Positions 1 through 64,000 of a stretch of 64,000 nucleotides of DNA are shown here, one piece after another. The notes under the pieces are model-generated. The model worked only from the letters and a program-made list of their open reading frames with translations. It searched no databases and was not told where the DNA came from. Numbering within the stretch: the first letter of the stretch is position 1; each line of letters opens with the position of its first letter. The position numbers were made by a program, and so were the translations under genes. Source of the stretch: a virus (lineage: Duplodnaviria > Caudoviricetes); the IMG/VR virus record IMGVR_UViG_3300043077_000092; one strand, given 5' to 3'.

Positions 1-59
1 CTCTATCACTTTAGGTTGCTACCGTTGCCATTGGCATTTCCGTAAACCCTCTCAGTCTC

Positions 60-89
60 CCAATCCGCCCCACAAGGGGGCGAGATTGG
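60..89 (-). promoter_or_regulatory. GC-rich hairpin just 3' of putative DGR variable region (DGR target-recognition hairpin candidate)
   Basis: Minus strand CCAATCT-CGCCCC-CTTGT-GGGGCG-GATTGG, 12 nt after the stop of 102..1082; no U-tract, unlike the AT-rich terminators elsewhere. Confidence 0.6.
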
Positions 90-101
90 TCGATTAGCAG
101 A

Positions 102-1082
102 TTAACCGATTAAGAAATACGGGCGAATACCGGAGAGGGCGGACGCGTAGCAGTAACCGGAAAGGCCATAAGAGCTGCAAGTGGCGAAGGACGTCGAACT
201 CGCCACGGCACTGAGCCACCACCACTGACGTGCACCACCGTTGCCAAGTCCTGCGATCAAAGCTGCCGGATTATGACGGAATAATGCAAACTGGGTATTG
301 TTTGCTCCGGTGTCGTAGAAAGATGAACTGAGTACAGTAGAACCATAAAGGTTTACTTCGTTCATAAGTCTGAGCACAGTATCTTTCCATTCCCAGTTTG
401 TAGAAGCACCCTTCCAACCAGCGCCAGCGTTTGAATCGAGGTCTGCATTAATAGCTGTCGTTAACAAAGAACGATAGGTAAGAATGTGGTTCTTGAATGC
501 GGTCTGTAATGCCTCGGCATATACCGGAAGAATGTTTGTATGCATATCTGAACTGAAGTAACCACCAACAGTGGTGTTTGTATCGTTCATATGCGCGGTT
601 GTCTTGAAGCAATCCTTCGGTACAATAACTGCGTGGTGCTTTGTAAGAGCGGTATCGCCGTTATTGTAGAATGCATCGAAGTCGGCGATTACGCCCTTTA
701 CAACTTCTGATCCACCGATTGAAGTATTGATCGTTACGGTGATTGTATCACCGATGTACAGGTCATCGAATGTACCTGCTGAAATCATCGCACAAACCTG
801 ATCAACAGTATATGTGTCTGTAAGATCTTTTCCACGATAAATCGCATTATGTGCGGCTGCTGATGCGTATGGTGTAATGTTCTCTACGCTTGCCTTTAAC
901 TCGGTTACTCCCTGAACTAACTCGTCAGGTGCAAACTGAGCAAGGAATTCAGCTTCGGTTCCGCTAAATCCGTTACGAACAGCAATGTCGTAAGATGACT
1001 CACCACACATAGCCGCAACGCCGGAAAAGTTACCAACGGAATCCGTTACTTTAAGAATATTATTACTAATTTTCTTAGCCAT
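102..1082 (-). CDS. Receptor-binding/tail protein with C-terminal C-type-lectin-like (DUF6273-like) domain; probable DGR target
   Basis: N-terminal SYDIAVRNGFSGTEAEFL tail-fibre motif; C-terminus WWWLSAVASSTSFA...ASALSGIRPYFLIG typical of DGR target domains; RBS AAGGAGG. Confidence 0.75.
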   Translation of the reverse strand: MAKKISNNILKVTDSVGNFSGVAAMCGESSYDIAVRNGFSGTEAEFLAQFAPDELVQGVTELKASVENITPYASAAAHNAIYRGKDLTDTYTVDQVCAMISAGTFDDLYIGDTITVTINTSIGGSEVVKGVIADFDAFYNNGDTALTKHHAVIVPKDCFKTTAHMNDTNTTVGGYFSSDMHTNILPVYAEALQTAFKNHILTYRSLLTTAINADLDSNAGAGWKGASTNWEWKDTVLRLMNEVNLYGSTVLSSSFYDTGANNTQFALFRHNPAALIAGLGNGGARQWWWLSAVASSTSFATCSSYGLSGYCYASALSGIRPYFLIG

Positions 1083-1158
1083 TTGGTTTTAAACCTCCTT
1101 GAATATTATTTTTCGATATATTACAAAGTCAAGATTTCAACTTCATAACCTTACGATT

Positions 1159-2205
1159 TTAACTTGTCTCCAATCCTAATTCTCTTCGAATCTTAGTGAG
1201 TTCTTCCTGAATCTTTGAACTACTCCAAGTATCCTGAGTACTGGTCATGGAATCGTCAATCTGAGGCACCCAGAACGAGTCAGATGGATTTGTATCAATC
1301 CAGATCTTCGCCCCCGCTGCACTCGGTTCGTCTTTACCGACATATACATCTCTTGTAGCATCATCAATTGCATTCTGAATCTTTGAGCTACTCCAAGTGT
1401 CGGTAGAGTTTGTTGTATCATCTCTGATCTCAGGTACCATGAAGTAATCCTGTTGAGATGACGGTTTGGTATCAACCCATACTTTTGCAGATGACCCACT
1501 CGGTTTGGTGTCGCCAACGATTACATCATCAGATGCAACGTCAATCTCATGTCGGATTTTCGAACTACTCCAAGTATCCTCGGAGTTGGTTACGGTATCC
1601 TTAATCTCAGGGATTGTGAATGATTCAGCCTGAGACGCAGGTTTTGTATCGATCCAGACCTTTACATTGGAAGCAGATGGCTGCGTATCCGATACAACGA
1701 CATCCTTTGTCGCATTGTCAATCACTGACTGTATCTTGGCACTACTCCAAGTATCTGCACTACCTGTAGAGTCATCTTTAATCTCGGGCACCATAAAGTA
1801 CTCTGCCTGAGAAGCGGGACTTGTATCAATCCATGTTGATGTGAACTTGTTGGTAGGTTTTGATGTACCGATATGCACGTCACGATAGTTTTTAATCTGA
1901 TCACGAACTGCATCACCTGCACAAGAATACGTACTACCATCAATACCAATACGGATATCTACTAACTCGCCGTCTGATGCTGCTGTTCCAGAAGATGCAA
2001 GTGAGTTTATACGAAGTCGCTCAGTTGTCAAATCAGTATCAAGCTGTTTGATTGAAGCGGCTAATGAGCCAGATACACTACTGTTCTTCTCTGTCGCATC
2101 CAATGCGTATTTACCAATTTCCGTGATAGATGAGTCATTCCGAATCTTATTTCCGAATCTCATGGTTTCCATTAAATCGGAAAGTAAATGATCCTGTAAT
2201 ACCAT
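1159..2205 (-). CDS. Tail-fibre-associated repeat protein (4 x ~59 aa repeats)
   Basis: ELVDIRIGIDGSTYSCAGDAVRDQI motif common in Bacillota phage tail proteins; start moved to MVLQDH (ATG 2205) behind AAGGAG RBS. Confidence 0.65.
   Translation of the reverse strand: MVLQDHLLSDLMETMRFGNKIRNDSSITEIGKYALDATEKNSSVSGSLAASIKQLDTDLTTERLRINSLASSGTAASDGELVDIRIGIDGSTYSCAGDAVRDQIKNYRDVHIGTSKPTNKFTSTWIDTSPASQAEYFMVPEIKDDSTGSADTWSSAKIQSVIDNATKDVVVSDTQPSASNVKVWIDTKPASQAESFTIPEIKDTVTNSEDTWSSSKIRHEIDVASDDVIVGDTKPSGSSAKVWVDTKPSSQQDYFMVPEIRDDTTNSTDTWSSSKIQNAIDDATRDVYVGKDEPSAAGAKIWIDTNPSDSFWVPQIDDSMTSTQDTWSSSKIQEELTKIRRELGLETS
1190..1885 (-). repeat. Intragenic tandem repeat, ~177 bp unit x4
   Basis: TACTCCAAGT (+ strand, encoding TWSS) at 1221, 1389, 1566, 1743; spacing 168/177/177; protein repeat DV.V....P......W.DT.P...F.VP.I.D......DTWSS.KI. 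Confidence 0.9.
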
Positions 2206-2231
2206 ACCCTTTCTCTCCTTTCTATATAATT

Positions 2232-2244
2232 TTATATTTTTGTT
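2232..2244 (-). promoter_or_regulatory. Putative late (non-virion RNAP) promoter AACA-N6-TAA
   Basis: AACAAAAATATAA upstream of the RBS of 1159..2205; same motif recurs upstream of many genes. Confidence 0.65.
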
Positions 2245-2354
2245 AAAAAGATAGAAAATCGGGCGATAGAAATAAATTCCTACCGTTACCAACCCTTTAT
2301 CCCTTATATCTTTTGTTTTGGGTTATTCTAGCTATACGTTGATTCTATTAACTG

Positions 2355-2400
2355 AAAAAGAAGTGTAGAACAAAACGCACTTCCTACACTTCTATTTCTT
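2355..2400 (-). terminator. Intrinsic terminator
   Basis: AGAAGTGTAG / CTACACTTCT inverted repeat followed by a U-run on the minus strand. Confidence 0.6.
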
Positions 2401-3067
2401 ACTTGTCTGATGTTGATACAGCTAAGTTACCGTTTGACTCTACGGTCGTTCGATATACTTTCACTGTATTTCCATCCTTATCAGTCTCTGTTACAACATA
2501 ATTCGATGAATCAGTCTGAGTTAATGTTTCGCTTGTTCCATCTGCATATGTAACAGTAATCGTACCAGAGTTGTTTTTGACTGATGTTATTGGGGACGTA
2601 TGCTTAGGATAATCCCAAGTACCATCACCCATCAGACATTTATCATTGTCACCTGAACTTGGAGAAGGTACTAATCCAGAACTTCCACCCGCACTTGCTG
2701 AAGCACCAGAGAATATCTTGGTCATTGAAACTTTCTGCCAATCACTGACAGTCGTCTTACTACCAGATACAACCACTGAGGAAAACCATAACGACGGTTC
2801 ACCAGACTTGTTTAATCCAGTAATAGATAGTATCACATGACTATTAGACTGAAAGAATACTTCTCTTACTCCCCATGATAAATCATCGGGAATATTTTCT
2901 GATGTTGTATCAACTTCATGAGGTTGGTTGTTGATATGATACGAATCAGTCAATTCTACAACCTTTGCGTCTGAAAGAACACCATTTTTATATGCAGACT
3001 GCAACGTTCTGTTGTTTGCTTCCGCAGATTCTTTGATGCCATCTTTCATAATCAACGCTTGTCCCAT
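2399..3067 (-). CDS. Tail fibre-related protein
   Basis: GLVPSPSSGDNDKCLMGDGTW matches the GLVPAP..G....L.GDGTW fibre motif; S/T-rich; lies in tail cluster. Confidence 0.6.
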   Translation of the reverse strand: MGQALIMKDGIKESAEANNRTLQSAYKNGVLSDAKVVELTDSYHINNQPHEVDTTSENIPDDLSWGVREVFFQSNSHVILSITGLNKSGEPSLWFSSVVVSGSKTTVSDWQKVSMTKIFSGASASAGGSSGLVPSPSSGDNDKCLMGDGTWDYPKHTSPITSVKNNSGTITVTYADGTSETLTQTDSSNYVVTETDKDGNTVKVYRTTVESNGNLAVSTSDK

Positions 3068-3101
3068 GCATTGTCACTCCTTTCATTTAACGATTACTTT
3101 A

Positions 3102-3151
3102 AAACAAGAAGAGGGTAAATAAATAGACATTATTCCGTCCTCTTCTTGTTT
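3102..3151 (-). terminator. Intrinsic terminator
   Basis: AAACAAGAAGAGG / CCTCTTCTTGTTT inverted repeat. Confidence 0.65.
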
Positions 3152-3183
3152 AGTTTGAACTTTGGAGATGGAATAGTCTCCCT

Positions 3184-4257
3184 TTACATACAAAATGCAG
3201 GAAGGATACGGTAAGCGCTTGATGCATCACCAGCGTTGATATCACCATCACTCTCCACGTATACATACTGCTTTGCATTTGATTTTGCAGCCGATCTTGT
3301 CCAGTAGTTATCATAGCCAGATACAACATCGCTCTGTTTTTTCTTGCGATTTGCAACTGCGGTATAATAAGCATACTGAGAGCCTTCGTTGCTGATACTC
3401 TGTTCTGTATGAGCATTACCAACAAGCTCAGTCTCTGATAACAAGAATACGCTGTCTGATGTATTAGCCATTGAGGTAGACTTATTACCAATACTGGTAA
3501 CTTTGTCAACCGGCTTGATCAACTTCTGTAAGTCAGAATCTAATGCCTTTAAGAAGACACTGTTACACCAAGTTCTTCTGTGGCAATCTCTCCAACCGCC
3601 AGCGTTTGTAGCAGTTCTGTGCATATATCCAGCGTTGCCAATTCCGTTAGAGAACTGCAATGTAACTGCTGCCTTTCCTCCATTTGTAAGGTCATCATGA
3701 TTGAAACCGATAATTGTAATGTACTGAGCCATTGCAACGTGATTCTCACCAACCCCAGTAGCCGGAACTGCTGCGTAAGAAATCTGTTTAGTATCACCTA
3801 CGTTCCAGTATTCAGAGAGGTCGATCTGTCCTGCGTAATGTCTCTTTAACATTACAGCAATCTCATCCCATGTTGCTGTAGCAAATGGAACAATGCCGTT
3901 TACACTACCTGCGGTCTTTACACTTGTACGAATCTGGTTTGTATCCTCATCATAGTATGTAGTAACCTGCTGGAGTAATTCGTTGTCTGCGGAATAACCG
4001 TATACGGTATAGCTACCGTCACTTCCAACGACCATGATTTCCTTTGAGCCATCATCAAATGTGGCTGTCAAAGTATTTCCGTCACTGGACAGTTTGTACG
4101 TACCAGCCTTTTCATTCAGCCTGTTCATAACCTTCTGGTTTAACAGAGAAGTCAGATAGGATGGTGCGAAATTTTTCAAGCTTCTGTCATATAAATCTAT
4201 TGCAATGTCAGGGATATCTCCAGAGAGAGGTTCCCCCATGTATAAACTTAATGCCAT
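3184..4257 (-). CDS. Tail protein with DUF6273-like (CLec-fold) C-terminal domain
   Basis: WNVGDTK, IIGFNHDDL, TSDSVFLLSETEL, YWTRS and RILPAFCM motifs typical of DUF6273. Confidence 0.7.
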   Translation of the reverse strand: MALSLYMGEPLSGDIPDIAIDLYDRSLKNFAPSYLTSLLNQKVMNRLNEKAGTYKLSSDGNTLTATFDDGSKEIMVVGSDGSYTVYGYSADNELLQQVTTYYDEDTNQIRTSVKTAGSVNGIVPFATATWDEIAVMLKRHYAGQIDLSEYWNVGDTKQISYAAVPATGVGENHVAMAQYITIIGFNHDDLTNGGKAAVTLQFSNGIGNAGYMHRTATNAGGWRDCHRRTWCNSVFLKALDSDLQKLIKPVDKVTSIGNKSTSMANTSDSVFLLSETELVGNAHTEQSISNEGSQYAYYTAVANRKKKQSDVVSGYDNYWTRSAAKSNAKQYVYVESDGDINAGDASSAYRILPAFCM

Positions 4258-4315
4258 GATTAAGCACTCCTTTCTTTATTTGATTTTTTAATTATGAGAA
4301 AAAGCTAAGGGAATA

Positions 4316-4774
4316 TTAGCTTGTTTCGTCTGCGTTTAATACCGCTGATACCTTCGCCAATGCCTCTTCCAGCGTATTTACTTTTTCTACAAGCTGGTTG
4401 ACAACTTTGACAATGTTTGACAAATCCATTTCCGCAGTCACCTGATAAAGTTTGGAACCCTGATCTTCGTTCGCACCAAAACCAAGGGCTGCTAAGTCTT
4501 TTGGAGTTTTATCCGAGATAATCCACACAACCCCGGGGTCGAGTCTATCATCGACAGATAAAGATTCATATGCGGACCAAACACATACTTTTGTTTTTAC
4601 GTTACTGACTGAAACACCACCAAGATCAGATGCCTGAGCGTCGGTAATCACCCATACGACGTATGGGTTCTTCTTATCTGACTCAGACAATGCATTATAT
4701 TCAGCTAACGTTATTGGTTTATTGCGAAGACCACTTCCGCCACCGCTCCCACCAACTAAGAACGCATTTCCCAT
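4316..4774 (-). CDS. Small tail-fibre-associated protein (two internal repeats plus coiled coil)
   Basis: ITLAEYNALS..KNPYVVWVITD and VWSAYESLS..LDPGVVWIISD repeats; ATG 4774 behind AAGGAG (TTG 4783 alternative). Confidence 0.55.
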   Translation of the reverse strand: MGNAFLVGGSGGGSGLRNKPITLAEYNALSESDKKNPYVVWVITDAQASDLGGVSVSNVKTKVCVWSAYESLSVDDRLDPGVVWIISDKTPKDLAALGFGANEDQGSKLYQVTAEMDLSNIVKVVNQLVEKVNTLEEALAKVSAVLNADETS

Positions 4775-4826
4775 ATCATTCAATCTCCTTTCTTAGAATT
4801 TTCATTGTAAATCAGTTTCACTGAAT

Positions 4827-4839
4827 TTATATTTATGTT
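4827..4839 (-). promoter_or_regulatory. Putative late promoter AACA-N6-TAA
   Basis: AACATAAATATAA heading the tail cluster. Confidence 0.65.
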
Positions 4840-4879
4840 TTCGTAGCAGTTTACACGCTCGAAATTTACGAATAAATAC

Positions 4880-4917
4880 AAAAAATAAAGAGGTGGCTTG
4901 ATTTAAACCACCTCTTA
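4880..4917 (-). terminator. Intrinsic terminator
   Basis: AAGAGGTGG / CCACCTCTT inverted repeat with U-run on the minus strand. Confidence 0.7.
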
Positions 4918-4922
4918 TCATA

Positions 4923-6347
4923 TCAGTCATCCATGTATTGAGCCTCACATGAATTAGATATTCTTTTGATTGTCTTACTAGATCCTTTTGGTTCTGATTT
5001 CTTCTTTTCGCTGTTATTCTCAGAAGATGGATTGATAGTATAGCTACCATCATCAGAAGTTAGTACATCATACTCCGCAGATATCAAGATATACTCTACC
5101 AAGAATACTGCTACTGCATTGAACTCTGATAAACTTACAAGTGCACTATCTGGACATAACTGACTAACACAGTGTATAACATTTGCAGCAGATGCTTTGT
5201 CAATATCTACATTGAACAAACGGAAATCATCAATTATCTTATTTACAATCTCTATTGTTTTCTTATTACCATCAAGAACATAGTTCTTATCAGTGTTAGT
5301 ATGACTGACAATATTCTCCATAATATCTGTAAACGTCGTAAACTTATGAATGTACAGGTTAAACAGATTGGTTGCACCGTCGTAAGAATCATAAGGAAGA
5401 TACGTGTGTACAATATCCCTGAATGTGTGCTGATACAGACTATCCAACTGATTAACGGATACAGTTTCATACTGTTCATAGAACTTAGTACAAGGCAATA
5501 CGATAAGTCTACCTTTAAATGCGGTTGCAATATCTGTATACGGACCAACACCTACCGCAGCATGAATGGCTACCCAATCGTCAATAATGAAAATCTGTCT
5601 GGTTGATGTATCATATAGTACAAATTCATCTCCATAACTATTCAGATTATATTCCTTGAATTTAGTTGGAACCACCATTCTGCCAATACCGATGTTATTA
5701 CTATAATCCCGACCGATATCTTCATGCATATCCTCTTTAAACTGCTCAGCCTTTTCCAATGTATCCGTTATAGTTATAACACGGAAAGTTCTTTCTAAGT
5801 CTTTATAAGTAACATGTAGCAGATGCTGATAAGTATATACCATATAAATGATGCTATAACCATCTGCGATCTTTGTTTCTTCAATCCCTGTACCATTACA
5901 TCTGGTGCATTTTTCAATTGTTGCACCAACTAAAGTACCAGCACCATCACACTCTATACAAACATCATGGTCAACCATCATATCAAAGATGTCGTATGCA
6001 CTACCTTTGTATTTATCCAGATATGCGGTACAAAGTGCATTTAAAATCACAGGTAGCGATCTTACTGCATCATCTTCATGCTGTTCATGCTTATGTTTCA
6101 GAGTCATGTAGTTTATAAACAACCGCCTCTTTATTTCTTCCTTAGAAGCAATTTCAAAGTTGCACTTGCCAAATTCTTCATTGCAGTCAGAAGATTTCTT
6201 ACAACATTCGCAGGATACCTCTGATACGACATTATGTTCATATGCTGATGTTATAAAGAGATTCTTCGATGTGTCGATTTCTACGCTACTGCTTTCTGAA
6301 TTGACTATTCGTACTGTATTATTTTTAGATTGTTTATTTTTTGCCAT
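4923..6347 (-). CDS. Hypothetical protein with DnaJ-type CxxCxGxG zinc-finger pair
   Basis: CIECDGAG...CTRCNGTG; extra Cys cluster near the N-terminus. Confidence 0.55.
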   Translation of the reverse strand: MAKNKQSKNNTVRIVNSESSSVEIDTSKNLFITSAYEHNVVSEVSCECCKKSSDCNEEFGKCNFEIASKEEIKRRLFINYMTLKHKHEQHEDDAVRSLPVILNALCTAYLDKYKGSAYDIFDMMVDHDVCIECDGAGTLVGATIEKCTRCNGTGIEETKIADGYSIIYMVYTYQHLLHVTYKDLERTFRVITITDTLEKAEQFKEDMHEDIGRDYSNNIGIGRMVVPTKFKEYNLNSYGDEFVLYDTSTRQIFIIDDWVAIHAAVGVGPYTDIATAFKGRLIVLPCTKFYEQYETVSVNQLDSLYQHTFRDIVHTYLPYDSYDGATNLFNLYIHKFTTFTDIMENIVSHTNTDKNYVLDGNKKTIEIVNKIIDDFRLFNVDIDKASAANVIHCVSQLCPDSALVSLSEFNAVAVFLVEYILISAEYDVLTSDDGSYTINPSSENNSEKKKSEPKGSSKTIKRISNSCEAQYMDD

Positions 6348-6748
6348 TATTTATCCTCGCTTCCCACCATTGCTATGAATGTTTTATAGTATCTAATTAG
6401 AGAGTCCAAGTTCCTTGCTTTAACTTCAATTGCAGCATCAACATTATCGTCTGGAAGGTCTAATATAACCTTGACGAGATGGAGAGCTAAGTAAGCATCT
6501 CCAACCCCTTCAAGTATTGCTTCTTTATTAGCCTTTTCGCCAGTAAGTATATACTTAGTCAACTGCTGAGATAAACCGATTAGACTCTCTATTGCTTTAT
6601 TGAGATTAATGTACTCAGGATTAAAAGAGATATATTTATTAGCCTCTTTACATAATGCATCAATCTCTTCAGGCGTTTTAAACTTTACACCAGCGTTTCT
6701 TTCTCTGATAGCTGTATCACGCTTATTCATAAATTCCTGAGTATTCAT
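6347..6748 (-). CDS. MazG-like (all-alpha NTP pyrophosphohydrolase) protein with degenerate acidic motif
   Basis: KAIESLIGLSQQLTK...ILEGVGDAYLAL...K..N aligns with KA.EE..EL.QA..K...EE.ADV; start MNTQEF (6748) behind AAGGAGG. Confidence 0.55.
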   Translation of the reverse strand: MNTQEFMNKRDTAIRERNAGVKFKTPEEIDALCKEANKYISFNPEYINLNKAIESLIGLSQQLTKYILTGEKANKEAILEGVGDAYLALHLVKVILDLPDDNVDAAIEVKARNLDSLIRYYKTFIAMVGSEDK

Positions 6749-7691
6749 TTCGTGAAGCCTCCTTCTCAACCACATGAATGTTATATACCCCACTGTAATA
6801 CTTAAACTCTTCAAAGTTACTATCATGACTAGACTTTGGAATAGGAAAATATACATTCTTGAACTGGTTCTTATACTTTCCAAATAAGAGTTCAAAGAAG
6901 TAATCAGCAACTACCCTAGGGTCGTTACCAAATACTCCACAACCAAAAGCTCCAAGTATAACATTCTCTGAACCGCCTAAGACAGCAGCCGATAATACGG
7001 CATCACATCTGGCTCTAAGGTCGTTGAACAGAATCTCTCTGGTCTCAGAATCAGCCGAGAATAATTCATTTGGTGTACCAAACTTTATGATTGGAGCGTT
7101 AGACTTTCCCATTCGTCTATAGTACGCTCTGGCGTTTGGTGCTGCGCAAGTGATAACATCGGCATGTCTGCTTCTATTCAGAGTATAATTCATGTAACTA
7201 CTATCTCCTGATTCTTTTGGTAACTCATCAAGAGTAAAATCAAAGAACAGAATATCCCTAGAATACAGGATATCGTCATCATATAACCCACCACGTAATC
7301 CATTCTTATGGGGAATATAATAACTATCCATGAATTCCAATAATACAGGATATAGTGTACTTTGATGACATAAGCTCTCTTCCTGAGCAGAAGAACCATT
7401 TAAGAACATTCCACCCGGATGTTTAAATGATGCAAAGTTTAATACCGCAGTACGACCATCCTCATCAGCATAATCAAACAGACAAGATACACTATCGGTA
7501 TCGATAAGGTGAACTCTCATATCATCATGACCACCTCCGATAATAGTCATCTTGCTAGATGCCTTTCCATACCTCGTTGTATGCTCAACTGAGTATCTTA
7601 TCTCATCGGGATAATTCTGCTTTAATACAGGATGGAATACATTCGCAAGTGTACTCCGTGTTTCTTTGTCATATTCCTTCAAGTTAATCAT
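6723..7691 (-). CDS. TIGR02452/DUF2263 family macrodomain (bacterial-type PARG, ADP-ribose glycohydrolase)
   Basis: LNFASFKHPGGMFLNGSSAQEESLC, VITCAAPN, ILGAFGCGVFGNDP. Confidence 0.9.
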   Translation of the reverse strand: MINLKEYDKETRSTLANVFHPVLKQNYPDEIRYSVEHTTRYGKASSKMTIIGGGHDDMRVHLIDTDSVSCLFDYADEDGRTAVLNFASFKHPGGMFLNGSSAQEESLCHQSTLYPVLLEFMDSYYIPHKNGLRGGLYDDDILYSRDILFFDFTLDELPKESGDSSYMNYTLNRSRHADVITCAAPNARAYYRRMGKSNAPIIKFGTPNELFSADSETREILFNDLRARCDAVLSAAVLGGSENVILGAFGCGVFGNDPRVVADYFFELLFGKYKNQFKNVYFPIPKSSHDSNFEEFKYYSGVYNIHVVEKEASRNEYSGIYE

Positions 7692-8193
7692 ATACTATGT
7701 CTCCTCTCTCATCAATAAGGTTTGTAACCTTTCGTCCCTCATGTTCTGCATATTCAATACAATGAGCAGTTCCCCCAGTCTCGCCAGTCCATACAGCTAA
7801 TACCTCATCAGATATATCAACCATAAACTTATTACGTTCTTCGAGACATCCATCAACATAGTCCGAGTTTGTTACATAAGTAACTCTATCTGACTGCTCG
7901 ATAATCTGGTTGTATCTGCTGATATCTTCCTCATTGAACCACGGTTCTGACTGATTATGGCATGGGACTGCACAATGAAGTTTGATATTCACACCCTTAT
8001 TATCACGCAGATCAATTACTGCAAGTGCGAATATCGTATCAACTCCTAAAGCCATTCCACTAACTGCCCAATCGCAGTTTTTCTTTGTTAAAATCTCCTG
8101 AAACTTCTCATAAAGTTTCATCCATCTTGGGTCTGTTAAATCGTACCCATAAAGTCGTTTTGGTCTATGACCAGTTACGCAAATTGTATGCAT
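7684..8193 (-). CDS. SLOG family protein (YspA/DUF1273-like)
   Basis: VTGHRP, SGMALGVD, RNKFMVD, VWTGETGGTAHC; start MHTICV (8193) behind AAGGAG. Confidence 0.85.
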   Translation of the reverse strand: MHTICVTGHRPKRLYGYDLTDPRWMKLYEKFQEILTKKNCDWAVSGMALGVDTIFALAVIDLRDNKGVNIKLHCAVPCHNQSEPWFNEEDISRYNQIIEQSDRVTYVTNSDYVDGCLEERNKFMVDISDEVLAVWTGETGGTAHCIEYAEHEGRKVTNLIDERGDIVYD

Positions 8194-8230
8194 ATAAAGT
8201 GAACTCCTTTCTTCGTTCATTGTAAAGTCT

Positions 8231-8237
8231 TAATATA
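8231..8237 (-). promoter_or_regulatory. Putative early (virion RNAP) promoter TATATTA
   Basis: TATATTAAG upstream of the SLOG gene; motif recurs at the heads of many minus-strand units. Confidence 0.6.
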
Positions 8238-8286
8238 TACTTTATAAAAAAGTTGTCGATAGTATGAAAATATAAGATTGTAACAA

Positions 8287-8332
8287 AAAATTAATGGGTG
8301 AGTTGATAAACCCTAACCCACCCATTAATTTT
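8287..8332. terminator. Intrinsic terminator (bidirectional shape)
   Basis: AAAATTAATGGGTG / CACCCATTAATTTT inverted repeat. Confidence 0.7.
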
Positions 8333-8348
8333 GGATAACCCTAATACA

Positions 8349-8546
8349 TTATCCTAATACGTTCATAATGAAACGTATATCACGGACAAATGCATCCGGG
8401 TCATTTTGGACATTGGCACGATGATATTCATACCTGTCCATGAAATTAGATGGAGACCTAATTTCATTGGCTGTCCGATTACTCGGGAACACACATGACT
8501 GGTCGTATGATTGGGACATACTACCAAACGCGTACTGGTTTGCCAT
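8349..8546 (-). CDS. Small hypothetical protein
   Basis: AAGGAGG RBS; TATATTA at 8598-8604 upstream. Confidence 0.6.
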   Translation of the reverse strand: MANQYAFGSMSQSYDQSCVFPSNRTANEIRSPSNFMDRYEYHRANVQNDPDAFVRDIRFIMNVLG

Positions 8547-8674
8547 AGGACTAACCTCCTTTCGGTAAGCCAGTATTGTTTTGCTTACCTAAAGGAATAA
8601 TATAGTACTGAAAAATATATAAAGAGAGAAGATTGATATAAATATCACTAATCAATCTTCTCTCTTTAATCGTT

Positions 8675-11368
8675 TTAATATTTAAGACCAAGTCTAATCT
8701 TCTCGCTTGTTCTGGTAAGCTGATTACGGATACGCATAAGCTCATACTTGTTCTGCTTATTATCGTCTCCTCTGCTATCATCAATCTTTTCATTACAGAT
8801 CATGATTTCATCTTCCAGCTCTTTGAGAAGTTTTGCTCTCTCTTTTCCATCCAGATACTTGTCCGTTGCAATGTACCCAATGAAAGTAATCCCTGTGATA
8901 ATTGATGCCGCAGGAATTACGTTACCAACTGCCGCACCGCATAGCAGTCCAATACCACGTTTAATCCAACGCATTACCTTTGGACCAGCACCACCTTTAA
9001 GGATGATATTCCTACGCTCATTGGCATCTTTTTCCTTCATGGTATCATACTGCTGTTGAATGAATTTTTCCATTGGATCAATGGTATGCTTTACAGCAGC
9101 CTTTACCCCAGCGGTTTTATCATTCATTGCAGCCTTACTGAAACTTGCAGATGCCTTATCTGAAGCTCTACGAGCAATCTTTCCAGCATCAGATTCGATT
9201 ATCATATAACCATCTGATTCATCTCCGCCTACAACGTAGCTTGCCTCAATGATTGTAGCAACTCTAGCCAGATTTAACATAGCCTCTGTGATTTCATCAT
9301 CAGTTTCAGCTCTGTCAATTTCACAAAGAGTATATCCAACCTTTCTTGAAGCTACAGGGAATGGCGTAAGGTTCCCTATATTAAATGGGTCAGGATTAAA
9401 TCCAGTTTCTGTAGTAGACGGATTTGCACAAGTTACCTGAGCTCCACCCTGAGCCATCTCATCCATCACTTCATTATATGCTTCATCGATAACAGTTGCA
9501 AGAACTTCACTCATTGTATTTACGGATTCCATGAGTTCTTCATTACCACTACAACGGCTCTGAGTATATTCAAGAATAGTACCCGATGCCGCTAATAATG
9601 GGATGTCACTGTAATTAGGATGCGTAAATTCATACTTAGCCGTATTCTTATAGCATCTTAAGAAATCCAATGTTGACTGTCTATCACAAGCATCCGTTAC
9701 AATGGAAATGATTCCATGAAGTAATCCTGTTCCAGACAGTAATGGTTCTCTAACTACGTTTTCTAAGGTCATGAACATTTCAGTTCCATCATCTGAACCG
9801 AAGTTTACAGATTCCAGTATGGAGTATGACTCTGTAACATCACCCGGGCAATGTAACATTATGAGCATTTCTTTCGTACCGAAATCGGCATCCAACTTAT
9901 AGCCTGACGGCAATTGTCTATTAACCTTTTCAATCGCATCACTGATAGGATTAAAGATGGTATTGTTCATAACTTCATCATCGTCGAAAGAACGAGAATT
10001 AGTTACCACGTCAAGATAAGTACAGTAATATACTACCGCCTCATCATCTACCCCGTTAAAGAACTTCTCTTTCTCAAGAGTCTCATCATCTTTATTCTTA
10101 CGGTAAATTCCCCACTGAGCCTTTGACACTAATTTCTTGTCATAAGGTTTTAACTCTTCTTTAAGAAGTTTCATCGACTTTTCGTATATTTCTTTTCTGT
10201 CAGCTATTTTACTATCGTCATAGTCTTTAATAGATATGCCGTTTGAGTTACATATTGATTCAAACGTACCCTGAGACACAAGTTCCAAATTCCTCTTATT
10301 ATATCTATACAGATATACCGTATTAGGAGATTTGGTTGATTTTGTTTTGTAGAGAATGTCTTTTCCTGAGTTACGGTATCCCAAGGTGTTATATGCAAAT
10401 ATTGCTATTGCATTTTTTATAGAGTCACTACCATAATCAGGAATTTTGGTGATTGGAGAAGTTCTTAAACCATATCTCCATTTGTTTTCCTCTACCTTTT
10501 TCTCTGCGTAATCCTTCAACTGTAAGTAACCGATATACCCAAAGAAACCAGCGAGAAAAACCATCTCTATTATCGTATCACCACCCAACGCCTCACTTAC
10601 AGGAGTACATGATACATGATAACATCTATCATCTGGTGCTAAGTTGCTTGCAACCTGTAAAGGTAACGCATACACGTTATCATTACCAGATGCATTGATA
10701 CGCTCATCACATGCCTGAATAATCGAGCAAAGATTATAAGCGGATACCTCTTCAGCAGTTGCACCCTCGGACGGTGTTATTGAGTTACATTCAATCATAG
10801 AACGGACTGACTCTGAAATATTTAGAGCATCAGATACTTCCTGAATATCTCTTACACCATTTTTCTGTTCTCTAATGTTCTTTGTAACTACCAGATAGGA
10901 TTTAACATTGTCATCCTTAGAAGCCTCAAGTTTATCTCCTATAGAGTTATATTGAGCTGTTAAAGCTGCAATCAAAACTGAAGCTGGTAAAATTGTTACA
11001 ACGTATAAGATGAACCCAATGATCAGTGAAATGCAAGTGGTGAGAATAACTCCGCCAGCAAGTAATGCTCCGCTTATTGTAAGTAGTACACTATCGATTG
11101 ACTTTAATGTACCACCCATGAACTGAAGAATAGACTTTCCAAGGTCAGATAAGATATGATTTGGGGATGCGGTTAATTTAGTAGCCTCATCTACAATCTG
11201 TTTCTTTGTCATGACGTTGGAACCTTTACTAGAAAGAAGTCTATTGAAGTCTTTATTCTCCAGTAAGATTGGGAGCAGCTTATGAGTACATTCACTGATG
11301 ATTGAGCTGTATTCTTCATTGGTAAGATTTGAGAATCTAATCTTACGCTCTAAGTTTGTAATAGCCAT
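8675..11368 (-). CDS. Large putative virion (inner head/ejection-type) protein with hydrophobic helices
   Basis: 897 aa; three hydrophobic segments; C-terminal charged helical domain; many hydrophobic-x-E-S/A sites; late-type promoter upstream. Confidence 0.55.
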   Translation of the reverse strand: MAITNLERKIRFSNLTNEEYSSIISECTHKLLPILLENKDFNRLLSSKGSNVMTKKQIVDEATKLTASPNHILSDLGKSILQFMGGTLKSIDSVLLTISGALLAGGVILTTCISLIIGFILYVVTILPASVLIAALTAQYNSIGDKLEASKDDNVKSYLVVTKNIREQKNGVRDIQEVSDALNISESVRSMIECNSITPSEGATAEEVSAYNLCSIIQACDERINASGNDNVYALPLQVASNLAPDDRCYHVSCTPVSEALGGDTIIEMVFLAGFFGYIGYLQLKDYAEKKVEENKWRYGLRTSPITKIPDYGSDSIKNAIAIFAYNTLGYRNSGKDILYKTKSTKSPNTVYLYRYNKRNLELVSQGTFESICNSNGISIKDYDDSKIADRKEIYEKSMKLLKEELKPYDKKLVSKAQWGIYRKNKDDETLEKEKFFNGVDDEAVVYYCTYLDVVTNSRSFDDDEVMNNTIFNPISDAIEKVNRQLPSGYKLDADFGTKEMLIMLHCPGDVTESYSILESVNFGSDDGTEMFMTLENVVREPLLSGTGLLHGIISIVTDACDRQSTLDFLRCYKNTAKYEFTHPNYSDIPLLAASGTILEYTQSRCSGNEELMESVNTMSEVLATVIDEAYNEVMDEMAQGGAQVTCANPSTTETGFNPDPFNIGNLTPFPVASRKVGYTLCEIDRAETDDEITEAMLNLARVATIIEASYVVGGDESDGYMIIESDAGKIARRASDKASASFSKAAMNDKTAGVKAAVKHTIDPMEKFIQQQYDTMKEKDANERRNIILKGGAGPKVMRWIKRGIGLLCGAAVGNVIPAASIITGITFIGYIATDKYLDGKERAKLLKELEDEIMICNEKIDDSRGDDNKQNKYELMRIRNQLTRTSEKIRLGLKY

Positions 11369-11397
11369 TTTTCTGTTTACCTCCTTTATATTTGAAC

Positions 11398-11410
11398 TTA
11401 AATATTTGTT
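11398..11410 (-). promoter_or_regulatory. Putative late promoter AACA-N6-TAA
   Basis: AACAAATATTTAA. Confidence 0.65.
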
Positions 11411-11492
11411 TCAGAGCATATTGTTTTAAGAGGTTTCTAAGCTGAATATAACGGAAGTAAACTCGTACTTTTGTTCGTCCACGCAAGTTACA

Positions 11493-11505
11493 AACAAAGA
11501 TATAA
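11493..11505 (+). promoter_or_regulatory. Putative late promoter AACA-N6-TAA (divergent partner)
   Basis: AACAAAGATATAA. Confidence 0.65.
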
Positions 11506-11570
11506 TCGCATGAATATAGGAGATAGCGTGTCGTTCTTCTATATAATATATCAAGAAGGAGGTAATTCAT

Positions 11571-12110
11571 ATGGCATATTCAGAGGAAAAAGATCTCATC
11601 CAAAATGTGAAAGATCTCAGTAGTTCTGTAGACCAGATGTGTAAAGAGTTTTCTCAGGTAGAGCCATCTATACAGGAAGTTCTTGCACTCAGAGATGAGT
11701 TTACTGAACTTTCGAATAAAACGACTGGCGTCATTAAGATGTATGAGAATACTCTTAAGGCTAGAGATGCTGAATACGGCTCTTTACTTGAAGACTGTCG
11801 TTCACAGTTTAAACAGGTTACCAACGACGTTGAGTCACTTGTAAACTTGGAAGTAAACTTTGAAGATATCAAAGAGCGTATCGAACAGTGCATTAAGTTG
11901 AGCGATACAATCGCCGCAGTTGCTCAGGGACCATTCGTGGTCATGAAAGGAACGGACGATTATGTAGATCCTGAAGACCGTTTACCATTTAAGCATTATC
12001 TGAAAGTAATTGATTCTGCTGAAATTAAAGGTGACGGTAGTTCAACTGTAGTTTTGCCAACTGAGGTAAAAGTATCCCCGGTTATGGCGATTTCTTACGA
12101 TGCTGAATAG
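11571..12110 (+). CDS. Coiled-coil putative structural protein
   Basis: AAGGAGG RBS; heptad pattern; first gene of a plus-strand structural cluster. Confidence 0.6.
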   Translation: MAYSEEKDLIQNVKDLSSSVDQMCKEFSQVEPSIQEVLALRDEFTELSNKTTGVIKMYENTLKARDAEYGSLLEDCRSQFKQVTNDVESLVNLEVNFEDIKERIEQCIKLSDTIAAVAQGPFVVMKGTDDYVDPEDRLPFKHYLKVIDSAEIKGDGSSTVVLPTEVKVSPVMAISYDAE

Positions 12111-12173
12111 TCAGAAATAACTCTGGCTATTTAAGTATAAAATATTATAAATAAAGGAAAAGGAGAACGAATT

Positions 12174-13232
12174 ATGGCTGATTTGAATCAGGTAAGAATT
12201 CAGGTCCTTGACGCCAACACTGGCGCCGTATTGGACAGAGTGGATGTAAAGACATCCGATGGTGCCGTTTATTTACCTGACGGTTCCACATTGAGAAGCT
12301 GGATTGCTGCTACTGAGGAGTCTCAATCTGAGTTCCAGCAGAAATTAGCTGCACATCTTGCACAGAAACATGTAAACCCTGATAAGATCGATTCTATTCT
12401 TACAGGTGTTACATTCGATTCTAAAACCGGTGTATTCAAGATCGCAAAGCATGACGGTACTACTGAGGAGATTGATACTCTCTTGGAGAAAGTTGCCGTT
12501 AACTTCACACTTGAGGACGGCGAGGCTGGTACTGATGATGCCGGTAAGACATTCCTTGTACTTACTGCTGAAGACGGTACCGCTCAGAGGCTTGATGTTA
12601 CAAAACTTATCGACGTTTATACCGGCTCAGACGGAACAAACGTTGTTGTTGCAGTAAGCGCTGACAAGAAGATTTCCGCTACTCTCGTTGAGGGTTCTAT
12701 CGGCAAGTCTTTGCTTGCTAAGGAAGTTCTTGATGCAATCGCAGAGCAGTATGAGCTCGTTGCTGCTACAACTACAACCCTTGGTGGCGTTATCGTTGGC
12801 AACGGTTTATCTGTAGATGCTACAGGTAAGATCGCAACCACAAACGTTAAGTATGGCGATACAAGTATCGGTGTAAACTTCGCAACAGAAGAGACAACTG
12901 CTGTTATCGCAGTTTCCGGTCCTGCTGATTCCGCTGTTATTACAACAACGGGAACAGCCGTAGCTCCACTCACCGTAACTTCTTCAATCACAGGCGATGC
13001 AGCTTCTGCTGCAACTGCAACATATCAGTGGTATAAGAAGGTTGTTGGAACAGACGTTGCATTCTCTGCAATTAGCGGAGCAACCGCTGCAACTCTTCCT
13101 GCTGACAAGATCGATGTTTCTACAGAAGGAACAACCATCTACTACTGCCTCGTTTCCGCAACAGGCGAAGGTGTTGTTGCTGACCCTGTAACAAGCAAGA
13201 GAATTTCTGTTGTTGTTGAGGCGACAGCTTAA
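12174..13232 (+). CDS. Putative head/tail fibre or decoration protein with C-terminal Ig-like domain
   Basis: ATTTTLGGVIVGNGLSVDATG fibre repeat; TYQWYK...YYCLVS Ig-like signature; strongly biased codon usage. Confidence 0.65.
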   Translation: MADLNQVRIQVLDANTGAVLDRVDVKTSDGAVYLPDGSTLRSWIAATEESQSEFQQKLAAHLAQKHVNPDKIDSILTGVTFDSKTGVFKIAKHDGTTEEIDTLLEKVAVNFTLEDGEAGTDDAGKTFLVLTAEDGTAQRLDVTKLIDVYTGSDGTNVVVAVSADKKISATLVEGSIGKSLLAKEVLDAIAEQYELVAATTTTLGGVIVGNGLSVDATGKIATTNVKYGDTSIGVNFATEETTAVIAVSGPADSAVITTTGTAVAPLTVTSSITGDAASAATATYQWYKKVVGTDVAFSAISGATAATLPADKIDVSTEGTTIYYCLVSATGEGVVADPVTSKRISVVVEATA

Positions 13233-13269
13233 TCAACGCACAGTAAACTGTAGAGAGGAGGCGGTGTAA

Positions 13270-13710
13270 ATGCCTAATGTCTATAAAGTTCAGGATGAGG
13301 ACTCTGACGGAAATGTGTATCTCTATGCATCAGACGCAAAGATTGTGGCGTTCGATTCAAAGAATGCTACAAACCTCACTGCGGGTAATGCACAGGATGC
13401 AATTGAAGCTGTAAACAATAAGGCTGAGGGTAAGGCAGATATGCACACCTTATCTACTACAATATACGCCTCAGCCTTTGATGGAGCAACTGCCCCATAC
13501 AAACAGACAATCAAGGTATCAGGGATTCTTGCGACGGATACGCCGGACATCGGTGTTGTTTTGGATGATGTTGTTGCGACAGCTCTGAAACAGAAAGATT
13601 CTTTCGGAAGTATTTCAAGAATCACAACTGGAAACGGAAGTATCACCGTATGGTGCTACGAGGATAAACCCTCTGTAGATCTTCCAATCCAGATCAGAAT
13701 CATACGTTGA
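13270..13710 (+). CDS. Small tail-fibre-related protein
   Basis: LTAGNAQDAIEAV motif and APYKQTIKVSGILATDTP...KPSVDLPIQI beta domain typical of Bacillota phage fibres. Confidence 0.6.
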   Translation: MPNVYKVQDEDSDGNVYLYASDAKIVAFDSKNATNLTAGNAQDAIEAVNNKAEGKADMHTLSTTIYASAFDGATAPYKQTIKVSGILATDTPDIGVVLDDVVATALKQKDSFGSISRITTGNGSITVWCYEDKPSVDLPIQIRIIR

Positions 13711-13713
13711 TAC

Positions 13714-13766
13714 AAAAAATAAAGAGATGGAACGATTCCGTAATGGTTTCGTTCCATCTCTTTTAT
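13714..13766. terminator. Bidirectional terminator between convergent genes
   Basis: AAAGAGATGGAACGA / TCGTTCCATCTCTTT. Confidence 0.8.
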
Positions 13767-14306
13767 CTAGTTAAATTCAGAGTAATCAACCGTTGCAATG
13801 TCATCGTATGCGACACCATAGCCTTCTACTTCAGTCGAATTTTGGATGCTTTCATTGAGTGTATTCATACTCGTAGCAATATTATCAGCATTAATGGAGA
13901 TAGTAGTTGTACCAACCTCAATGGTAAGTGTTCTTTCTTCCGTATCAGGGTCATAATTAACCGATACGCTGCAAGATAAACTTGTAACCGTATGCTTTGC
14001 ATCATCCTGCTTTAATGGCTTATCGTACTTGATATGCTGACCGCAATAATGACAGAAGAATGGCTTATCAATGAAATGATGACCGCATCTGGGACATGCG
14101 TATCCCATCGTTACATCTTCACTAGGCTGAATCGCAGTTGCTGCGTTTTGACGCTGAATTGCAGAATTAGCAATTTCTAAAGCATCCTTTTCTGTTTTGA
14201 AATCATTTACCTCAGATGACTTAAGTCCAGTTTGTTTCAGTGCATCATTAATGAACGCAATACGTTCTCTGATCCACTTTATCGCTCTCTCATTCTTTAA
14301 TCTCAT
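13767..14306 (-). CDS. Zinc-ribbon hypothetical protein
   Basis: CPRC...CHYCGQ; TACA-N6-TAA at 14335-14347 upstream. Confidence 0.65.
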   Translation of the reverse strand: MRLKNERAIKWIRERIAFINDALKQTGLKSSEVNDFKTEKDALEIANSAIQRQNAATAIQPSEDVTMGYACPRCGHHFIDKPFFCHYCGQHIKYDKPLKQDDAKHTVTSLSCSVSVNYDPDTEERTLTIEVGTTTISINADNIATSMNTLNESIQNSTEVEGYGVAYDDIATVDYSEFN

Positions 14307-14359
14307 GGGTTTAGATTCCTCCTTCCTATAACTATTAATATTTTGTATAGGACGAGGGA

Positions 14360-17065
14360 TTAAACTACGTTCTTTAACCAGTCTGGAGTAAAGTTCTGAT
14401 TATACACTTTAACAACATATTTCCCATCAGTATTATCAATTGTGCTTTCAGTTGTCTGTAATACATTTACTGAGTACATATCAAACATTGAGTTATGAGA
14501 TATGAGGAATATCTGAGTAGCTGATATAGTTGTCATATACTGTTCAATAATGTCAATATACTTAGACCTACCATACTTATCAAGGGCTGTATCCATTTCA
14601 TCAAGTAGCATAATGTTATACACCTTAGATACTAGTCGGATAAGTACTAGAGAAAATGCCAATGATAGCATTGCTCGTTCTCCATCAGATGCCTCTGATA
14701 TATCTCCAACTATAATTCCATTCTTCTTATACGGAATAGTAAACTCTTTATCGTTAATGATAAGTTTATCAGGGTCTTTAATGAGAGTGATATCAGGATA
14801 TGCAACGTGCATTAACTCATTGATAGAATCAATCATTTGGTTTCTAATTACATCATCAATGAACTCTACTGGAATACCCTTTGATGGAGATACTGCATCT
14901 CTAATAAGACAAGCTTCACTATATTTTGTAGAGAGCATTTCCTTTTCTTTTTCCAAAGAGTTTATCGTCTCAACCATATTATTGAGTTGGTTTAAACGAG
15001 TTCTATAACCAGACAAATCACTCTTGATACCCATCTCATTTTGTTGAATTTCTCTAAGCTGTAATGATAGGTCATCAAATTTCTTCTTACAATCTTCCAT
15101 CTCATTCAACTGAGATTGGATTTCATGAATCTTATTCCGACATTCTTCAAGTTCTTTAGCAAGTTCAATTTCAGACTCTAATTCCTTTAGAGATTTATTA
15201 AGTTCGTCTGATTGTTCTCTATTATACTCCAAATCTTTCTGGTGATGGGAGATAGTTTCATCAGTCTCAACTATAGCCTGATTTGTTCTCTCTAAATTCA
15301 CTTTCATAGAATCATATAGAGATATTGTATTTTCTAATCCTTCAAGTTGATCTGACGTAGACTTTTGTAAAGTCAGTAACTGAGTTTTCCTTACGGCGTT
15401 TTCCATATAGGAAATTGTATTACTCATTAGTACCGTATCATAAACCAGTCTATCTGTATTCTCTATGAACTTGATAACGAATGTCTCTGGGTTAAATATC
15501 TCAATTGGTACTATAGAGATTAAGTCTTTATGAGAGTTAATATATCCATAGAGTTTCTTTATGATAAAGAGAATGATCCTTCTATCTTCTGCGATTCTTA
15601 ATCTATCGTTCTCCGACTTTAGTATCTGCTCAGCCTTATCCTTCTTAGCTGTCAATATATCAACACTATCCAGATAGAACTTCTTATATGGACAATCTTT
15701 CTCATCACATGAGTATTGAATCTTTGGGAGTTTTATATTCCCAGATAACTGATTCGCATTCTCCAAATTTGAAATACGCTCTAGTGCCGCTTTATATGCA
15801 ATATCTACTTCCTGCTCAAAGTGTTTATTCTTAAGGTATCCAGATAATATCTCTGGTATCAAATCCTGATATCGAACCTCTGTGACCAAATCTGTGCATA
15901 AACCCCGAAGTTCATCCAAGTAGATACTTGCTTTTACAAGATTTTCTTTTTCAGTTGTATAATCAACTCCTTCTACGACATCAACATCTGAAAGACCTAA
16001 AAGTTCTGCCGATATGGATGCTAACAATTTCTCCAACTCAATCTTATTGGTACTTGTCTCCATACGACTAATTGAACTCTCTAAGTCATTTCTCATATTG
16101 AGCTTAACTTCTTTAAACTCAAGTTCTGATTTGATAGTTGACTCTAATGATTCAATTCTAAGTTCTGTAGATATGAGATTTTTTGATAATCCATTCTTCT
16201 CATTCTCAAGAACTGCCACATCTGAAGAAGTCTTTCTCTTTAACTTCAAATGCTCAACCTTTGTGAACAATTCGGTTACAGTACCCTGACAAGATTCATA
16301 TTCCTGATAAGCACTTTGATTCATTTCGAGTTTGGATTTTACAGCACCTTCATTCTTCAAGACAGAAGACAATTGATCTTCCAATTTCTTGATAATACCG
16401 TTAATCTCCTTTACTTCTCGCTTTATATCATCCTTGTCATAAGTACCATATCTATCCAACTTATCAACTACATTGGATAGTATTGTCTTAAGTTCTTTTA
16501 CAACAGCACTTGCATTCTTGTAATAGGTCATGTAGATATTGAGTTCTGTAAATATCTTTACTGCAAGTTTCTTACGTTCACCCGATGTATACTCAACCAT
16601 ACTTCTTACACTATTACCAAGCGACAATAATGTCAAGAATGATTCATCAATACAAAAGTATTGTTGAACCAATTCATTGAACGTAGTAACTAATCCACTA
16701 GGGTTAAGTTCCTCATCATTGAGCTTAAAGAAACTTTTCACCTGTAATGAATCATCGGGTTTTCTAATATAGATATGCTGACAAGTAATATACTTATTGC
16801 CAAGCTTATAACGAATTACTTTCTGTCCGTTTCTCTTTGACATAATCAAATCTCTATTAGCGGACTCATCACCCGTTCCTGAATTAAATGCAAATGGGTG
16901 GATACTCTTTAATATAGAAGATTTACCAGAACCACTATCACCTACAAACAGATAGGTTTGGTTTGGCATCTCTGAAAAGTTTAGGTATAATCTATCGATA
17001 TGCATTCCTGTATGGATTTTAGCAAATCCTTCAAGATACAAATCTATGATGTTAAATTCTTTCAA
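14360..17065 (-). CDS. sbcC: SbcC/Rad50-like SMC ATPase
   Basis: Walker A GDSGSGKS, long coiled coils, CDEKDCPY hook-like motif, ASDGE signature, LLDEMD Walker B, SH loop; likely TTG start at 17065 behind GAGGTG; TACA-N6-TAA at 17127-17139. Confidence 0.9.
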   Translation of the reverse strand: MKEFNIIDLYLEGFAKIHTGMHIDRLYLNFSEMPNQTYLFVGDSGSGKSSILKSIHPFAFNSGTGDESANRDLIMSKRNGQKVIRYKLGNKYITCQHIYIRKPDDSLQVKSFFKLNDEELNPSGLVTTFNELVQQYFCIDESFLTLLSLGNSVRSMVEYTSGERKKLAVKIFTELNIYMTYYKNASAVVKELKTILSNVVDKLDRYGTYDKDDIKREVKEINGIIKKLEDQLSSVLKNEGAVKSKLEMNQSAYQEYESCQGTVTELFTKVEHLKLKRKTSSDVAVLENEKNGLSKNLISTELRIESLESTIKSELEFKEVKLNMRNDLESSISRMETSTNKIELEKLLASISAELLGLSDVDVVEGVDYTTEKENLVKASIYLDELRGLCTDLVTEVRYQDLIPEILSGYLKNKHFEQEVDIAYKAALERISNLENANQLSGNIKLPKIQYSCDEKDCPYKKFYLDSVDILTAKKDKAEQILKSENDRLRIAEDRRIILFIIKKLYGYINSHKDLISIVPIEIFNPETFVIKFIENTDRLVYDTVLMSNTISYMENAVRKTQLLTLQKSTSDQLEGLENTISLYDSMKVNLERTNQAIVETDETISHHQKDLEYNREQSDELNKSLKELESEIELAKELEECRNKIHEIQSQLNEMEDCKKKFDDLSLQLREIQQNEMGIKSDLSGYRTRLNQLNNMVETINSLEKEKEMLSTKYSEACLIRDAVSPSKGIPVEFIDDVIRNQMIDSINELMHVAYPDITLIKDPDKLIINDKEFTIPYKKNGIIVGDISEASDGERAMLSLAFSLVLIRLVSKVYNIMLLDEMDTALDKYGRSKYIDIIEQYMTTISATQIFLISHNSMFDMYSVNVLQTTESTIDNTDGKYVVKVYNQNFTPDWLKNVV

Positions 17066-17150
17066 GTAAATCACCTCTTTCCGAAATATAAAAAAGTAAG
17101 ACGGTAAACTATACACCGCCTTACTTTTAAGTTTTTGTATTCTTAATTCT

Positions 17151-17345
17151 CTATGAGATATCAAGTACATGAAGTTCATAGAACTTAGTAAAGATTTCTC
17201 CACTAGATGGACTGCGAACCAATTTAAAATCACGTTTCGGATTAACCTTGAGCTCTTCGCGCTCAATATCTGAAACTTTAAATAGTTCTCGTTCATGCAG
17301 GAGATACTTTCCCAAGCACCTGTTATCTCCGCATATCTTACACAT
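17151..17345 (-). CDS. Small hypothetical protein
   Basis: AAGGAG RBS; CKIC...C motif. Confidence 0.55.
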   Translation of the reverse strand: MCKICGDNRCLGKYLLHERELFKVSDIEREELKVNPKRDFKLVRSPSSGEIFTKFYELHVLDIS

Positions 17346-17372
17346 TGATGTCTCTCCTTTGCTAGTTATTAT

Positions 17373-18431
17373 TTAGTTAAGATTTAAAATATTGACCGGC
17401 AATAACTTCTTGAGTTCGGGTAGTACCGCCTTTGAATAGTTCTTAGCGAGTTTCTTTCTCAATGCTTCAATCTCAGCCCACGAATCATCGACCAATTTCT
17501 GGCTAACGACATCAATCTCTTCCGCAATGTACTCACCATTGAAGAATGCAACGTTGAGTGTATCGTTCATTACATAGAGCGATGTATTGGTAATAACCAA
17601 TTTGTTAGTGTAATAACATATCTGCCCGACATGGTTCTCAATCATCCAAGTTTTCATGTCCTCCAGTTTGATGCTTCCTGTGCGTTTACCGAGGACTGTA
17701 GCAACGTCTTCTCTGTTCAGAATGTGAGATACATTAACCGCATCACAGGTATCTTTCCTAATGATATAAGCGCTACCTGAATGGAATCTGCCAGCATCAC
17801 TGACGTATGGTGGGTTCGGGACGACCAGAATTTTGTTCGAATAAACCTCACAGGTCTTCCCACCTGTCATTATCCTACTAAGCGGTATATGAGTAGTGCA
17901 GACAGACGCAACTGCCGCTTTCATCTTATCCTCTTCCGAAAGAAGTTCTTTTGCGTTGGCAAGTAACAACTTATCGTTAATTTCGGAATAATTGACAGCC
18001 ATCTCAAACTTCAGCTCCCAGTAAATGTCACGTAACTTTCTGTCATTCCAATCAAATGAAGAAATCCGCATAAAATCATGCCGACCCGAAGTCGAGTCAA
18101 AATAACTCAATAAAATATCTGAGTTATATCTTATATACATTACAAGCGACTCCCCAATTTTTCTCAACTGGAAGTCATCGATGGATGGAATATCATATCC
18201 AAAATTATTTTTAAGCATTTTGGATGCTGTTAGATTCTGTACGGTCGAATCGTCCGGTTTAAACGTATTAACCTGCGTGCCTGATACAAAGGCATAGTTG
18301 TTTTTATCAATCGTAACTGCGCAATCATACAACCCTTCAGCCTTAATCGAACTTTTTCTATCAGGAAAGTAAATCTTCCCATCCTTATTTGCTAATAAGC
18401 CTTTGTCCCCTTTTACAAACAGTAGTAACAT
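17373..18431 (-). CDS. Hypothetical protein
   Basis: 352 aa ORF with GGAGG RBS. Confidence 0.65.
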   Translation of the reverse strand: MLLLFVKGDKGLLANKDGKIYFPDRKSSIKAEGLYDCAVTIDKNNYAFVSGTQVNTFKPDDSTVQNLTASKMLKNNFGYDIPSIDDFQLRKIGESLVMYIRYNSDILLSYFDSTSGRHDFMRISSFDWNDRKLRDIYWELKFEMAVNYSEINDKLLLANAKELLSEEDKMKAAVASVCTTHIPLSRIMTGGKTCEVYSNKILVVPNPPYVSDAGRFHSGSAYIIRKDTCDAVNVSHILNREDVATVLGKRTGSIKLEDMKTWMIENHVGQICYYTNKLVITNTSLYVMNDTLNVAFFNGEYIAEEIDVVSQKLVDDSWAEIEALRKKLAKNYSKAVLPELKKLLPVNILNLN

Positions 18432-18478
18432 CTTTTTCCTCCAATCATAATAAATGGTTTTAATGTTCCGTATATTAG

Positions 18479-19084
18479 TTAATTCTCTTGTATAGATACA
18501 GATACATTCGTGTTGTTATTCGCCGCATGTTCCTCCCTTGAAATACAGGCGTACTCTGGGTCATCTTTAAATCTTTCAGACTTTGGATTGTATTGTCTTC
18601 GGTTCATACCCAGTATAAAGTTTCTGGATTTCTCCAGATTTTCCATAACGACTTTCATTGCAGTTAATGTATCCTTTAAATCCCTGCGTCGTATGAAAAG
18701 TTCCTGTTGAATGTTAAACATTTCTACTTTCTCATGGGAAGTGAATGTCTTTCCAACCAGATAAGCTCTTGTCATCTTATGAGAGATATCCTCTAATTCT
18801 TTTTCGGACTCAATAAACTGAGCCTCAACATCACGTACCTTATCTCTTAGTATAATACACATGGAATCGAGGACTGTGACACTAAAATCAAGCTTATGAT
18901 TAATGAATGTTATAGTGGTATCGGGAGTACTGGTATCGATATAGCTATCGAGAATCTTCATAATAGCAGATACATCAGTGTCATCTTCCGTTAAGCCCAC
19001 TTCATGTCCCTGAGGGAGACTACGATTTTCATCTAAACTGATCCTATAATTATACTCCTCGTCAGTCTTAAATTTATTATCCAT
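18479..19084 (-). CDS. Hypothetical coiled-coil protein
   Basis: AAGGAGG RBS; helical heptads. Confidence 0.65.
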   Translation of the reverse strand: MDNKFKTDEEYNYRISLDENRSLPQGHEVGLTEDDTDVSAIMKILDSYIDTSTPDTTITFINHKLDFSVTVLDSMCIILRDKVRDVEAQFIESEKELEDISHKMTRAYLVGKTFTSHEKVEMFNIQQELFIRRRDLKDTLTAMKVVMENLEKSRNFILGMNRRQYNPKSERFKDDPEYACISREEHAANNNTNVSVSIQEN

Positions 19085-19101
19085 TAGTACGCCCTCCTTT
19101 C

Positions 19102-20130
19102 TTATTCGAGTTCTTTATCGTTTGTCGTTATGTCATATCCCGTAATCTTGTACCAGATACCATCTGTTTGATTCAACAATCGGAATGAATACGACAGGTC
19201 AATTATCTCGCACCAATTAAGGAAATATGGAAGTGTCATTTTCTGTTTACTCTTTAATGCACTCTTCATATTGTTGAGTAAGTGCTGAGATGGACTCTTC
19301 TTCCGATATTCCTTTAAATCAATCTTCTTTTGCCAGAGAGCTAACTTAATACCTCTCTTTAATGGGTCTTCATCTTCTGTCAACGGTACTGTAAAGTACT
19401 CAATATCCTCATATGGAATATCTTCCCAAGGATATTCTTCCCTATTGCATAGCACAATCTGAGTTTCCATAGGATGCGGAACATTCGAATCGATGTTATC
19501 AATGATGATATCCCAATCAAGTTCAAACGTATCGCACCATGCCAGAAACTTTAATATTGACATGTTCTTAGTGGCACCGTTTAATGCACTCTTGATGTTA
19601 TCCAACCCATGTTTCTTAGCAAACTGTCCCCGATACTCATTGAGTACAGGTTTCATGTGACGAATCATCATCTTGACAATCCTCTCAAGTGGGTCATCGT
19701 CAGGTTCAATGTCTGGCATATATATCTCACCAATCGGAACAATCTTGATGTTGCCAGACCGAATAATATTCTTATTCGCTTTGTAATTCTTCGCATACTT
19801 ATGCATCATATCTTCGAAAGAATCTTCCCCATTAATCCTTTCTTCATATTGATGCCTCGTTGTAATGAATTGTTTATTGTAAGATTCGATATCTGTCTCC
19901 GTATGTGGGTTCAGATAATATACACCACCGAACTTACCAATTGTACCCGGCTCTAAGTTTTTCATAGTAGCATCAGGTACATACCGATAGATATAATCAC
20001 CTATCAAGTAAAAGTGATTCTCGTCTAATTTAGGTCGACCAGACGAAAAGTCGTCATGTGTTAATTCTGTTACAGGAAGAATTAAATCTCTCCTTGGGTC
20101 ACAGAAAATAGCATCATTTTCAAGTATCAT
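19102..20130 (-). CDS. Putative DNA-binding protein with two tandem HTH-like repeats
   Basis: DDDPLERIVK...LDNIKSAL...MSILKFLAWC and DEDPLKRGIK...LNNMKSAL...MTLPYFLNWC; start MILEND (20130). Confidence 0.55.
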   Translation of the reverse strand: MILENDAIFCDPRRDLILPVTELTHDDFSSGRPKLDENHFYLIGDYIYRYVPDATMKNLEPGTIGKFGGVYYLNPHTETDIESYNKQFITTRHQYEERINGEDSFEDMMHKYAKNYKANKNIIRSGNIKIVPIGEIYMPDIEPDDDPLERIVKMMIRHMKPVLNEYRGQFAKKHGLDNIKSALNGATKNMSILKFLAWCDTFELDWDIIIDNIDSNVPHPMETQIVLCNREEYPWEDIPYEDIEYFTVPLTEDEDPLKRGIKLALWQKKIDLKEYRKKSPSQHLLNNMKSALKSKQKMTLPYFLNWCEIIDLSYSFRLLNQTDGIWYKITGYDITTNDKELE

Positions 20131-20131
20131 G

Positions 20132-20470
20132 TTATCCCTCCTCTGCGGGTTTCTCCGTTGATTCTTCTTCATTCGGAGTATCAGCCTCACTCGGTGCTGA
20201 TTTATCTTTCTCTTTGGTTTTGTTTACGAAGTCTTCAATCCCGGTCAACAGCGTACCATACATAGTAGTTATCTGCTCAATATGGTTATCAATCAGAGCG
20301 TTGGCTGTTCCTGCGTCATGATATTCCTTCCAAACACCACCAATTACTGCTAACTCCTTAAGTAATATAGTATTATAATCCTTTAAAATGTTTCCAGTTA
20401 AAGGTGGTAAACTCATCACCTCATCGATCATGGCTTTGAATTTCTCTTCATCAAAAACTGTCTTTTCCAT
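20132..20470 (-). CDS. Hypothetical protein
   Basis: RBS; tightly packed in operon. Confidence 0.6.
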   Translation of the reverse strand: MEKTVFDEEKFKAMIDEVMSLPPLTGNILKDYNTILLKELAVIGGVWKEYHDAGTANALIDNHIEQITTMYGTLLTGIEDFVNKTKEKDKSAPSEADTPNEEESTEKPAEEG

Positions 20471-20488
20471 ATTTCTATCAGTCCTTTC

Positions 20489-21229
20489 TTATTCTAAGTC
20501 GTCTAATGTTTTTGGTAACTCCCATTTTGGGGGAGTCTTTACGTATTCTTTCCTATCCTCACTGAATATACTCTTTCCAGTTGAGGTATAATTTGTATTG
20601 GTTCTTGGAGGTCTTCTACTCTCCAAATCCTGCATTGTCTGTTCTACTGGCGTTTTACGCATTCCAATATATGATTGCAATAAGGTAATCCCAGCTTGAT
20701 ATAGGTCTATATGATCAAATAAATCATATATTCCCTCAAACTCATCGATTGTAAGGTCTACTTGATTTTCCTCTCTATTGATTGTCAAGTTTACTCCGGG
20801 GTATATATTGTTTTGTCTATCTCTTATGATAGTTGGAGATAGTCTTAACATTTGTCCCATTCCAAAAGAAATAATCACCCTATCAGAATTGTCCATGACA
20901 ACTTCTGTAATCCTCCCAAGATTATCATAACGATACAAATCGTCTCTTTGAAATATCCTATAGAACTTCTTTAATCCAAGTCTAAGTTGGAATATATTCC
21001 TTTGATTGATAACGATTTGATGATGTTTATCCCATGGGATATCCTTTGGAGTGTATCTGATTGTGATGTGTGATTTTGGATTCACACTAAAGAAATCACC
21101 CTTCTCGTTCGAATACTTTGAAAACGCATAATTCCCATTACTGCTAATTGATACAGTAAGTAGAATTTTCAATACAGGATCATTCGTCGGGACGGGTTCA
21201 TATAATTGACTACTAATTGATTGATTCAT
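20489..21229 (-). CDS. Hypothetical protein
   Basis: 246 aa, AAGGAGG RBS. Confidence 0.65.
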   Translation of the reverse strand: MNQSISSQLYEPVPTNDPVLKILLTVSISSNGNYAFSKYSNEKGDFFSVNPKSHITIRYTPKDIPWDKHHQIVINQRNIFQLRLGLKKFYRIFQRDDLYRYDNLGRITEVVMDNSDRVIISFGMGQMLRLSPTIIRDRQNNIYPGVNLTINREENQVDLTIDEFEGIYDLFDHIDLYQAGITLLQSYIGMRKTPVEQTMQDLESRRPPRTNTNYTSTGKSIFSEDRKEYVKTPPKWELPKTLDDLE

Positions 21230-21254
21230 TACCGCATCCCTCCTTTGAATTTCT

Positions 21255-21584
21255 TTATGAATGATGCTTGCTAAATAATTTCGTAATACTATGTAAACCT
21301 CTCTGTTGTCTTGGAGTAATTTTATCAGTATTACAGCGTTTTGCTAAGTTAAATCCCCAACTAAGATTACTATCAGCTCTTTCTGCTGGGTCCATACTCA
21401 TTAGAACTCTATCGAGCCTATCAATCTCGGTATTCTTTGGTATCTCTACCGGTTCATCCCAAGGGACATTGCACCAATGATTTTTGAATACTCCGAGAAA
21501 TATCTGACAGTCTTTCATATTACGAAAGTAGAACGCATCACTCGATAAACTTCTATACTGTTCCTTTACAGTCAACTTGACCAA
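21255..21584 (-). CDS. Hypothetical protein
   Basis: TTG start with AAGGA RBS; TATATTA at 21657-21663 upstream. Confidence 0.55.
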   Translation of the reverse strand: MVKLTVKEQYRSLSSDAFYFRNMKDCQIFLGVFKNHWCNVPWDEPVEIPKNTEIDRLDRVLMSMDPAERADSNLSWGFNLAKRCNTDKITPRQQRGLHSITKLFSKHHS

Positions 21585-21666
21585 TTTAGGTCACATCCTT
21601 TCTAGTCATTCCATTGCAGGCTAAGACATCTTTTATCTTAGCCTGCTATATAGTCTTAATATATAA

Positions 21667-23304
21667 TTATTCTTTAACTGAGTTAATCGAAATATTATCG
21701 ATAAATTCCAAAGTGTTGTTAAACTTCACAGGGTCAATCATAATGCAATCATCAGCCTGATCGTTTGTGATAACTCCAGTCTCAACCATGAGATTAAAGA
21801 ATGCATCTTCAGGTTCTGGTGGTGCCCCTTTGAAAAATAATCCATCAGTCTCGCATAACGGATTTATATAATTCGTGATACCCGGGTCTGACGCACTACA
21901 AGTATCCAGTCCCAATATACCAATATGAGATGGATGAAGTGCTCTTTGTCTTGCCGCAATATTTCTTGAGTTCTTATTACCCAAAGAGTTTGGTCCTTTC
22001 ATGGTAACCTTAAACTTCTGGAAGAAATTCATGTCATTTACAAGGTCATCATACTTCATAAGACCGGACGTGTGTATCTTTGATATAACTTCATTCCCTT
22101 TAAATGAGAAGAAGTTCTTATATTTCGTAATTAACGCATCTTTTGTGATTGCAGTCGTATTGACAAACTTCTTGATATGGTCGGATATAATGAGGTTTAC
22201 AGAGAAACCAATATACTGGTTACAACGTAATCTCTTATAAAGAATATCCATATTATCCTTTGACCGAAGTTCATCATAGTTCTGACAAATCCAACGAATG
22301 ATGTTATAGATCGTATCCTTATTATGAGTGGTGGTACGAAGTGTCTCTCTGGAAGACTTATCCTGCATTCTGGTAAACAATGTCTGATATCTCTTACCTA
22401 ACTCATAATGAGCCTCTTTCTTTGCAGTCTTCTTCGTTGCACCAATCTTTGTAATCCATGCGTCCTTATCCTCTAATTCTTCAAATGAGGTTCTTGGCTG
22501 TATGGTTTCAACAATAGTACCAACGATGTTACGAATATACTCGGATGCAAAGAATGCCGCACGGTTTACTTCAATCACGATACTCTTATTACACTCGATA
22601 TAAATCGCATATGGCAATTTACCATTCTCTACAATTTCACTTGTAGGTAACACTGAAACGAACTGTCCTACATTGAAATACTCTAAGGTATCATTGACAC
22701 CCATCTTCGCAAAATAATACAGGAATATATTCACGAATTCATCCATCATATATGCATGGAACGAATGTACGTTGTAGAGGTCTCCTGTATCTGTCCGAAT
22801 TTCTAAAGCCTGTTTCTTTACACGGATAGGCATCAGGGACTTCATAACAAGGTTACTTGAAGTAACATATGTTGATGTCTCTGTCAACTGATATTGTGGA
22901 GTATAACTAACTCCCTTGAGTAACAATTTACCATGTTCATCGGGAATCGGAATCAACTCCCTAATGGTATAATCCAAATCAACTGGACTACCTTCAAACT
23001 CATCTGAGACATGGAATCTCATGATAAGTTCACCGACTCTGCTCTGCTCTACATGAACGAACTTCTGTTTCTTGTCTGCCTGTTTTCTGCTACGAGTTCT
23101 CTCATAGGAACTCATCTCCATCTTGTCAACATCAATGATGAATTTACTGTCAATAAACGTAATTGTATCAATTACGTCGTGAATTGAAGAGAAACAATCC
23201 ACTACATACTCTTCAATAGGCTTCTCAAATTCTCGATTCATGAGTGGCTTATTAATCCGACTCTCGTCAGGATTTTTATAATGCTCATAAATTCTGTGAA
23301 TCAT
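21667..23304 (-). CDS. rpoB: Phage multisubunit RNA polymerase, beta-subunit N-terminal part (probably non-virion RNAP)
   Basis: KVTMKGPNSLG...RALHPSHIGILGLDTCSASDPG matches beta fork-loop region ([23 protein letters not shown]); N-terminal LIPIPDEHGKLLLKG like beta region B. Confidence 0.85.
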   Translation of the reverse strand: MIHRIYEHYKNPDESRINKPLMNREFEKPIEEYVVDCFSSIHDVIDTITFIDSKFIIDVDKMEMSSYERTRSRKQADKKQKFVHVEQSRVGELIMRFHVSDEFEGSPVDLDYTIRELIPIPDEHGKLLLKGVSYTPQYQLTETSTYVTSSNLVMKSLMPIRVKKQALEIRTDTGDLYNVHSFHAYMMDEFVNIFLYYFAKMGVNDTLEYFNVGQFVSVLPTSEIVENGKLPYAIYIECNKSIVIEVNRAAFFASEYIRNIVGTIVETIQPRTSFEELEDKDAWITKIGATKKTAKKEAHYELGKRYQTLFTRMQDKSSRETLRTTTHNKDTIYNIIRWICQNYDELRSKDNMDILYKRLRCNQYIGFSVNLIISDHIKKFVNTTAITKDALITKYKNFFSFKGNEVISKIHTSGLMKYDDLVNDMNFFQKFKVTMKGPNSLGNKNSRNIAARQRALHPSHIGILGLDTCSASDPGITNYINPLCETDGLFFKGAPPEPEDAFFNLMVETGVITNDQADDCIMIDPVKFNNTLEFIDNISINSVKE

Positions 23305-23373
23305 GCTACTGTCCTCCTATAACTAAAAAAGATACCGGAACGAATTTCCAGTATCTTTTTTTTATTAACGCCT

Positions 23374-23658
23374 TTACTGCGTCTTGACGCAAGGATAATC
23401 ATTCTTCTTTGCATCTTCTACCTTCGTGATCAATTTGATAGGTATCTCTGTAGGACCACCATTCTTGTTATCCTTATCTCTTGGTGCGATTACACGAATA
23501 CAATCGCCCATGTGGTTCAACCCAACTAGTCGAACCTCTTTGTACTCTACTACCTTGCCGTTTACCTTGGTGGTTACGTTAATGATTCCGTCACTCTCAA
23601 CTATATACTTCGTTCCGGTAACGGATTTAAACGTAGCCCCTACGCCTCTGTATGGCAT
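23374..23658 (-). CDS. Small basic beta-rich hypothetical protein
   Basis: Start MPYRGV (23658) behind AAGGAG. Confidence 0.6.
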   Translation of the reverse strand: MPYRGVGATFKSVTGTKYIVESDGIINVTTKVNGKVVEYKEVRLVGLNHMGDCIRVIAPRDKDNKNGGPTEIPIKLITKVEDAKKNDYPCVKTQ

Positions 23659-23724
23659 TGATATCATCTCCTTTCTTTCAAATCTGTGCGGAGTAGTTTC
23701 TCCCCGCACAGACTGAAATCGGTC

Positions 23725-24420
23725 TTATTTCAAGTTATAATATATTTTCTCGCCACCGTTTGCTTTTGATGATATGATAACCTCTGTCATCTGAAGTGAT
23801 AAATCTTCGAATACGACAGGAATCATCTCATTGATTTCATAAAGCAACGGGATTGCAACTTCTCTCATCTGAGGATGGGGTTTACCTGTTGTACCGACTG
23901 CTCTTAACTCAAAGAAATGTCTCCATTCTCTTAAGTTTGCAGTCACTACGATATCAGCCTTTGTTGACTGAGGAAGAATAGCTCTCGCTTCCTGAGGGAT
24001 GCGACCGGCGTTTAACATCTCGACATACTTATCGCTTGCGTTCTGACAAGACTCATACCAAATCTTGTATTCAGGAGAATTTTCATCCTCTAAGTAACAT
24101 GGTCGAATAACGGTAATCCCGCCATCCTTTGTACCATAGTTACAATACCGAGTTGACTCCTGTGCAAATGAAGCGATACGATGTCTTACGATTTCATGAG
24201 TAACACCTCTGTCGACTGTGAAGAGAACGCTAAACGAATAGTGTTCCAACATGGCAAGGTGCCCTGATTTAATCAGGGCACGGATCATCTTTTCAGCCGT
24301 TCCTTCTCCAATCTTTCCTTCGCTCTTGTAGCAAACTCTTGCCACTCTCTCGATTTTCCTAAGTACAGATTCTCCGTCGATTGTATCGAGGATTTGATAA
24401 CCTGCATTTACGATGTTCAT
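23725..24420 (-). CDS. thyX: Flavin-dependent thymidylate synthase ThyX
   Basis: RHRIASFAQESTRY ThyX motif; GHLAMLEH; EARAILP; NLREWRHFFELR. Confidence 0.97.
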   Translation of the reverse strand: MNIVNAGYQILDTIDGESVLRKIERVARVCYKSEGKIGEGTAEKMIRALIKSGHLAMLEHYSFSVLFTVDRGVTHEIVRHRIASFAQESTRYCNYGTKDGGITVIRPCYLEDENSPEYKIWYESCQNASDKYVEMLNAGRIPQEARAILPQSTKADIVVTANLREWRHFFELRAVGTTGKPHPQMREVAIPLLYEINEMIPVVFEDLSLQMTEVIISSKANGGEKIYYNLK

Positions 24421-24447
24421 AATGTTGAACCTCCTTTAAAATATATT

Positions 24448-25233
24448 TTACTGCAATTCGGTGATATCATCACCCTTTGCATTATCCTTCTTGAAAATCT
24501 GGTTCGGTGTGATACTGAGAATATAATCCACCGGATCTCCTTCTTCCATTCCACCCTCTTTGGTAATCGCAATCTTAATCAAATCGGCAAAGTTAATCTC
24601 AACGCCGATTTCACCGTCATCTTTGTGCTTAAGTAACCAATCCTTGGTCTTTCTGAAGAATGCTACGAATACAAGCGGAATAATCCACCATTCATCCATA
24701 AGGATGATTCCATAGTTGTCCAGTTCCTTAATCGCAATCTGACTGATGTCCTTAATCGTCTCACGATCATCATAGAACTGAATTGGAAGTCCCGGGCATT
24801 TCTCCTCTTCCATAGTTCTCGCAATATCCACGGGAACTTCATCACGATAAGGAAGAGATGCATTCTCATACTTGAACTCAGAACGGCACCTGATGATTGG
24901 AGTTAAGTTACCAGCTTTGTCTCCATCGGAAGTTGCCATATACTGGATGCCGATTTCCATAATATCACCGAGTACTAAAGAAGACTCGCCATTCTTCATC
25001 GCATCAGTCTTACTGAGCTTTGTGAACGATGCATGGATGAACTCGATGACAATTCTTGGGATTGCTTCCCAAATCTTGATTCGCTTTACATCCGGATTTA
25101 ACTCAACCATATAATCCTGAGTAAGCTGAGCAATCTCACGAATCTCCTTTCTGTTGTCTGAAATATCCAACAACGGATACTTCCTTTCCCGCTCGATAGC
25201 GGACTGTTTGATTTGTTCTTCTAATTGAGTCAT
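24448..25233 (-). CDS. Putative tandem HU/IHF-like DNA-binding protein
   Basis: Two repeats of helix-helix-beta-beta-(short arm)-beta-helix; C-terminal ITPNQIFKKDNAK resembles HU FKPGKALKDAVK; start MTQLEE (25233). Confidence 0.45.
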   Translation of the reverse strand: MTQLEEQIKQSAIERERKYPLLDISDNRKEIREIAQLTQDYMVELNPDVKRIKIWEAIPRIVIEFIHASFTKLSKTDAMKNGESSLVLGDIMEIGIQYMATSDGDKAGNLTPIIRCRSEFKYENASLPYRDEVPVDIARTMEEEKCPGLPIQFYDDRETIKDISQIAIKELDNYGIILMDEWWIIPLVFVAFFRKTKDWLLKHKDDGEIGVEINFADLIKIAITKEGGMEEGDPVDYILSITPNQIFKKDNAKGDDITELQ

Positions 25234-25286
25234 GATAGAAAACCTCCTGTAATTCTTTGTATGTTGTTTTGCGTAATGCACTTCTT

Positions 25287-25293
25287 TAATATA
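25287..25293 (-). promoter_or_regulatory. Putative early promoter TATATTA
   Basis: TATATTAAAG upstream of the HU-like/thyX unit. Confidence 0.6.
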
Positions 25294-25349
25294 TGAATAT
25301 TACGGTTATTGGTTTGTTAAAGAACCAATGAAATCTTAACAGATATCCT

Positions 25350-26252
25350 CTATTTATCCGTTGGAGATAGTATAGCCGTTGTTAGCAATTCATACCATAT
25401 CTCTGGCTCTACTGTAAAGTCCATAATTCGGATATCGTCTATATCTATAGTTGAATCAATACTACGTAATCTTGCATCAACTGTTGGTACTAAGTATTCT
25501 GGTAAATGCTTTTCATGAAAGTTCGGAGCACATCGAATCATGTACTTCTTTAAACACTCTGGATCGCTTGGTTGCCTTATCGTATTTGCAATGACGTTAG
25601 CACTAAAGCTTATAAATAAATCCATTGACATTAGGAAATACTTGTCAGTGACAACGTGTCTATCTAAGCATAAACAAATCTCACCGCTTGTCTTACTAAA
25701 CGATGATGCCATTTGGAGCCAGTTGGTCAATCTCCCAACCAATACCATAAGGTTGGTCACACTACATAAATCATATGGTGATAGATGTTCAACTGGCATT
25801 AACCCCTTGTCATTGTTCATTGCTAATTTGAGCCACCCTAATTCGATTAATGGAACGAGTTCATGTTTACAGAACTCGTATAACTCTTCGGCGGTTCCGC
25901 TGTATGCAATCGATTGAACGGTAGCGGCATCAATAATAACGGCAGGAAACCCATATGCATCAACGTGAGAATATTCGTACTTAACATCTCTAATACGAAT
26001 TTCAACTACATGGATTGTATAGAATGCCTCTGTTTCCTCATCATACATAAGTAACTCTAAGGGCATTGTACCGTTACCAAGTAGGATTTTGATGAATACC
26101 TCCTGAAAGTAACCTATTGTGAGATTGTCTCTCATGAAGGTATTCTTTACAAATGAATAGCACTGAGCAACCAACGCCATAAGAGGATATCGTATTGATT
26201 CTTGTCCCTTTTTTTGAAGTCTCTTTATGTCGTCTTTATCCATTTCAATCAC
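25350..26252 (-). CDS. Hypothetical protein
   Basis: 300 aa ORF overlapping the ligase stop. Confidence 0.6.
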   Translation of the reverse strand: MIEMDKDDIKRLQKKGQESIRYPLMALVAQCYSFVKNTFMRDNLTIGYFQEVFIKILLGNGTMPLELLMYDEETEAFYTIHVVEIRIRDVKYEYSHVDAYGFPAVIIDAATVQSIAYSGTAEELYEFCKHELVPLIELGWLKLAMNNDKGLMPVEHLSPYDLCSVTNLMVLVGRLTNWLQMASSFSKTSGEICLCLDRHVVTDKYFLMSMDLFISFSANVIANTIRQPSDPECLKKYMIRCAPNFHEKHLPEYLVPTVDARLRSIDSTIDIDDIRIMDFTVEPEIWYELLTTAILSPTDK

Positions 26253-28521
26253 CCTTATACCCCCATTTGATTTTTGCCTCTTTAAGTTTTATCATGGGAG
26301 TATTCCATTTCTCTGCTTTTACCATTTTTGTAGATGGTTTCTCCATTCTTAAATCTGGTACAATCAAATATTCAGTTGATTTTGTGAAGGTATCATTAAC
26401 TTTAACTCCTATGGAATCTAAGAACTTTTCAAATTCCTCTGTATCATGAGTTGATGTAAAACATACAGAAGTTGTATACTTATCTTCCTCTGACTCATAC
26501 TGTCTGATATCTACATTACAACAGATATCTTCAATCAATGGTGTTTTCTTCTTAATACCTTCAATGATTGCACTTGCAGATTTAGGACCGATACCACCTA
26601 TCGAACACATCGGGATATAGAGTTCATCTAAGTTATCTAAATTTCCGATGATATTGAGCTTTCTACATACCTTCTCCATTGTCTTCAATCCAACTCCCGG
26701 AATACCAATACTTCCAAGAATCTGATGTTGATACAGAGACTTTGCCTCTGAAATCCCACTTAGGATTTTATCTACAGAAGTTTCACCCCAGCGTTCGAGC
26801 TTGCACATTTCATCTCTATGAAGATAAAGTCTATATAAATCTCCAATACCATTTAGCAGTCCTACATCGACTAACTGGACAACCTTTTCTATACCAAGTC
26901 CGCCTTTAATATTAAGCCGACCAATATAGTTTAAGATGTGACCAACTACTTTCGACGGACAATCAGGGTTGATACAAACCTCATCCTTTACAATACCTCC
27001 ACAAACTGGACACTCTGTTGGGAATTCAATCAGTGGATTATCTGTTTCTTTACAATCCTTTGATTTGAATATAGATGGTATGATATCATACCTTATAAGA
27101 ACTTCATCACCTTTATGCAAATGAAGTCTCTCAAGCTTTGCCTGATTTGATACCGTTACATTAGATATCGTATTCCCATTAATCACAATTGGTTTCAATC
27201 TTGCTACTGGAGTTAATCTTCCAACAATTGGACCAACTTGGAAATCAACATCTTCGATTGTAGTCTTCTCTTCCCCAGCAGGAAACTTAAATGCGACTTG
27301 GAACATATTCTTGTTATCTTTACGTCCAAGTACATTAATGAACGACTGATCGAGAATCGTAATAACAGCCCCATCACATGGAATACTCCAAGTATCTGCA
27401 AGTGTTCTGGTAAGTTCAATCTCTTTTCCCAGATATTTCACACAACTCTCAATGTCTGTCAAATCAATCGTATCCTCTCCTTCTGTATAGATATAATTGT
27501 AATGACCATTGAACTTTCCGATTGAATGCCAATCTTTCTCGACCGTTTCATCATCTAACTCAATTTCTTTTGACGTAGCAATCTGGAAACTCTGCATACG
27601 AAGAAACTGTACTTGTTTCTTATAGAATTCGTCTGGCTCTTCTGAATCTGGAACCTGATTACAAATAGACATAACAGCAGATCTTCTATTACATCTATTG
27701 AGGTTATATTCTTCCTTAAATAAATTGAACCTTTGTGAAGTCATGAATGTTTCTACTTTGATACCATAATCCAGCCCATCCTCCCAAATAGATGCGGGAA
27801 GTTTATCAAGCTTCATATTGGATGCCATTGAATTGGTCTTTATACCTTTCTCATCTTCATTTGGGAAGAACCTTGAGAACAGAGGAGTCAAATCTTTTCC
27901 AAGATTGTTATAAACGTCTCCTCTAGTTAATACGTGTTGGAACTCTTTTCCTGAACCCTCAATGATATGAGATACTCCGTCATACTTGATATCAACACTG
28001 ATTGGCACTTTGGTAAGGTCAACATTATCACCAGATGCTTTCATCTGTCTAACGACGTTATTCAAATACCACTCCAGAGATTTTCTAGTGTCTTTCTTAG
28101 GTATTTCGGTATCCCATAAGAAATGTACCTTTGCTAAAGAACCTCTAAGCTCTGGATACTTATGAGGTCTCGTATCAATTCCAATAATTACCGATGTCGG
28201 GGAGCCAATTGGTTGAGCTTCTCCGACATTAATCATTCGTTCTACGAGTTTATCATATAACTCATCTGAGATTATTGCTGGTATATCCATTTCGTTTTCT
28301 ACGTAGGAACAGATTTCAACAAACCAGCTAATCATTTCATTATACAGCACCCCCTTCTTATTCTGGGGGAGAACGTCTTCATCCAGTAGGGATTCACCAA
28401 TTTCTTCAGCATCATTTGCAAGCGACAGTACCTGTTGCTCAACAACATCACTGAGTTTATTGGTGATACAGAGATGAATACTAGATACTGTATCAATCAT
28501 CTTTTCAGTTATCATAATCAC
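26245..28521 (-). CDS. ligA: NAD-dependent DNA ligase
   Basis: ISDELYDKL, KYDG adenylation motif, TRGD, DGAVI, VAFKFP, GRLTPVA, CPVC...C...C zinc finger, HhH and BRCT-like tail; TATATTA at 28552-28558. Confidence 0.95.
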   Translation of the reverse strand: MIMITEKMIDTVSSIHLCITNKLSDVVEQQVLSLANDAEEIGESLLDEDVLPQNKKGVLYNEMISWFVEICSYVENEMDIPAIISDELYDKLVERMINVGEAQPIGSPTSVIIGIDTRPHKYPELRGSLAKVHFLWDTEIPKKDTRKSLEWYLNNVVRQMKASGDNVDLTKVPISVDIKYDGVSHIIEGSGKEFQHVLTRGDVYNNLGKDLTPLFSRFFPNEDEKGIKTNSMASNMKLDKLPASIWEDGLDYGIKVETFMTSQRFNLFKEEYNLNRCNRRSAVMSICNQVPDSEEPDEFYKKQVQFLRMQSFQIATSKEIELDDETVEKDWHSIGKFNGHYNYIYTEGEDTIDLTDIESCVKYLGKEIELTRTLADTWSIPCDGAVITILDQSFINVLGRKDNKNMFQVAFKFPAGEEKTTIEDVDFQVGPIVGRLTPVARLKPIVINGNTISNVTVSNQAKLERLHLHKGDEVLIRYDIIPSIFKSKDCKETDNPLIEFPTECPVCGGIVKDEVCINPDCPSKVVGHILNYIGRLNIKGGLGIEKVVQLVDVGLLNGIGDLYRLYLHRDEMCKLERWGETSVDKILSGISEAKSLYQHQILGSIGIPGVGLKTMEKVCRKLNIIGNLDNLDELYIPMCSIGGIGPKSASAIIEGIKKKTPLIEDICCNVDIRQYESEEDKYTTSVCFTSTHDTEEFEKFLDSIGVKVNDTFTKSTEYLIVPDLRMEKPSTKMVKAEKWNTPMIKLKEAKIKWGYKGD

Positions 28522-28595
28522 TTATTCCTCCTTATTCTTATGTCAAAGGCTTAATATATATCTAAAAGCGTGCATCCGCAATCCAAACGAATGCA

Positions 28596-28631
28596 AAAAA
28601 GAAACAGGTGTGAAGAACCACCTGTTTCTTT
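28596..28631. terminator. Intrinsic terminator
   Basis: AAAGAAACAGGTG / CACCTGTTTCTTT. Confidence 0.75.
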
Positions 28632-28654
28632 ATAATCCCATAACGAGGATTTTA

Positions 28655-30073
28655 TTAAGCTGCCGTACTTTTCTTGATTGCGGCAATACCATCTTTTAAG
28701 AATTGTGACGCCTGTCGTTCCTGAGCACCCCTCACGATGTACATCCCGACTTTGTATGGACGTTCGTCTTTGGACTCAATTGCCCGATTGACACGGTTGA
28801 TTTTGTCTTCGAGATTTTCGGTCATCTTGCAAACAGATTTCTTAGTTGCATCTTCATCGTTGTCATCGATCTGGGCATAAGTCAGCATTACCTTATAGAA
28901 GTCAATAACATCCATGTCTTTATCCAGTACCACTGCTCCAAGTGCCGAATAAATCAAGTCTGCATACATCGCAAACAACGTTACAGATGACTCATATGCA
29001 TCCGCTGAGGAATCGTTCAAATCGATGTCGGACATACCCATCATAGCTACCGACTTGATTAACCGATCGACTGAAACTCCCTTAACGGTTGACTTATGTG
29101 TAGCCGGTAACATGTTACTGAACACTCCCGCATAGAAGTCTACCGCATACTTCTGACTATCTGTCAGCTTGTCAAAACTGCTGTTTACATCATTATCAAC
29201 AATGATATTATTGATGATGGTAGAAACGTGAGGTCTCAGTTTCCCAGCGGTATCCTTAACTTCTTCGTCCGGAGTTGACTCATTAATCCTGAATACCATT
29301 TCACCGACACCTTCAATGAGTTTGGAGAAATCCTTTTCAACGATCTCATAAGTGTCGTTACCGGTAGTGGCGGTATCAGAATCATCGGACTTGCTTTCCA
29401 CATCCTTTGGTTCGGTAGACTCCTCAACAATGACAGGTTCCTTTGCAGGTTCCGTCGCCGTCTGATCCTGATGATGGTTGTTGGACTCTGGTTTCATCGT
29501 CTCGACCGATACATGATCGCCATTCTCATCTGTTGCGAAGTTTCCGTTGAAAGCTTCGATGAGAAGATACTTTGCGATGCTCAGTACGATCACCGATTCC
29601 ATCAAACTCTTAAGCTCACCAGACTTATCTTTGCTATTAAGCCCATCCTGATGAAGTTTCGTTGCAACCTTCTTCACAGACTCAACGTTCTCGGCAATAG
29701 TGATTACTTCACCGATAGTCTGATCGGACTGCTTTGCCTTGGCATAGTTGCCGAACAGAGTTTTCACGAAGAAATCCATCTTTTCATCCGCAGTCTTATT
29801 GCCGCGTTCTGTTCCATGGATGAACTCGTTGTACTCTTCAACCGATGAATCCAGAATCTCGATGAATGGGTTAATCTTGTTACCGATTGTTGCGACAATA
29901 TCCTTACCAATAACGTTGTCGCCGATAACGTCGGAAAGGATGCTTGAATGACCGAGATCTTTGATCATTCTTTTTGTAGGGTTTTTGAATTTTACAAGGG
30001 ACTCTACAAACCCCTTTGAGCCAGCGTCACTCATGATACGTTCCTTTAAGCTACTCATATTCTTCTCTGCCAT
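28655..30073 (-). CDS. Hypothetical helical protein with acidic central linker
   Basis: Start MAEKNM (30073) behind AAGGAGG; TATATTA at 30188-30194. Confidence 0.65.
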   Translation of the reverse strand: MAEKNMSSLKERIMSDAGSKGFVESLVKFKNPTKRMIKDLGHSSILSDVIGDNVIGKDIVATIGNKINPFIEILDSSVEEYNEFIHGTERGNKTADEKMDFFVKTLFGNYAKAKQSDQTIGEVITIAENVESVKKVATKLHQDGLNSKDKSGELKSLMESVIVLSIAKYLLIEAFNGNFATDENGDHVSVETMKPESNNHHQDQTATEPAKEPVIVEESTEPKDVESKSDDSDTATTGNDTYEIVEKDFSKLIEGVGEMVFRINESTPDEEVKDTAGKLRPHVSTIINNIIVDNDVNSSFDKLTDSQKYAVDFYAGVFSNMLPATHKSTVKGVSVDRLIKSVAMMGMSDIDLNDSSADAYESSVTLFAMYADLIYSALGAVVLDKDMDVIDFYKVMLTYAQIDDNDEDATKKSVCKMTENLEDKINRVNRAIESKDERPYKVGMYIVRGAQERQASQFLKDGIAAIKKSTAA

Positions 30074-30279
30074 GTTTTTATCCTCCTTATGGCTTATACT
30101 CTTCCTAAGCATATATACTTGGAAGGTTGAAATTTTTGTCTAGGGGAACATAGAAAATATTTCATCTCCTAGTTGTATCTACAAGTTTAATATAGTTCTA
30201 TAATATTTATGGATTGGATTTATAAACTAAAATAGAGTGATTGAGAGAATACCCAAATTCCTCAATCACTCTTATTCTT

Positions 30280-32556
30280 TTAAGACATATACATCTCAAT
30301 CTGGTCCTTTAACTCACCAGCAATCTTGTCAACAAACTCTTCAAAATTTCCGTCTGTACCAAGATATATCTCTCCAGACTCAAGACTATCCACACGAATC
30401 TTTGCCAGATCGTGAGCAATTACCTGTCGCATTTCGTCTGATGTACAGATGTACTTACGACCATTATAGATATGAGTCTTTACACCCGGTTCTGGAGTCA
30501 AATCCAAGATGTCATATTCCTCACTAAGCTCATAACCCATCTGAAGTAAATGAACCTCAAGCATCTCAACATTCTTATTCGTCATAAGACCAGTTACTGG
30601 TAAGTCATATACTCCTGCATAATTCTCCTGAAGAGCACTTCCAAGAGCCATTCTTGCAACTGGTGAATTTCTCTGGAACAAAAATTCCTTTACGATATAT
30701 TCCGGGTCCATAAACATCAGATTGTTCTCAGTCTCCTGTCTACCAAATCTAACTGGAGTATTGGAATGTCGTATGATAAATTTCTTTGCATCATCAGACT
30801 TATCCGGTAATCCATAGTTGTTAATTGGTCCAGTACTTCTTACAGACAATCCTTTCTTTGAAGACTGCTTCATCTTCATTACATGCATATATCCGACATA
30901 CTCATCCTTAATCTGCCTTACCCATCTCTGAGTATCTTTCTGCCAGAAATAGATACGATATGGCTTTAAGAAGTCGAATGTATCGTATGCCTCATTAACA
31001 CAATCCCACATCAGTTTCTTATGCCAGAATGACTCAATGTGAACATAGATACCATACTCCTCAATATACTCTTTAAAGTAAACCATCTTCTGAGTATCCG
31101 TCTTGTTCTCCTCGATATAATCCTGATAAACTCTGTCAGCCTGATCTTCATTGTAGATACGTAAGAACTTGAAGAATACATCTTCTTTCTCCTTAACGGT
31201 CTTTAATGTCTTTAGGTGTTCTCTTACCTGTCTTGCCTGCGCAGTTACAGACTGCTCATACAACTGGAAGATATTGAGTCGGTTTGGTACACCAAGAGAG
31301 TCGAATATAACATCAACCACTTCCCCATTTCCAAAGTGAGGCATTTCTCTTGTCGGACGTATCTGGGAAATAACTCCCTTATTACCATATCGTCCAACCA
31401 ACTTCTGACCTCTGGACAAACCAACCTTTCTCTTAACCAGAAAATAGATTACAATGTTAGAGAACACTGAGTTATTCTCATCCTTAATCTTATATCCCGT
31501 ATCATCACTCTTATCGAGTAATTCTTTTGCACGTTTGTTCCATTCTTTAACTGCTTTGGATACATTATAACCGCTATCGATAAGTTCCTGAGTAGCTTCA
31601 AGAACTCTCTGATAGAACGATATATCCATATCAATATACCGAAGAACCTGCTGGTTGTACTTTGTATTCGGTATCTGATCACGATGCTTATTGCAATAGA
31701 TGTCAATATCAACAATCGTTCCACTGTTATAGAAGTTCACGTCAGATGGCATTGACTGTTGCATATTTGCACTCTTCATATCAAAGAGTACCTGCGAATT
31801 ATTTAACATTTTCCAAATACATAATCGGTTATCCTTTATGTCTTCTCCGATATCCGGGAAGCATTTGTATACTTCTTCATCCCCATATGCATTACCGAGG
31901 AAATTGTTTTCGTTTAATGTTACCTTTACAAGTTCAACCTCTGTTGAGACAAATGATTTTGCAAATCTGTCTGATACGACAATTGCATCTTCAATCGTAT
32001 ACATATCAAGTCGATACATGAAGTTTACATTCTGCCCAAATCCATAGTTGTCAAACTTATCATATGATGTTGGTCTTGTAAGCGTTGTTCCTTTCTCAAG
32101 TACGTCTCCTTCTTTAAGGTTATCCAGTACGTGATGGTCATACTGAAATCCATATTTTTCAGGAAGGTTTTGTACATCCTGCTTATAAATCAAATCATAC
32201 TCATCTCTTTCTCTATTATAGAAGATAATGAGTGCAGGTTGAGTCTTACTGTCAATTTTTAGTTTGTCGAACTTCGGGATAATCTTCCATACTTCCAAAT
32301 CAGACTTGGCGATTACGTTATACGTGGAACGATGTCCAAACATATTTTCTGAGTTGGTGAATACATATGGAAACTCCGTATTCTCAACAACCACTCTCTG
32401 CAACTGATGATTAACATCCATGATGGTTCTGGATGAGTCAATGTATGCAGGGAATGTCAATGAACTGATACCAAGTATTGAGTTATCCCCCTCATACTGT
32501 TTCTGTTTCTCCTCCAACACCTGCTGAAGAAGAACTCTGCTTTGTGTTAAAGCCAT
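30280..32556 (-). CDS. rpoB: Phage multisubunit RNA polymerase, beta-subunit C-terminal part (probably non-virion RNAP)
   Basis: DSSRTIM..HQLQRV, EDAIVVS, GQKLVGRYGNKGVIS...MP...DVIFDSLGVPNRLN, SVRSTGP, PVRFGRQE. Confidence 0.93.
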   Translation of the reverse strand: MALTQSRVLLQQVLEEKQKQYEGDNSILGISSLTFPAYIDSSRTIMDVNHQLQRVVVENTEFPYVFTNSENMFGHRSTYNVIAKSDLEVWKIIPKFDKLKIDSKTQPALIIFYNRERDEYDLIYKQDVQNLPEKYGFQYDHHVLDNLKEGDVLEKGTTLTRPTSYDKFDNYGFGQNVNFMYRLDMYTIEDAIVVSDRFAKSFVSTEVELVKVTLNENNFLGNAYGDEEVYKCFPDIGEDIKDNRLCIWKMLNNSQVLFDMKSANMQQSMPSDVNFYNSGTIVDIDIYCNKHRDQIPNTKYNQQVLRYIDMDISFYQRVLEATQELIDSGYNVSKAVKEWNKRAKELLDKSDDTGYKIKDENNSVFSNIVIYFLVKRKVGLSRGQKLVGRYGNKGVISQIRPTREMPHFGNGEVVDVIFDSLGVPNRLNIFQLYEQSVTAQARQVREHLKTLKTVKEKEDVFFKFLRIYNEDQADRVYQDYIEENKTDTQKMVYFKEYIEEYGIYVHIESFWHKKLMWDCVNEAYDTFDFLKPYRIYFWQKDTQRWVRQIKDEYVGYMHVMKMKQSSKKGLSVRSTGPINNYGLPDKSDDAKKFIIRHSNTPVRFGRQETENNLMFMDPEYIVKEFLFQRNSPVARMALGSALQENYAGVYDLPVTGLMTNKNVEMLEVHLLQMGYELSEEYDILDLTPEPGVKTHIYNGRKYICTSDEMRQVIAHDLAKIRVDSLESGEIYLGTDGNFEEFVDKIAGELKDQIEMYMS

Positions 32557-32579
32557 AATTTTATCCTCCTATCATGTCT

Positions 32580-32951
32580 CTATAATTTCGTGACTTTAAA
32601 TTTAAATTCCTGATGTTTATATCCATATACATACAACGCACAATGGTCACACCCAACTGTATCATATATAACACATTTCTTACAAATGGTAGACCTGTAG
32701 TTGTTATCAGGGTCTTCATCAGTTCCCTTTTCATCTACTTTTGGTTTAGGTATATCCGTTTCTTCTTTAAATATATTTGATTCTTCCTGTTCTCTCTGAA
32801 TAGGACGTAACGGCTGACCCTGTACTACTTCCGTTACGGAAGTAGTAACTGGGGCTAATCTTTTTGTTGTAACCGAGGTCACCTCAGACTTTGTTTCATC
32901 TTTTTTTGTCTCATCGGGTAAAGGTGACTCGTGTACCATTATATCTATCAT
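32580..32951 (-). CDS. Hypothetical protein with C-terminal Cys cluster
   Basis: CKKC...CDHC; start MIDIMV (32951); TATATTA at 32978-32984. Confidence 0.55.
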   Translation of the reverse strand: MIDIMVHESPLPDETKKDETKSEVTSVTTKRLAPVTTSVTEVVQGQPLRPIQREQEESNIFKEETDIPKPKVDEKGTDEDPDNNYRSTICKKCVIYDTVGCDHCALYVYGYKHQEFKFKVTKL

Positions 32952-32999
32952 GTCTGGTCTCCTTTCTGTCATTACTTTAATATAGTTTCGACATAAGTA

Positions 33000-34253
33000 T
33001 TATTTCACTGAGAACATTTCTCTCATTAACTTCTTAGTTTCAAGCTTGCTTGAACCACCACGAATGATGTCCTTATCGTTTGATATATCTACAATAGGAA
33101 TTAAGTTCATCAGTGGTTCCCTGCACTCTGTGAACAATGCTCTTATGAGGTCAGGCTTATCTGCAAACTCCTTTATGATATATCTGGTATCGAACTTCAC
33201 CTCAGGAGTAGAAGTAAAGTAGCAACCCGGATTTCTTCCAGAGATTAATCCTTTTTCCTTTGCAAATCTCATCAGAGTAATTCTTGAGTCAAATCCAGAC
33301 TCCTGAACAAATTCCATTGTAGTTGAGAAACCACCCTTTGATGTACGAGACTTAATGACATAAGCCTCTGTTGGAACTCCATTCCAACCGTTGACATCTT
33401 CTGTCTTAATATCATCTTTTGATGTAAGTGGTTTAAAGTAGATAATGGAAGATGACAATAACTTTATCTTGTCTCCGCCTGACATATACTTCCCCGATGG
33501 CATAAACGTCATCTGTTTTGGTTTCTGCATACCAGTCATAGTTGGCATTGCATCACCCAAGTGATTGATTACGAACACGTTGATATTGTACCGATACATA
33601 TAGTCCAATGCATTTCTAAAAAATACACCGTTATATATAGCACTTCTACTGCCAGAGGTTAATCCATTAATCATATCAGTAGCCTCTTTCTCTGACATGA
33701 ATTTCATAAGAGAGTCAATGATAATAACCGTTGGAACATAGTAACGATACTCATTTCCCCAGATATCGTGCTGACCTGTATTGTACTTTGCAGTCTCACC
33801 CTTCGCCTCTTTCTCATTGGCAATCTCAATAATCTCTGCAAGTACATTCTCCCACGTACAGTTATCTTTCTCTATATTATAACAAGCCGCAATCTTCTCC
33901 TCGTCCCAGCCACTTACAGCCTGAACACGAGCATAACTTGTACTCTTCTCTCCATCTCTGTGAATAACATAAGCTTCTTCTCCAAATGGTTCAACGATAT
34001 TACAAGCCGCCTGAATTGCCGCTGTTGTTTTACCACTTGAAGTCTGACCAGAAAAGATAGTAAATGTACCAGCAGGAATTCCGACATGAATATCTTTGAT
34101 AATCTCTCCGTCTGGTCTTTTTCTAATATATACTGCACCAAGCATCTGATCTAATACGGGAAACCCCATAGAATATGAGATGGAAATCTCATTACTTGAG
34201 AATAAACCCTTCTTTTCATTCTTTTCTTTTAACTCTTGTAACGCACTTGGCAT
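33000..34253 (-). CDS. recA: RecA/UvsX-like recombinase
   Basis: SMGFPVLDQMLG, GQTSSGKTT Walker A, DGEKS, IIIDSL Walker B, VINHL, SGGDKIK. Confidence 0.88.
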   Translation of the reverse strand: MPSALQELKEKNEKKGLFSSNEISISYSMGFPVLDQMLGAVYIRKRPDGEIIKDIHVGIPAGTFTIFSGQTSSGKTTAAIQAACNIVEPFGEEAYVIHRDGEKSTSYARVQAVSGWDEEKIAACYNIEKDNCTWENVLAEIIEIANEKEAKGETAKYNTGQHDIWGNEYRYYVPTVIIIDSLMKFMSEKEATDMINGLTSGSRSAIYNGVFFRNALDYMYRYNINVFVINHLGDAMPTMTGMQKPKQMTFMPSGKYMSGGDKIKLLSSSIIYFKPLTSKDDIKTEDVNGWNGVPTEAYVIKSRTSKGGFSTTMEFVQESGFDSRITLMRFAKEKGLISGRNPGCYFTSTPEVKFDTRYIIKEFADKPDLIRALFTECREPLMNLIPIVDISNDKDIIRGGSSKLETKKLMREMFSVK

Positions 34254-34406
34254 AACTTAAAGTCTCCTTTCGTTGTTTATTTCTAAATAGATGTATTTTA
34301 CATTGTTATTCTTAAGACAATACAAAAAAAAGAAACAGAGAAGAGTATCGGTAATTAACCGAACCCTTCTCTGTAATATATCTAAAAATTGCGGGATCAC
34401 TGATTC

Positions 34407-35348
34407 TTAACGCTGTCCGTTACGTCTGAAGTTCTTACCACTTCCACCTTTGTTGGAAGTGTTGTCATTTCTGTACTTGGAGGGGAACTTTACACTTGGG
34501 TTTCCGTTTCCACGGGAGTATCCGTTGTTGTTACCACCTCTGCCGTTTCCATTCTTTGCGTTAAAGTTTCCTTTGCCGTGTTTCTGATGATGGTCTTCAT
34601 CTCTGGACTCTTCAGATCTTCTTGCTGAAGTACCCTTCTCGGACTTCTCGTTTAAGATACGCTCGGATTCATCAAGATAATCCTTTGCAGTCTGGGCATC
34701 AACCTCAACAATCTGGTTCTTCACAACCTTGTTCTCGGTTCTTGATCCTAACTGGATTCCGCCGTAGATCTTCTCACCCTGCTCAATGTACATGTAAACA
34801 GGGAACTTGAGATTTGACCAGATGGGCCACTTAACCATAATAAGGGCGATCTGATAATCATCAGTGGATACGATAACCGGCTTACCTGCAAGATTTCTGC
34901 CGTCTACTCTTACGTAAATATTCTCGTCCCCTTCATCCTTAGGGCAAATAAGAACGATCATATCTCTCGGGTATCTCTTTGGTTTGTCACCATCTTCCGC
35001 ATTCTCTTCTACGAGATTCACGTTGATTGGTACAGTAGGATTACCATCCTTTGTCTCGCAGACAAGAGCAATCTTCTCACCCTTTACATAAGCTGCGATT
35101 TCAGTCGGTTTCTCAGCCAAAGCTGTCGATGCCGCATTGTCCACCTTGTATAAGGTATTTGTAACCTTTCCTACATTCTCGATGGAATGTCTGATACTTG
35201 TGGCAAGTCCCGGAACGCTTGACTTTAAGATGTCTACTTCCTCATCATTGGGAAGTATAAGAGTAACCCCACAGTCGTCATTTTCTGTTCTCATGCAAAT
35301 CCCAAAATTGGAATTTGGTTCATCTGTTAAATTTTTGATGAATAGCAT
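34407..35348 (-). CDS. Hypothetical protein with G/N/R/K-rich disordered C-terminal tail
   Basis: GGAGG RBS; tail KNGNGRGGNNNGYSRGNGN...NFRRNGQR; AACA-N6-TAA at 35401-35413. Confidence 0.7.
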   Translation of the reverse strand: MLFIKNLTDEPNSNFGICMRTENDDCGVTLILPNDEEVDILKSSVPGLATSIRHSIENVGKVTNTLYKVDNAASTALAEKPTEIAAYVKGEKIALVCETKDGNPTVPINVNLVEENAEDGDKPKRYPRDMIVLICPKDEGDENIYVRVDGRNLAGKPVIVSTDDYQIALIMVKWPIWSNLKFPVYMYIEQGEKIYGGIQLGSRTENKVVKNQIVEVDAQTAKDYLDESERILNEKSEKGTSARRSEESRDEDHHQKHGKGNFNAKNGNGRGGNNNGYSRGNGNPSVKFPSKYRNDNTSNKGGSGKNFRRNGQR

Positions 35349-35534
35349 TTAATATTACCTCCAAATATGTATGTTTTTGCCAAGTACCTACCATTGGCAA
35401 TTAATTTTCTGTTATATTACTGATAAAATATTATACTGAATCCCCCGTATAGTTCTATCAACTTAGTGAAAAAATATTTCCCGAGTGCATTAAATTCACA
35501 CTCGGGAAATAAGTTCCCATATAGAAATTGTTCG

Positions 35535-36728
35535 TTACGCCAGATAGGTCATCGCCTCTGAATCCTCATCCAATACCTGCATCAAGCCCTTCTTCACGTT
35601 ATCGAACTTAGATGCATCTGTCGATACGAAGATTGTCTTGAGTGCGGTATCATGCTTACGAATAATCTTTACATAAGTCAGGACGTAAGCGATATCCTTG
35701 ATGTCATACTCATCCAACTTGGTGTAAAGCATCTTGATGAAGTCCTTATATACGGCTTCCTGAACATCCGATTCAAATGTTTCTTTAACCGGTGTTGTCA
35801 GGTATTTACCGATAACTTTAAGTGCGGTCTTGCTCTTACCGAAGAACTTTGTATAGAGCATCCCCTGAACCTCATAGTTGAGAACATCCATATTGTCCTC
35901 TGCGTGACTCAGCATCTTATCAAGGAATCTTCCATAGAACGCATCAATGTTCGAACCGTTCCATTCAGTTCCAACCATCGGCATTGCAATGATAAGATCC
36001 AGTGCTAAGTCTTTGGTAACACCCGTCTCCTCAACGATCTCATTGATCTCAGGCTTCCACATACGTGGGAGAATAACCGTTGCATACTTGCGGACTGTAT
36101 CTCCGTGCATAGCCTCGTATCTGGTCTCCAGAGCAATTGACAATGCAAATGCAATGTTTCTCCAGATTCTGTCATAGGTTCCATCCTCTGACCAAACCCC
36201 AGACTCTAACGTACTGTCAAGTGCGTTTGCAAACTGGGATGTACAGATAGTCTTGATTAGGCGGTTCGCTGCATCAATATACATCGGACCATTCTTCTGA
36301 TTGTAGTATCCTTTGATATGCTTAATCGCATCCGGAAACTCATCGATAACAACATCTCTCATTCTCTTGAAATCCTGACTGCTGTCTGTGAAGTCATCGC
36401 AGAATGCATTGATGACACCGGCTCTGCGATCATCTCTCTCCTGAAGAACCTGCTCAGTCTTATCAGACTTGTCCTCATTATTCATAGACTCTCTGATTTC
36501 ATCTGTCAGATAAGACGATCTCATGAACTGATAATCATCATTCGAATATCCTCTCTTGCGATCGTTCTGGTTGTTGTTTCCGTTGTTGTTCTGGTTGTTC
36601 TGAAAGAACCCGCCATTGTTACCGTTCTGACGGTTGTTATTCTTCCGTCCGTTGTTGTTACCATTGTTACCTCTGCGATTGTCAAACGATTCTCCATCCA
36701 GTGTAACTTTTCCATCCATTAAACTCAT
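35535..36728 (-). CDS. Hypothetical helical protein with N/Q/G-rich disordered N-terminus
   Basis: RRGNNGNNNGRKNNNRQNGNNGGFFQNNQNNNGNNNQND; AAGGAGG RBS; TATATTA at 36822-36828. Confidence 0.7.
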   Translation of the reverse strand: MSLMDGKVTLDGESFDNRRGNNGNNNGRKNNNRQNGNNGGFFQNNQNNNGNNNQNDRKRGYSNDDYQFMRSSYLTDEIRESMNNEDKSDKTEQVLQERDDRRAGVINAFCDDFTDSSQDFKRMRDVVIDEFPDAIKHIKGYYNQKNGPMYIDAANRLIKTICTSQFANALDSTLESGVWSEDGTYDRIWRNIAFALSIALETRYEAMHGDTVRKYATVILPRMWKPEINEIVEETGVTKDLALDLIIAMPMVGTEWNGSNIDAFYGRFLDKMLSHAEDNMDVLNYEVQGMLYTKFFGKSKTALKVIGKYLTTPVKETFESDVQEAVYKDFIKMLYTKLDEYDIKDIAYVLTYVKIIRKHDTALKTIFVSTDASKFDNVKKGLMQVLDEDSEAMTYLA

Positions 36729-36836
36729 TTCTTATTACCTCCTTAAAATTTGATTCTGTATGCTTTTAACTTATTTTAGGACGAGATGGAAACGGTTTTC
36801 CATCTCGCCTATGTATTCTTTTAATATAGGTCTGAA

Positions 36837-38084
36837 TTACTTCCCAGCATTCTTCTTATCCATAAAACGCTTGAGTAAATCTTCCTTTGAAGCATCCCCA
36901 TCCTTTGATGCATTGACGGCTGATGTCTCGTCGGCAAAACTCTGCTTTGCTGTAACTGATTTAAGCTTTGAGCTTTCCTCAATCTTGCTAAGCTTTGAAG
37001 TTGCTGCCTTTCTTGATAAGATGCTTTCTTCCAACTTCTTGCTTCTGTTGATGATGCGGTCAATAACCATTGCAGGTTCGGTTAAGCCCGATAATACAAC
37101 AGCGATTTTTCCCTCATCCTCATCGGAGAAGTTTGTAACATCCTTGATATGCTCGCCAAATGTTTTCTGCAAATCATTCTTGATGGCACTCTTAACCGAA
37201 TCGAATTCCTCACCGAGTGAGTACATCAATGCTGATGCTAAGATTTCCTTATCAGAAACCAGTTCTGCATGAGCAGACTCTGTATCGATATGGTTCTTTA
37301 AGGTTTTAATCACAGAACCATCTTCAATGTCTGCCATCTCAAGACCTTCCATAGAATCGATAACGATTCTGCCTGCAACCGATAATACTGTAAGCATATC
37401 ACGCTGGTCGATACCACCTGTTCTTGTCTCGCTAATGAAATCGCCCTGAAGAACTCTCAGGTCATTTACAAACGATTCGTTTACTTTTGCCGCTGCCTTG
37501 TTTGGCGACATCTTGTCAGCAAAACGATTGTTATCGTAGATCATATAGGTCGGGTTCAATGCTCCGATTTCCTTAAGCCAAGACTTTGTACCCTCGAACG
37601 CTGCCGAACCTTCGTCAGAGAAGGGTAACACACCTGCAACGATGAAAACCTTATTCTCGTACATAGACTGGAGTAACTCCAACAACTCTGTTGAAGAACC
37701 TGATCCATAACCGCCGCCAGTACTGGTGGCAATAACGATAACGTCATTGTTCTCGATAACTTTGATAAACTTGTTATCAAGTACGATTCCGGAATCTGCA
37801 AGGAAGAACTGCTTTGCACGATCTCTGTCCTTTCCTGTACCTTTCCCATCACCTACTACAATTTTTACTACTTTCGGGCAAGTGATCAGATCCAAATCTT
37901 TCTGGGAACCATTGATAGCTACACTATCTAACCCCAACTCTTCAGATGCTGATGATGCCAACATGGAACCGCAATTACCTGTTCCGATAACCGCAAGTCT
38001 TAACAACTTCTCCTGCTCAACAGGAGTACTTGCTACTACTGTTGGTACAGTTGTTGTACCTGTTGTTGTTTCCTTTTCACTCAT
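36837..38084 (-). CDS. Tubulin/FtsZ-family GTPase (PhuZ/TubZ-like)
   Basis: VIGTGNCG (T1), INGSQKDL, GKGTGKDR (T3), STGGGYGSG (T4), LPFSDEG, YDNN, IDQRDM (T7); start MSEKET (38084). Confidence 0.9.
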   Translation of the reverse strand: MSEKETTTGTTTVPTVVASTPVEQEKLLRLAVIGTGNCGSMLASSASEELGLDSVAINGSQKDLDLITCPKVVKIVVGDGKGTGKDRDRAKQFFLADSGIVLDNKFIKVIENNDVIVIATSTGGGYGSGSSTELLELLQSMYENKVFIVAGVLPFSDEGSAAFEGTKSWLKEIGALNPTYMIYDNNRFADKMSPNKAAAKVNESFVNDLRVLQGDFISETRTGGIDQRDMLTVLSVAGRIVIDSMEGLEMADIEDGSVIKTLKNHIDTESAHAELVSDKEILASALMYSLGEEFDSVKSAIKNDLQKTFGEHIKDVTNFSDEDEGKIAVVLSGLTEPAMVIDRIINRSKKLEESILSRKAATSKLSKIEESSKLKSVTAKQSFADETSAVNASKDGDASKEDLLKRFMDKKNAGK

Positions 38085-38138
38085 GATAAATTTACCTCCA
38101 TAATATGTATGTTTCTTGGTATGTCTAAAGACCAAGAG

Positions 38139-38212
38139 TCCTATTAATCGGATTCGAACCGATTTTCACAGCACTTAATTTGATGTGAATACTCCATTTA
38201 GATTTTAATAGG
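38139..38212 (-). ncRNA. tRNA-like element (pseudo-tRNA/tRNA mimic) in the tubulin gene leader
   Basis: 7-bp acceptor CCTATTA/TAATAGG + A discriminator; perfect T-arm ATCGG-TTCGAAT-CCGAT; GG in D-loop; aberrant anticodon arm TTCACA-13nt-TGTGAA; no encoded CCA. Confidence 0.7.
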
Positions 38213-38392
38213 CTATATGAAATTGATTACTCCATATAATCGAGAGGCAACCCTTATTGCTAAGAATTACCTCCCATTATAAGTGTACGGGTGATGAACC
38301 CCGTGATGTATACCCATTGTCGCCGTACATAAGAAACATACAGAATTTGGAGTTCGTTTGTTTAACTCATCACGGTTATTTCATCATCAGTT

Positions 38393-38399
38393 TAATATA
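38393..38399 (-). promoter_or_regulatory. Putative early promoter TATATTA, ~310 nt upstream of tubulin start
   Basis: TATATTAAAC. Confidence 0.6.
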
Positions 38400-38474
38400 T
38401 AACTAAAACAAAAGTTGATAGAGTATGGTAACTGATTTTTCTGGTATTACTCAGTCACCATACTCTAAATCCAT

Positions 38475-38675
38475 TTATTCTTCCGTTGTATATCCAACCA
38501 TAGTTGGTCCAACCATAGCCCCCGGAATGGACTCAATACCTGCAACTTCCATTGTTGCTGCAAGACCCGGAAGTGTTCCGCTAGTAGCTACTCCAGCGTT
38601 TGTATACATATTCTGGTTATCATTTGGTACGTTGTTTCCACTACATCCGTAGTGGTTGTCAAATGCATTACTCAT
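38475..38675 (-). CDS. Small hypothetical protein
   Basis: Start MSNAFD behind AAGGAGG, overlapping the upstream stop. Confidence 0.5.
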   Translation of the reverse strand: MSNAFDNHYGCSGNNVPNDNQNMYTNAGVATSGTLPGLAATMEVAGIESIPGAMVGPTMVGYTTEE

Positions 38676-39240
38676 CGATAGATCCTCCTTCATCATTTTG
38701 ATTATCTGCTTGTTCACTCATACGTTTATTAAACTCCCGCATGATATTTTCTGAAGCATCTTTCATAAATGAATTGCTGTCACCTGATGTAACAAATGGA
38801 ACCTGACCCGGTTTTGCCAATTGCTTATTGAGTAAAGCAACGCCTTCTGATTTCTTCTCGGCATTTTTCTTATCAATAGCTTTCTTAGCCTCTGTATCAT
38901 ACACGATAAATGCATTTACAACAGGTATTCCATAATGTTCAGCACTAATGGTTGCGCCGATGTTATCAATGATACCATGCCAATTTAATGAGACCTTAAG
39001 CATCTGGTCAATATAGACCGTTGCCGTTATGTCTCCATTAGCGATACGTCTGATATTGTAAGCCTCCCCCATTTTATTGTCAGAATCCACAACCAATTGT
39101 TCTTTTGGATTATGGAGATACTGATATATGATAGGAATCGATTTGTTTCTTTTACAAGCACGCAGAAGAGCAGTCAATACATCCTTATTCATAGTCTTTT
39201 GTTGTTTAGCCGATCTTATGACGACATTATCTACAATCAT
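38668..39240 (-). CDS. Hypothetical protein
   Basis: ATGA overlap with upstream gene. Confidence 0.6.
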   Translation of the reverse strand: MIVDNVVIRSAKQQKTMNKDVLTALLRACKRNKSIPIIYQYLHNPKEQLVVDSDNKMGEAYNIRRIANGDITATVYIDQMLKVSLNWHGIIDNIGATISAEHYGIPVVNAFIVYDTEAKKAIDKKNAEKKSEGVALLNKQLAKPGQVPFVTSGDSNSFMKDASENIMREFNKRMSEQADNQNDEGGSIDE

Positions 39241-39986
39241 TTCTTTTCTTCTCCCTTCTTGATGGTAGAGATTAAGAGATTGCTTGGAGTTATCAAGTCC
39301 GTTCCAAGACCAGCAGTCATATAGTAAGTATCAATGGTTTCAAGAGCAAGTCTATCTTCAATACCTGCCTGAGATTCAATATCCTCTAATGAACATGAAC
39401 CTGTCTTGGCAATTTGAGCATAAGCATAATTCTTACGCTGTAAACCATCTGCTCTAAAACCATTAAGTTCTCTCAATATGTTAGTTGCACCAATAACTGT
39501 GAGGGCTATATTCTCCTGATCAGACGAACGACCATTCTTATCGTGACCAACTACCTGACCAGTAGTAGCAGAACGCTCATCAATATGAGTTGACGTACTG
39601 TTCTTTTTGGTGTTGGTCTGCTCCATTCTCTTATCTATATAGTAACCAGTGATACATTTTTCCTTTGTCACCATTGGATTTTCCTGAGATTTTGATACGT
39701 GAGGTAATACAACATATTCTTCCAGTGGTATACCAAGAACCTTTGCCGCTTTCTCGATTTGCTCAATTTTAAGCTCACGTTCGAATTCTTTAATCTCCAA
39801 GGTGAAATCAATGTTTTCATCATCAAACATGCATTTCATAAAATTCTCAAACTTTGCATCTGACATGGTACCGAAAAGTTTTTTATATCTATTCGTATTA
39901 GTACCACTAGGGTCTAATGCATCCATTACAGAATATACCAATTGTTCCGCCTTTGCACGTTTTGACATGTCTATTTTGTAGTGCAT
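39237..39986 (-). CDS. Small RNA polymerase subunit matching the extreme beta C-terminus (probably virion RNAP)
   Basis: TGYYIDKRMEQTNTKKNS...RSATTGQVVG..KNGRSSDQENIAL..IGATNILREL..FRAD parallels RpoB GYMY..KL.H...KIHARS...TQQP..G...GQRFGEME..AL...GA...L.E.LT..SD. Confidence 0.75.
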   Translation of the reverse strand: MHYKIDMSKRAKAEQLVYSVMDALDPSGTNTNRYKKLFGTMSDAKFENFMKCMFDDENIDFTLEIKEFERELKIEQIEKAAKVLGIPLEEYVVLPHVSKSQENPMVTKEKCITGYYIDKRMEQTNTKKNSTSTHIDERSATTGQVVGHDKNGRSSDQENIALTVIGATNILRELNGFRADGLQRKNYAYAQIAKTGSCSLEDIESQAGIEDRLALETIDTYYMTAGLGTDLITPSNLLISTIKKGEEKK

Positions 39987-39987
39987 A

Positions 39988-40416
39988 CTATCCCTCCTTA
40001 CGCATTTCTAAGACATTATACCCTTGTGGGCTACGAGTATAAATATCAGGGTGGTAATAAAGGTAGTTGTGACAGATAAAATCCTTTTCTTTCTGACCAA
40101 TAGTTATACTGGTACAATTGATATTATCTCCTACTTTTTCCGTAATTACAACAACTGCCGTTCTATCATCAATTGGATCATAGAAAACATCAGTTGTATT
40201 GGGCGTACTGTAAAACCAATATACCATTTCTGGTGTCGGTTCACCCAAAAAAATCCGTTCTCGACCAAAAACCTGTCGGAAAGGGGCGTTTACCGCCCCA
40301 TTCTGTTTAACTACCATAACTCTCGCATTCCTCCCATCAATCTGTGAGGTTTCCCTGTGACATGGTAAGTAGCGTTGTGAACTGCTTACTAATATAGATT
40401 CCATGCTTGGTCTCAC
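39988..40416 (-). CDS. Hypothetical protein
   Basis: ORF in operon; start uncertain. Confidence 0.5.
   Translation of the reverse strand: MRPSMESILVSSSQRYLPCHRETSQIDGRNARVMVVKQNGAVNAPFRQVFGRERIFLGEPTPEMVYWFYSTPNTTDVFYDPIDDRTAVVVITEKVGDNINCTSITIGQKEKDFICHNYLYYHPDIYTRSPQGYNVLEMRKEG
40016..40028 (-). promoter_or_regulatory. Internal late promoter CACA-N6-TAA directly upstream of the putative virion RNAP subunit gene
   Basis: CACAAGGGTATAA, ~30 nt before ATG 39986. Confidence 0.6.
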
Positions 40417-40750
40417 GTATTGCCAGTTGGTTTAGCGTGGAGCCTTTTTCTACTTTCCCGTGAAGGACAATTGCATATTTACGTTTTCCTCCATTTGCAA
40501 CTGCATTTGAAATACAGTTCTTATCTTCTTTGGTGAGCTCTGTCAACTCACAATCAAAGATGAAAATGGATGCGTTCTTGTAATCATAAAATATATCAAG
40601 AACATCTGCATCCGGAAAGACCAACTCTAAGTCTTTCATGATTTTCCTGTGCTCTGCACTGGTGGTGTTTTGAAATACCATAACTAACCCGAGCTTATCG
40701 CTCGTAATGGTGATTCCGTTACCATCATTTCTGATAATCTTTAGCTTCAT
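40337..40750 (-). CDS. Hypothetical protein
   Basis: AAGGAG RBS; TATATTA at 40781-40787. Confidence 0.6.
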   Translation of the reverse strand: MKLKIIRNDGNGITITSDKLGLVMVFQNTTSAEHRKIMKDLELVFPDADVLDIFYDYKNASIFIFDCELTELTKEDKNCISNAVANGGKRKYAIVLHGKVEKGSTLNQLAIRETKHGIYISKQFTTLLTMSQGNLTD

Positions 40751-40855
40751 ATTAATAGCTCCTTTCTGTATGTAATGGCTTAATATATTCGCTAATTTTA
40801 CATTAACAAATACGATGGTATAGACGGAATATTTCTATCCGTCTATACCAAATAT

Positions 40856-42055
40856 CTAAGCAAGTTTCTCAATTGTAAATACAAAAAACATGAATATTGC
40901 TTTTCGATAGTTACCGAGTGATCCAACAGTACTGACCTTTCTTCTCAAGTCTAATTCTTCTACCCACTTATCAAGAATACTCTTAATCTCAACGATGTTT
41001 TGATTCGTTGTATTCGACTGTCTATAGACTTTAATGCAATACACGTAAAACTTGTTCGTATGAACATCGTTTACTGATACTCCTTTGTCAGTATTACCTG
41101 TCAGATATAGTGATAGTAGACATTCAATCATACGTCGAATGTCATCTCTATTATCTTCTGATATGAGAGTTAATACACTCGTCTGTAGGGTATTTACAGA
41201 TACACTACAGTTCTTGGCAGATAGTTCAACAAGTTGTCTATCCGGACCGTTTACAACAAGGTTCGTCAATACTTTATTTGTAATACGATCTATTGCAAAG
41301 CTATCATTATCAGCCTCGTAAAAATGTTCATCACTGTAGTCATCATGTTCGGACTGTAAATAATTTCCGCTCTTGACATTCTCTCCAAATTCGTTACGTA
41401 ACTTTCTCATAAAGCTGTTGATTCTGGAAGTAGCATCGTTAATGAATTTTAAGATGTCAGTATCCGTACATCTTTCAATTCTTGGTTTATGAGTCTCATA
41501 ACAAGTAGTCATAATATCCATAAGAGCCGCAAGAATAGTCCCAGATTTCTTTAACTTAAACCTTTGGGATAGATTTGCAATTGTATAAGCCATTACAGCT
41601 TCGTTTGGAGTATACTTCCAATACTTCCAGAACATGTACTGATAGATGTTTGTAACCATATACAAAAGACCATTTCGAACCTGTAAATCATCTTTTGCTC
41701 TTTGGAAATACCGAATAGAAAGAACAATTCCAATATTGTAAGGACTATTAAAGTTCTTCCAAGCGGAATTGTTTCCTTTAACTTCTTTAAGACATTCCTT
41801 TACAGTATTATCATCCAATCCGACAGTTTCCATGAACTTGGAAACATCTGACTGAGAAAGTGCTGGTCTTTTTGAAGGTCCAATACTTGAATACTCATCA
41901 ACATGAGCCGCCATATATCTATCAATGTTCTCTTTATATTTCTTTTGATTCTGCTTATCATCCAATGACTTTGAGACTATCGGATACAATTTATCTCTAA
42001 CAACGGTTGATTCACCTTTATTACTAGATGATTTTGTGTTAGCCAATTCAATCAT
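40856..42055 (-). CDS. Hypothetical helical protein (late-type promoter, possibly virion-associated)
   Basis: 399 aa; CACA-N6-TAA at 42065-42077. Confidence 0.65.
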   Translation of the reverse strand: MIELANTKSSSNKGESTVVRDKLYPIVSKSLDDKQNQKKYKENIDRYMAAHVDEYSSIGPSKRPALSQSDVSKFMETVGLDDNTVKECLKEVKGNNSAWKNFNSPYNIGIVLSIRYFQRAKDDLQVRNGLLYMVTNIYQYMFWKYWKYTPNEAVMAYTIANLSQRFKLKKSGTILAALMDIMTTCYETHKPRIERCTDTDILKFINDATSRINSFMRKLRNEFGENVKSGNYLQSEHDDYSDEHFYEADNDSFAIDRITNKVLTNLVVNGPDRQLVELSAKNCSVSVNTLQTSVLTLISEDNRDDIRRMIECLLSLYLTGNTDKGVSVNDVHTNKFYVYCIKVYRQSNTTNQNIVEIKSILDKWVEELDLRRKVSTVGSLGNYRKAIFMFFVFTIEKLA

Positions 42056-42087
42056 CTCCTCTCTTTATTCTTCTGTGGAAATAGACA

Positions 42088-42129
42088 AAAAAGAGTAAAG
42101 GGAGATTATCTCATCCCCTTTACTCTTTC
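42088..42129. terminator. Intrinsic terminator
   Basis: AAAGAGTAAAGGG / CCCTTTACTCTTT. Confidence 0.75.
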
Positions 42130-42135
42130 TAATTG

Positions 42136-42411
42136 TTATTGTATTGGGAGCGGTGGAATATGTGGTGGTGCCCACGGAATATTCCATGCTCCTGCTACAT
42201 ATGGCGGAAGATATTTGTCAAGCGGATAAGCACCAGCATACCCAACCATATCCGTTGGCATATACGCTCTGTTCTCTTCATAGAATGGTGATACCCACAT
42301 TGGACTACTTATAAAGTTTTCTTCACCATAGAGTCCGATATTATCATACCCACGGCAATTACTAGCCCAAATCCAACTGTCAGAGTTGGCAATATCAAAT
42401 TTATCGTTCAT
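42136..42411 (-). CDS. Small Pro/aromatic-rich hypothetical protein
   Basis: Overlaps the topoisomerase A stop; GAGGTG RBS. Confidence 0.55.
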   Translation of the reverse strand: MNDKFDIANSDSWIWASNCRGYDNIGLYGEENFISSPMWVSPFYEENRAYMPTDMVGYAGAYPLDKYLPPYVAGAWNIPWAPPHIPPLPIQ

Positions 42412-44863
42412 TCATCTCACCTCTAACTCTAATTCTGATGATAGAATCACCTCTGCGAACTGGTGCAACTTTTGCACATTTTGCATGTCTGGTAAGAACT
42501 TTGATACTTGATACAGGAACTTCCGTCTTATCTCCAGATTGCATCTGGAATACTAAGGTAGAATCAAACAACCCCTTACTCATAGGGATTACTTTAAACA
42601 GTTCATCACCTTCCTGAAGTCTTGTAAGTTCAAGCATTGTTTGTCGTTTCTTTGTAGCTTTAAATGCCTCATCTAATTCTACTACTTTGGCGAATCCTTT
42701 CTTGGTAATAATGCAAACTTCATTAACACCTCTGCTCGCACAAACTCCCTGAACCTCATCACCATTTTCAAACTTGATAATACGCTGTCCTTTTGTCATC
42801 CTTCCAGTTGATGGAGACATTGATAATCTGAGTATAATACCAAGCCCCATCTTTGTATATACCAATCGTTCATTATCACTATCACTAAGAAGACCCATAA
42901 AGCATACGGCGTCTCCAGTGTTTAATGAGATTGCCCCAATTCTAGTTCTTGTAAGAACGAAATCAGAGAATGGAGTTGCTTTAATCAATCCTCTCTTTGT
43001 AAAGCAATAGAGACGATATTTCTCTGGATTATCCTTAATAGAAGAAATCGAAGTCTTAATTGCAGTAATCGCATTTCCTGTCATGCCAAGTAACTCTTCC
43101 AACGCCATACCTTTGGCGGATGGATCAGTTGCAGGTATCCTGTCAATAGGAAGATAACACCACTCACCACTATCACTACCAATATGAATGTAATCAACTG
43201 ATGTAATGTCATTGAAGTAGGCAACCACATCATCATTTGGTTCTAAGAAGCCAACCCCAATTCCATTAGGGGATAATCTCTTCACATACTTCTTTGTGAT
43301 AGCAACTCTGTAATGGAATATTGGTGTCTCTGTATCTTCGGGTTTGATAATCTGACACTGTCTTGGTTTACCAAACAGTTTCTTTCCCTCTTCCAATTCG
43401 TTCCAGATAATCTGCTTAATCTTGGTTCTTGAGGATAGTATCTCCTCTTTCTCTTTGATGCGGTCATCAATCTCTGCGTAGTTCTTCTTATACTCAGCGA
43501 TACTACCACGTTTCTGGTTCTTTAACTTCATATTAGAAATCAAGTCTGCCTGATAAGATGAGAAACCAAACTCTGTCATCAATCGATGAATGATTTCATC
43601 ATCTGTATTGGATGTCTTTACAACCTCAAATACCTTATCAATAAGTTCCTGACTACCTAACCGAACCAATGCCTCTAAACGATGTTTCTCTTCCTTAATC
43701 TTCAAGAGTTCCTTTGCAATGGTTCTATGCTTAATGTCAATTCTCCAGTCAATCCATGTAAGAATTGCATCCTTTAATGGAACTGAACCAGTATCCGACA
43801 TCATCCTTGTACGGTCTGCATAATTAAGCAAAATCTGAGCATAAGACTTCAGACCAAGCTTTGTATCATTATACAGTTCGTTTATTACATAATCTGGGTC
43901 TACCCCCTTCTTTAAGAGTATCCAGAATTCATTAGTCTCAAGATTAGACTTATCTGAGATATCCTTAATGCCAAGAGGATTGGAATGCTCACGCTGACCT
44001 ATTGCTTTGATAATAGAGTCCATTGTAGTCTTCTCAGGAAACCCATTGCATAAGATATAGTTTCCTTCCTCATGATAGATGAGCTTAGCCCTAATACGAA
44101 CTGTGCCAGAACCAGTTGCACATACATCTTTGATTACTCCATCATCAATGATGTCATATCCTCTCGGACTATCCGGAAAGAGATAAACCCTTTCCATTTC
44201 AGGATGCTCTAACAGAGCCTGTGTTAAACTAAACGCTTCAACCAGATTGAATGGAACTTTAACAAATGAGTTACCCCATGCAATACCAATCGTAAGGTTT
44301 AATAAGAAGTTTGGATACCTTGCAGGTAATACTACAGGTTCGACATCACTTCTCAAGTAGTTCTGTTGCATTTCAATAACTGAACTATCAAATTCCTCAA
44401 AGAAGCATTTCCAAGCATACTGGCTTAATCTTGCATCCAGATAACGAGGAGATGCTGCGTCATCACCTGCAACGGAACCTTCGTTTCCATCCATCTCTAT
44501 ATAGAGTGCATTGTTCTCCCAAGTCTTTGTAATGTTCTCAAATGCCGTTGCAATTGATTGGTCACCGTGAGGGTGATACTTGGTTGTTGCAGGGAGAAAC
44601 TCCAATGCTTTCTGATATCTCTTATCCGGATAAAGTTTCTTATCATGATACATGAACCAAAGCATCTTTCTAACAACAGGGATTAGTCCATCATATAACA
44701 TTGGACAACCTCTTGATACGGATACGTTTGTTCCATATATAATAATTGATTCCTTTGTATGGTCACCAGCATCGATTTCTTCGATATTCTGGTCATACAT
44801 CTCTTGTGTTTCTATAATATCCTGTTTCTTCGGTTTCTTAGAAACCGTTTTCTTCTTTGCCAT
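42401..44863 (-). CDS. gyrA: Type IIA topoisomerase subunit A (GyrA/ParC family)
   Basis: DGLIPVVRK, YHPHGD, GNEGS, AASPRY catalytic Tyr, EPVVLP, GIAWG, beta-pinwheel repeats (TKRGLIK, TKMGLG, TKKGFAK); start MAKKKT (44863). Confidence 0.93.
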   Translation of the reverse strand: MAKKKTVSKKPKKQDIIETQEMYDQNIEEIDAGDHTKESIIIYGTNVSVSRGCPMLYDGLIPVVRKMLWFMYHDKKLYPDKRYQKALEFLPATTKYHPHGDQSIATAFENITKTWENNALYIEMDGNEGSVAGDDAASPRYLDARLSQYAWKCFFEEFDSSVIEMQQNYLRSDVEPVVLPARYPNFLLNLTIGIAWGNSFVKVPFNLVEAFSLTQALLEHPEMERVYLFPDSPRGYDIIDDGVIKDVCATGSGTVRIRAKLIYHEEGNYILCNGFPEKTTMDSIIKAIGQREHSNPLGIKDISDKSNLETNEFWILLKKGVDPDYVINELYNDTKLGLKSYAQILLNYADRTRMMSDTGSVPLKDAILTWIDWRIDIKHRTIAKELLKIKEEKHRLEALVRLGSQELIDKVFEVVKTSNTDDEIIHRLMTEFGFSSYQADLISNMKLKNQKRGSIAEYKKNYAEIDDRIKEKEEILSSRTKIKQIIWNELEEGKKLFGKPRQCQIIKPEDTETPIFHYRVAITKKYVKRLSPNGIGVGFLEPNDDVVAYFNDITSVDYIHIGSDSGEWCYLPIDRIPATDPSAKGMALEELLGMTGNAITAIKTSISSIKDNPEKYRLYCFTKRGLIKATPFSDFVLTRTRIGAISLNTGDAVCFMGLLSDSDNERLVYTKMGLGIILRLSMSPSTGRMTKGQRIIKFENGDEVQGVCASRGVNEVCIITKKGFAKVVELDEAFKATKKRQTMLELTRLQEGDELFKVIPMSKGLFDSTLVFQMQSGDKTEVPVSSIKVLTRHAKCAKVAPVRRGDSIIRIRVRGEMNER

Positions 44864-44876
44864 TTCTACACCTCCC

Positions 44877-47396
44877 TTAATTGTCAATTTCGTCAAGCGA
44901 TAAGTTTGATGTCTGCACTAATTGCTTACGGATACGACGTCCCTTTGGATTCATTACGAATAAATCATCCATTGTAGCCTCGAATCTCTGTATGTCAGCT
45001 ACAGTATAACGTACCAACCTACGATAGTTTGGATTCATGGCAAATTTCCACATTTCGTACTTGGACATTTCACCAAGTCCTTTGTAGCGGTTTACAATGT
45101 ATGGAGAATACTTCTGACAAAGCTCCATAATCTGTCCGATGGTGAGTCTTCCTACATAATTAAACTCAGAGTTCTCACCCCTTCTGTCATAAAACTCGTA
45201 CTGATAGATTCCATCATTACTCTTTTGAATAACCTGTCTTAAGAAGTCAATCTTCTCCATAAGAGATTTGTTCAAGTTTACTGCTACAAACTCCCCCTTG
45301 AAACATCCAAAGATTTGACCATCTGCATAAGATAACTCAGGGTCTAAATCCTTAATATGTTTATCAAAGTCAGGTGTCGCTGCAATAAACTCAATGACTT
45401 CCTTTGGAACTGTTTCAAATGTAGATATCTGGTCAAGTACCTGATAATAATCTCTGTTTGCAACCAAGAATCTTCTCATATTATCAGTAGAGATATAATC
45501 ATCATTGGTTGTAAATTTAAGTCTTGCATACTTACCTACATTGCGTTCAAATCTATCAAACAGTTCCGATTTTGAGTAGACATAATCATCTACATTGATA
45601 TCTGTCTTACTCATCTTATTTGCTGCGGCTTGTGACTCTGCAATCTTATAGAGTGGAGTAAGAACTCTGTAGCAATGTCCACCCAATACAAGTTGCGGTG
45701 CAATAGCATAAGTCGATGACAACGTAAGACCTGCCATATGCTCACCATCAATATCAGCATCAAACGAGAATATGATTTTATCATAAATCAGGTTATCCTC
45801 ATTGAAGTGATTCCCATATCCACATCCAAGTACTTTATCCATCAATACTCCATAGACATTTCCCGATGGGAGATTTGTCGAATGAGTTAAACGAAATGTA
45901 CTATAAAAGTTGTCTGGTTTACCTGTGAAGTTTAAGATACCCTGATAATCAGGATTGAATCTTGCCTTTCTTGCTTGACCACCAGCGGAATCTCCTTCTA
46001 CCAGATAGATTTCCAGTTTCACATTAAGGTCTTCCTTTGGAGTTCCGATTAAGTTTGCCGCTACATAGTTTCCTATAAGTTTAGAATCCATAAGAGATGG
46101 AAGAGATGTCTTTACTTTCTTTCTCTCGTTAGCCGCATTATTACGGATTCTTGCATTGAGCTTTACGAAATCCCCAATCTTCTTTAACTCTTTCTTTCCA
46201 TCAGCCGTTTCAAAGTAAGCTTCAATTGCTTCCTTATATAATTTCTTTAATGGCTCAATGAATTTTCTATTGCCAAGTTTATGCTTGGTTTGTGATTCAA
46301 ATCCTGTACTCATTGTCGTATTAAGATTTACTACGGCAACTAATCCCGTGAGTGCATCCTCAGGAATGACAGGAGTTTCATTCTTCTTTAATGTAGCAGA
46401 TATCCTTTCATGAATAGAGGTTGATAATACTGTCTTTAGTGCATTGACATGAACACCACCATCCATCTGTTCAATCATGTTTGTAAACCCATATACCAAT
46501 GGTTCTACAATCTTTGGTGAATAGTTAAATGCAAATTCAACTGCGATTTCACGCTCTCTTTCCGTCATTTCAATGGTTACGGTTCCATCTTCATTATCCG
46601 TCTTAACCGGAATATTTGTCTCCATAATACTCATGGAGTTGTTCAGTACAACTGGTGTCTTCATAAGATATCCAATATCAGTACCAACGATAGCAGGTAT
46701 AAACCCACCAACATTACCATCTGTATTCTGATAAGTCTCATTGAATATCTCTTTTCCATCTACATCAGTTGCAGTAAATGTAATGCAAATATTTGGTTCA
46801 AGAGTAAATACAGTTCTCTTTAACCATTCTGAAAAGCTATGCAATGGTACCGCAGCATCCTCTCCTAAGAATGCCTTTGAAGGTTTAAACCCAACATTCA
46901 AACCGTGAAGTTTGGGGTCTGAATCAATAATCCTGTCTTCAATCTTTCTACCATTGACAAACTTTAAAAATCGTGATTTACCCTCTCTTGTAGAGGTGAT
47001 TTCAAATTGTTCAGATAAAGCATTCGTTGCTGTAAGACCAACACCGTATTCTCCACCAGATGCTCCACCTGTTGCTCTATCCATTTTTGTACCAGCCTGT
47101 AATACGGTACACGCATCTTCTAAGTCATCAAAGTTGATACCACGACCAGTATCTTTAAAGTAAATCATTCCTGTCTCACCGTCTAAGAATATTTTCATAA
47201 TACCGTCGGACAGAGTATTCTTGTTCCTGTGCTCGTCAACCATGTTGTTAAACATCTCATGGCATAACTGTTCTGTTCCAGCTTCACCACGAAATGAAAT
47301 ATAGAGGGTGGGTGACTTTTGTAACTTGTCAATATCGTTCTTCAACTTTGTAAATTCATCATCTACAATAGTTGGTTTCGAACTTCTTGTACTCAT
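44877..47396 (-). CDS. gyrB: Type IIA topoisomerase subunit B (GyrB/ParE family)
   Basis: EMFNNMVDE, DTGRGI, GGEYGVG, FESQTK, EGDSAGG, DADIDG, RYKGLGEM. Confidence 0.95.
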   Translation of the reverse strand: MSTRSSKPTIVDDEFTKLKNDIDKLQKSPTLYISFRGEAGTEQLCHEMFNNMVDEHRNKNTLSDGIMKIFLDGETGMIYFKDTGRGINFDDLEDACTVLQAGTKMDRATGGASGGEYGVGLTATNALSEQFEITSTREGKSRFLKFVNGRKIEDRIIDSDPKLHGLNVGFKPSKAFLGEDAAVPLHSFSEWLKRTVFTLEPNICITFTATDVDGKEIFNETYQNTDGNVGGFIPAIVGTDIGYLMKTPVVLNNSMSIMETNIPVKTDNEDGTVTIEMTEREREIAVEFAFNYSPKIVEPLVYGFTNMIEQMDGGVHVNALKTVLSTSIHERISATLKKNETPVIPEDALTGLVAVVNLNTTMSTGFESQTKHKLGNRKFIEPLKKLYKEAIEAYFETADGKKELKKIGDFVKLNARIRNNAANERKKVKTSLPSLMDSKLIGNYVAANLIGTPKEDLNVKLEIYLVEGDSAGGQARKARFNPDYQGILNFTGKPDNFYSTFRLTHSTNLPSGNVYGVLMDKVLGCGYGNHFNEDNLIYDKIIFSFDADIDGEHMAGLTLSSTYAIAPQLVLGGHCYRVLTPLYKIAESQAAANKMSKTDINVDDYVYSKSELFDRFERNVGKYARLKFTTNDDYISTDNMRRFLVANRDYYQVLDQISTFETVPKEVIEFIAATPDFDKHIKDLDPELSYADGQIFGCFKGEFVAVNLNKSLMEKIDFLRQVIQKSNDGIYQYEFYDRRGENSEFNYVGRLTIGQIMELCQKYSPYIVNRYKGLGEMSKYEMWKFAMNPNYRRLVRYTVADIQRFEATMDDLFVMNPKGRRIRKQLVQTSNLSLDEIDN

Positions 47397-47522
47397 TATA
47401 TTTGCCTCCTTATCCTTATAGGTTAATAAATTTCTGACAAAAAATAAATCTTGTAAAGAATGGATGGTGACGTAAAATCACCATCCATATACTCTCCACA
47501 ATTGGATGTTCCGGCTGACGGA

Positions 47523-48014
47523 TTAATAGTTCCTTGCGCCGCCGAACATTCCGCTGTCGACACCAATGTGTCCTTTGTTGTTGGAACGGTTTCTCTTGTT
47601 GCCCTTGTTTGAACCGAGCTTCTCGACCATATTGTCGTAATATGTCGTAACGATTGCTAACGTGTCAAGAGCCTCGAAACCTTTCTGGATCATCTGCTTG
47701 TCCTCATCACTGAGGTTCGCAACCATCTTGATCTGGTGCAACATTGAAGTGAACATGTAGAGTCCAGACGACGTCTCATCACGCTTGTAAGAATCAGCTT
47801 CGAAGACTGCGCCGCAACCTGTGCAGTATGCAGTTGACTCAGGAAGCTTATCCTTGTCCGGAAGGTAACCTTTCCAATCCTGAACCGGAATAACTCTTCT
47901 GTTACCCTGAGGTTTGTGGTTGCAATCTCTTCTGTGCTGCTCCTGTAAATGCTGGACAGTTTTCATGCCCTGAGATATTTGTGCTGAATAATCAGCTCCG
48001 TTGTTGTTTGCCAT
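47523..48014 (-). CDS. Hypothetical protein with CNH...CTGC putative metal site and N/G/K-rich tail
   Basis: AAGGAGG RBS; long structured leader; TATATTA at 48182-48188. Confidence 0.65.
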   Translation of the reverse strand: MANNNGADYSAQISQGMKTVQHLQEQHRRDCNHKPQGNRRVIPVQDWKGYLPDKDKLPESTAYCTGCGAVFEADSYKRDETSSGLYMFTSMLHQIKMVANLSDEDKQMIQKGFEALDTLAIVTTYYDNMVEKLGSNKGNKRNRSNNKGHIGVDSGMFGGARNY

Positions 48015-48040
48015 TTTTTGTTCCTCCTTTTAAGATTTTT

Positions 48041-48178
48041 ATCGGATTCTATGTCATTCCGGAATGACACAACCGGAGATAGAATAGGTCATGGCATGAA
48101 CCTAATCAACCGGTTTACACTTCTGTATAGCCAGTAATGTAAATCTATCTGGTTCAACCTATTCTCTTCCAGTCCGAC
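48041..48178 (-). ncRNA. Structured 5' leader/ncRNA candidate (three-way junction)
   Basis: GTCGGA/TCCGAT closing stem; long AGAATAGGTT/GACCTATTCT arm with inner stems; TGTCATTCCGGAATGACA hairpin. Confidence 0.5.
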
Positions 48179-48227
48179 GTTTAATATATAAATAAAATAG
48201 TCGTTGGACTATTCTAGTTACCGGAAA

Positions 48228-48527
48228 TTAGAACATATCAGAGATAGACTGTCTGTCTACGTTCTTGATATCGCCCATTACAACAGCCTGAAGATAATCA
48301 AGTGGATGATAGTTAATAAGCTCGATATCGTATGTGAAAGTCTTCTTATTGCGGACATATACTTTTTCTTTATACATCCACTTTCCACCAATTTGAACGA
48401 AGTCAGACTCTTCACAACTCTTCTTATCTGTGTTGATAATAAGTATACTGTTATCAAAGATCAGTAGTGCAATATTTTCAAATCCACCACCGTCATTGAC
48501 GATTGCTTTGAATACATCCCATTCCAT
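48228..48527 (-). CDS. Hypothetical protein
   Basis: AGGAGGTG RBS. Confidence 0.65.
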   Translation of the reverse strand: MEWDVFKAIVNDGGGFENIALLIFDNSILIINTDKKSCEESDFVQIGGKWMYKEKVYVRNKKTFTYDIELINYHPLDYLQAVVMGDIKNVDRQSISDMF

Positions 48528-48551
48528 TATTTATTCACCTCCTGTAAAATT

Positions 48552-49511
48552 CTACTCAGCCAATATTGTTACCAAATATCCATACAGCTTGTTTCCATCT
48601 TCCCCAACGATGTTCTTTAACATATGGTAGTTGTTTACATACGTTGTCTGGTTCACAGATAATATATTGTAAATCAAGTATGGGAACGACTCTAATGCTA
48701 AAGTCATCGGAGCATTGTAGAGGGTAACAAACATCTGTATGAATGAATTGACATTCATCTTTCCGATACGACCACGAAGTTCCGGTATAGATACCAACTT
48801 CGTAATAAAGGTTGCAATGTTTGTAAAATCGCCAACCTCAAACTGGTCGTTTACGATTCTTATAGAACCGATATCAGGATTCTTCAAATCGTATAAGCAG
48901 AAATTCTCAACAGTTGATGAATCAGGATTATACCCCAATACAGTGTTAATGAAATATCTGGAAATCATATATGAAACCTGATTGTTCACAGACTGATCTA
49001 ACTTCACAGAGTACTTTCTGTTGATACACTCCAGTATCATGTGAGTATAGATTTTGTTTGCAGGACGAATGAGACTTGGAGCTGTAAGTTTCGGATTGTT
49101 AACAGCATCCAAATCCATAATGCGGAGAGCGAAATAACAACTCTCAAGAGATACCTTTAACTTTCTTGCGTCAGCCATATATTCCGTTTCTCCCGGAACG
49201 CATTCGCAATGATTTAAAAATACAACTCCTGCATTATTATTCTTCTCTCTTTGTAATACTACGAAAGGTAAGTATAATGGTACCTTAACACTTTCGCAAT
49301 ATACCATGACAATCTTACCAGACTCAATCGCCGAAAGAATCTGCGGCATGATTGGACTACGAACTCTGTTTCTGATTGTTGCAAACGTGGTACTGAGTTT
49401 ATCAGGGGATATTTCTTTACCATTTTTGATTATCTCAGCTATACGTGTAGTGATAGCATTATCTTGGTTCATTAAGTTCCACTGATAAGAACTTGATAGA
49501 CTTGCATACAT
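48552..49511 (-). CDS. Hypothetical protein (late-type promoter)
   Basis: 319 aa; CACA-N6-TAA at 49539-49551. Confidence 0.65.
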   Translation of the reverse strand: MYASLSSSYQWNLMNQDNAITTRIAEIIKNGKEISPDKLSTTFATIRNRVRSPIMPQILSAIESGKIVMVYCESVKVPLYLPFVVLQREKNNNAGVVFLNHCECVPGETEYMADARKLKVSLESCYFALRIMDLDAVNNPKLTAPSLIRPANKIYTHMILECINRKYSVKLDQSVNNQVSYMISRYFINTVLGYNPDSSTVENFCLYDLKNPDIGSIRIVNDQFEVGDFTNIATFITKLVSIPELRGRIGKMNVNSFIQMFVTLYNAPMTLALESFPYLIYNILSVNQTTYVNNYHMLKNIVGEDGNKLYGYLVTILAE

Positions 49512-49658
49512 AGTAGCCAGTCCTCCTTTCTTTTCAAATTATATCTTTGTGAGCCGCACCCGTATTAATTACATTTTTTAACTAACAAAAAAGAGACAAG
49601 GTGGATTAATTAAAATCCCTAAACCCTGTCTCTTTTTCTATTTAATTGTCAATGTTCG

Positions 49659-50078
49659 CTACTTCTTATTTTCGGTCTGCTTTGTTTTCTTTTCATTCTG
49701 CTTATCAACGATATCACCGATTGCATTTACAACTTCATCAACCGTAATGCCACTGTTTTCAAGTAACTTTAAGATGGCATCCGCAGTCTTTGCATTCAAA
49801 GACCATGAGTTGTTCATCCAGTATACATACAGTGTAGCGATGATTGTGATTGCTGTTGCAATGAGATACACGGCTGACTCCGATACAGCAGGAATCGAAT
49901 AGCCACCGAATGTAACGGCTAACTGATTAAGCCATGCAATTACAAGCACGATAAGTCTTACAACTGCTCCAACCTGAACCTTACCATCCTTTGCATCGGA
50001 AACGGCGGTTTCAAGTTCAGTCTTAAGTTCAACGGTGTCATTGATAGTCTCTTTTAAATTAGTACTCGTCTCTCCCAT
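49659..50078 (-). CDS. Holin, SPP1 family
   Basis: VRLIVLVIAWLNQL...IP...two TM helices...YWMNNSWSLNAKTAD matches the W.NN..T..A...D pattern; CACA-N6-TAA at 50107-50119. Confidence 0.85.
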   Translation of the reverse strand: MGETSTNLKETINDTVELKTELETAVSDAKDGKVQVGAVVRLIVLVIAWLNQLAVTFGGYSIPAVSESAVYLIATAITIIATLYVYWMNNSWSLNAKTADAILKLLENSGITVDEVVNAIGDIVDKQNEKKTKQTENKK

Positions 50079-50153
50079 TTGTGATTTACCTTCCTTTCTT
50101 ATGGTATTAATTTAATGTGGTGATAAGAAAGGTGCCTCTACAAATTTAGATGG

Positions 50154-50861
50154 TTAGTACGGATTAGATACACCCGGAACTACTTCGAAGAACTCATACT
50201 TACCATACTTCTTATTCTCTATAGCAAATCTATAGTTCGTAATCATATGGAATACATCACCTTCAAGCATAGTTTCCTTTGCGGTTTCTGTTTGGAACTC
50301 AATGCATAATCTACCCTTATCAAACTTTAAATTTGCAGGTTTGGTAGGGTTACCAACATATTGAACATTGTTAAGTGGTCTTTCCATAGTAAGATTATTC
50401 GGATCATTATCCGCAGTCCATGCCTGAATGTGTTCATTATTCTCAGGTCTATATCCGTTGTTAAATAACTCTCGTATAGCATATATTATAGAAGATGCTG
50501 AACTCCTATCAAGTGTGGTTGATGATATTGGAGAATCATCATGCTTCTTCTCCAGATAGATTTTTTCTATACGATATTTCTGAGTAACCTCAGGGTATTT
50601 TTCTGTATCAACTTCACCAAGGAACATCTCCTTTGGTCTAATCCAAATCTTTCTCTCAGGTTCGAGACTAACTACCTCATAAACTGCATATTCCTCTTCT
50701 GTTTCTGTATTCTTGCCATATCCAATGAACTGGATGATCATACCTTTAAAGTGACGTCCAAAATCACCCCTCTTAAATTCCCTATCATATGAACCGTCAC
50801 TAAACTTTATCGCCTTAGTAGTAACGTTATCCATATCTAACATTTCTTTATTAATAATCAT
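50154..50861 (-). CDS. DUF1653 domain protein
   Basis: RHFKG...TETEE..VY...IWIRPKEMFLGEVDTEKYPEVTQKYR. Confidence 0.8.
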   Translation of the reverse strand: MIINKEMLDMDNVTTKAIKFSDGSYDREFKRGDFGRHFKGMIIQFIGYGKNTETEEEYAVYEVVSLEPERKIWIRPKEMFLGEVDTEKYPEVTQKYRIEKIYLEKKHDDSPISSTTLDRSSASSIIYAIRELFNNGYRPENNEHIQAWTADNDPNNLTMERPLNNVQYVGNPTKPANLKFDKGRLCIEFQTETAKETMLEGDVFHMITNYRFAIENKKYGKYEFFEVVPGVSNPY

Positions 50862-51051
50862 ATTCTCTTCCTCCTGCTCCTGATAATGCCATTCCTGAAT
50901 TTGCTATGCAAAACGGAAAACATTCCCCATATGATGAATAACTTTCTATCTCTCCAAATCTTCTTATATGATCAGAGAGTTCTTCAGTAGTTACAGCTTT
51001 TGGCATACCATCATACCCGACGATATACCTAATTCCATTAGTATCACCCAT
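50851..51051 (-). CDS. Small hypothetical protein
   Basis: AAGGAGG RBS. Confidence 0.5.
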   Translation of the reverse strand: MGDTNGIRYIVGYDGMPKAVTTEELSDHIRRFGEIESYSSYGECFPFCIANSGMALSGAGGREYDY

Positions 51052-51135
51052 AGTATCTAGCCCTCCTTTTTAACTGAAACAGATGAAGAGTGGAATAATC
51101 TCCTCTCTTCATCTATATTCATTTTCTGCTCAAGA

Positions 51136-51900
51136 TTACTTGATACGAATCTGCTTTTTCACGTCTTCGAGGAAATCATCGATATCTTTAACCGACGGTG
51201 CATAAAGAACACCATCTTCCCAATATGTAACCTCGCAAAGCGTGTCGGCAACTTTCTTGATCACATCATCTTTGTATAACTTGTTGTAGCGGTTCTGCCC
51301 TGTCTGTACGATAGACATCAAGAAAATCTTGATGAAGTTGTCTGTCATCAGCTCTGTACGGAACTCTGATCTCTGAAGCATACCGGTGTATACTCTCAAA
51401 GTCTCTTCATCGGACGTCTCATCATCGAGCAGCATCTCATTCATCTCACGATCAAACTGATTCGTAAAGAAGATTGCATCTTCACCGCTGGATAAAGTGG
51501 TATAACGAACCATGTTAAGCTGTCTCTGATTTGCCAGAAGAGACAGGTACTTATCCATCTGAACTGCATCTTCTGATGGAAGGTTAAATAAGTTCGTAAG
51601 ATCAAGAGTGTTGATTACAACCGATGTATCTCCTGTCGCTGTGTCTCTGATAAAGAGTACATAGTTAGAACTGCCCGAAAGGTCATCAGCAATCTCAACC
51701 TTTGGGTTCTGTCCTTCCTCAGTGGCATTCACAATACCGTATCCTAAGTTTAGCCCCTCTTTTGCGTAATCGGTCAGCGTCTTGTCATCTTCAAGCTTAA
51801 GCTTGGTGATCTTTGCACAACCGATAACCTTGTCGCCAACCTTAAGTCCATCCCCTGTCTGGGAAGAAAGAATGGCGATTTCTTCAACGTTCATCTTCAT
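51136..51900 (-). CDS. Hypothetical acidic protein
   Basis: AAGGAGG RBS. Confidence 0.65.
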   Translation of the reverse strand: MKMNVEEIAILSSQTGDGLKVGDKVIGCAKITKLKLEDDKTLTDYAKEGLNLGYGIVNATEEGQNPKVEIADDLSGSSNYVLFIRDTATGDTSVVINTLDLTNLFNLPSEDAVQMDKYLSLLANQRQLNMVRYTTLSSGEDAIFFTNQFDREMNEMLLDDETSDEETLRVYTGMLQRSEFRTELMTDNFIKIFLMSIVQTGQNRYNKLYKDDVIKKVADTLCEVTYWEDGVLYAPSVKDIDDFLEDVKKQIRIK

Positions 51901-51947
51901 TGTAAGATTCCTCCTTAAAAGTGTTTTAATGTATAGTGAATCAGGTC

Positions 51948-52880
51948 TTAACTATTTATAACCTGATACGTACCATAGCCTGTAAAAGCCTGCCTGAACA
52001 ATTTGTTCATCGGAAGTTTCTGCTCTTCCATTATAAATATATATCCCTTATTTCGACAGAGTCCGTTGAGTTCTGCGTTTTGAACACTCAGAATATATAC
52101 ATTTGACTGTACAGCGGTGAACTTCTCAAAGGTATTAACCAGACTCATAATCTTAATCAGGTTAAGACTGGTTACTCTCTTTTGAATAAACTCTTTAACG
52201 TAAATTCCACCTTCTGCAATCTCTACAACAAACGCCTCATCAGAAGTTATTGTACATCTGATAGAGTCTGTCGATGCTGACTCTATTCTCATATTTGGGA
52301 ATAATTTCTTGAGATTTTCAGTAAGTATTTTTGATATACGAGATAACGGTGGTTCTATTCCAATGGGAGTATTATTAATAGACCTTTGAGCTTGTTCAAC
52401 CTTTGTATCTCCGTTTTGGGTTGTAGCTGTATCAGTTGTATCTTCCTCATCGCTTACAGCTAATAGGTAGAACCCGAACTTTGTATTGTCATTGTTAAAC
52501 ACCGACTTCAACTTATTGTAATAACCAATTGGTACTGTAACATACCTGTCATCTGTAACTAAAGGGGCGTTACAGTTGATACAAGCCTGCTGGATTGCAG
52601 ATGTATTTCCGATTAATGATATAAGAACGGTAACTTTTGTCTGTCCCATAACGGTACGGACTATCTTCTCATATATCGGTTTCAAATAAGTTGTCGTTAC
52701 TGGTATTACATCATCAATCACTAAGGCGTTATTCACCTCTTTGATTTTTAATTTTACAACTTCGTCCAAGACCAGATAGTAGAAATCGTCTCCTTCAACC
52801 AAAGATGGTTTATAGAAGAATGTAATCTTGAAGTCCGTCTTGAACAAGTCAAATACCTTATTGTTTTTCTTTTTGCTCAT
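51948..52880 (-). CDS. Hypothetical protein with two similar alpha/beta domains
   Basis: Two ~130 aa halves separated by an acidic Thr-rich linker. Confidence 0.6.
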   Translation of the reverse strand: MSKKKNNKVFDLFKTDFKITFFYKPSLVEGDDFYYLVLDEVVKLKIKEVNNALVIDDVIPVTTTYLKPIYEKIVRTVMGQTKVTVLISLIGNTSAIQQACINCNAPLVTDDRYVTVPIGYYNKLKSVFNNDNTKFGFYLLAVSDEEDTTDTATTQNGDTKVEQAQRSINNTPIGIEPPLSRISKILTENLKKLFPNMRIESASTDSIRCTITSDEAFVVEIAEGGIYVKEFIQKRVTSLNLIKIMSLVNTFEKFTAVQSNVYILSVQNAELNGLCRNKGYIFIMEEQKLPMNKLFRQAFTGYGTYQVINS

Positions 52881-53382
52881 AGTTGATTTTCTCCTCCTGC
52901 TTCATTGTACGGTTAATTACCAGATTCTTATTGTATACATAATCCATAGTATTCTTAACAATGGAAACTAAGTCATCTGATATATCACCAAGTCCTTCCA
53001 ATACGTAGTTATAGTATTCTTCGCTTGGTAATTCTCCCATTCTTGCATGGGTTTCCTCATATGTAGCCATTTTATCGCAGATATACTCCGTCAATTGAAG
53101 TATATGCATTCCTTTAATACCAGTTTCTCCAAAGTAAGCCGGTATATAATCGTTTACATTTCCATGTATTGATGATAAAACATCTCCGAAATGTTTCTTT
53201 TGTTCCTGAGTAACCGCATTCTTCATGCGGATAAATACTCCCATTTCAGTGTCATCCGTATAGCTATTATCGTGACGACGTCCTCTTACGACAAGGTCAT
53301 TTCCAATCAATGTTAATTTCTCAGAGACCTTATCTCGATGACCGATCAACCATTTGATGACATGCATCCTAGTGTACTCCAT
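52858..53382 (-). CDS. HD-superfamily (DUF5662-like) protein, partly degenerate
   Basis: HRDKV...RHDNS...E...IHGNVNDY.P.YF..GIKGM....EYICD. Confidence 0.55.
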   Translation of the reverse strand: MEYTRMHVIKWLIGHRDKVSEKLTLIGNDLVVRGRRHDNSYTDDTEMGVFIRMKNAVTQEQKKHFGDVLSSIHGNVNDYIPAYFGETGIKGMHILQLTEYICDKMATYEETHARMGELPSEEYYNYVLEGLGDISDDLVSIVKNTMDYVYNKNLVINRTMKQEEKINYEQKEKQ

Positions 53383-53404
53383 ACTTCTTTAATTCCTCCT
53401 AAAT

Positions 53405-53839
53405 TCAGCTTTCTGTATAGACTTCTGCTTTGTTTGTTTTTATGTCGTCGTTTAACATTGTAAGCAACTCTGTTATTGCAGTTTCAATATCAGTAGTAAA
53501 TACTTTAACCTTTTTATTTGTAAAGTTTGCTACTGATTTGCAATTATTAATATAAAGTATCCAAGACCATAACTCTGGTGTTCCATATAAATCTGAGGAT
53601 AAGAGTTTTGGTGATTGATAGTACCTGTGATACTCATCATCTGTAAATTCTATATCCATAATATAGTTACTCAAGATATAGTGATATTTACAGATAAATG
53701 ACTTATGGGGAACGACGATATTCCCTATCCTTGTTTTAAACTGCATATTACCATGAGATATCTCAACCTCTTTACCTGCTTCGACTTCAGATGGTAAATC
53801 ATATGCACTCTCTGGTTCATAGTTTGTTGCAAGAGCCAT
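53405..53839 (-). CDS. Baseplate wedge protein (T4 gp53-like)
   Basis: SPKLLSSDLYGTPELWSWILYINN matches the RP..LA..LYG...L.W.IL..N pattern. Confidence 0.7.
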   Translation of the reverse strand: MALATNYEPESAYDLPSEVEAGKEVEISHGNMQFKTRIGNIVVPHKSFICKYHYILSNYIMDIEFTDDEYHRYYQSPKLLSSDLYGTPELWSWILYINNCKSVANFTNKKVKVFTTDIETAITELLTMLNDDIKTNKAEVYTES

Positions 53840-53845
53840 AATTCA

Positions 53846-54235
53846 TCACACCTTTCCTGTAAATTTTATATCAGTGGGGTCATTATATAAGACCTCAGCC
53901 ATAAATGTATTTCCGGGAAGTACTATAAGGTTCCCAGAACTATCCTTTGTAGCTTTTGAAGTAAAATCAGGAGTTTCATTATCATAATGATTAAGCGTAA
54001 CGTATCCCTGTTCAGTTACCTTTATTGGTAATTGGACTTTACACTCAGACGCATTCATCTGATCACCAAGTGTAATTGGATAAGGAGTCTGCCATTTTCC
54101 CTCTGTTACATAAGGCATATACTTTGGTATATAAGCCTTAATTGAAGATGGTTTTGGTGAAATCTTTTCTACATTACGGAAATACTCATATGAATCAATG
54201 TTATAACTCTTAATATTCGTTGACACGGAAGCCAT
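53846..54235 (-). CDS. Putative baseplate-associated protein
   Basis: Co-transcribed with the wedge gene; CACA-N6-TAA at 54272-54284. Confidence 0.5.
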   Translation of the reverse strand: MASVSTNIKSYNIDSYEYFRNVEKISPKPSSIKAYIPKYMPYVTEGKWQTPYPITLGDQMNASECKVQLPIKVTEQGYVTLNHYDNETPDFTSKATKDSSGNLIVLPGNTFMAEVLYNDPTDIKFTGKV

Positions 54236-54363
54236 AATAAATCATCTCCTTTATTCCGTTTATTTTGACCATTACTTCGGTGTGAACGTCATAACTAAAT
54301 AGTAAAATTATATGTCGCGTTTTACACAGTTCTAATATATTTCATGAGAGGAGATTTAATTAT

Positions 54364-55569
54364 ATGGAATTTACTTTAAATAAAATGCAGGCTGTAGCGT
54401 CTTCTATGTTTCAGGAGTGGTATAAACATCCAGAAACTAGAGAGCGTCCTTGGTTTGAAATATCAGGTGCCGCTGGTACAGGAAAGACAACGGTTGTAAA
54501 GCATATTATAGCTGAACTTGGATTAAATGAATCTGAGGTTGTATTTATGGCTTTCGTTGGTAAGGCGGCATTAGCATTAAGGTTATCTGGAGTAAATGGA
54601 AGGACAATCCATAGTGTAATATATCGTATGATAAAACGATACAAAAGAGTAGACGGGCAGGTTGTATATCAGCATGGTCGTCCTGTACTTGAAACTGTAT
54701 TTGAGAAAGTTGATGACTTACCTGAGAACATCAAACTCTTAGTAGTAGATGAGGGCGGTATGGTTGGAAATGATATGGCTTTGGATATTCTATCATTTAA
54801 GATACCACTTCTTGTATTGGGTGATTTACATCAGTTACCACCAGTATTTGGTCAAGGAATGTTCTTACAGAAACCAGATGTAATCTTAAACGAGATTATG
54901 CGTCAGCATAAAGACAGTGCAATTATCTACTTGGCACAATTAGCAACTCACGGCATTCCTATTTCATATGGAAGATACAATGGTGGAGAGTGTCGAGTAA
55001 TAAAGAAAGAAGACATCACTGATAGAGAATTATCTGAGGCAGATTTGATAATATGCAGCACGAATGTCGTAAGAGACCAAATAAATTGGTATGTGAGAAA
55101 GAATATATGCGGAATTGATTCTAATTCCATAGTAATAGGAGATAAACTCATATGTAGACAAAACTGTTGGGATACAATTCTACCTGACAAATCACTTGGT
55201 ATGGAAGTTGCATTGGTTAATGGATTAATTGGTTCAGTTACAAGCATCAATAGAAATCCTCATGTATCTGGTGGTAAACTTACTATGGACTTTAAACCAG
55301 AGTTTTCTAAGATAAGCTTTAATAATGTACCAGTAGATCCAACGTATGTACTCAGCGAATATCAATACAGGAAAACAGTAAACCCAATGTACAGTCAGGA
55401 AGTAATGTTTGAATTGGGTTATTGCTCAACTTGTCATTTAGCTCAGGGTTCTCAATACCCAAGCATCTTAGTATATCTTGACTTGGAAGCATCAACATCT
55501 GATTATTCAAGAAAGTGGTTATATACTGCCATTACACGAGCACAAAGTCACCTTGTTATAGCGGCATAG
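54364..55569 (+). CDS. SF1B DNA helicase (RecD/Dda-like)
   Basis: GAAGTGKTT, TIHS, VVDEGGM, GDLHQLPPV, LNEIMRQ, HLAQGSQY, LYTAITRA; TACA-N6-TAA at 54323-54335. Confidence 0.92.
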   Translation: MEFTLNKMQAVASSMFQEWYKHPETRERPWFEISGAAGTGKTTVVKHIIAELGLNESEVVFMAFVGKAALALRLSGVNGRTIHSVIYRMIKRYKRVDGQVVYQHGRPVLETVFEKVDDLPENIKLLVVDEGGMVGNDMALDILSFKIPLLVLGDLHQLPPVFGQGMFLQKPDVILNEIMRQHKDSAIIYLAQLATHGIPISYGRYNGGECRVIKKEDITDRELSEADLIICSTNVVRDQINWYVRKNICGIDSNSIVIGDKLICRQNCWDTILPDKSLGMEVALVNGLIGSVTSINRNPHVSGGKLTMDFKPEFSKISFNNVPVDPTYVLSEYQYRKTVNPMYSQEVMFELGYCSTCHLAQGSQYPSILVYLDLEASTSDYSRKWLYTAITRAQSHLVIAA

Positions 55570-55590
55570 GTTTTTAACCCACACTAAAGT

Positions 55591-55803
55591 AATCGAGTAT
55601 ATGGCAGCTCGATTTGGTTCTAGGTGTACTTCACATATACAGCACCATAACTAACCTACATTACTACATACTTTCTTTTTTTGCAGAAACAGGTATTATG
55701 TTTTTGAGTGTTTCCAAGACGACAGGAAACATGAATCCTCCTGAAAAGATTCGTGACGACATGGGAAGAAGAAAGGTGGAATTTCGGTTCCACCTTTCTT
55801 CTT
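55591..55803 (+). ncRNA. Candidate stand-alone small RNA (~210 nt)
   Basis: CACA-N6-TAA promoter at 55580-55592; 5' hairpin AATCGAG/CTCGATT; further hairpins; 16-bp terminator stem at 55766-55803; no convincing ORF/RBS. Confidence 0.5.
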
Positions 55804-55826
55804 ACGTTCTTATACAAAAAATATTA

Positions 55827-55863
55827 GAGTAGATAGGAAAAAGAATAAACTTCCTATCTACTC
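55827..55863 (-). terminator. Terminator-like hairpin downstream of the helicase operon
   Basis: GAGTAGATAGGAA / TTCCTATCTACTC. Confidence 0.65.
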
Positions 55864-55873
55864 GATTCTTTCT

Positions 55874-57502
55874 TTATACTGGTTCTAAATCAAAAATATC
55901 ATCTGTAATAAGGTCTTTATCCATCAATGGATTTTTATGCGTTGAACGACCACGACTATTGAATAACATATTTGCGTCGGCACCTTCCATATCAGAATCA
56001 AGACTAATTATACCTAATGGTTTTGATAATAAAATATCATCCATAAGGCTAAACTCATTATCCTTCTTAAAAGGCTGATTGAAATATGTTAATTTGGTAG
56101 ACGGTCGATATCTTTCCTTTAATCGGTTGAACGATAGATATAATACTTGATTATCTCTCTTTCTTTCCAAGTTAAGACCAATTGTCATATCAGGATTTTC
56201 CATAACCTCATACGCAGAACCGACATTTTCACCACCGACAAATCTTCCTAAATCTGCTTTATTATCTCTCGCACCTGCATTGATTGTTGCTAATGCACTA
56301 CGATTGTACTGATGAGCAGACGCAACTGGAATTTGATAGTCAATCGCAATCTGTCTAAGTTCATTTGTAATATTCTTTAATTGTTCCTTTTCATCTCTTG
56401 CTCTTTGATGAGGAAGAATACGCTTTATGTAGTCAAAACTCAACATGATAACTTCACGACCTGTCATTTCGATTTCATCAATAATATCTCTGATATCATC
56501 CGTTGTAATACTCATATTCGGACGATATGCAAATAATATTCCGATATCATCATTGGCAATAATCTTCTTATCCTTTAACTTTGCTACAATGTCACTCGGT
56601 TTACTTCTTTCTACATCAGTATCTTCGATAGCCATATTCCATACACGAGCAAATGATTCATCTATGGTATTCTCCATAGTAAGATATAGAATATATGGCT
56701 TTGCTCCCTCTTTCTTTGGTTTGAATGTCTTTGCATTGTATTTTGCACAGTCTAATACAATTTTTAGGAGCATTGCTGATTTGTAACCACCAGTTACTCC
56801 TAAAAATACGTATAGCTTTCCCGGACGAAATCCCGGAGAAAGCATCTCATTTAACATTTGTATTCCTGTAATGATAATAGATGACGTATCACCTAATCGT
56901 TTTACAATGTCTCCTACTCTCTCTTCAACATTTGGGTCATTGAAGTCTAACATACCACTGTTCCAAGTAGTGCTTACTCTTCGTTGAGCCGCTGTATAAT
57001 CTCGAATCCAATCTCTTACCTTTGCATTTGCCTCTGCATAAGAAACGAACTCTCCATCTTCCAATTTCTCTATAAGGTTTTTCATTACGTCAACTTTGTT
57101 TATAAGAATTCCATGAACTAGTCTATCTTCTACAAAATTCGTAATGAAATCTATCTCTTTGTAGTTTAATGACCGATAACGGTCTAAGTTCTTAATGATT
57201 TCGTCAACCACTGGGTTTTCAAAATCAGGTGTGCAATATTCCAAGATGATTGCATCATCTTCATATTTTAAATCTAGTCGTGCTTCAAGTGCCTTTAGTA
57301 TAAATTTAATCCGTTCCATAACAACGGGACGATTTTCGTATGGTTCATGATTACAGCTCTGCAATAATTTCTGTACATTGCGGAGATTTAAGTTGTTGAT
57401 GTTCTTACTCTTCTTAAAGGTATATCCTATGAGTTTATTTAACATCGAAACATCCCATCGGATGTTCAATGGTTCATTGGTTGTAGATTCCAATACATCC
57501 AC
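55874..57502 (-). CDS. dnaB: DnaB-like replicative helicase
   Basis: TGIQMLNEML..GF, GVTGGYKS Walker A, YLTMEN, FDYIKRI, ELRQIA, SAHQYNR, LKERY. Confidence 0.88.
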   Translation of the reverse strand: MDVLESTTNEPLNIRWDVSMLNKLIGYTFKKSKNINNLNLRNVQKLLQSCNHEPYENRPVVMERIKFILKALEARLDLKYEDDAIILEYCTPDFENPVVDEIIKNLDRYRSLNYKEIDFITNFVEDRLVHGILINKVDVMKNLIEKLEDGEFVSYAEANAKVRDWIRDYTAAQRRVSTTWNSGMLDFNDPNVEERVGDIVKRLGDTSSIIITGIQMLNEMLSPGFRPGKLYVFLGVTGGYKSAMLLKIVLDCAKYNAKTFKPKKEGAKPYILYLTMENTIDESFARVWNMAIEDTDVERSKPSDIVAKLKDKKIIANDDIGILFAYRPNMSITTDDIRDIIDEIEMTGREVIMLSFDYIKRILPHQRARDEKEQLKNITNELRQIAIDYQIPVASAHQYNRSALATINAGARDNKADLGRFVGGENVGSAYEVMENPDMTIGLNLERKRDNQVLYLSFNRLKERYRPSTKLTYFNQPFKKDNEFSLMDDILLSKPLGIISLDSDMEGADANMLFNSRGRSTHKNPLMDKDLITDDIFDLEPV

Positions 57503-57505
57503 GGG

Positions 57506-58714
57506 TTATTCCTCCCTACTCTTGATTCTACTATCTTTTGGATTAATAACTTCCAAAATGTTCTCTAAAGAGATGTTAGCACCGGCTTTCTTTTTGATGA
57601 ATGCCGCAATTTTTGCCTCATCCTGCATGGATTTATCATATAAGTAGGGTCGTTCTTCCATCAACTGTTCTTCTGATATAGGAGATGATTTAGATTCATT
57701 CGTAGATTCACTCTCCGTATCAGGATTTGTAGCCTTTAACATTAATTTTACATTAGGTATATTTCCAAATGAAGCAAGTACGAAATCTCTCATTACAATA
57801 AACGTATTAAGAGATGGATTAATCGTTACAATTAATCTAGTTTTATCTGCCGTATCTTTTACCTTATTAAGACGTTCCATAATCTTCTTTTTCAAATCTT
57901 CAAGGTCATAATCTTTCTTAATCGAAAATGCTACCGTCGGCAAAATCGGAGCATATTCGTTTTGAACATATTCTTCTATAGCAAGTTTCGTGGTTGTATC
58001 ATATTCAACGTAATAGAAACCGCACTTTCCATCTTTATCAAATTCCCATCGGCTAACCGTACCAATGGATTTGAATCTACCATCTATTCCAGATGCAATA
58101 TTGTAATGGAAATGACCAAAGTATGAATACTGAGCAACCTTACATAAATCATCTGCTTTAAATACAGTTGCTGCTGAATGTTTCTCAACTGGTTCTGAAT
58201 TAGTCTTATTCATATACCACATTAAATCCGTTGGTCCATGTCCAAATATAAAATCATAATGCTTCATGAAATACGGCTTATAATATAATTCACTATCTAT
58301 AACGTATTCTTCTGGGATATATAGAATATCTAGTCCCAATACACTTTCTTCATTAACTTCACTAAATATCTTTATCCTATCATTATTCATCAACTGGGTA
58401 AATATAATATCCAATGTCTCTAACTGTTTTGCATCATGCGTTCTGGTACCTTCAATAAACCGAAATTGGGTACCATAGTCTTTTGTCATTTCAAGTAATT
58501 CTTTCATTATAAGAAAGAATACCTTTAATGTATCTGAGGAGAAGTATTCCTTCATGTCGAAAATATCTCCAGCTACTACAAATAAATCAAGTGACTTCGA
58601 TTGTTTTAATTTATGGTCAACCATACGCAGTAATTCCAATCGAAATCTATATGGGTCAGTTGCACCCATATGCCAATCTGCTGACACAATCAATGATACC
58701 ACCTTATGCGTCAT
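57506..58714 (-). CDS. sbcD: SbcD/Mre11-like nuclease
   Basis: ADWH, AGDIFD, EGTRTHD, FGHG, FGHFH metallophosphoesterase motifs; start MTHKVV (58714). Confidence 0.88.
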   Translation of the reverse strand: MTHKVVSLIVSADWHMGATDPYRFRLELLRMVDHKLKQSKSLDLFVVAGDIFDMKEYFSSDTLKVFFLIMKELLEMTKDYGTQFRFIEGTRTHDAKQLETLDIIFTQLMNNDRIKIFSEVNEESVLGLDILYIPEEYVIDSELYYKPYFMKHYDFIFGHGPTDLMWYMNKTNSEPVEKHSAATVFKADDLCKVAQYSYFGHFHYNIASGIDGRFKSIGTVSRWEFDKDGKCGFYYVEYDTTTKLAIEEYVQNEYAPILPTVAFSIKKDYDLEDLKKKIMERLNKVKDTADKTRLIVTINPSLNTFIVMRDFVLASFGNIPNVKLMLKATNPDTESESTNESKSSPISEEQLMEERPYLYDKSMQDEAKIAAFIKKKAGANISLENILEVINPKDSRIKSREE

Positions 58715-59402
58715 TTGTATCACCTCTCTCAACTAACTTTTGAATGGAGTCTTCCGTTCCATTCAAAAAATAATATATATCTCGTAATTTGTTAAAGATT
58801 GCGAGTTCTCTCCAACAATCCTTCGTTGTTCTTATATTTACAAGTTCTGGAGAACGTAAATCCTTTGATAATAGAATTACTCCAACTTCTTGTACAGGTA
58901 ATCTATATAATTCCTCTACTAATTGAACGTATCCCATAATCTGAATCCAATGACTTTGACGAACTTCCTTGGAAGTCTTTAAATCAAATATCATAAGGCA
59001 ATCTTTCTTAGAGTTATAGCATATCATATCAAGAGTCCCACCATATGTACTTCCTTCCATTGGAAGTTCCATATTAAGAACTTTAATCCCAAGCTTTTCA
59101 AAATACAATTCTATCATACGGAATTTGTATATGATGAGCCTATATTCATCCTTAGAGAGAATATCCGTACTTCCATTAGCAGACATTGTAATTCCCATAA
59201 AGTATTTCTCAAATAGTTCATGACAATGGGTTCCATATGCCGCTTTTTCTTCTGTATAAATCTTCGTGTTTATCTTCTTGAAGCCCATATGGTTTGCCCA
59301 ACCAACAAGTTCAGGTTTCCCAAGTAATCCAACAATCGTTGTACATGATGGAACCTCTATTCCATCATGATAGTATTTTCTATGATCCGTGGTTTCACCC
59401 AT
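58704..59402 (-). CDS. PD-(D/E)XK exonuclease
   Basis: PSCTTI, GTHCHE, E...GGTLD...FDLKTS...QIMGY; CACA-N6-TAA at 59435-59447. Confidence 0.85.
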   Translation of the reverse strand: MGETTDHRKYYHDGIEVPSCTTIVGLLGKPELVGWANHMGFKKINTKIYTEEKAAYGTHCHELFEKYFMGITMSANGSTDILSKDEYRLIIYKFRMIELYFEKLGIKVLNMELPMEGSTYGGTLDMICYNSKKDCLMIFDLKTSKEVRQSHWIQIMGYVQLVEELYRLPVQEVGVILLSKDLRSPELVNIRTTKDCWRELAIFNKLRDIYYFLNGTEDSIQKLVERGDTNDA

Positions 59403-59529
59403 GGTTTTATCTCACCGCCTTCTGTTTAAAGTATTTAGACCCATGTGGAAAAACACATAATATCCTAAGACGTACGTAGAACCTGACGCTGTCCACAAGG
59501 GAGTAATTAGAATGAAAGGAGAGGATTTC

Positions 59530-60792
59530 ATGTCACTTACAATATCAAACCCTTCGATTGTTCATACATTTGGTAATGTCGCATGTGTTGCCATGAATTA
59601 TATACAGTCATTCTTCCCTGAAGATTTCTTTACAAAGACTCATATAAGTACAAAGATGTCTCATCGCCAGTTAAATGTATATAGAGCAGGAACAGGGTTT
59701 TGGAAAAATAAAAAACCAATGTTAGTATTAAGACCCCGAATTGATTTTGATAGTTCATCGAATTGGTTCTATGGTTCTGCTATGATGAGCAGAATGACTC
59801 ATAGTAGTTCACCAATGGAATTCGGAGATTTAGTACCAATCATACACGATCCAGATAATGCTGTAGATGTACAGTTCTTATGGAATCGGTATCGTATCGT
59901 TTATGACGTAGCAATCATTGTCGATACATATAATTCTCAGATTAACATTATGAATGATTTGAGAAATAGGTTGAATATCGATTGTCCATATCGAATTAAG
60001 ACTGTATTAGAGGCGTACATTCCAAAGAGTGTTATATTCTCAATTGCAGACTATATGAGAATCGATCATAATGATACGGCTACTATATTGGAATATCTGA
60101 ATACAGTTTCTTCAGTTCCCATAACTTATAAACTACATGACGGTTCGGGTACAGAAGAATTCTTTATGCTTTACCCAACAAGCGTCGAGTCAATCAGTTC
60201 TGATTTAACGCCAGATGATGGGGAGACTAGGGGTATTATCAGTGATACCTTTACAATAAGCCTATCTCTATCTATGGAGTTTAATGCCGTTGGAGTATGG
60301 TATACGTTTATGATGGACGGAGATGACGTAAAGAGACAGGCTCCAATGGATAATATTGTTGGTAATAATGGTGAACGTATTATTCCAATATCATCAATAC
60401 CTTTGGGATATGACCTTGGATTGGAAGCAGGATGGAAGATATTAGAATCACCATTCTATTTTCCTAATAACGTGGTAAATGGAGTAGATGAGACTGATAT
60501 CAGTTCTATATTAGACCGTTCATCTGTAAAAGCTCTTATAGAGCATCATACTCAAATGCATATTCCTTTGGAACAGTTCTTAGACTTTAGAGTATTCAGG
60601 GGTAATAAGGAAATTCCTAGAGGGGTTAAAGGTTTCGATATAAGCTTAGAGAAAAAATGTATCTATACTTATAATCCAGCACCTGAGATTCAGCATAGAC
60701 TTTTTGTACTCATTAATTCATTAGCTATTAACAATATGGCTACTGAGATTATGAATTATGGAAAGATAGATTCTACGCAGTACACAAAATAA
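59530..60792 (+). CDS. Putative virion structural protein
   Basis: Start MSLTIS (59530) behind AGGAGAGG; CACA-N6-TAA at 59494-59506. Confidence 0.55.
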   Translation: MSLTISNPSIVHTFGNVACVAMNYIQSFFPEDFFTKTHISTKMSHRQLNVYRAGTGFWKNKKPMLVLRPRIDFDSSSNWFYGSAMMSRMTHSSSPMEFGDLVPIIHDPDNAVDVQFLWNRYRIVYDVAIIVDTYNSQINIMNDLRNRLNIDCPYRIKTVLEAYIPKSVIFSIADYMRIDHNDTATILEYLNTVSSVPITYKLHDGSGTEEFFMLYPTSVESISSDLTPDDGETRGIISDTFTISLSLSMEFNAVGVWYTFMMDGDDVKRQAPMDNIVGNNGERIIPISSIPLGYDLGLEAGWKILESPFYFPNNVVNGVDETDISSILDRSSVKALIEHHTQMHIPLEQFLDFRVFRGNKEIPRGVKGFDISLEKKCIYTYNPAPEIQHRLFVLINSLAINNMATEIMNYGKIDSTQYTK

Positions 60793-61032
60793 GTAATCTG
60801 GGTAAATAACAACGACTAGCGTATCGTATCCCATCAAAACCCTTAACCTTTAAGTGTGGGGTGAGATATGCGTGTCCCCAGATACCCTTATATATTTATA
60901 GATTACCGTCAATTAGCATTGGAGCACTTTAGCAGGTTAGTACCTATTGAAAAGAGACAGCATTGTTGAATCACATACATAAGAGAAAGTCAAACACAAT
61001 CAACTTGTTGACGGAACCTGTAGAAAAAAAAA

Positions 61033-61072
61033 AGAAAGCCAGAAGGGAGAATCGTTCCCTTCTGGCTTTTTT
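61033..61072. terminator. Bidirectional terminator
   Basis: AAAGCCAGAAGGGA / TCCCTTCTGGCTTT flanked by A- and T-runs. Confidence 0.8.
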
Positions 61073-61108
61073 GTATGTATATTCTTCTTATATTATAGCC
61101 CGTGAATC

Positions 61109-61573
61109 TTAATGAGCTATAAACAAAATTGGTACATTACATCTTGGGCAACTGCGTTCACGGCTAAGCGGTGTGCCACATCTGTCGCAAAATATAACTT
61201 TGTGGGATTTCTGTTTTTCTACTTCTTTGGTCAATTCCGAAACAAGTTCTTCACATTTTGTTATTGAATCTCTGAGTTTCGTCATCCGACCTTCCGCAGC
61301 AACAATCTCTTCAACTGCGATTTGATACATCTCAAAAGACCTCTTGTCGATAGCCTTGTAGAGTTTACATATATCATTGTAGTGATTAATGTCTTCTACT
61401 AAACCGTCTCTAATCTGAGTGGTCTGTTTTAGGTGTTCTCTTAGAGTATCACAGTGGCGTTTAAGCCAACTTCTCATTTCCTGCATATCGTCCAGTTCAA
61501 AATAACTGTTTTCAATACAGTAATCAATACTCATACCCCCTTGTAGTAAATTGCAAATACCTACGATGTTCAT
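61109..61573 (-). CDS. Coiled-coil protein with C-terminal zinc ribbon
   Basis: CDRC...CPRC; AAGGAGG RBS. Confidence 0.65.
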   Translation of the reverse strand: MNIVGICNLLQGGMSIDYCIENSYFELDDMQEMRSWLKRHCDTLREHLKQTTQIRDGLVEDINHYNDICKLYKAIDKRSFEMYQIAVEEIVAAEGRMTKLRDSITKCEELVSELTKEVEKQKSHKVIFCDRCGTPLSRERSCPRCNVPILFIAH

Positions 61574-61710
61574 TTTTTAAAAGTTCCTCCTTTAAGTTAA
61601 ATTGTAATTAGCATTAAGTTCCCACTTTCCTTTACTTATTACTAATCCATAAGTTTAATATTGTTCTATAAAGTCTATTAACAGAAAGTTCTCTGAAATA
61701 CCCTCTCTGG

Positions 61711-61723
61711 AACAATATCTTAA
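61711..61723 (+). promoter_or_regulatory. Putative late promoter AACA-N6-TAA
   Basis: AACAATATCTTAA before AAGGAGG RBS. Confidence 0.7.
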
Positions 61724-61748
61724 ATAATAGTAAAGGAGGTCATAATTT

Positions 61749-64000
61749 ATGAATACAAATTCAGAGACTCCAAAGGAAGAATTAATTGGCACAATTGATG
61801 ATTTGGAAATAACTGATGATGTACTCTATGCAAACAACACATTCAGTTTGCGTGCGTTAAACGAAACGCTGGAGAGATTATCACTTATAAATTTCTGGAG
61901 TTTGTACCAGACTCAACGGGCTCGCTTGCATATGGAACGATTCGATATCCCGTTCAGCGAATTTAAGGCGGTTTATCGTCTTGCTGGTGAAAAGAGTAGG
62001 GACTATTATCCCAGAAGATATATAGCGTATATGGATTATACGTTCATTCGTCCCGAACTTCGTAAGAAGTACAAAAGGTCTGAGTTATATGGTCTTGCAT
62101 TAAACCAAGAACAGATAGCCTCAAACTCTGATATTTTCCGATATAATCACCTTGTGTTTATCGATGGTGATTATATCTTTACAACTGAAGTTTATCCTCA
62201 GGAGTCAAAGACGGGAATTATCATTGACGTTGAAAGTAACCATAACGAGCATGGTATCACTTATTCTGATTATGTCAGATACTCTGAGACCAATCCAACG
62301 GTTACAATCATTATGGTTCCGAACTACAAGTTCTCATCCCTTACAGCTAATCAGTACGTAATTGATAAGTATAATGGGGTTGTACCATTTGATAAAATCA
62401 ACAGGTCTAGCTTGTTCACCAAGGACACGATATGCTTCTTAAACAACGAAGAAGGATTAGCTCGTAGATTCATATCTTCCAAGATAGCGATTGATATGGA
62501 TAACAAGAATGTCGTATTTGGAAACGACTTAGGTGCTGGGGGTAAGAAATATCTCTTAGCATTTATGACGTTTGATTCCTTATATGACAGACTGGAAGTA
62601 ACTACTGACAATCCGTATATCCAACTTCATACGAAGATGCCTTGTCCAAAGGAACAGCTTCTCGTTATGATAAAGGGTACTGATGGGAAGATTAGATTCG
62701 ATTCGGGTATAACGATTGATATGTTTTATCCGAATATTTATAGAATTAATAATATCCCTGAGGGAGAAACGGCAGTTGTATTTGTTATGCAGGATGAGGA
62801 GACAGTTACAGATTCCGAAGAATATGTCAATGAATTGGCTAAGTATGAGGAATATGTAAGTATGCTTCCGAAATATACCGACATGACGATACCAGAAATC
62901 TTAAAGACATACAGACCAGCATCATTCATATATTCTATTGAGGATTATGAGGGTTCGATCTACATGCCAAATACGTTAAACTACAAAGTTGCAAAGTTGC
63001 ATAAGACAATCTATGAGAATCCTTGGGCATTGGTAGTATATCTTGACATACTGAATTTACCTTCGGACAAATTCTATCTTGATATGGAAAAGATTGATTT
63101 GGATAATCGTATCCGAAGAGATTCTTCCAGAGAAGATGTTGATAGCGGTACGCCGATTGCTGAGTTTGACGAGGATATGTATGTATTTGCAATGAATCGT
63201 CATTACGTGGATACTCGTAGCTATGGATTCCGTATATTTATTGACGGATTATTCCAGTTAGATAATACCTATACAATACTCCCGGGACCGAACTTCTATT
63301 TCATTTATATCCCTGCAAGTAAAATCACTCCAACCTCAATGATTGAGATTGAGAGATACAAGTTATTTACAGTGGAGAAGAGAAGTTCGACTGATTCATT
63401 TGATACACCATTACTTGAACTTGATTTTTCTGATAATAGAGGAATGATTGGTTATTCAAGGGAGATTTATGTTGTCGATACAACCGATATGATGTATATT
63501 GGAAGAACCGATTTCAGGATTGACGTTCTCTATAAATTTGCTGAGAAAGCAGATAAATGGACAACTATTCCCGACCATAGAAACATTGCTCTTGAGAATA
63601 AGGTGAGGGTGTATATTACAAATGAGAAATATCTGGGTAGAACTTTAAGAGTTGGTATCCAGAGAAGATGTGCAATGTCAACTGGTGATGTATATCATGA
63701 ACCATCTGAAGAAGATAAGCAGACATTCTGGTATACTAAGGGAAGAATCAATAATTTTGGTGGATATGACAGAGGAAGTTACCGTATCTTCAACAATGGA
63801 CGGTTGTTGTTACCTGTTCAGTATTATATCAACCAGACTATGAAATATGGCGGAGAAGATTTCTTTAGAACCAGTTGTGAACTTCACGAGGGAGATAGAT
63901 TTACAATCGACCATGTTCCTGCTCAATTCCGTGTCATCTATTATCAGCATGAAGTTGATATGGATAATAAGAAGGGATACGTTGATTTGGATGGAAAAGT
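61749..64000 (+). CDS. Large putative virion structural protein, truncated by window end (absent from the ORF track)
   Basis: ATG 61749 (MNTNSETPKEELIG...) with AAGGAGG; frame open where checked and still open at the end (...KGYVDLDGK); late promoter. Confidence 0.75.
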   Translation, partial: MNTNSETPKEELIGTIDDLEITDDVLYANNTFSLRALNETLERLSLINFWSLYQTQRARLHMERFDIPFSEFKAVYRLAGEKSRDYYPRRYIAYMDYTFIRPELRKKYKRSELYGLALNQEQIASNSDIFRYNHLVFIDGDYIFTTEVYPQESKTGIIIDVESNHNEHGITYSDYVRYSETNPTVTIIMVPNYKFSSLTANQYVIDKYNGVVPFDKINRSSLFTKDTICFLNNEEGLARRFISSKIAIDMDNKNVVFGNDLGAGGKKYLLAFMTFDSLYDRLEVTTDNPYIQLHTKMPCPKEQLLVMIKGTDGKIRFDSGITIDMFYPNIYRINNIPEGETAVVFVMQDEETVTDSEEYVNELAKYEEYVSMLPKYTDMTIPEILKTYRPASFIYSIEDYEGSIYMPNTLNYKVAKLHKTIYENPWALVVYLDILNLPSDKFYLDMEKIDLDNRIRRDSSREDVDSGTPIAEFDEDMYVFAMNRHYVDTRSYGFRIFIDGLFQLDNTYTILPGPNFYFIYIPASKITPTSMIEIERYKLFTVEKRSSTDSFDTPLLELDFSDNRGMIGYSREIYVVDTTDMMYIGRTDFRIDVLYKFAEKADKWTTIPDHRNIALENKVRVYITNEKYLGRTLRVGIQRRCAMSTGDVYHEPSEEDKQTFWYTKGRINNFGGYDRGSYRIFNNGRLLLPVQYYINQTMKYGGEDFFRTSCELHEGDRFTIDHVPAQFRVIYYQHEVDMDNKKGYVDLDGK

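Follow-up and report, generated by a model that had tools for sequence, protein, structure and literature searches.

Upstream of a phage tubulin gene lies a short RNA segment that is complementary to the ribosome-binding site (RBS) of tubulin itself and to those of several other genes. The question raised by this locus is whether the segment acts on tubulin only, or whether one RNA controls a whole set of phage mRNAs in trans, as the initial annotation proposed. The stretch of DNA analysed here (the window, 64,000 nucleotides) belongs to a jumbo phage of 220 kb whose split RNA polymerases are of the AR9 type. Public phage records contained no near relative in a nucleotide search with the region or in a protein search with the tubulin, and solely gave distant RNAP-beta matches, to AR9-like Bacillus, Listeria and Staphylococcus jumbo phages. 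When a 16-mer of the leader was compared with metagenome and viral collections, nearly all matches were due to chance and the single related one was an IMG/VR contig. The comparisons below rest on about ten relatives, which are phylogenetically non-independent, and on a whole-genome test with 125 ortholog triplets from three whole genomes.

The tubulin gene and its structured leader

The early promoter consensus of AR9 is AAATATATATTAT-(6N)-G (PMC5312081), and its late promoter AACA-(6N)-TA/G cannot do without positions -11 to -8 and depends strongly on +1 (PMC5449584). Upstream of genes in the present genome ATATATTA was found 22 times versus 1.9 expected, and promoters of the AR9 type clearly appear to be in use. 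One early-promoter-like TATATTA of the AR9 virion-RNAP type is located at 38393-38399 (minus strand) and has a purine 8 nt downstream, and this core, the purine and the enrichment upstream of genes all point to an AR9-type early promoter. From the predicted transcription start (G at 38385) a structured leader of ~300 nt (38085-38385, minus strand) extends to the start codon of a gene of the tubulin/FtsZ family (415 aa; 36837-38084, minus strand; PF00091, E=4.8e-11). Approximately 35 nt from the 5' end of the leader lies the 22-nt anti-RBS segment (38331-38352, minus strand), consisting of CUCC, a 6-nt spacer and UGUAUGUUUCUU. Its cis partner, with 19/22 matching, is the tubulin RBS module at 38096-38117 (minus strand), composed of AAGAAACAUACA, a spacer and GGAG. 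The segment is the single intergenic sense copy in the genome and, at 38352-38331 (minus strand), the sole further near-copy in the window besides the four matches in untranslated regions (UTRs) described below.

Two further structures are present between the segment and the tubulin gene. A GC-rich, fully covarying mid-leader hairpin (38242-38275, minus strand) is followed by a U-rich tail in 6/10 relatives and may be a leaky terminator; a free short leader RNA is not evident in the genome of the window, because the hairpin has a poor U tail there and is not called as a terminator. A tRNA-like element (38139-38212, minus strand) shows compensatory changes in the acceptor stem and the T arm, and is not called a tRNA by ARAGORN or Rfam. 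It includes an invariant, late-promoter-like TCACA-(6N)-TA (38176-38188, minus strand; predicted start A at 38176). The initial annotation had the 5' fragment of the leader released by cleavage before this tRNA mimic, which finds no support: the putative anticodon arm of the mimic is the invariant late-promoter consensus, and the mimic is missing from L169, the relative with the clearest trans covariation (see below). Rfam gave no match at gathering score in the window, and the leader belongs to no RNA family found with Rfam or ARAGORN. The GAUGA repeats in the leader were also considered as a hammerhead or C/D box, a reading that was dropped because their positions covary as helices. A small plus-strand open reading frame behind the reverse copy of the module was not conserved in L001.

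In folds of the full-length leader the segment is paired with the RBS of tubulin with P about 1 in 7/9 genomes, its predicted probability of being unpaired is about 0.01, and the cis helix was obtained in 8/9 leaders with RNAalifold and single-sequence folding. The full-length leader is predicted to mask the RBS of tubulin in cis, and because it would thereby lock the segment, a free form has to be assumed for any action in trans. In an isolated 5' fragment a local hairpin is predicted to sequester the segment in part (probability unpaired 0.1-0.4).

CATACA boxes in front of other genes

All four matches to the segment reported in the initial annotation were recovered at their positions, and each of the four UTRs carries (A)CATACA on the minus strand at the claimed short distance, 3-17 nt, 5' of GGAG. 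At 40759-40773 (minus strand) ACAUACAGAAAGGAG forms the predicted 5' end of the early mRNA of a 137-aa gene (start A at 40773; gene start 40750), and this UTR can form 10+4 bp with the segment. The box and Shine-Dalgarno (SD) sequence of a 397-aa gene (start 36728) are contained in CAUACAGAAU at 36739-36762 (minus strand), preceded by an early-promoter-like TATATTA (36828-36822) and a 5' hairpin upstream of the box. In front of a 313-aa gene (start 35348) the box and SD, AAACAUACA at 35359-35376 (minus strand), follow a 5' hairpin and a conserved AACA-(6N)-TA late promoter (35413-35402), while those of a 261-aa gene (start 25233), AACAUACA at 25244-25265 (minus strand), are preceded by an early promoter TATATTA at 25293-25287 with a predicted start G at 25279. 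The sixth conserved box carrier is the gene for a virion protein of ~1000 aa, outside the window. The segment also contains an invariant UUCUG, whose complement CAGAA is found in the UTRs of the 137- and 397-aa genes and is absent from that of tubulin. No function was obtained for the 137-, 261-, 313- and 397-aa proteins from Pfam, PHROGs or the ESM Atlas; some of the box-carrying genes encode proteins with R/G/N-rich tails.

The boxes sit downstream of TATATTA or AACA-(6N)-TA sites, for which the spacing from site to start is known from AR9. Since the box thus lies downstream of the predicted transcription starts, it is, on these predictions, an RNA element and not a promoter. Two other readings of the box were rejected: a MazF-type UACAU site is found in only some of the boxes, and other TATATTA sites have no box, which speaks against its being a part of the early promoter.

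Within the single genome the evidence beyond chance is modest. As the initial annotation had expected, CATACA is enriched near RBSs, though modestly so, with 7 occurrences versus 1.6 expected at -40..-8 (P about 1e-3); over the whole window ACATACA is not over-represented (15 versus 12.5 expected). By duplex energy with the segment the UTRs of tubulin and of the four other genes rank 1, 3, 5, 6 and 10 among 196. An IntaRNA-style ranking against shuffled controls, suggested in the same annotation, does not discriminate in this genome, as shuffled segments retaining CUCC equalled the genome-wide duplex energies in 72/200 trials. Pairing energy by itself is therefore not beyond chance in this genome.

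Co-variation of segment and boxes in relatives

In all close relatives the UCUGUAUGU core of the segment is retained, and nearly all of them retain the anti-SD block (CUCC or a close variant); the flanks of the leader diverge. The box is conserved in the orthologous UTRs of tubulin (9/9), the 137-aa gene (9/9), the 397-aa gene (7/9) and the 313-aa gene (5/9), thereby bearing out another expectation of the initial annotation, and is found in 0/9 for five neighbouring control genes. Among the 125 ortholog triplets CATACA is conserved in 6 UTR groups and is the best-conserved hexamer outside SD, promoter and A/T-rich ones. When the UTRs of 8 relatives were ranked against the leader of the same genome, the same orthologous UTRs came out at or near the top. 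The pre-defined orthologous UTRs gave -19 to -21 kcal/mol with their own leaders, compared with -9 to -13.5 for shuffles, and only 0-2/300 shuffled segments were as good. Comparison of own and cross pairs of leader and UTR favoured the own pair for tubulin and the 313-aa gene; among members of the close clade no such advantage was seen for the UTRs of the 137-aa (p=0.35) and 397-aa (p=0.10) genes. Two relatives lack the segment, L171 together with the entire leader and L141 the segment itself, and in both of them the box is absent as well.

The clearest change is found in L169, a divergent lineage with an altered segment of the UUAAGUAUAUC type, where the UTRs of tubulin and of the 397- and 137-orthologs are altered to the complement of its own segment. 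The own segment gives -23.1, -21.2 and -19.8 kcal/mol with these three UTRs, respectively, versus an average of -9 for the 13 remaining UTRs, whereas a segment of the window type reaches just -9 to -11 kcal/mol on the same three. None of 1000 shuffles (0/1000) matched these values, and an unbiased sliding window led to the same leader position. This is the only clear specificity switch found, a single independent event. In L176 and L177, the most distant relatives having leaders, the cis anti-RBS is present and the trans set is not visible.

It is clear from these comparisons that the complementarity across genomes exceeds what chance would give, and they support the view that the segment in the leader, together with the CAUACA+SD modules at the other genes, forms a conserved, co-evolving complementary set. 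Because segment and tags change together in relatives, one RNA probably controls the translation of a tubulin-centred gene set. Two features expected of a trans-acting antisense RNA are at hand: a seed that is conserved together with its complementary sites in several mRNAs, and a compensatory change of seed and targets between lineages (L169, leader and three UTRs; one event). Of the trans regulon originally claimed, the co-evolving complementary set, including the joint switch in L169, has held up; the predicted locking of the full-length leader in cis counts against it.

A putative tubulin-centred regulon, its alternatives and known systems

Collectively, we take the segment as the anti-RBS arm of an early RNA that would mask tubulin in cis and repress the boxed mRNAs in trans, a reading to which we assign a probability of about 0.5. 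A structured early RNA would be made from the AR9-type early promoter upstream of the tubulin gene; its CUCC block would pair with the GGAG of the SD and its UUCUGUAUGUUU block with a private "CAUACA box" that precedes the SD by a few bases. On early read-through into tubulin the segment would fold back over 230 nt and hide box and SD in cis, while transcripts started at the conserved late promoter within the leader would not contain the segment and would hence be translatable. Most likely this RNA, either in full or as a shorter species with the mid-leader hairpin at its end, would pair with the other boxed mRNAs and block 30S binding on those of the 137-, 397-, 313- and 261-aa genes and of the ~1000-aa virion gene, resulting in a small post-transcriptional regulon centred on tubulin. 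The free form of the leader RNA, the pairing in vivo and the repressive effect are what we infer, and trans action would be the best, though unproven, explanation of the co-evolution of the other mRNAs. More tentatively, the early tubulin leader may be a multi-target riboregulator with a switchable seed, either hidden, cis-locked on tubulin or free in trans, and with a bypass by the late promoter. In such a riboregulator the state of the seed would be set by a pseudoknotted 5' domain, which holds three covarying helices that cross one another as well as a competing local hairpin. Seed and tags would evolve jointly, giving each phage lineage a private code of its own.

A competing explanation that has to be taken seriously, even if it is probably not the correct one, is that the segment masks tubulin only, and that CAUACA is a translational operator or enhancer shared by six mRNAs and recognised by a protein of the phage or some other factor, the trans complementarity being a by-product. 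The cis pairing is a robust prediction, is more widespread than the trans set and persists in distant relatives where no such set is visible, and the segment is unavailable in the full-length leader. Moreover, the R/G/N-rich tails of some regulon proteins could bind RNA, and an altered protein specificity would likewise drive a concerted change of box and mask. However, there is no candidate protein, Pfam, PHROGs and the Atlas giving nothing for the members, and an operator needs one unknown component more than direct pairing. The segment is also often more complementary to other UTRs than to that of tubulin, with 11 contiguous bp to the 397-ortholog in L169 and, in the window, 10 bp to the 137- and 397-aa UTRs through the CAGAA that tubulin lacks, and both relatives devoid of the segment are devoid of any shared box.

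It is unlikely that CATACA is a DNA element, i.e. a variant promoter or initiator for the non-virion RNAP akin to AACA-(6N)-TA/G, with the leader copy as a reverse-oriented site. The genome clearly uses AR9-type promoters, three boxes start with AACA (tubulin, 313- and 261-aa genes), and the box of the ~1000-aa virion gene overlaps a perfect, conserved AACA-(6N)-TA. This last gene is nevertheless the only one where the late-promoter pattern (AACA at -11..-8, T then A/G at -1/+1, conserved in orthologs) was found, most boxes of the 137-aa, 397-aa and tubulin genes departing from it: most 137- and 397-aa boxes lack the AACA that is essential in AR9, and the tubulin boxes lack the conserved TA at -1/+1 in 8/9 genomes, whereas true late promoters nearby retain TA in almost all relatives examined. 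For the 137-aa gene and the L142 ortholog of the 261-aa gene, a start implied by the box would come to lie within the SD or beyond it, the conserved CUCC beside the reverse copy would have no role at the DNA level, and no conserved open reading frame follows that copy.

Improbable, too, is an RNA processing or stability site, where an endonuclease would trim six mRNAs to a common mature 5' end that follows a protective hairpin, and the segment would be unrelated except as the cis mask of tubulin. In the tubulin, 313- and 397-aa UTRs the box does follow a covarying hairpin and an A-rich run, and the 137-aa mRNA is predicted to start exactly at the box, but no known nuclease motif matches, and both the tracking of other genes' boxes by the segment in L169 and the disappearance of the box from relatives without the segment would be left unexplained. 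Finally, the view that A/U-rich UTRs with strong SDs pair with any CUCC-bearing A/U-rich segment, which draws on the performance of the shuffled segments and the ordinary frequency of ACATACA in this genome, is very improbable and already contradicted by the comparative data, namely the orthologous conservation of the box, the pre-defined ortholog tests in 8 relatives and the L169 switch.

Gene timing in jumbo phages with their own RNAPs has so far been ascribed to promoters alone, with early and late classes in AR9 (PMC5312081), and a dRNA-seq study of ΦKZ pointed out that functional characterisation of phage-encoded sRNAs is still needed (PMC8244752). If the reading of the segment as an anti-RBS arm is true, a post-transcriptional layer is added to this timing, with one leader-borne RNA using a private tag to address tubulin and a handful of strictly syntenic genes, and with a built-in bypass through the internal late promoter. 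The 137-, 397-, 313- and 261-aa proteins would then be flagged as functional partners of the phage tubulin. Lineage-specific pairs of seed and tag should be orthogonal, and therefore directly testable and reusable as parts. The riboregulator, if real, would represent a translational timing circuit that belongs to the phage itself, and this kind of circuit has not been described in jumbo phages.

Cis anti-SD leaders are known as translational expression platforms, for example the self-inhibitory rpoS leader. The tubulin leader resembles them in the long-range helix between anti-SD and RBS on the same mRNA, predicted in 8/9 genomes, but other mRNAs carry a private tag that its anti-SD stretch matches as well, and its internal late promoter would bypass the mask. 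Trans-acting RNAs derived from 5'UTRs or riboswitches (Listeria SreA/SreB) and Firmicute sRNAs with C-rich anti-SD seeds (RNAIII, RsaE/RoxS) likewise direct a C/U-rich seed, as borne here by the leader, against the SD regions of several mRNAs; here both the RNA and its targets belong to the phage, and the seed includes a private tag outside the SD. T4 RegA is a protein that represses the translation of a gene set through a short shared RBS sequence, and corresponds to the protein-operator alternative; in the present case the sequence shared by several phage mRNAs has a conserved complementary RNA, and no RegA-like protein was found.

Another close parallel is the c4 antisense RNA of phages P1/P7 (immI; Rfam C4 family), which lies upstream of the genes under its control and is transcribed together with them (PMC5320573). 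It pairs through two short blocks, one occluding the ribosome-binding site and the other giving specificity via upstream sequence; its specificity differs between related phages by matched changes in RNA and target, and it undergoes tRNA-type processing by RNase P (PMC5320573). The family model (RF01695) gave no gathering-score match in the window, nor did it appear for the leader when matches with E<=10 were considered. The leader RNA lies upstream of tubulin and would be co-transcribed with it, shows two-block complementarity (RBS and upstream tag) and lineage-matched changes of RNA and targets, and contains a tRNA-like element whose acceptor and T arm covary, processing being a candidate feature only, with L169 lacking the mimic. 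Unlike c4, which belongs to the immunity locus of a temperate phage and has its blocks in two loops, the segment carries both blocks in one linear stretch and resides in a jumbo phage of lytic type, with targets that lie scattered across 15 kb or more, the tubulin gene among them.

Complementarity between the tubulin leader and other ribosome binding sites

Behind the long leader lies a gene (36837-38084, minus strand) of the tubulin/FtsZ family (PF00091). The leader segment under study (38352-38331, minus strand) consists of CUCC, a six-base spacer and UGUAUGUUUCUU, and the window has a single near-copy of it, in reverse complement at 38096-38117, which on the mRNA is the RBS region of the tubulin gene itself (19 of 22 positions match). 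The four other complementary sites described in the initial annotation are present in the window sequence as it stated, and the genes concerned, encoding proteins of 137, 397, 313 and 261 aa, indeed carry the (A)CAUACA box 3-17 nt upstream of the Shine-Dalgarno (SD) motif GGAG. With the segment, the tubulin 5'UTR is predicted to form a bulged duplex of 12 bp + 3 + 5 at -22.0 kcal/mol, followed by the 313-aa gene (-20.4 kcal/mol, mainly 9 + 8 bp), the 137-aa gene (-18.8 kcal/mol, 10 + 4 bp), the 397-aa gene (-18.5 kcal/mol, 13 bp over the box and the SD 10 nt further on) and the 261-aa gene, the weakest among the five (-16.3 kcal/mol).

The single genome gives a mixed answer as to chance. ACATACA is not over-represented in the whole window (15 seen, 12.5 expected). 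At positions -40 to -8 of start codons CATACA is enriched (7 against 1.6 expected, P ~1e-3), an enrichment that ranks only 87th among hexamers, with SD and A/T-rich words ahead, and it is second of 60 letter permutations for having GGAG after it. The duplex energies of the five UTRs rank 1, 3, 5, 6 and 10 among 196; since 72 of 200 shuffled segments retaining CUCC equal the real top-five mean energy, the IntaRNA-style ranking proposed in the initial annotation does not discriminate in the window's genome and is not counted as support.

The window lies on the reverse strand of a 220,062-bp single contig of 37% G+C, which encodes split beta-subunit fragments of multisubunit RNA polymerases (phrog_3233). 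The isolates nearest to it by the RNA polymerase beta protein, sharing 33-40% identity, comprise AR9-like Bacillus phages, a Listeria phage and Staphylococcus jumbo phages. A nucleotide search of the region and a search with the tubulin protein found no close relative in public phage records; metagenomes contain about 120 relatives of the tubulin, many of them on contigs of 218-245 kb, and the window phage belongs to a sizeable family of uncultured phages. The gene order tubulin, ~390-aa protein, ~310-aa protein (34407-38084, minus strand) is kept in nearly every relative, down to a tubulin identity of 44%. The ~390-aa protein has an N/G-rich N-terminus and the ~310-aa protein an R/G/N-rich C-terminal tail, and neither matches a family in Pfam, PHROG or Atlas. 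One relative (L139, 2612-3895) carries an IS605 OrfB/TnpB (Cas12f-like) gene amid gyrase B and topoisomerase IV genes annotated in pieces, and close to its tubulin block the divergent L169 (21001-21173 and 12413-13483) has a gene with a PemK-type toxin domain and one for RNase HII.

Conservation was assessed at syntenic loci with tubulin identities of 60-90% (L134, L135, L001, L136, L137, L138, L139, L140 and L175) and in two whole related genomes (G001 and G002). The UCUGUAUGU core is kept in all close-relative leaders and the adjoining anti-SD block in nearly all, AAAAACAUAC(A/U) stands ahead of the tubulin SD in all of them, and the leader sequence between core, anti-SD block and tubulin box is variable. 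In the window and eight relatives, the box occurs in all nine 5'UTRs of the 137-aa ortholog (as C/UAUACAG), in 7/9 for the 397-aa and 5/9 for the 313-aa ortholog, whereas five neighbouring control genes all lack it; for the 261-aa ortholog it was found in one of two. Among 125 reciprocal-best ortholog triplets, six groups have CATACA in two or more of the three UTRs, namely the tubulin, 137-, 397-, 313- and 261-aa genes and a ~1000-aa virion protein gene outside the window; simple arithmetic from the triplet counts gives a chance expectation of ~0.5 such groups, and the only words to outscore CATACA are of SD, early-promoter or A/T-rich type. In each relative the orthologous UTRs stand at or near the top energy rank against their own phage's segment; their means lie between -19 and -21 kcal/mol, where shuffles give -9 to -13.5 and 0-2 of 300 are as good.

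At the locus L136 the 397-aa gene is present as two paralogs (11359-13702), the second of which has its GCAUACAGAA box duplicated in tandem in the 5'UTR.

Architecture of the leader and its promoters

The leader at 38085-38385 (minus strand) reads as a conserved structured RNA and matches no Rfam family. From 5' to 3' it comprises the upstream gene's terminator, TATATTA, two GAUGA-type strands pairing with two CAUCAC strands, the segment, a crossing GUACGG/CCGUAC helix, a fully covarying GC hairpin, the tRNA-like element (38139-38212, minus strand), a covarying hairpin, an A-run with the box, and the SD. Three compensatory changes are seen in the crossing helix, and others in the acceptor and T arm of the tRNA-like element. 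The GAUGA/CAUCAC helices and the helix that crosses them would form either a pseudoknot or alternative folds.

RNAalifold pairs UGUAUGU with ACAUACA over ~270 alignment columns, a cis helix neither supported nor contradicted by covariation because both strands are invariant. Single-sequence folding of the full leader predicts this cis helix in 8/9 genomes (in seven with a probability of at least 0.9) and the SD as paired. In an isolated 5' fragment of 170-190 nt the segment is predicted to lie partly in a weak local hairpin, with a probability of being unpaired of 0.1-0.4; RNAfold is blind to the crossing helix. When own and cross energies are compared, the own pair is favoured for the tubulin and 313-aa genes, in a test that over-counts related genomes.

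Bacillus jumbo phage AR9 uses early promoters of the form AAATATATATTAT-(6N)-G and late promoters of the form AACA-(6N)-TA/G (PMC5312081), and the latter require AACA and depend strongly on +1 (PMC5449584). Both kinds occur upstream of genes in the window's genome (ATATATTA, 22 against 1.9 expected; [CT]CACA-(6N)-TA, 18 against 2.2; AACA-(6N)-T[AG], 33 against 11). Early TATATTA and late [AC]ACA-(6N)-TA words, the latter often extended to TCCACA, recur at orthologous positions in most relatives, which suggests that the two-polymerase programme of AR9 holds in this phage family; sites in the window include 35402-35413 and about 42075-42090 (both minus strand). Outside the window (G000, the window's own genome, 137807-140516), the gene for the ~1000-aa virion structural protein (phrog_20751) carries an ACAUACA box overlapped by a conserved AACA-(6N)-TA late promoter, and in this genome a second UAUACAGAAAGGAG copy at the SD.

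Two points on the leader are new, the late-promoter consensus in the tRNA mimic and the GC hairpin with a U-rich tail in some relatives. The former, TCACA-(6N)-TA(A) at 38176-38188 (minus strand), occupies the 5' strand and loop of the mimic's "anticodon arm", matches the late-promoter consensus of the family and is invariant in all ten leaders, 96-121 nt before the tubulin ATG. Part of the mimic's conservation may therefore be at the DNA level, and for the same reason the tRNA-like fold could form only in early read-through RNA. By analogy with the continuously expressed genes of AR9, which have early and late promoters (PMC5312081), the tubulin gene probably has both, and late tubulin mRNAs starting inside the mimic would lack the segment. 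In 6/10 relatives a U-rich tail comes after the GC hairpin; in the window this tail is poor and no terminator was called, which makes a separate short early RNA plausible in only part of the family.

A change of specificity and the readings of the box

Among more distant relatives, L171 (tubulin identity 57%) has a 58-nt gap in place of a leader, no segment and no box in other UTRs; L141 (45%) has a leader, again with neither segment nor box in other UTRs; L170 (49%) has a leader with a segment variant and partly matching UTRs; L176 and L177 (49% and 44%) have a short leader with a cis anti-RBS ~20-30 nt from the start and no clear other targets. In L169 (53%), the informative locus of this set, the leader has no tRNA mimic, the segment is changed to the CUUCCUUUC...UUAAGUAUAUC type, and GAUAUACUUAA adjoins the SD in the UTRs of tubulin and of the 397- and 137-orthologs. 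Against the L169 segment these three UTRs reach -23.1, -21.2 and -19.8 kcal/mol, the other 13 L169 UTRs average -9 (best -13.5), and the cross pairs, window-type segment with L169 UTRs and L169 segment with window UTRs, both give only -9 to -11 kcal/mol. A sliding-window scan of the L169 leader arrives at the same position for each of the three UTRs, ~50 nt from the start, and 0/1000 anti-SD-keeping shuffles give two non-tubulin UTRs equally strong. In L169, specificity has switched jointly in one leader and three UTRs, of which two belong to other mRNAs.

Collectively, a leader stretch has a conserved bipartite complementarity to the box and SD of tubulin and three to five other genes; this complementarity co-varies, and the boxes sit in 5'UTRs. 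In early read-through transcripts the segment would probably mask the tubulin RBS in cis, a step with good support. The same leader RNA, free or truncated, may also pair in trans with the other mRNAs and block translation initiation on them, to which we assign a probability of about 0.5; that the effect is repression, and its timing, is a guess. Of the trans-acting regulon put forward in the initial annotation, the co-evolution of segment and boxes stands, from the L169 switch and the orthologous UTRs, and trans action is suggested only. The release of a 5' fragment by cleavage at the tRNA mimic, also proposed there, is unsupported, as L169 shows the joint switch and has no mimic.

Co-variation would in principle be explained equally well if a protein or other factor read the box and the cis mask acted on tubulin alone. 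This explanation needs an additional component and does not account for the segment's often better match to other UTRs than to tubulin's, and we consider it possible but rather unlikely.

That the box is a promoter is much more doubtful, as most sites fail the AR9 criteria. From promoter motifs, the 137-aa mRNA is predicted to start at A 40773 (minus strand), the first base of the box, and the 261-aa mRNA at G 25279 (minus strand), 15 nt ahead of it. A TATATTA of its own (36828-36822, minus strand) precedes the 397-aa gene, and an AACA-(6N)-TA (35413-35402, minus strand), found again at the same position in the relatives examined, precedes the 313-aa gene; in both genes a 5' hairpin comes between promoter and box. 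AACA or a conserved TA at the implied start is missing from most boxes, and some, read as promoters, imply a start inside or after the SD; the boxes are therefore inside 5'UTRs, and the box itself appears to be an RNA element and no promoter. A processing site is slightly less credible still, since it leaves the L169 switch unexplained, and chance, contradicted by the comparative tests, is highly improbable.

Comparison with known systems

We found no description of such a leader in the literature on jumbo phages; a dRNA-seq paper on ΦKZ detected no sRNA in its own data and states that phage-encoded sRNAs need further investigation (PMC8244752). The nearest analogue of the pairing leader RNA is the c4 antisense RNA of P1/P7. 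By Rfam search the leader RNA does not belong to the c4 family, and it differs in anatomy, host type and targets. The c4 RNA is cut by RNase P from the leader of its own operon and has two short pairing elements, one of which covers an RBS, with a specificity that differs from phage to phage (PMC5320573).

Follow-up and report, generated by a model that had tools for sequence, protein, structure and literature searches.

In cells infected by jumbo phages, tubulin-like proteins act as organisers, and to our knowledge the control of their dose and timing has not been described. The tubulin gene described here lies behind a leader of about 300 nt that holds a tRNA-like element, which raises the question of what this leader is and how it might set tubulin synthesis. 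The locus belongs to a 220-kb IMG/VR virus genome (G000) that is estimated to be 93% complete, of which a stretch of 64,000 nt (the window) was analysed. The product of the gene matches PF00091 (43.7 bits; E = 4.8e-11), and we found at least 120 homologues, more than 50 of them at 58% tubulin identity or above and many on contigs longer than 200 kb (200 to 265 kb). A 249-aa protein encoded at 39237-39986 of the window matches the phage RNA polymerase beta-subunit family phrog_3233 (E = 1.3e-36), which supports a split multisubunit polymerase and fits a phiKZ/AR9-like jumbo phage with multisubunit polymerases of its own. Neither a CCA-adding enzyme nor RNase III is encoded by the phage genome, and the locus has no DNA similarity to GenBank phages. 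The features of the locus, in window coordinates and in the direction of transcription, are as follows.

38420-38466, minus strand: terminator-like hairpin ending the upstream small gene, with a T-rich tail at 38419-38403
38392-38399, minus strand: promoter element TATATTAA, of phage early type, present in all 14 leaders compared
38385, minus strand: predicted transcription start, the G of an invariant GAT 6 nt past the promoter 8-mer
38380-38386, minus strand: pseudoknot strand A1 (UGAUGAA), pairing with 38298-38292 (A1'); inverted repeat I4
38368-38375, minus strand: pseudoknot strand A2 (CCGUGAUG), pairing with 38308-38301 (A2')
38331-38352, minus strand: anti-SD CUCC (38352-38349) and 5' strand of the closing helix P1 (UUCUGUAUGUUUCUU)
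38285-38328, minus strand: helix B, GUACGG (38328-38323) with CCGUAC (38290-38285)
38242-38275, minus strand: long hairpin P3, with a GCAA loop in the window
38213-38239, minus strand: hairpin P4, found in the window only and not conserved
38139-38212, minus strand: tRNA-like element of 74 nt, with a 7-bp acceptor stem, a 5-bp T stem and GG in the D region
38114-38137, minus strand: hairpin P6 (TCTTGGT/ACCAAGA), starting 1 to 2 nt past the discriminator
38096-38117, minus strand: 3' strand of P1 (AAGAAACAUACA...) and the SD (GGAGG, 38100-38096)
36837-38084, minus strand: tubulin/FtsZ-family GTPase gene (415 aa, ATG at 38084)

A conserved leader RNA in front of the tubulin gene

We compared the upstream DNA of 18 tubulin homologues with the window. 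Homologous leaders of 300 to 340 nt precede the tubulin gene in 13 of the 18. These 13 are jumbo-phage contigs with a tubulin 58 to 90% identical, and together with the window they make up the set of 14 sequences used below. The order of elements from 5' to 3' is the same in all of them. It begins with TATATTAW, 6 nt, GAT, A1, A2, the anti-SD and CUGUAUG, continues with the 5' strand of helix B carrying a near-invariant GCGACA, then A2', A1' and the 3' strand of helix B, and ends with P3, a variable and mostly purine-rich stretch, the tRNA-like element, P6, CAUACA, GGAGG and the ATG. All the elements that the first-pass annotation had described in the window lie where it had placed them, and the tRNA mimic that it had seen inside a long tubulin leader has homologues throughout the set.

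The same annotation had proposed RNAfold and covariation in related phages as a check, and both favour a structured RNA. The leader (a 321-nt stretch) folds at -90.7 kcal/mol, against -63.2 ± 4.6 kcal/mol for shuffled sequences (z = -6.0), and compensatory changes across the 14 leaders back the acceptor and T stems, helix B and the pseudoknot. Since the G-U pairs would read as A-C on the opposite strand, the RNA is assigned to the tubulin strand. With a plain MAFFT alignment as input, RNAalifold found helix B and the T stem only, indels having misaligned the other helices, which were therefore tested sequence by sequence with RNAduplex or RNAfold. An Rfam scan of the leader and six relatives returned no family, only chance-level matches (e.g., to microRNAs and to a plastid hairpin at the upstream terminator). 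In front of the tubulin gene there is thus a leader RNA of some 300 nt, conserved and acting in cis, for which Rfam has no family. A phage early-type promoter serves it together with the tubulin gene, and its fold has the look of a new RNA control device.

The terminator-like hairpin upstream of the leader is an inverted repeat (I2) with 17-nt arms that are 94% complementary; the terminator scan passed over it because its loop is too long for the scan. Hairpin and T-rich tail (38466-38403) close the upstream small gene, which makes the leader a separate transcription unit. Early promoters of phage AR9, used by the virion RNA polymerase, read AAATATATATTAT-(6N)-G+1 (PMC5312081), and TATATTAW-(6N)-GAT is found in all 14 leaders, GAT being the invariant columns G8 A9 T10. 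By analogy with AR9, transcription probably starts at the G at 38385, a position that the first-pass annotation had not given, and this would make a leader of 301 nt (38385-38085) with its 5' end within pseudoknot helix A1. TATATTA occurs 119 times in the genome, and 47 of these sites fall within the ~11% that lies outside crude gene calls (~3.5-fold enrichment). TATATTAA is therefore a likely early-promoter core genome-wide, and its sites often follow a T-rich terminator tail. The other TATATTAA promoters that we inspected by eye lie ~20 to 25 nt from the SD, so that the 300-nt tubulin leader is exceptional. No terminator was found by the scan within the leader, including the part between the tRNA-like element and the gene. 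Two further promoter candidates were rejected: an AR9-type late promoter (AACA-N6-TA/G) at the P1 3' strand is a loose fit in the window and is not matched by the relatives, and a sigma-70-like match at 38127-38100 is at chance level only.

More distant relatives (L011, L012, L015, L013, L026 and L027) have long leaders of a different type. In L026 (601-1003), the SD is closed by an anti-SD ~230 nt upstream (unpaired probability, 0.0) and there is no mimic; L011 (1233-1512) has a T-arm-like hairpin and an anti-SD-like segment that pairs with a duplicate SD-like word, not with the real SD. L025, a 57% tubulin relative, has neither leader nor promoter (751-1003), and its gene starts 58 nt after a small upstream gene. 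The small gene upstream of the leader in the window (38475-38717) encodes a protein whose size, homologues included, is 49 to 80 aa. It has no family match in the window or among its homologues; its C-terminal ...MEVAGIESIP... is kept in the window, L002 and L008, with a variant in the L010, L011 and L013 lineages. A search of IMG/VR with an 18-nt conserved word of the leader returned only L002 and three chance matches, a looser gapped pattern gave more than 100 chance matches and was uninformative, and a metagenome scan with a tubulin profile found only distant lineages, none of them with this leader.

Closing helix, pseudoknot domain and tRNA-like element

The two ends of the leader pair with each other. 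The segments 38352-38331 and 38117-38096, which had been described as complementary at 19 of 22 positions, were recovered independently as a 22-nt inverted repeat (I1; 86% complementary), and RNAduplex gives -22.0 kcal/mol for the window (z = -6.4 versus shuffles). The duplex forms in all 14 leaders, with a summed energy of -299 against -120 ± 10 (z = -18), and in every one the anti-SD CUCC (CCUU in L008) is paired to GGAG or AAGG. CUGUAUG of the 5' strand is invariant, as is GGAGG on the other side, where CAUAC is kept in 14 of 14 and CAUACA in 13. Where the spacer is longer (L023 and L010), there are matching insertions on both sides of P1, and the spacer helices covary. The proposal that the leader closes over its own SD thus holds across the family. 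In the nested-structure ensemble used to compute accessibility, the mean unpaired probability of GGAGG, taken as a median over the leaders, is 0.145 in the full leader and 0.71 once everything 5' of the end of the mimic is removed; accessibility is low in 11 of the 14, and L017, L009 and L020 leave the SD mostly open in this nested-fold model. Among 361 RBS regions of the genome, the best partner of the anti-RBS segment is its own RBS.

The first ~30 nt of the leader form a pseudoknot with the loop of helix B, a feature that was absent from the first-pass annotation. Helix B, which RNAalifold found blind, is paired in 100% of cells, and three of its six pairs show compensatory changes (GUAUGG/CCAUAC and GCACGG/CCGUGC); it encloses the near-invariant GCGACA, A2' (38308-38301) and A1' (38298-38292). 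By per-sequence RNAduplex, A1 and A2 pair with the loop of helix B in all 14 leaders (summed energy, -278 against -137 ± 11 kcal/mol; z = -13). A1 is paired in 84% of cells and has compensatory changes at three of seven pairs, values that come from an imperfect alignment; substitutions include TAACAA/TTGTTA in L024 and ATATCAG/CTGATAT in L010. A2 covaries as GTGGTG/CACCAC, GCGGTGGT/ACCACCGC, CCAGTGA/TCACTGG, ATGGTA/TACCAT and CCATGG/CCATGG. The junctions of the domain carry the near-invariant sequences GCGACA and CACCC.

The hairpins on either side of the mimic are conserved in position and not in sequence. A hairpin of 10 to 20 bp stands at the P3 position in all 14 leaders (z = -3.2 to -7.2), its sequences being unrelated. 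P6 is found 0 to 3 nt after the discriminator in 14 of 14, again with differing sequences (z = -3.1 to -8.2); it was considered as a terminator and rejected, there being no U tract behind the hairpin. In the window, both had been noticed before, as the GCAA hairpin (38275-38242) and the TCTTGGT/ACCAAGA hairpin. At the position of P4, most relatives have a purine-rich single strand.

The 74-nt element at 38212-38139 is, as had been claimed, a tRNA mimic with a perfect 7-bp acceptor stem and an intact T arm (T loop UUCGAAU) and with a noncanonical "anticodon" arm, here a 6-bp stem with a 13-nt loop; its discriminator is A, and CCA is not encoded. It is the single match of the Rfam tRNA family RF00005 in the 220-kb genome (25.9 bits; E = 3.5e-4; model positions 1 to 71), below the gathering score of 29 bits. 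Among the relatives, L021 (36.9 bits) and L023 (29.2 bits) are above this threshold and L017 (23.1 bits) is below it, while L008, L009 and L010 gave no match at E ≤ 1. That L021 and L023 pass the Rfam threshold indicates that the element descends from a real tRNA gene, now decayed. As the first-pass annotation had expected, ARAGORN called no tRNA in the window; the complete genome record, scanned with a relaxed threshold as well, gave none either, nor did the 18 loci. A descriptor combining the T arm with a 7-bp acceptor stem hits the genome only at 38212-38139.

Throughout the family, the element keeps the 7-bp acceptor stem, the 5-bp T stem, a T loop of the form U-(U/G)-C-R-A (position 55 is G rather than U in L008 and L009) and G18 G19. 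Across the aligned sequences, pairing holds in 98.5% of the cells of the acceptor and T stems, and compensatory changes occur at 7 of the 11 pairs, against at most one compensatory pair in a control with slid partners. The 7+5-bp stack is unchanged in length in 12 of 12 aligned sequences, whereas P3 and P6 vary freely. The discriminator is A in 12 of the 14, and none encodes CCA. U8 has been lost, with A at position 8 in most cases; most sequences also lack a regular D stem; and in place of the canonical 7-nt anticodon loop with U33, all 14 have a loop of 9 to 16 nt. The part of the mimic that is best conserved in sequence is the "anticodon" arm itself, whose CACA/UGUG core and loop UAA are invariant in 14 of 14; the register of the UAA varies among leaders, which rules out an anticodon.

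A covariance model built from 12 of the sequences recovers the held-out L020 (42.3 bits) and L010 (27.7 bits). It finds one strong copy per genome, always before tubulin, in the four genomes scanned (three at least 97% complete and the window's own at 93%) and has no match in lineages with other leaders. Five jumbo-phage records (G000 and G001 to G004; 210 to 244 kb) have no tRNA gene by Rfam at E ≤ 1, the whole-genome ARAGORN run having covered G000 among them. The mimic in the tubulin leader is the sole tRNA-like sequence across the five. AUGGAGUA occurs three times in the window, in the SD region, in the P4 stretch (38224-38238) and in the D loop of the mimic (38186-38200). The D-loop copy (UGGAGU) is a perfect anti-SD partner over 6 to 7 nt in the window, L016 and L002 and is not present in the other relatives, which hints at an alternative pairing in which mimic and SD compete for the anti-SD.

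Proposed tRNA-type processing and its alternatives

The reading that we prefer, with a probability of about 0.4, is that host RNase P and/or RNase Z cleaves at the mimic and splits off the anti-RBS half of the leader, thereby delaying or dosing tubulin. The primary transcript would be translationally closed. Host tRNA-maturation enzymes would recognise the mimic by the features that it retains (T loop, GG elbow and 12-bp acceptor/T stack), with RNase P cutting on its 5' side and/or RNase Z just past the discriminator, so that the anti-RBS half of the leader would be separated from the mRNA half, which would have the protective hairpin P6 at its start. The RBS would open once the anti-RBS half had decayed or been displaced, and tubulin synthesis would be delayed or dosed after early transcription, as with the t-elements of plant mitochondria. 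In the cox1 leader, a 74-nt t-element directs an RNase Z cut at its 3' side that makes the 5' end of the mRNA (PMC1920247).

Several observations argue for such processing. The mimic keeps just the features that these enzymes read, including a 12-bp stack without length change, and has lost those needed for decoding; the first-pass annotation had pointed to the acceptor stem and T arm as the parts that RNase P and RNase Z recognise. In lacking CCA and mostly having discriminator A, the mimic resembles the RNase Z substrates that come from CCA-less tRNA genes. P6 would cap the new mRNA 5' end, most relatives have a purine-rich single strand 5' of the mimic, and the SD opens in the model once the 5' half is removed. 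The anti-RBS segment finds its best genome-wide match in its own RBS; the RF00005 scores of L021, L023, the window and L017 point to tRNA ancestry; and the leader is exceptional in length beside the other promoters inspected. Other observations count against it. The closing helix of ~20 bp (about -20 kcal/mol) would still join the halves after a cut, so that excision of the mimic alone would not free the RBS; degradation or displacement of the anti-SD half would be needed as well. The acceptor stem is preceded by a base other than the preferred U, and P6 lies directly against the RNase Z site. The best-conserved sequence in the mimic is the arm that these enzymes ignore, a pattern that a pure processing signal leaves unexplained. 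Of the related tubulin genes, L026 sequesters its SD by a different leader without a mimic and L025 has no leader at all, and 3 of the 14 leaders leave the SD mostly open in the nested-fold model. The invariant sequences of the closing helix and of the "anticodon" arm suggest further partners, perhaps a protein or the CAUACA-GGAGG sites of three neighbouring genes described below. The additional proposal that the mimic is a decoy for tRNA-targeting defences found no support: it is present in one copy per genome and embedded in an mRNA, and its loop is not tRNA-like, on which ground a decoy for anticodon nucleases was rejected.

A serious rival, though one that we consider unlikely, is that the mimic is never cut and stays in the mRNA as an L-shaped enhancer or docking module, helping the ribosome (as a standby site) or a tRNA-binding protein near a partly closed RBS, in the manner of the yjdF riboswitch and of grafted tRNA leaders. 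In a purified system, tRNA leaders ahead of an SD increase translation 2- to 6.3-fold without being cleaved, an effect that needs the GG of the elbow (PMC9142559); GG and T loop are conserved here, and the invariant CACA/UGUG arm with its loop UAA would suit a sequence-specific binder. Against this, the distance from mimic to SD varies (about 35 to 65 nt), Rfam gives no yjdF match, and bacterial transcripts with a tRNA-shaped acceptor/T stack are as a rule RNase P substrates. The emphasis could instead lie on the 5' pseudoknot domain, as a riboswitch-like sensor that sets the closing helix upon binding of a small molecule or of a protein from phage or host, tubulin itself being a candidate. 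Near-invariant unpaired junction nucleotides beside covarying helices, joined to an SD-sequestering platform, are usual marks of translational riboswitches, and L026 closes by the same logic with no mimic. We nevertheless regard a sensor as doubtful: the leaders have no conserved, mutually exclusive alternative pairing, the gene context offers no clue to a ligand, no Rfam family matches, and the role of the mimic is left unexplained.

The closing helix might alternatively be the target itself. Host RNase III would cut the helix (19 of 22 bp) and leave the SD on a short open leader; the helix has about two turns and is made of distant segments that flank a structured core, as in RNase III sites of rRNA and phages. 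This is quite improbable: mismatches and bulges interrupt the helix at places that vary from one relative to another, RNase III is not encoded by the phage, and mimic and pseudoknot go unexplained. In a further alternative, a cut at the 5' side of the mimic would release an RNA of ~170 nt that acts in trans as an anti-RBS small RNA, its invariant CUCC...UUCUGUAUG pairing with CAUACA-GGAGG sites of neighbours. CAUACA(G)-spacer-GGAGG, to which this segment is complementary, also stands at the RBSs of three neighbouring genes (starts at 40750, 36728 and 35348), and these RBSs are within the best 9 of 361 RBS regions for the anti-RBS segment. Counting tubulin, four genes thus have this context in the window (~40771, ~38111, ~36761 and ~35370), and the orthologous genes of L002, a 77% relative, have it as well (311, 2950, 4274 and 5581). 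Before the SD of the gene downstream of tubulin, ATACAG(A/G)A is found at 8 of 12 related loci, with close variants at two more. Several targets would also explain why the P1 strands are invariant rather than covarying. Genome-wide, however, good targets of the segment number 52, not significantly above the 33 ± 16 for shuffled queries; CATACA is not enriched (60 and 69 on the two strands against ~74 expected); a protein site, or the initial transcribed sequence of early promoters, would account for the motif just as well; and no covariation attests RNA-RNA pairing. A small RNA acting in this way therefore seems very unlikely to us. The shared context could reflect a regulon or a shared protein site, and either a protein site or several partners of one strand could account for the invariant P1 strands.

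A second conserved leader occupies the gap after tubulin (36729-36840 of the window, minus strand, with matching gaps in L016 to L024). Its parts are a separate TATATTA promoter (in 9 of the 10 leader-family loci checked, L019 being the exception), (G)ATACATAG, a covarying hairpin, ATACAG(A/G)A or a close variant and an SD, and it precedes a conserved 370- to 400-aa protein without known function.

A composite of these readings can be imagined, a new class of riboregulator in which RNase P/Z cleavage of one early transcript would yield three RNAs: a stable, pseudoknotted anti-RBS small RNA that also governs the CAUACA-GGAGG genes, a free tRNA-like RNA and an active tubulin mRNA, or in which the pseudoknot would instead be an aptamer for a ligand such as a guanine nucleotide. 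Taken jointly, the two versions are rather unlikely; an aptamer of the guanine-nucleotide type, if real, would couple cytoskeleton synthesis to the state of the cell.

Known systems and meaning of the leader

Processing by tRNA-type cleavage, our preferred reading, has its closest parallel in the t-elements of plant mitochondria (e.g., in the cox1 5' leader), noncanonical cloverleafs of ~74 nt in mRNA leaders that keep the acceptor stem and the GGTTCRANYCC T arm, have lost decoding and have been proposed or shown to direct the RNase Z/RNase P cuts that make mRNA ends (PMC1920247). The tubulin leader likewise has a noncanonical cloverleaf with a conserved T arm in an mRNA precursor and no terminator before the gene. 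It differs in that the mimic lies within a larger conserved fold with a pseudoknot and an anti-SD helix, in a phage of bacteria, that its "anticodon" arm is conserved in sequence and that its processing is putative. The yjdF riboswitch and tRNA leaders share a tRNA-derived fold with a D-loop/T-loop elbow upstream of the SD, and in yjdF the off state sequesters the SD and controls translation; there, the T loop itself pairs with the SD (PMC9142559), whereas in the tubulin leader a separate upstream anti-SD (CUCC) does so. The tubulin leader is also three times larger and has no ligand assigned, and the yjdF family model has no match in the window (E ≤ 10) or in six relatives (E ≤ 1).

Other known RNAs share single parts of the design. 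The mascRNA at the MALAT1 3' end is a tRNA-like module that serves as a built-in cutting signal and fixes the end of the neighbouring RNA (PMC8457004). RNase P-processed phage regulatory RNAs, such as C4 of phages P1 and P7 and CI of P4, use a module of this type too. In all of these it sets the ends of noncoding RNAs, whereas the module described here lies between the anti-RBS and the RBS of a protein gene. The leaders of lambda N and of T7 0.3/early mRNA are activated by RNase III; in them, an early gene has its RBS blocked by a long-range helix until an endonuclease cuts, but they have no tRNA mimic or pseudoknot, and for the tubulin leader RNase III cutting is a rival reading only. The 3' tRNA-like structures of TYMV and TMV are likewise viral tRNA mimics tied to translation together with pseudoknots, which form an upstream domain; they are 3' terminal, aminoacylatable and eukaryotic, whereas the tubulin-leader mimic is internal, in a 5' leader and without CCA. 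The element is not a canonical tRNA (25.9 bits against 29; loop, U8 and ARAGORN fail) while having the stems, T loop and G18 G19 of one, and the anti-SD:SD pairing, conserved across homologues, makes the leader an SD-sequestering one in the generic sense. Three further classes were rejected. A bacterial Y RNA (YrlA) has neither an Rfam match nor a TROVE (Ro) domain in the genome to go with it, ARAGORN finds no tmRNA and the mimic is contiguous, not built from two ends, and a type III partition centromere (tubC-like) is matched by only one 15-nt two-copy repeat with no direct-repeat arrays; compensatory and G-U changes, moreover, point to selection at the RNA level, against a centromere.

SD-sequestering leaders and tRNA-like processing or enhancer modules are already known. 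New are the combination of parts, the pseudoknot domain and the phage-tubulin context, and a full-text literature search found no description of a tubulin-leader RNA or of a tRNA-like phage leader of this kind. The result is an RNA family supported by covariation, of riboswitch-like complexity, dedicated to a tubulin gene and with parts that can be mutated. As a compact natural module of tRNA mimic and anti-SD clamp, it lends itself to the study of RNase P and RNase Z on mRNAs and may help to build processing-dependent expression switches. In the leader, organellar t-elements and the tRNA-derived yjdF switch would have a counterpart from bacterial viruses, and a phage lineage that lost its tRNA genes would have kept one as a structural or processing device.
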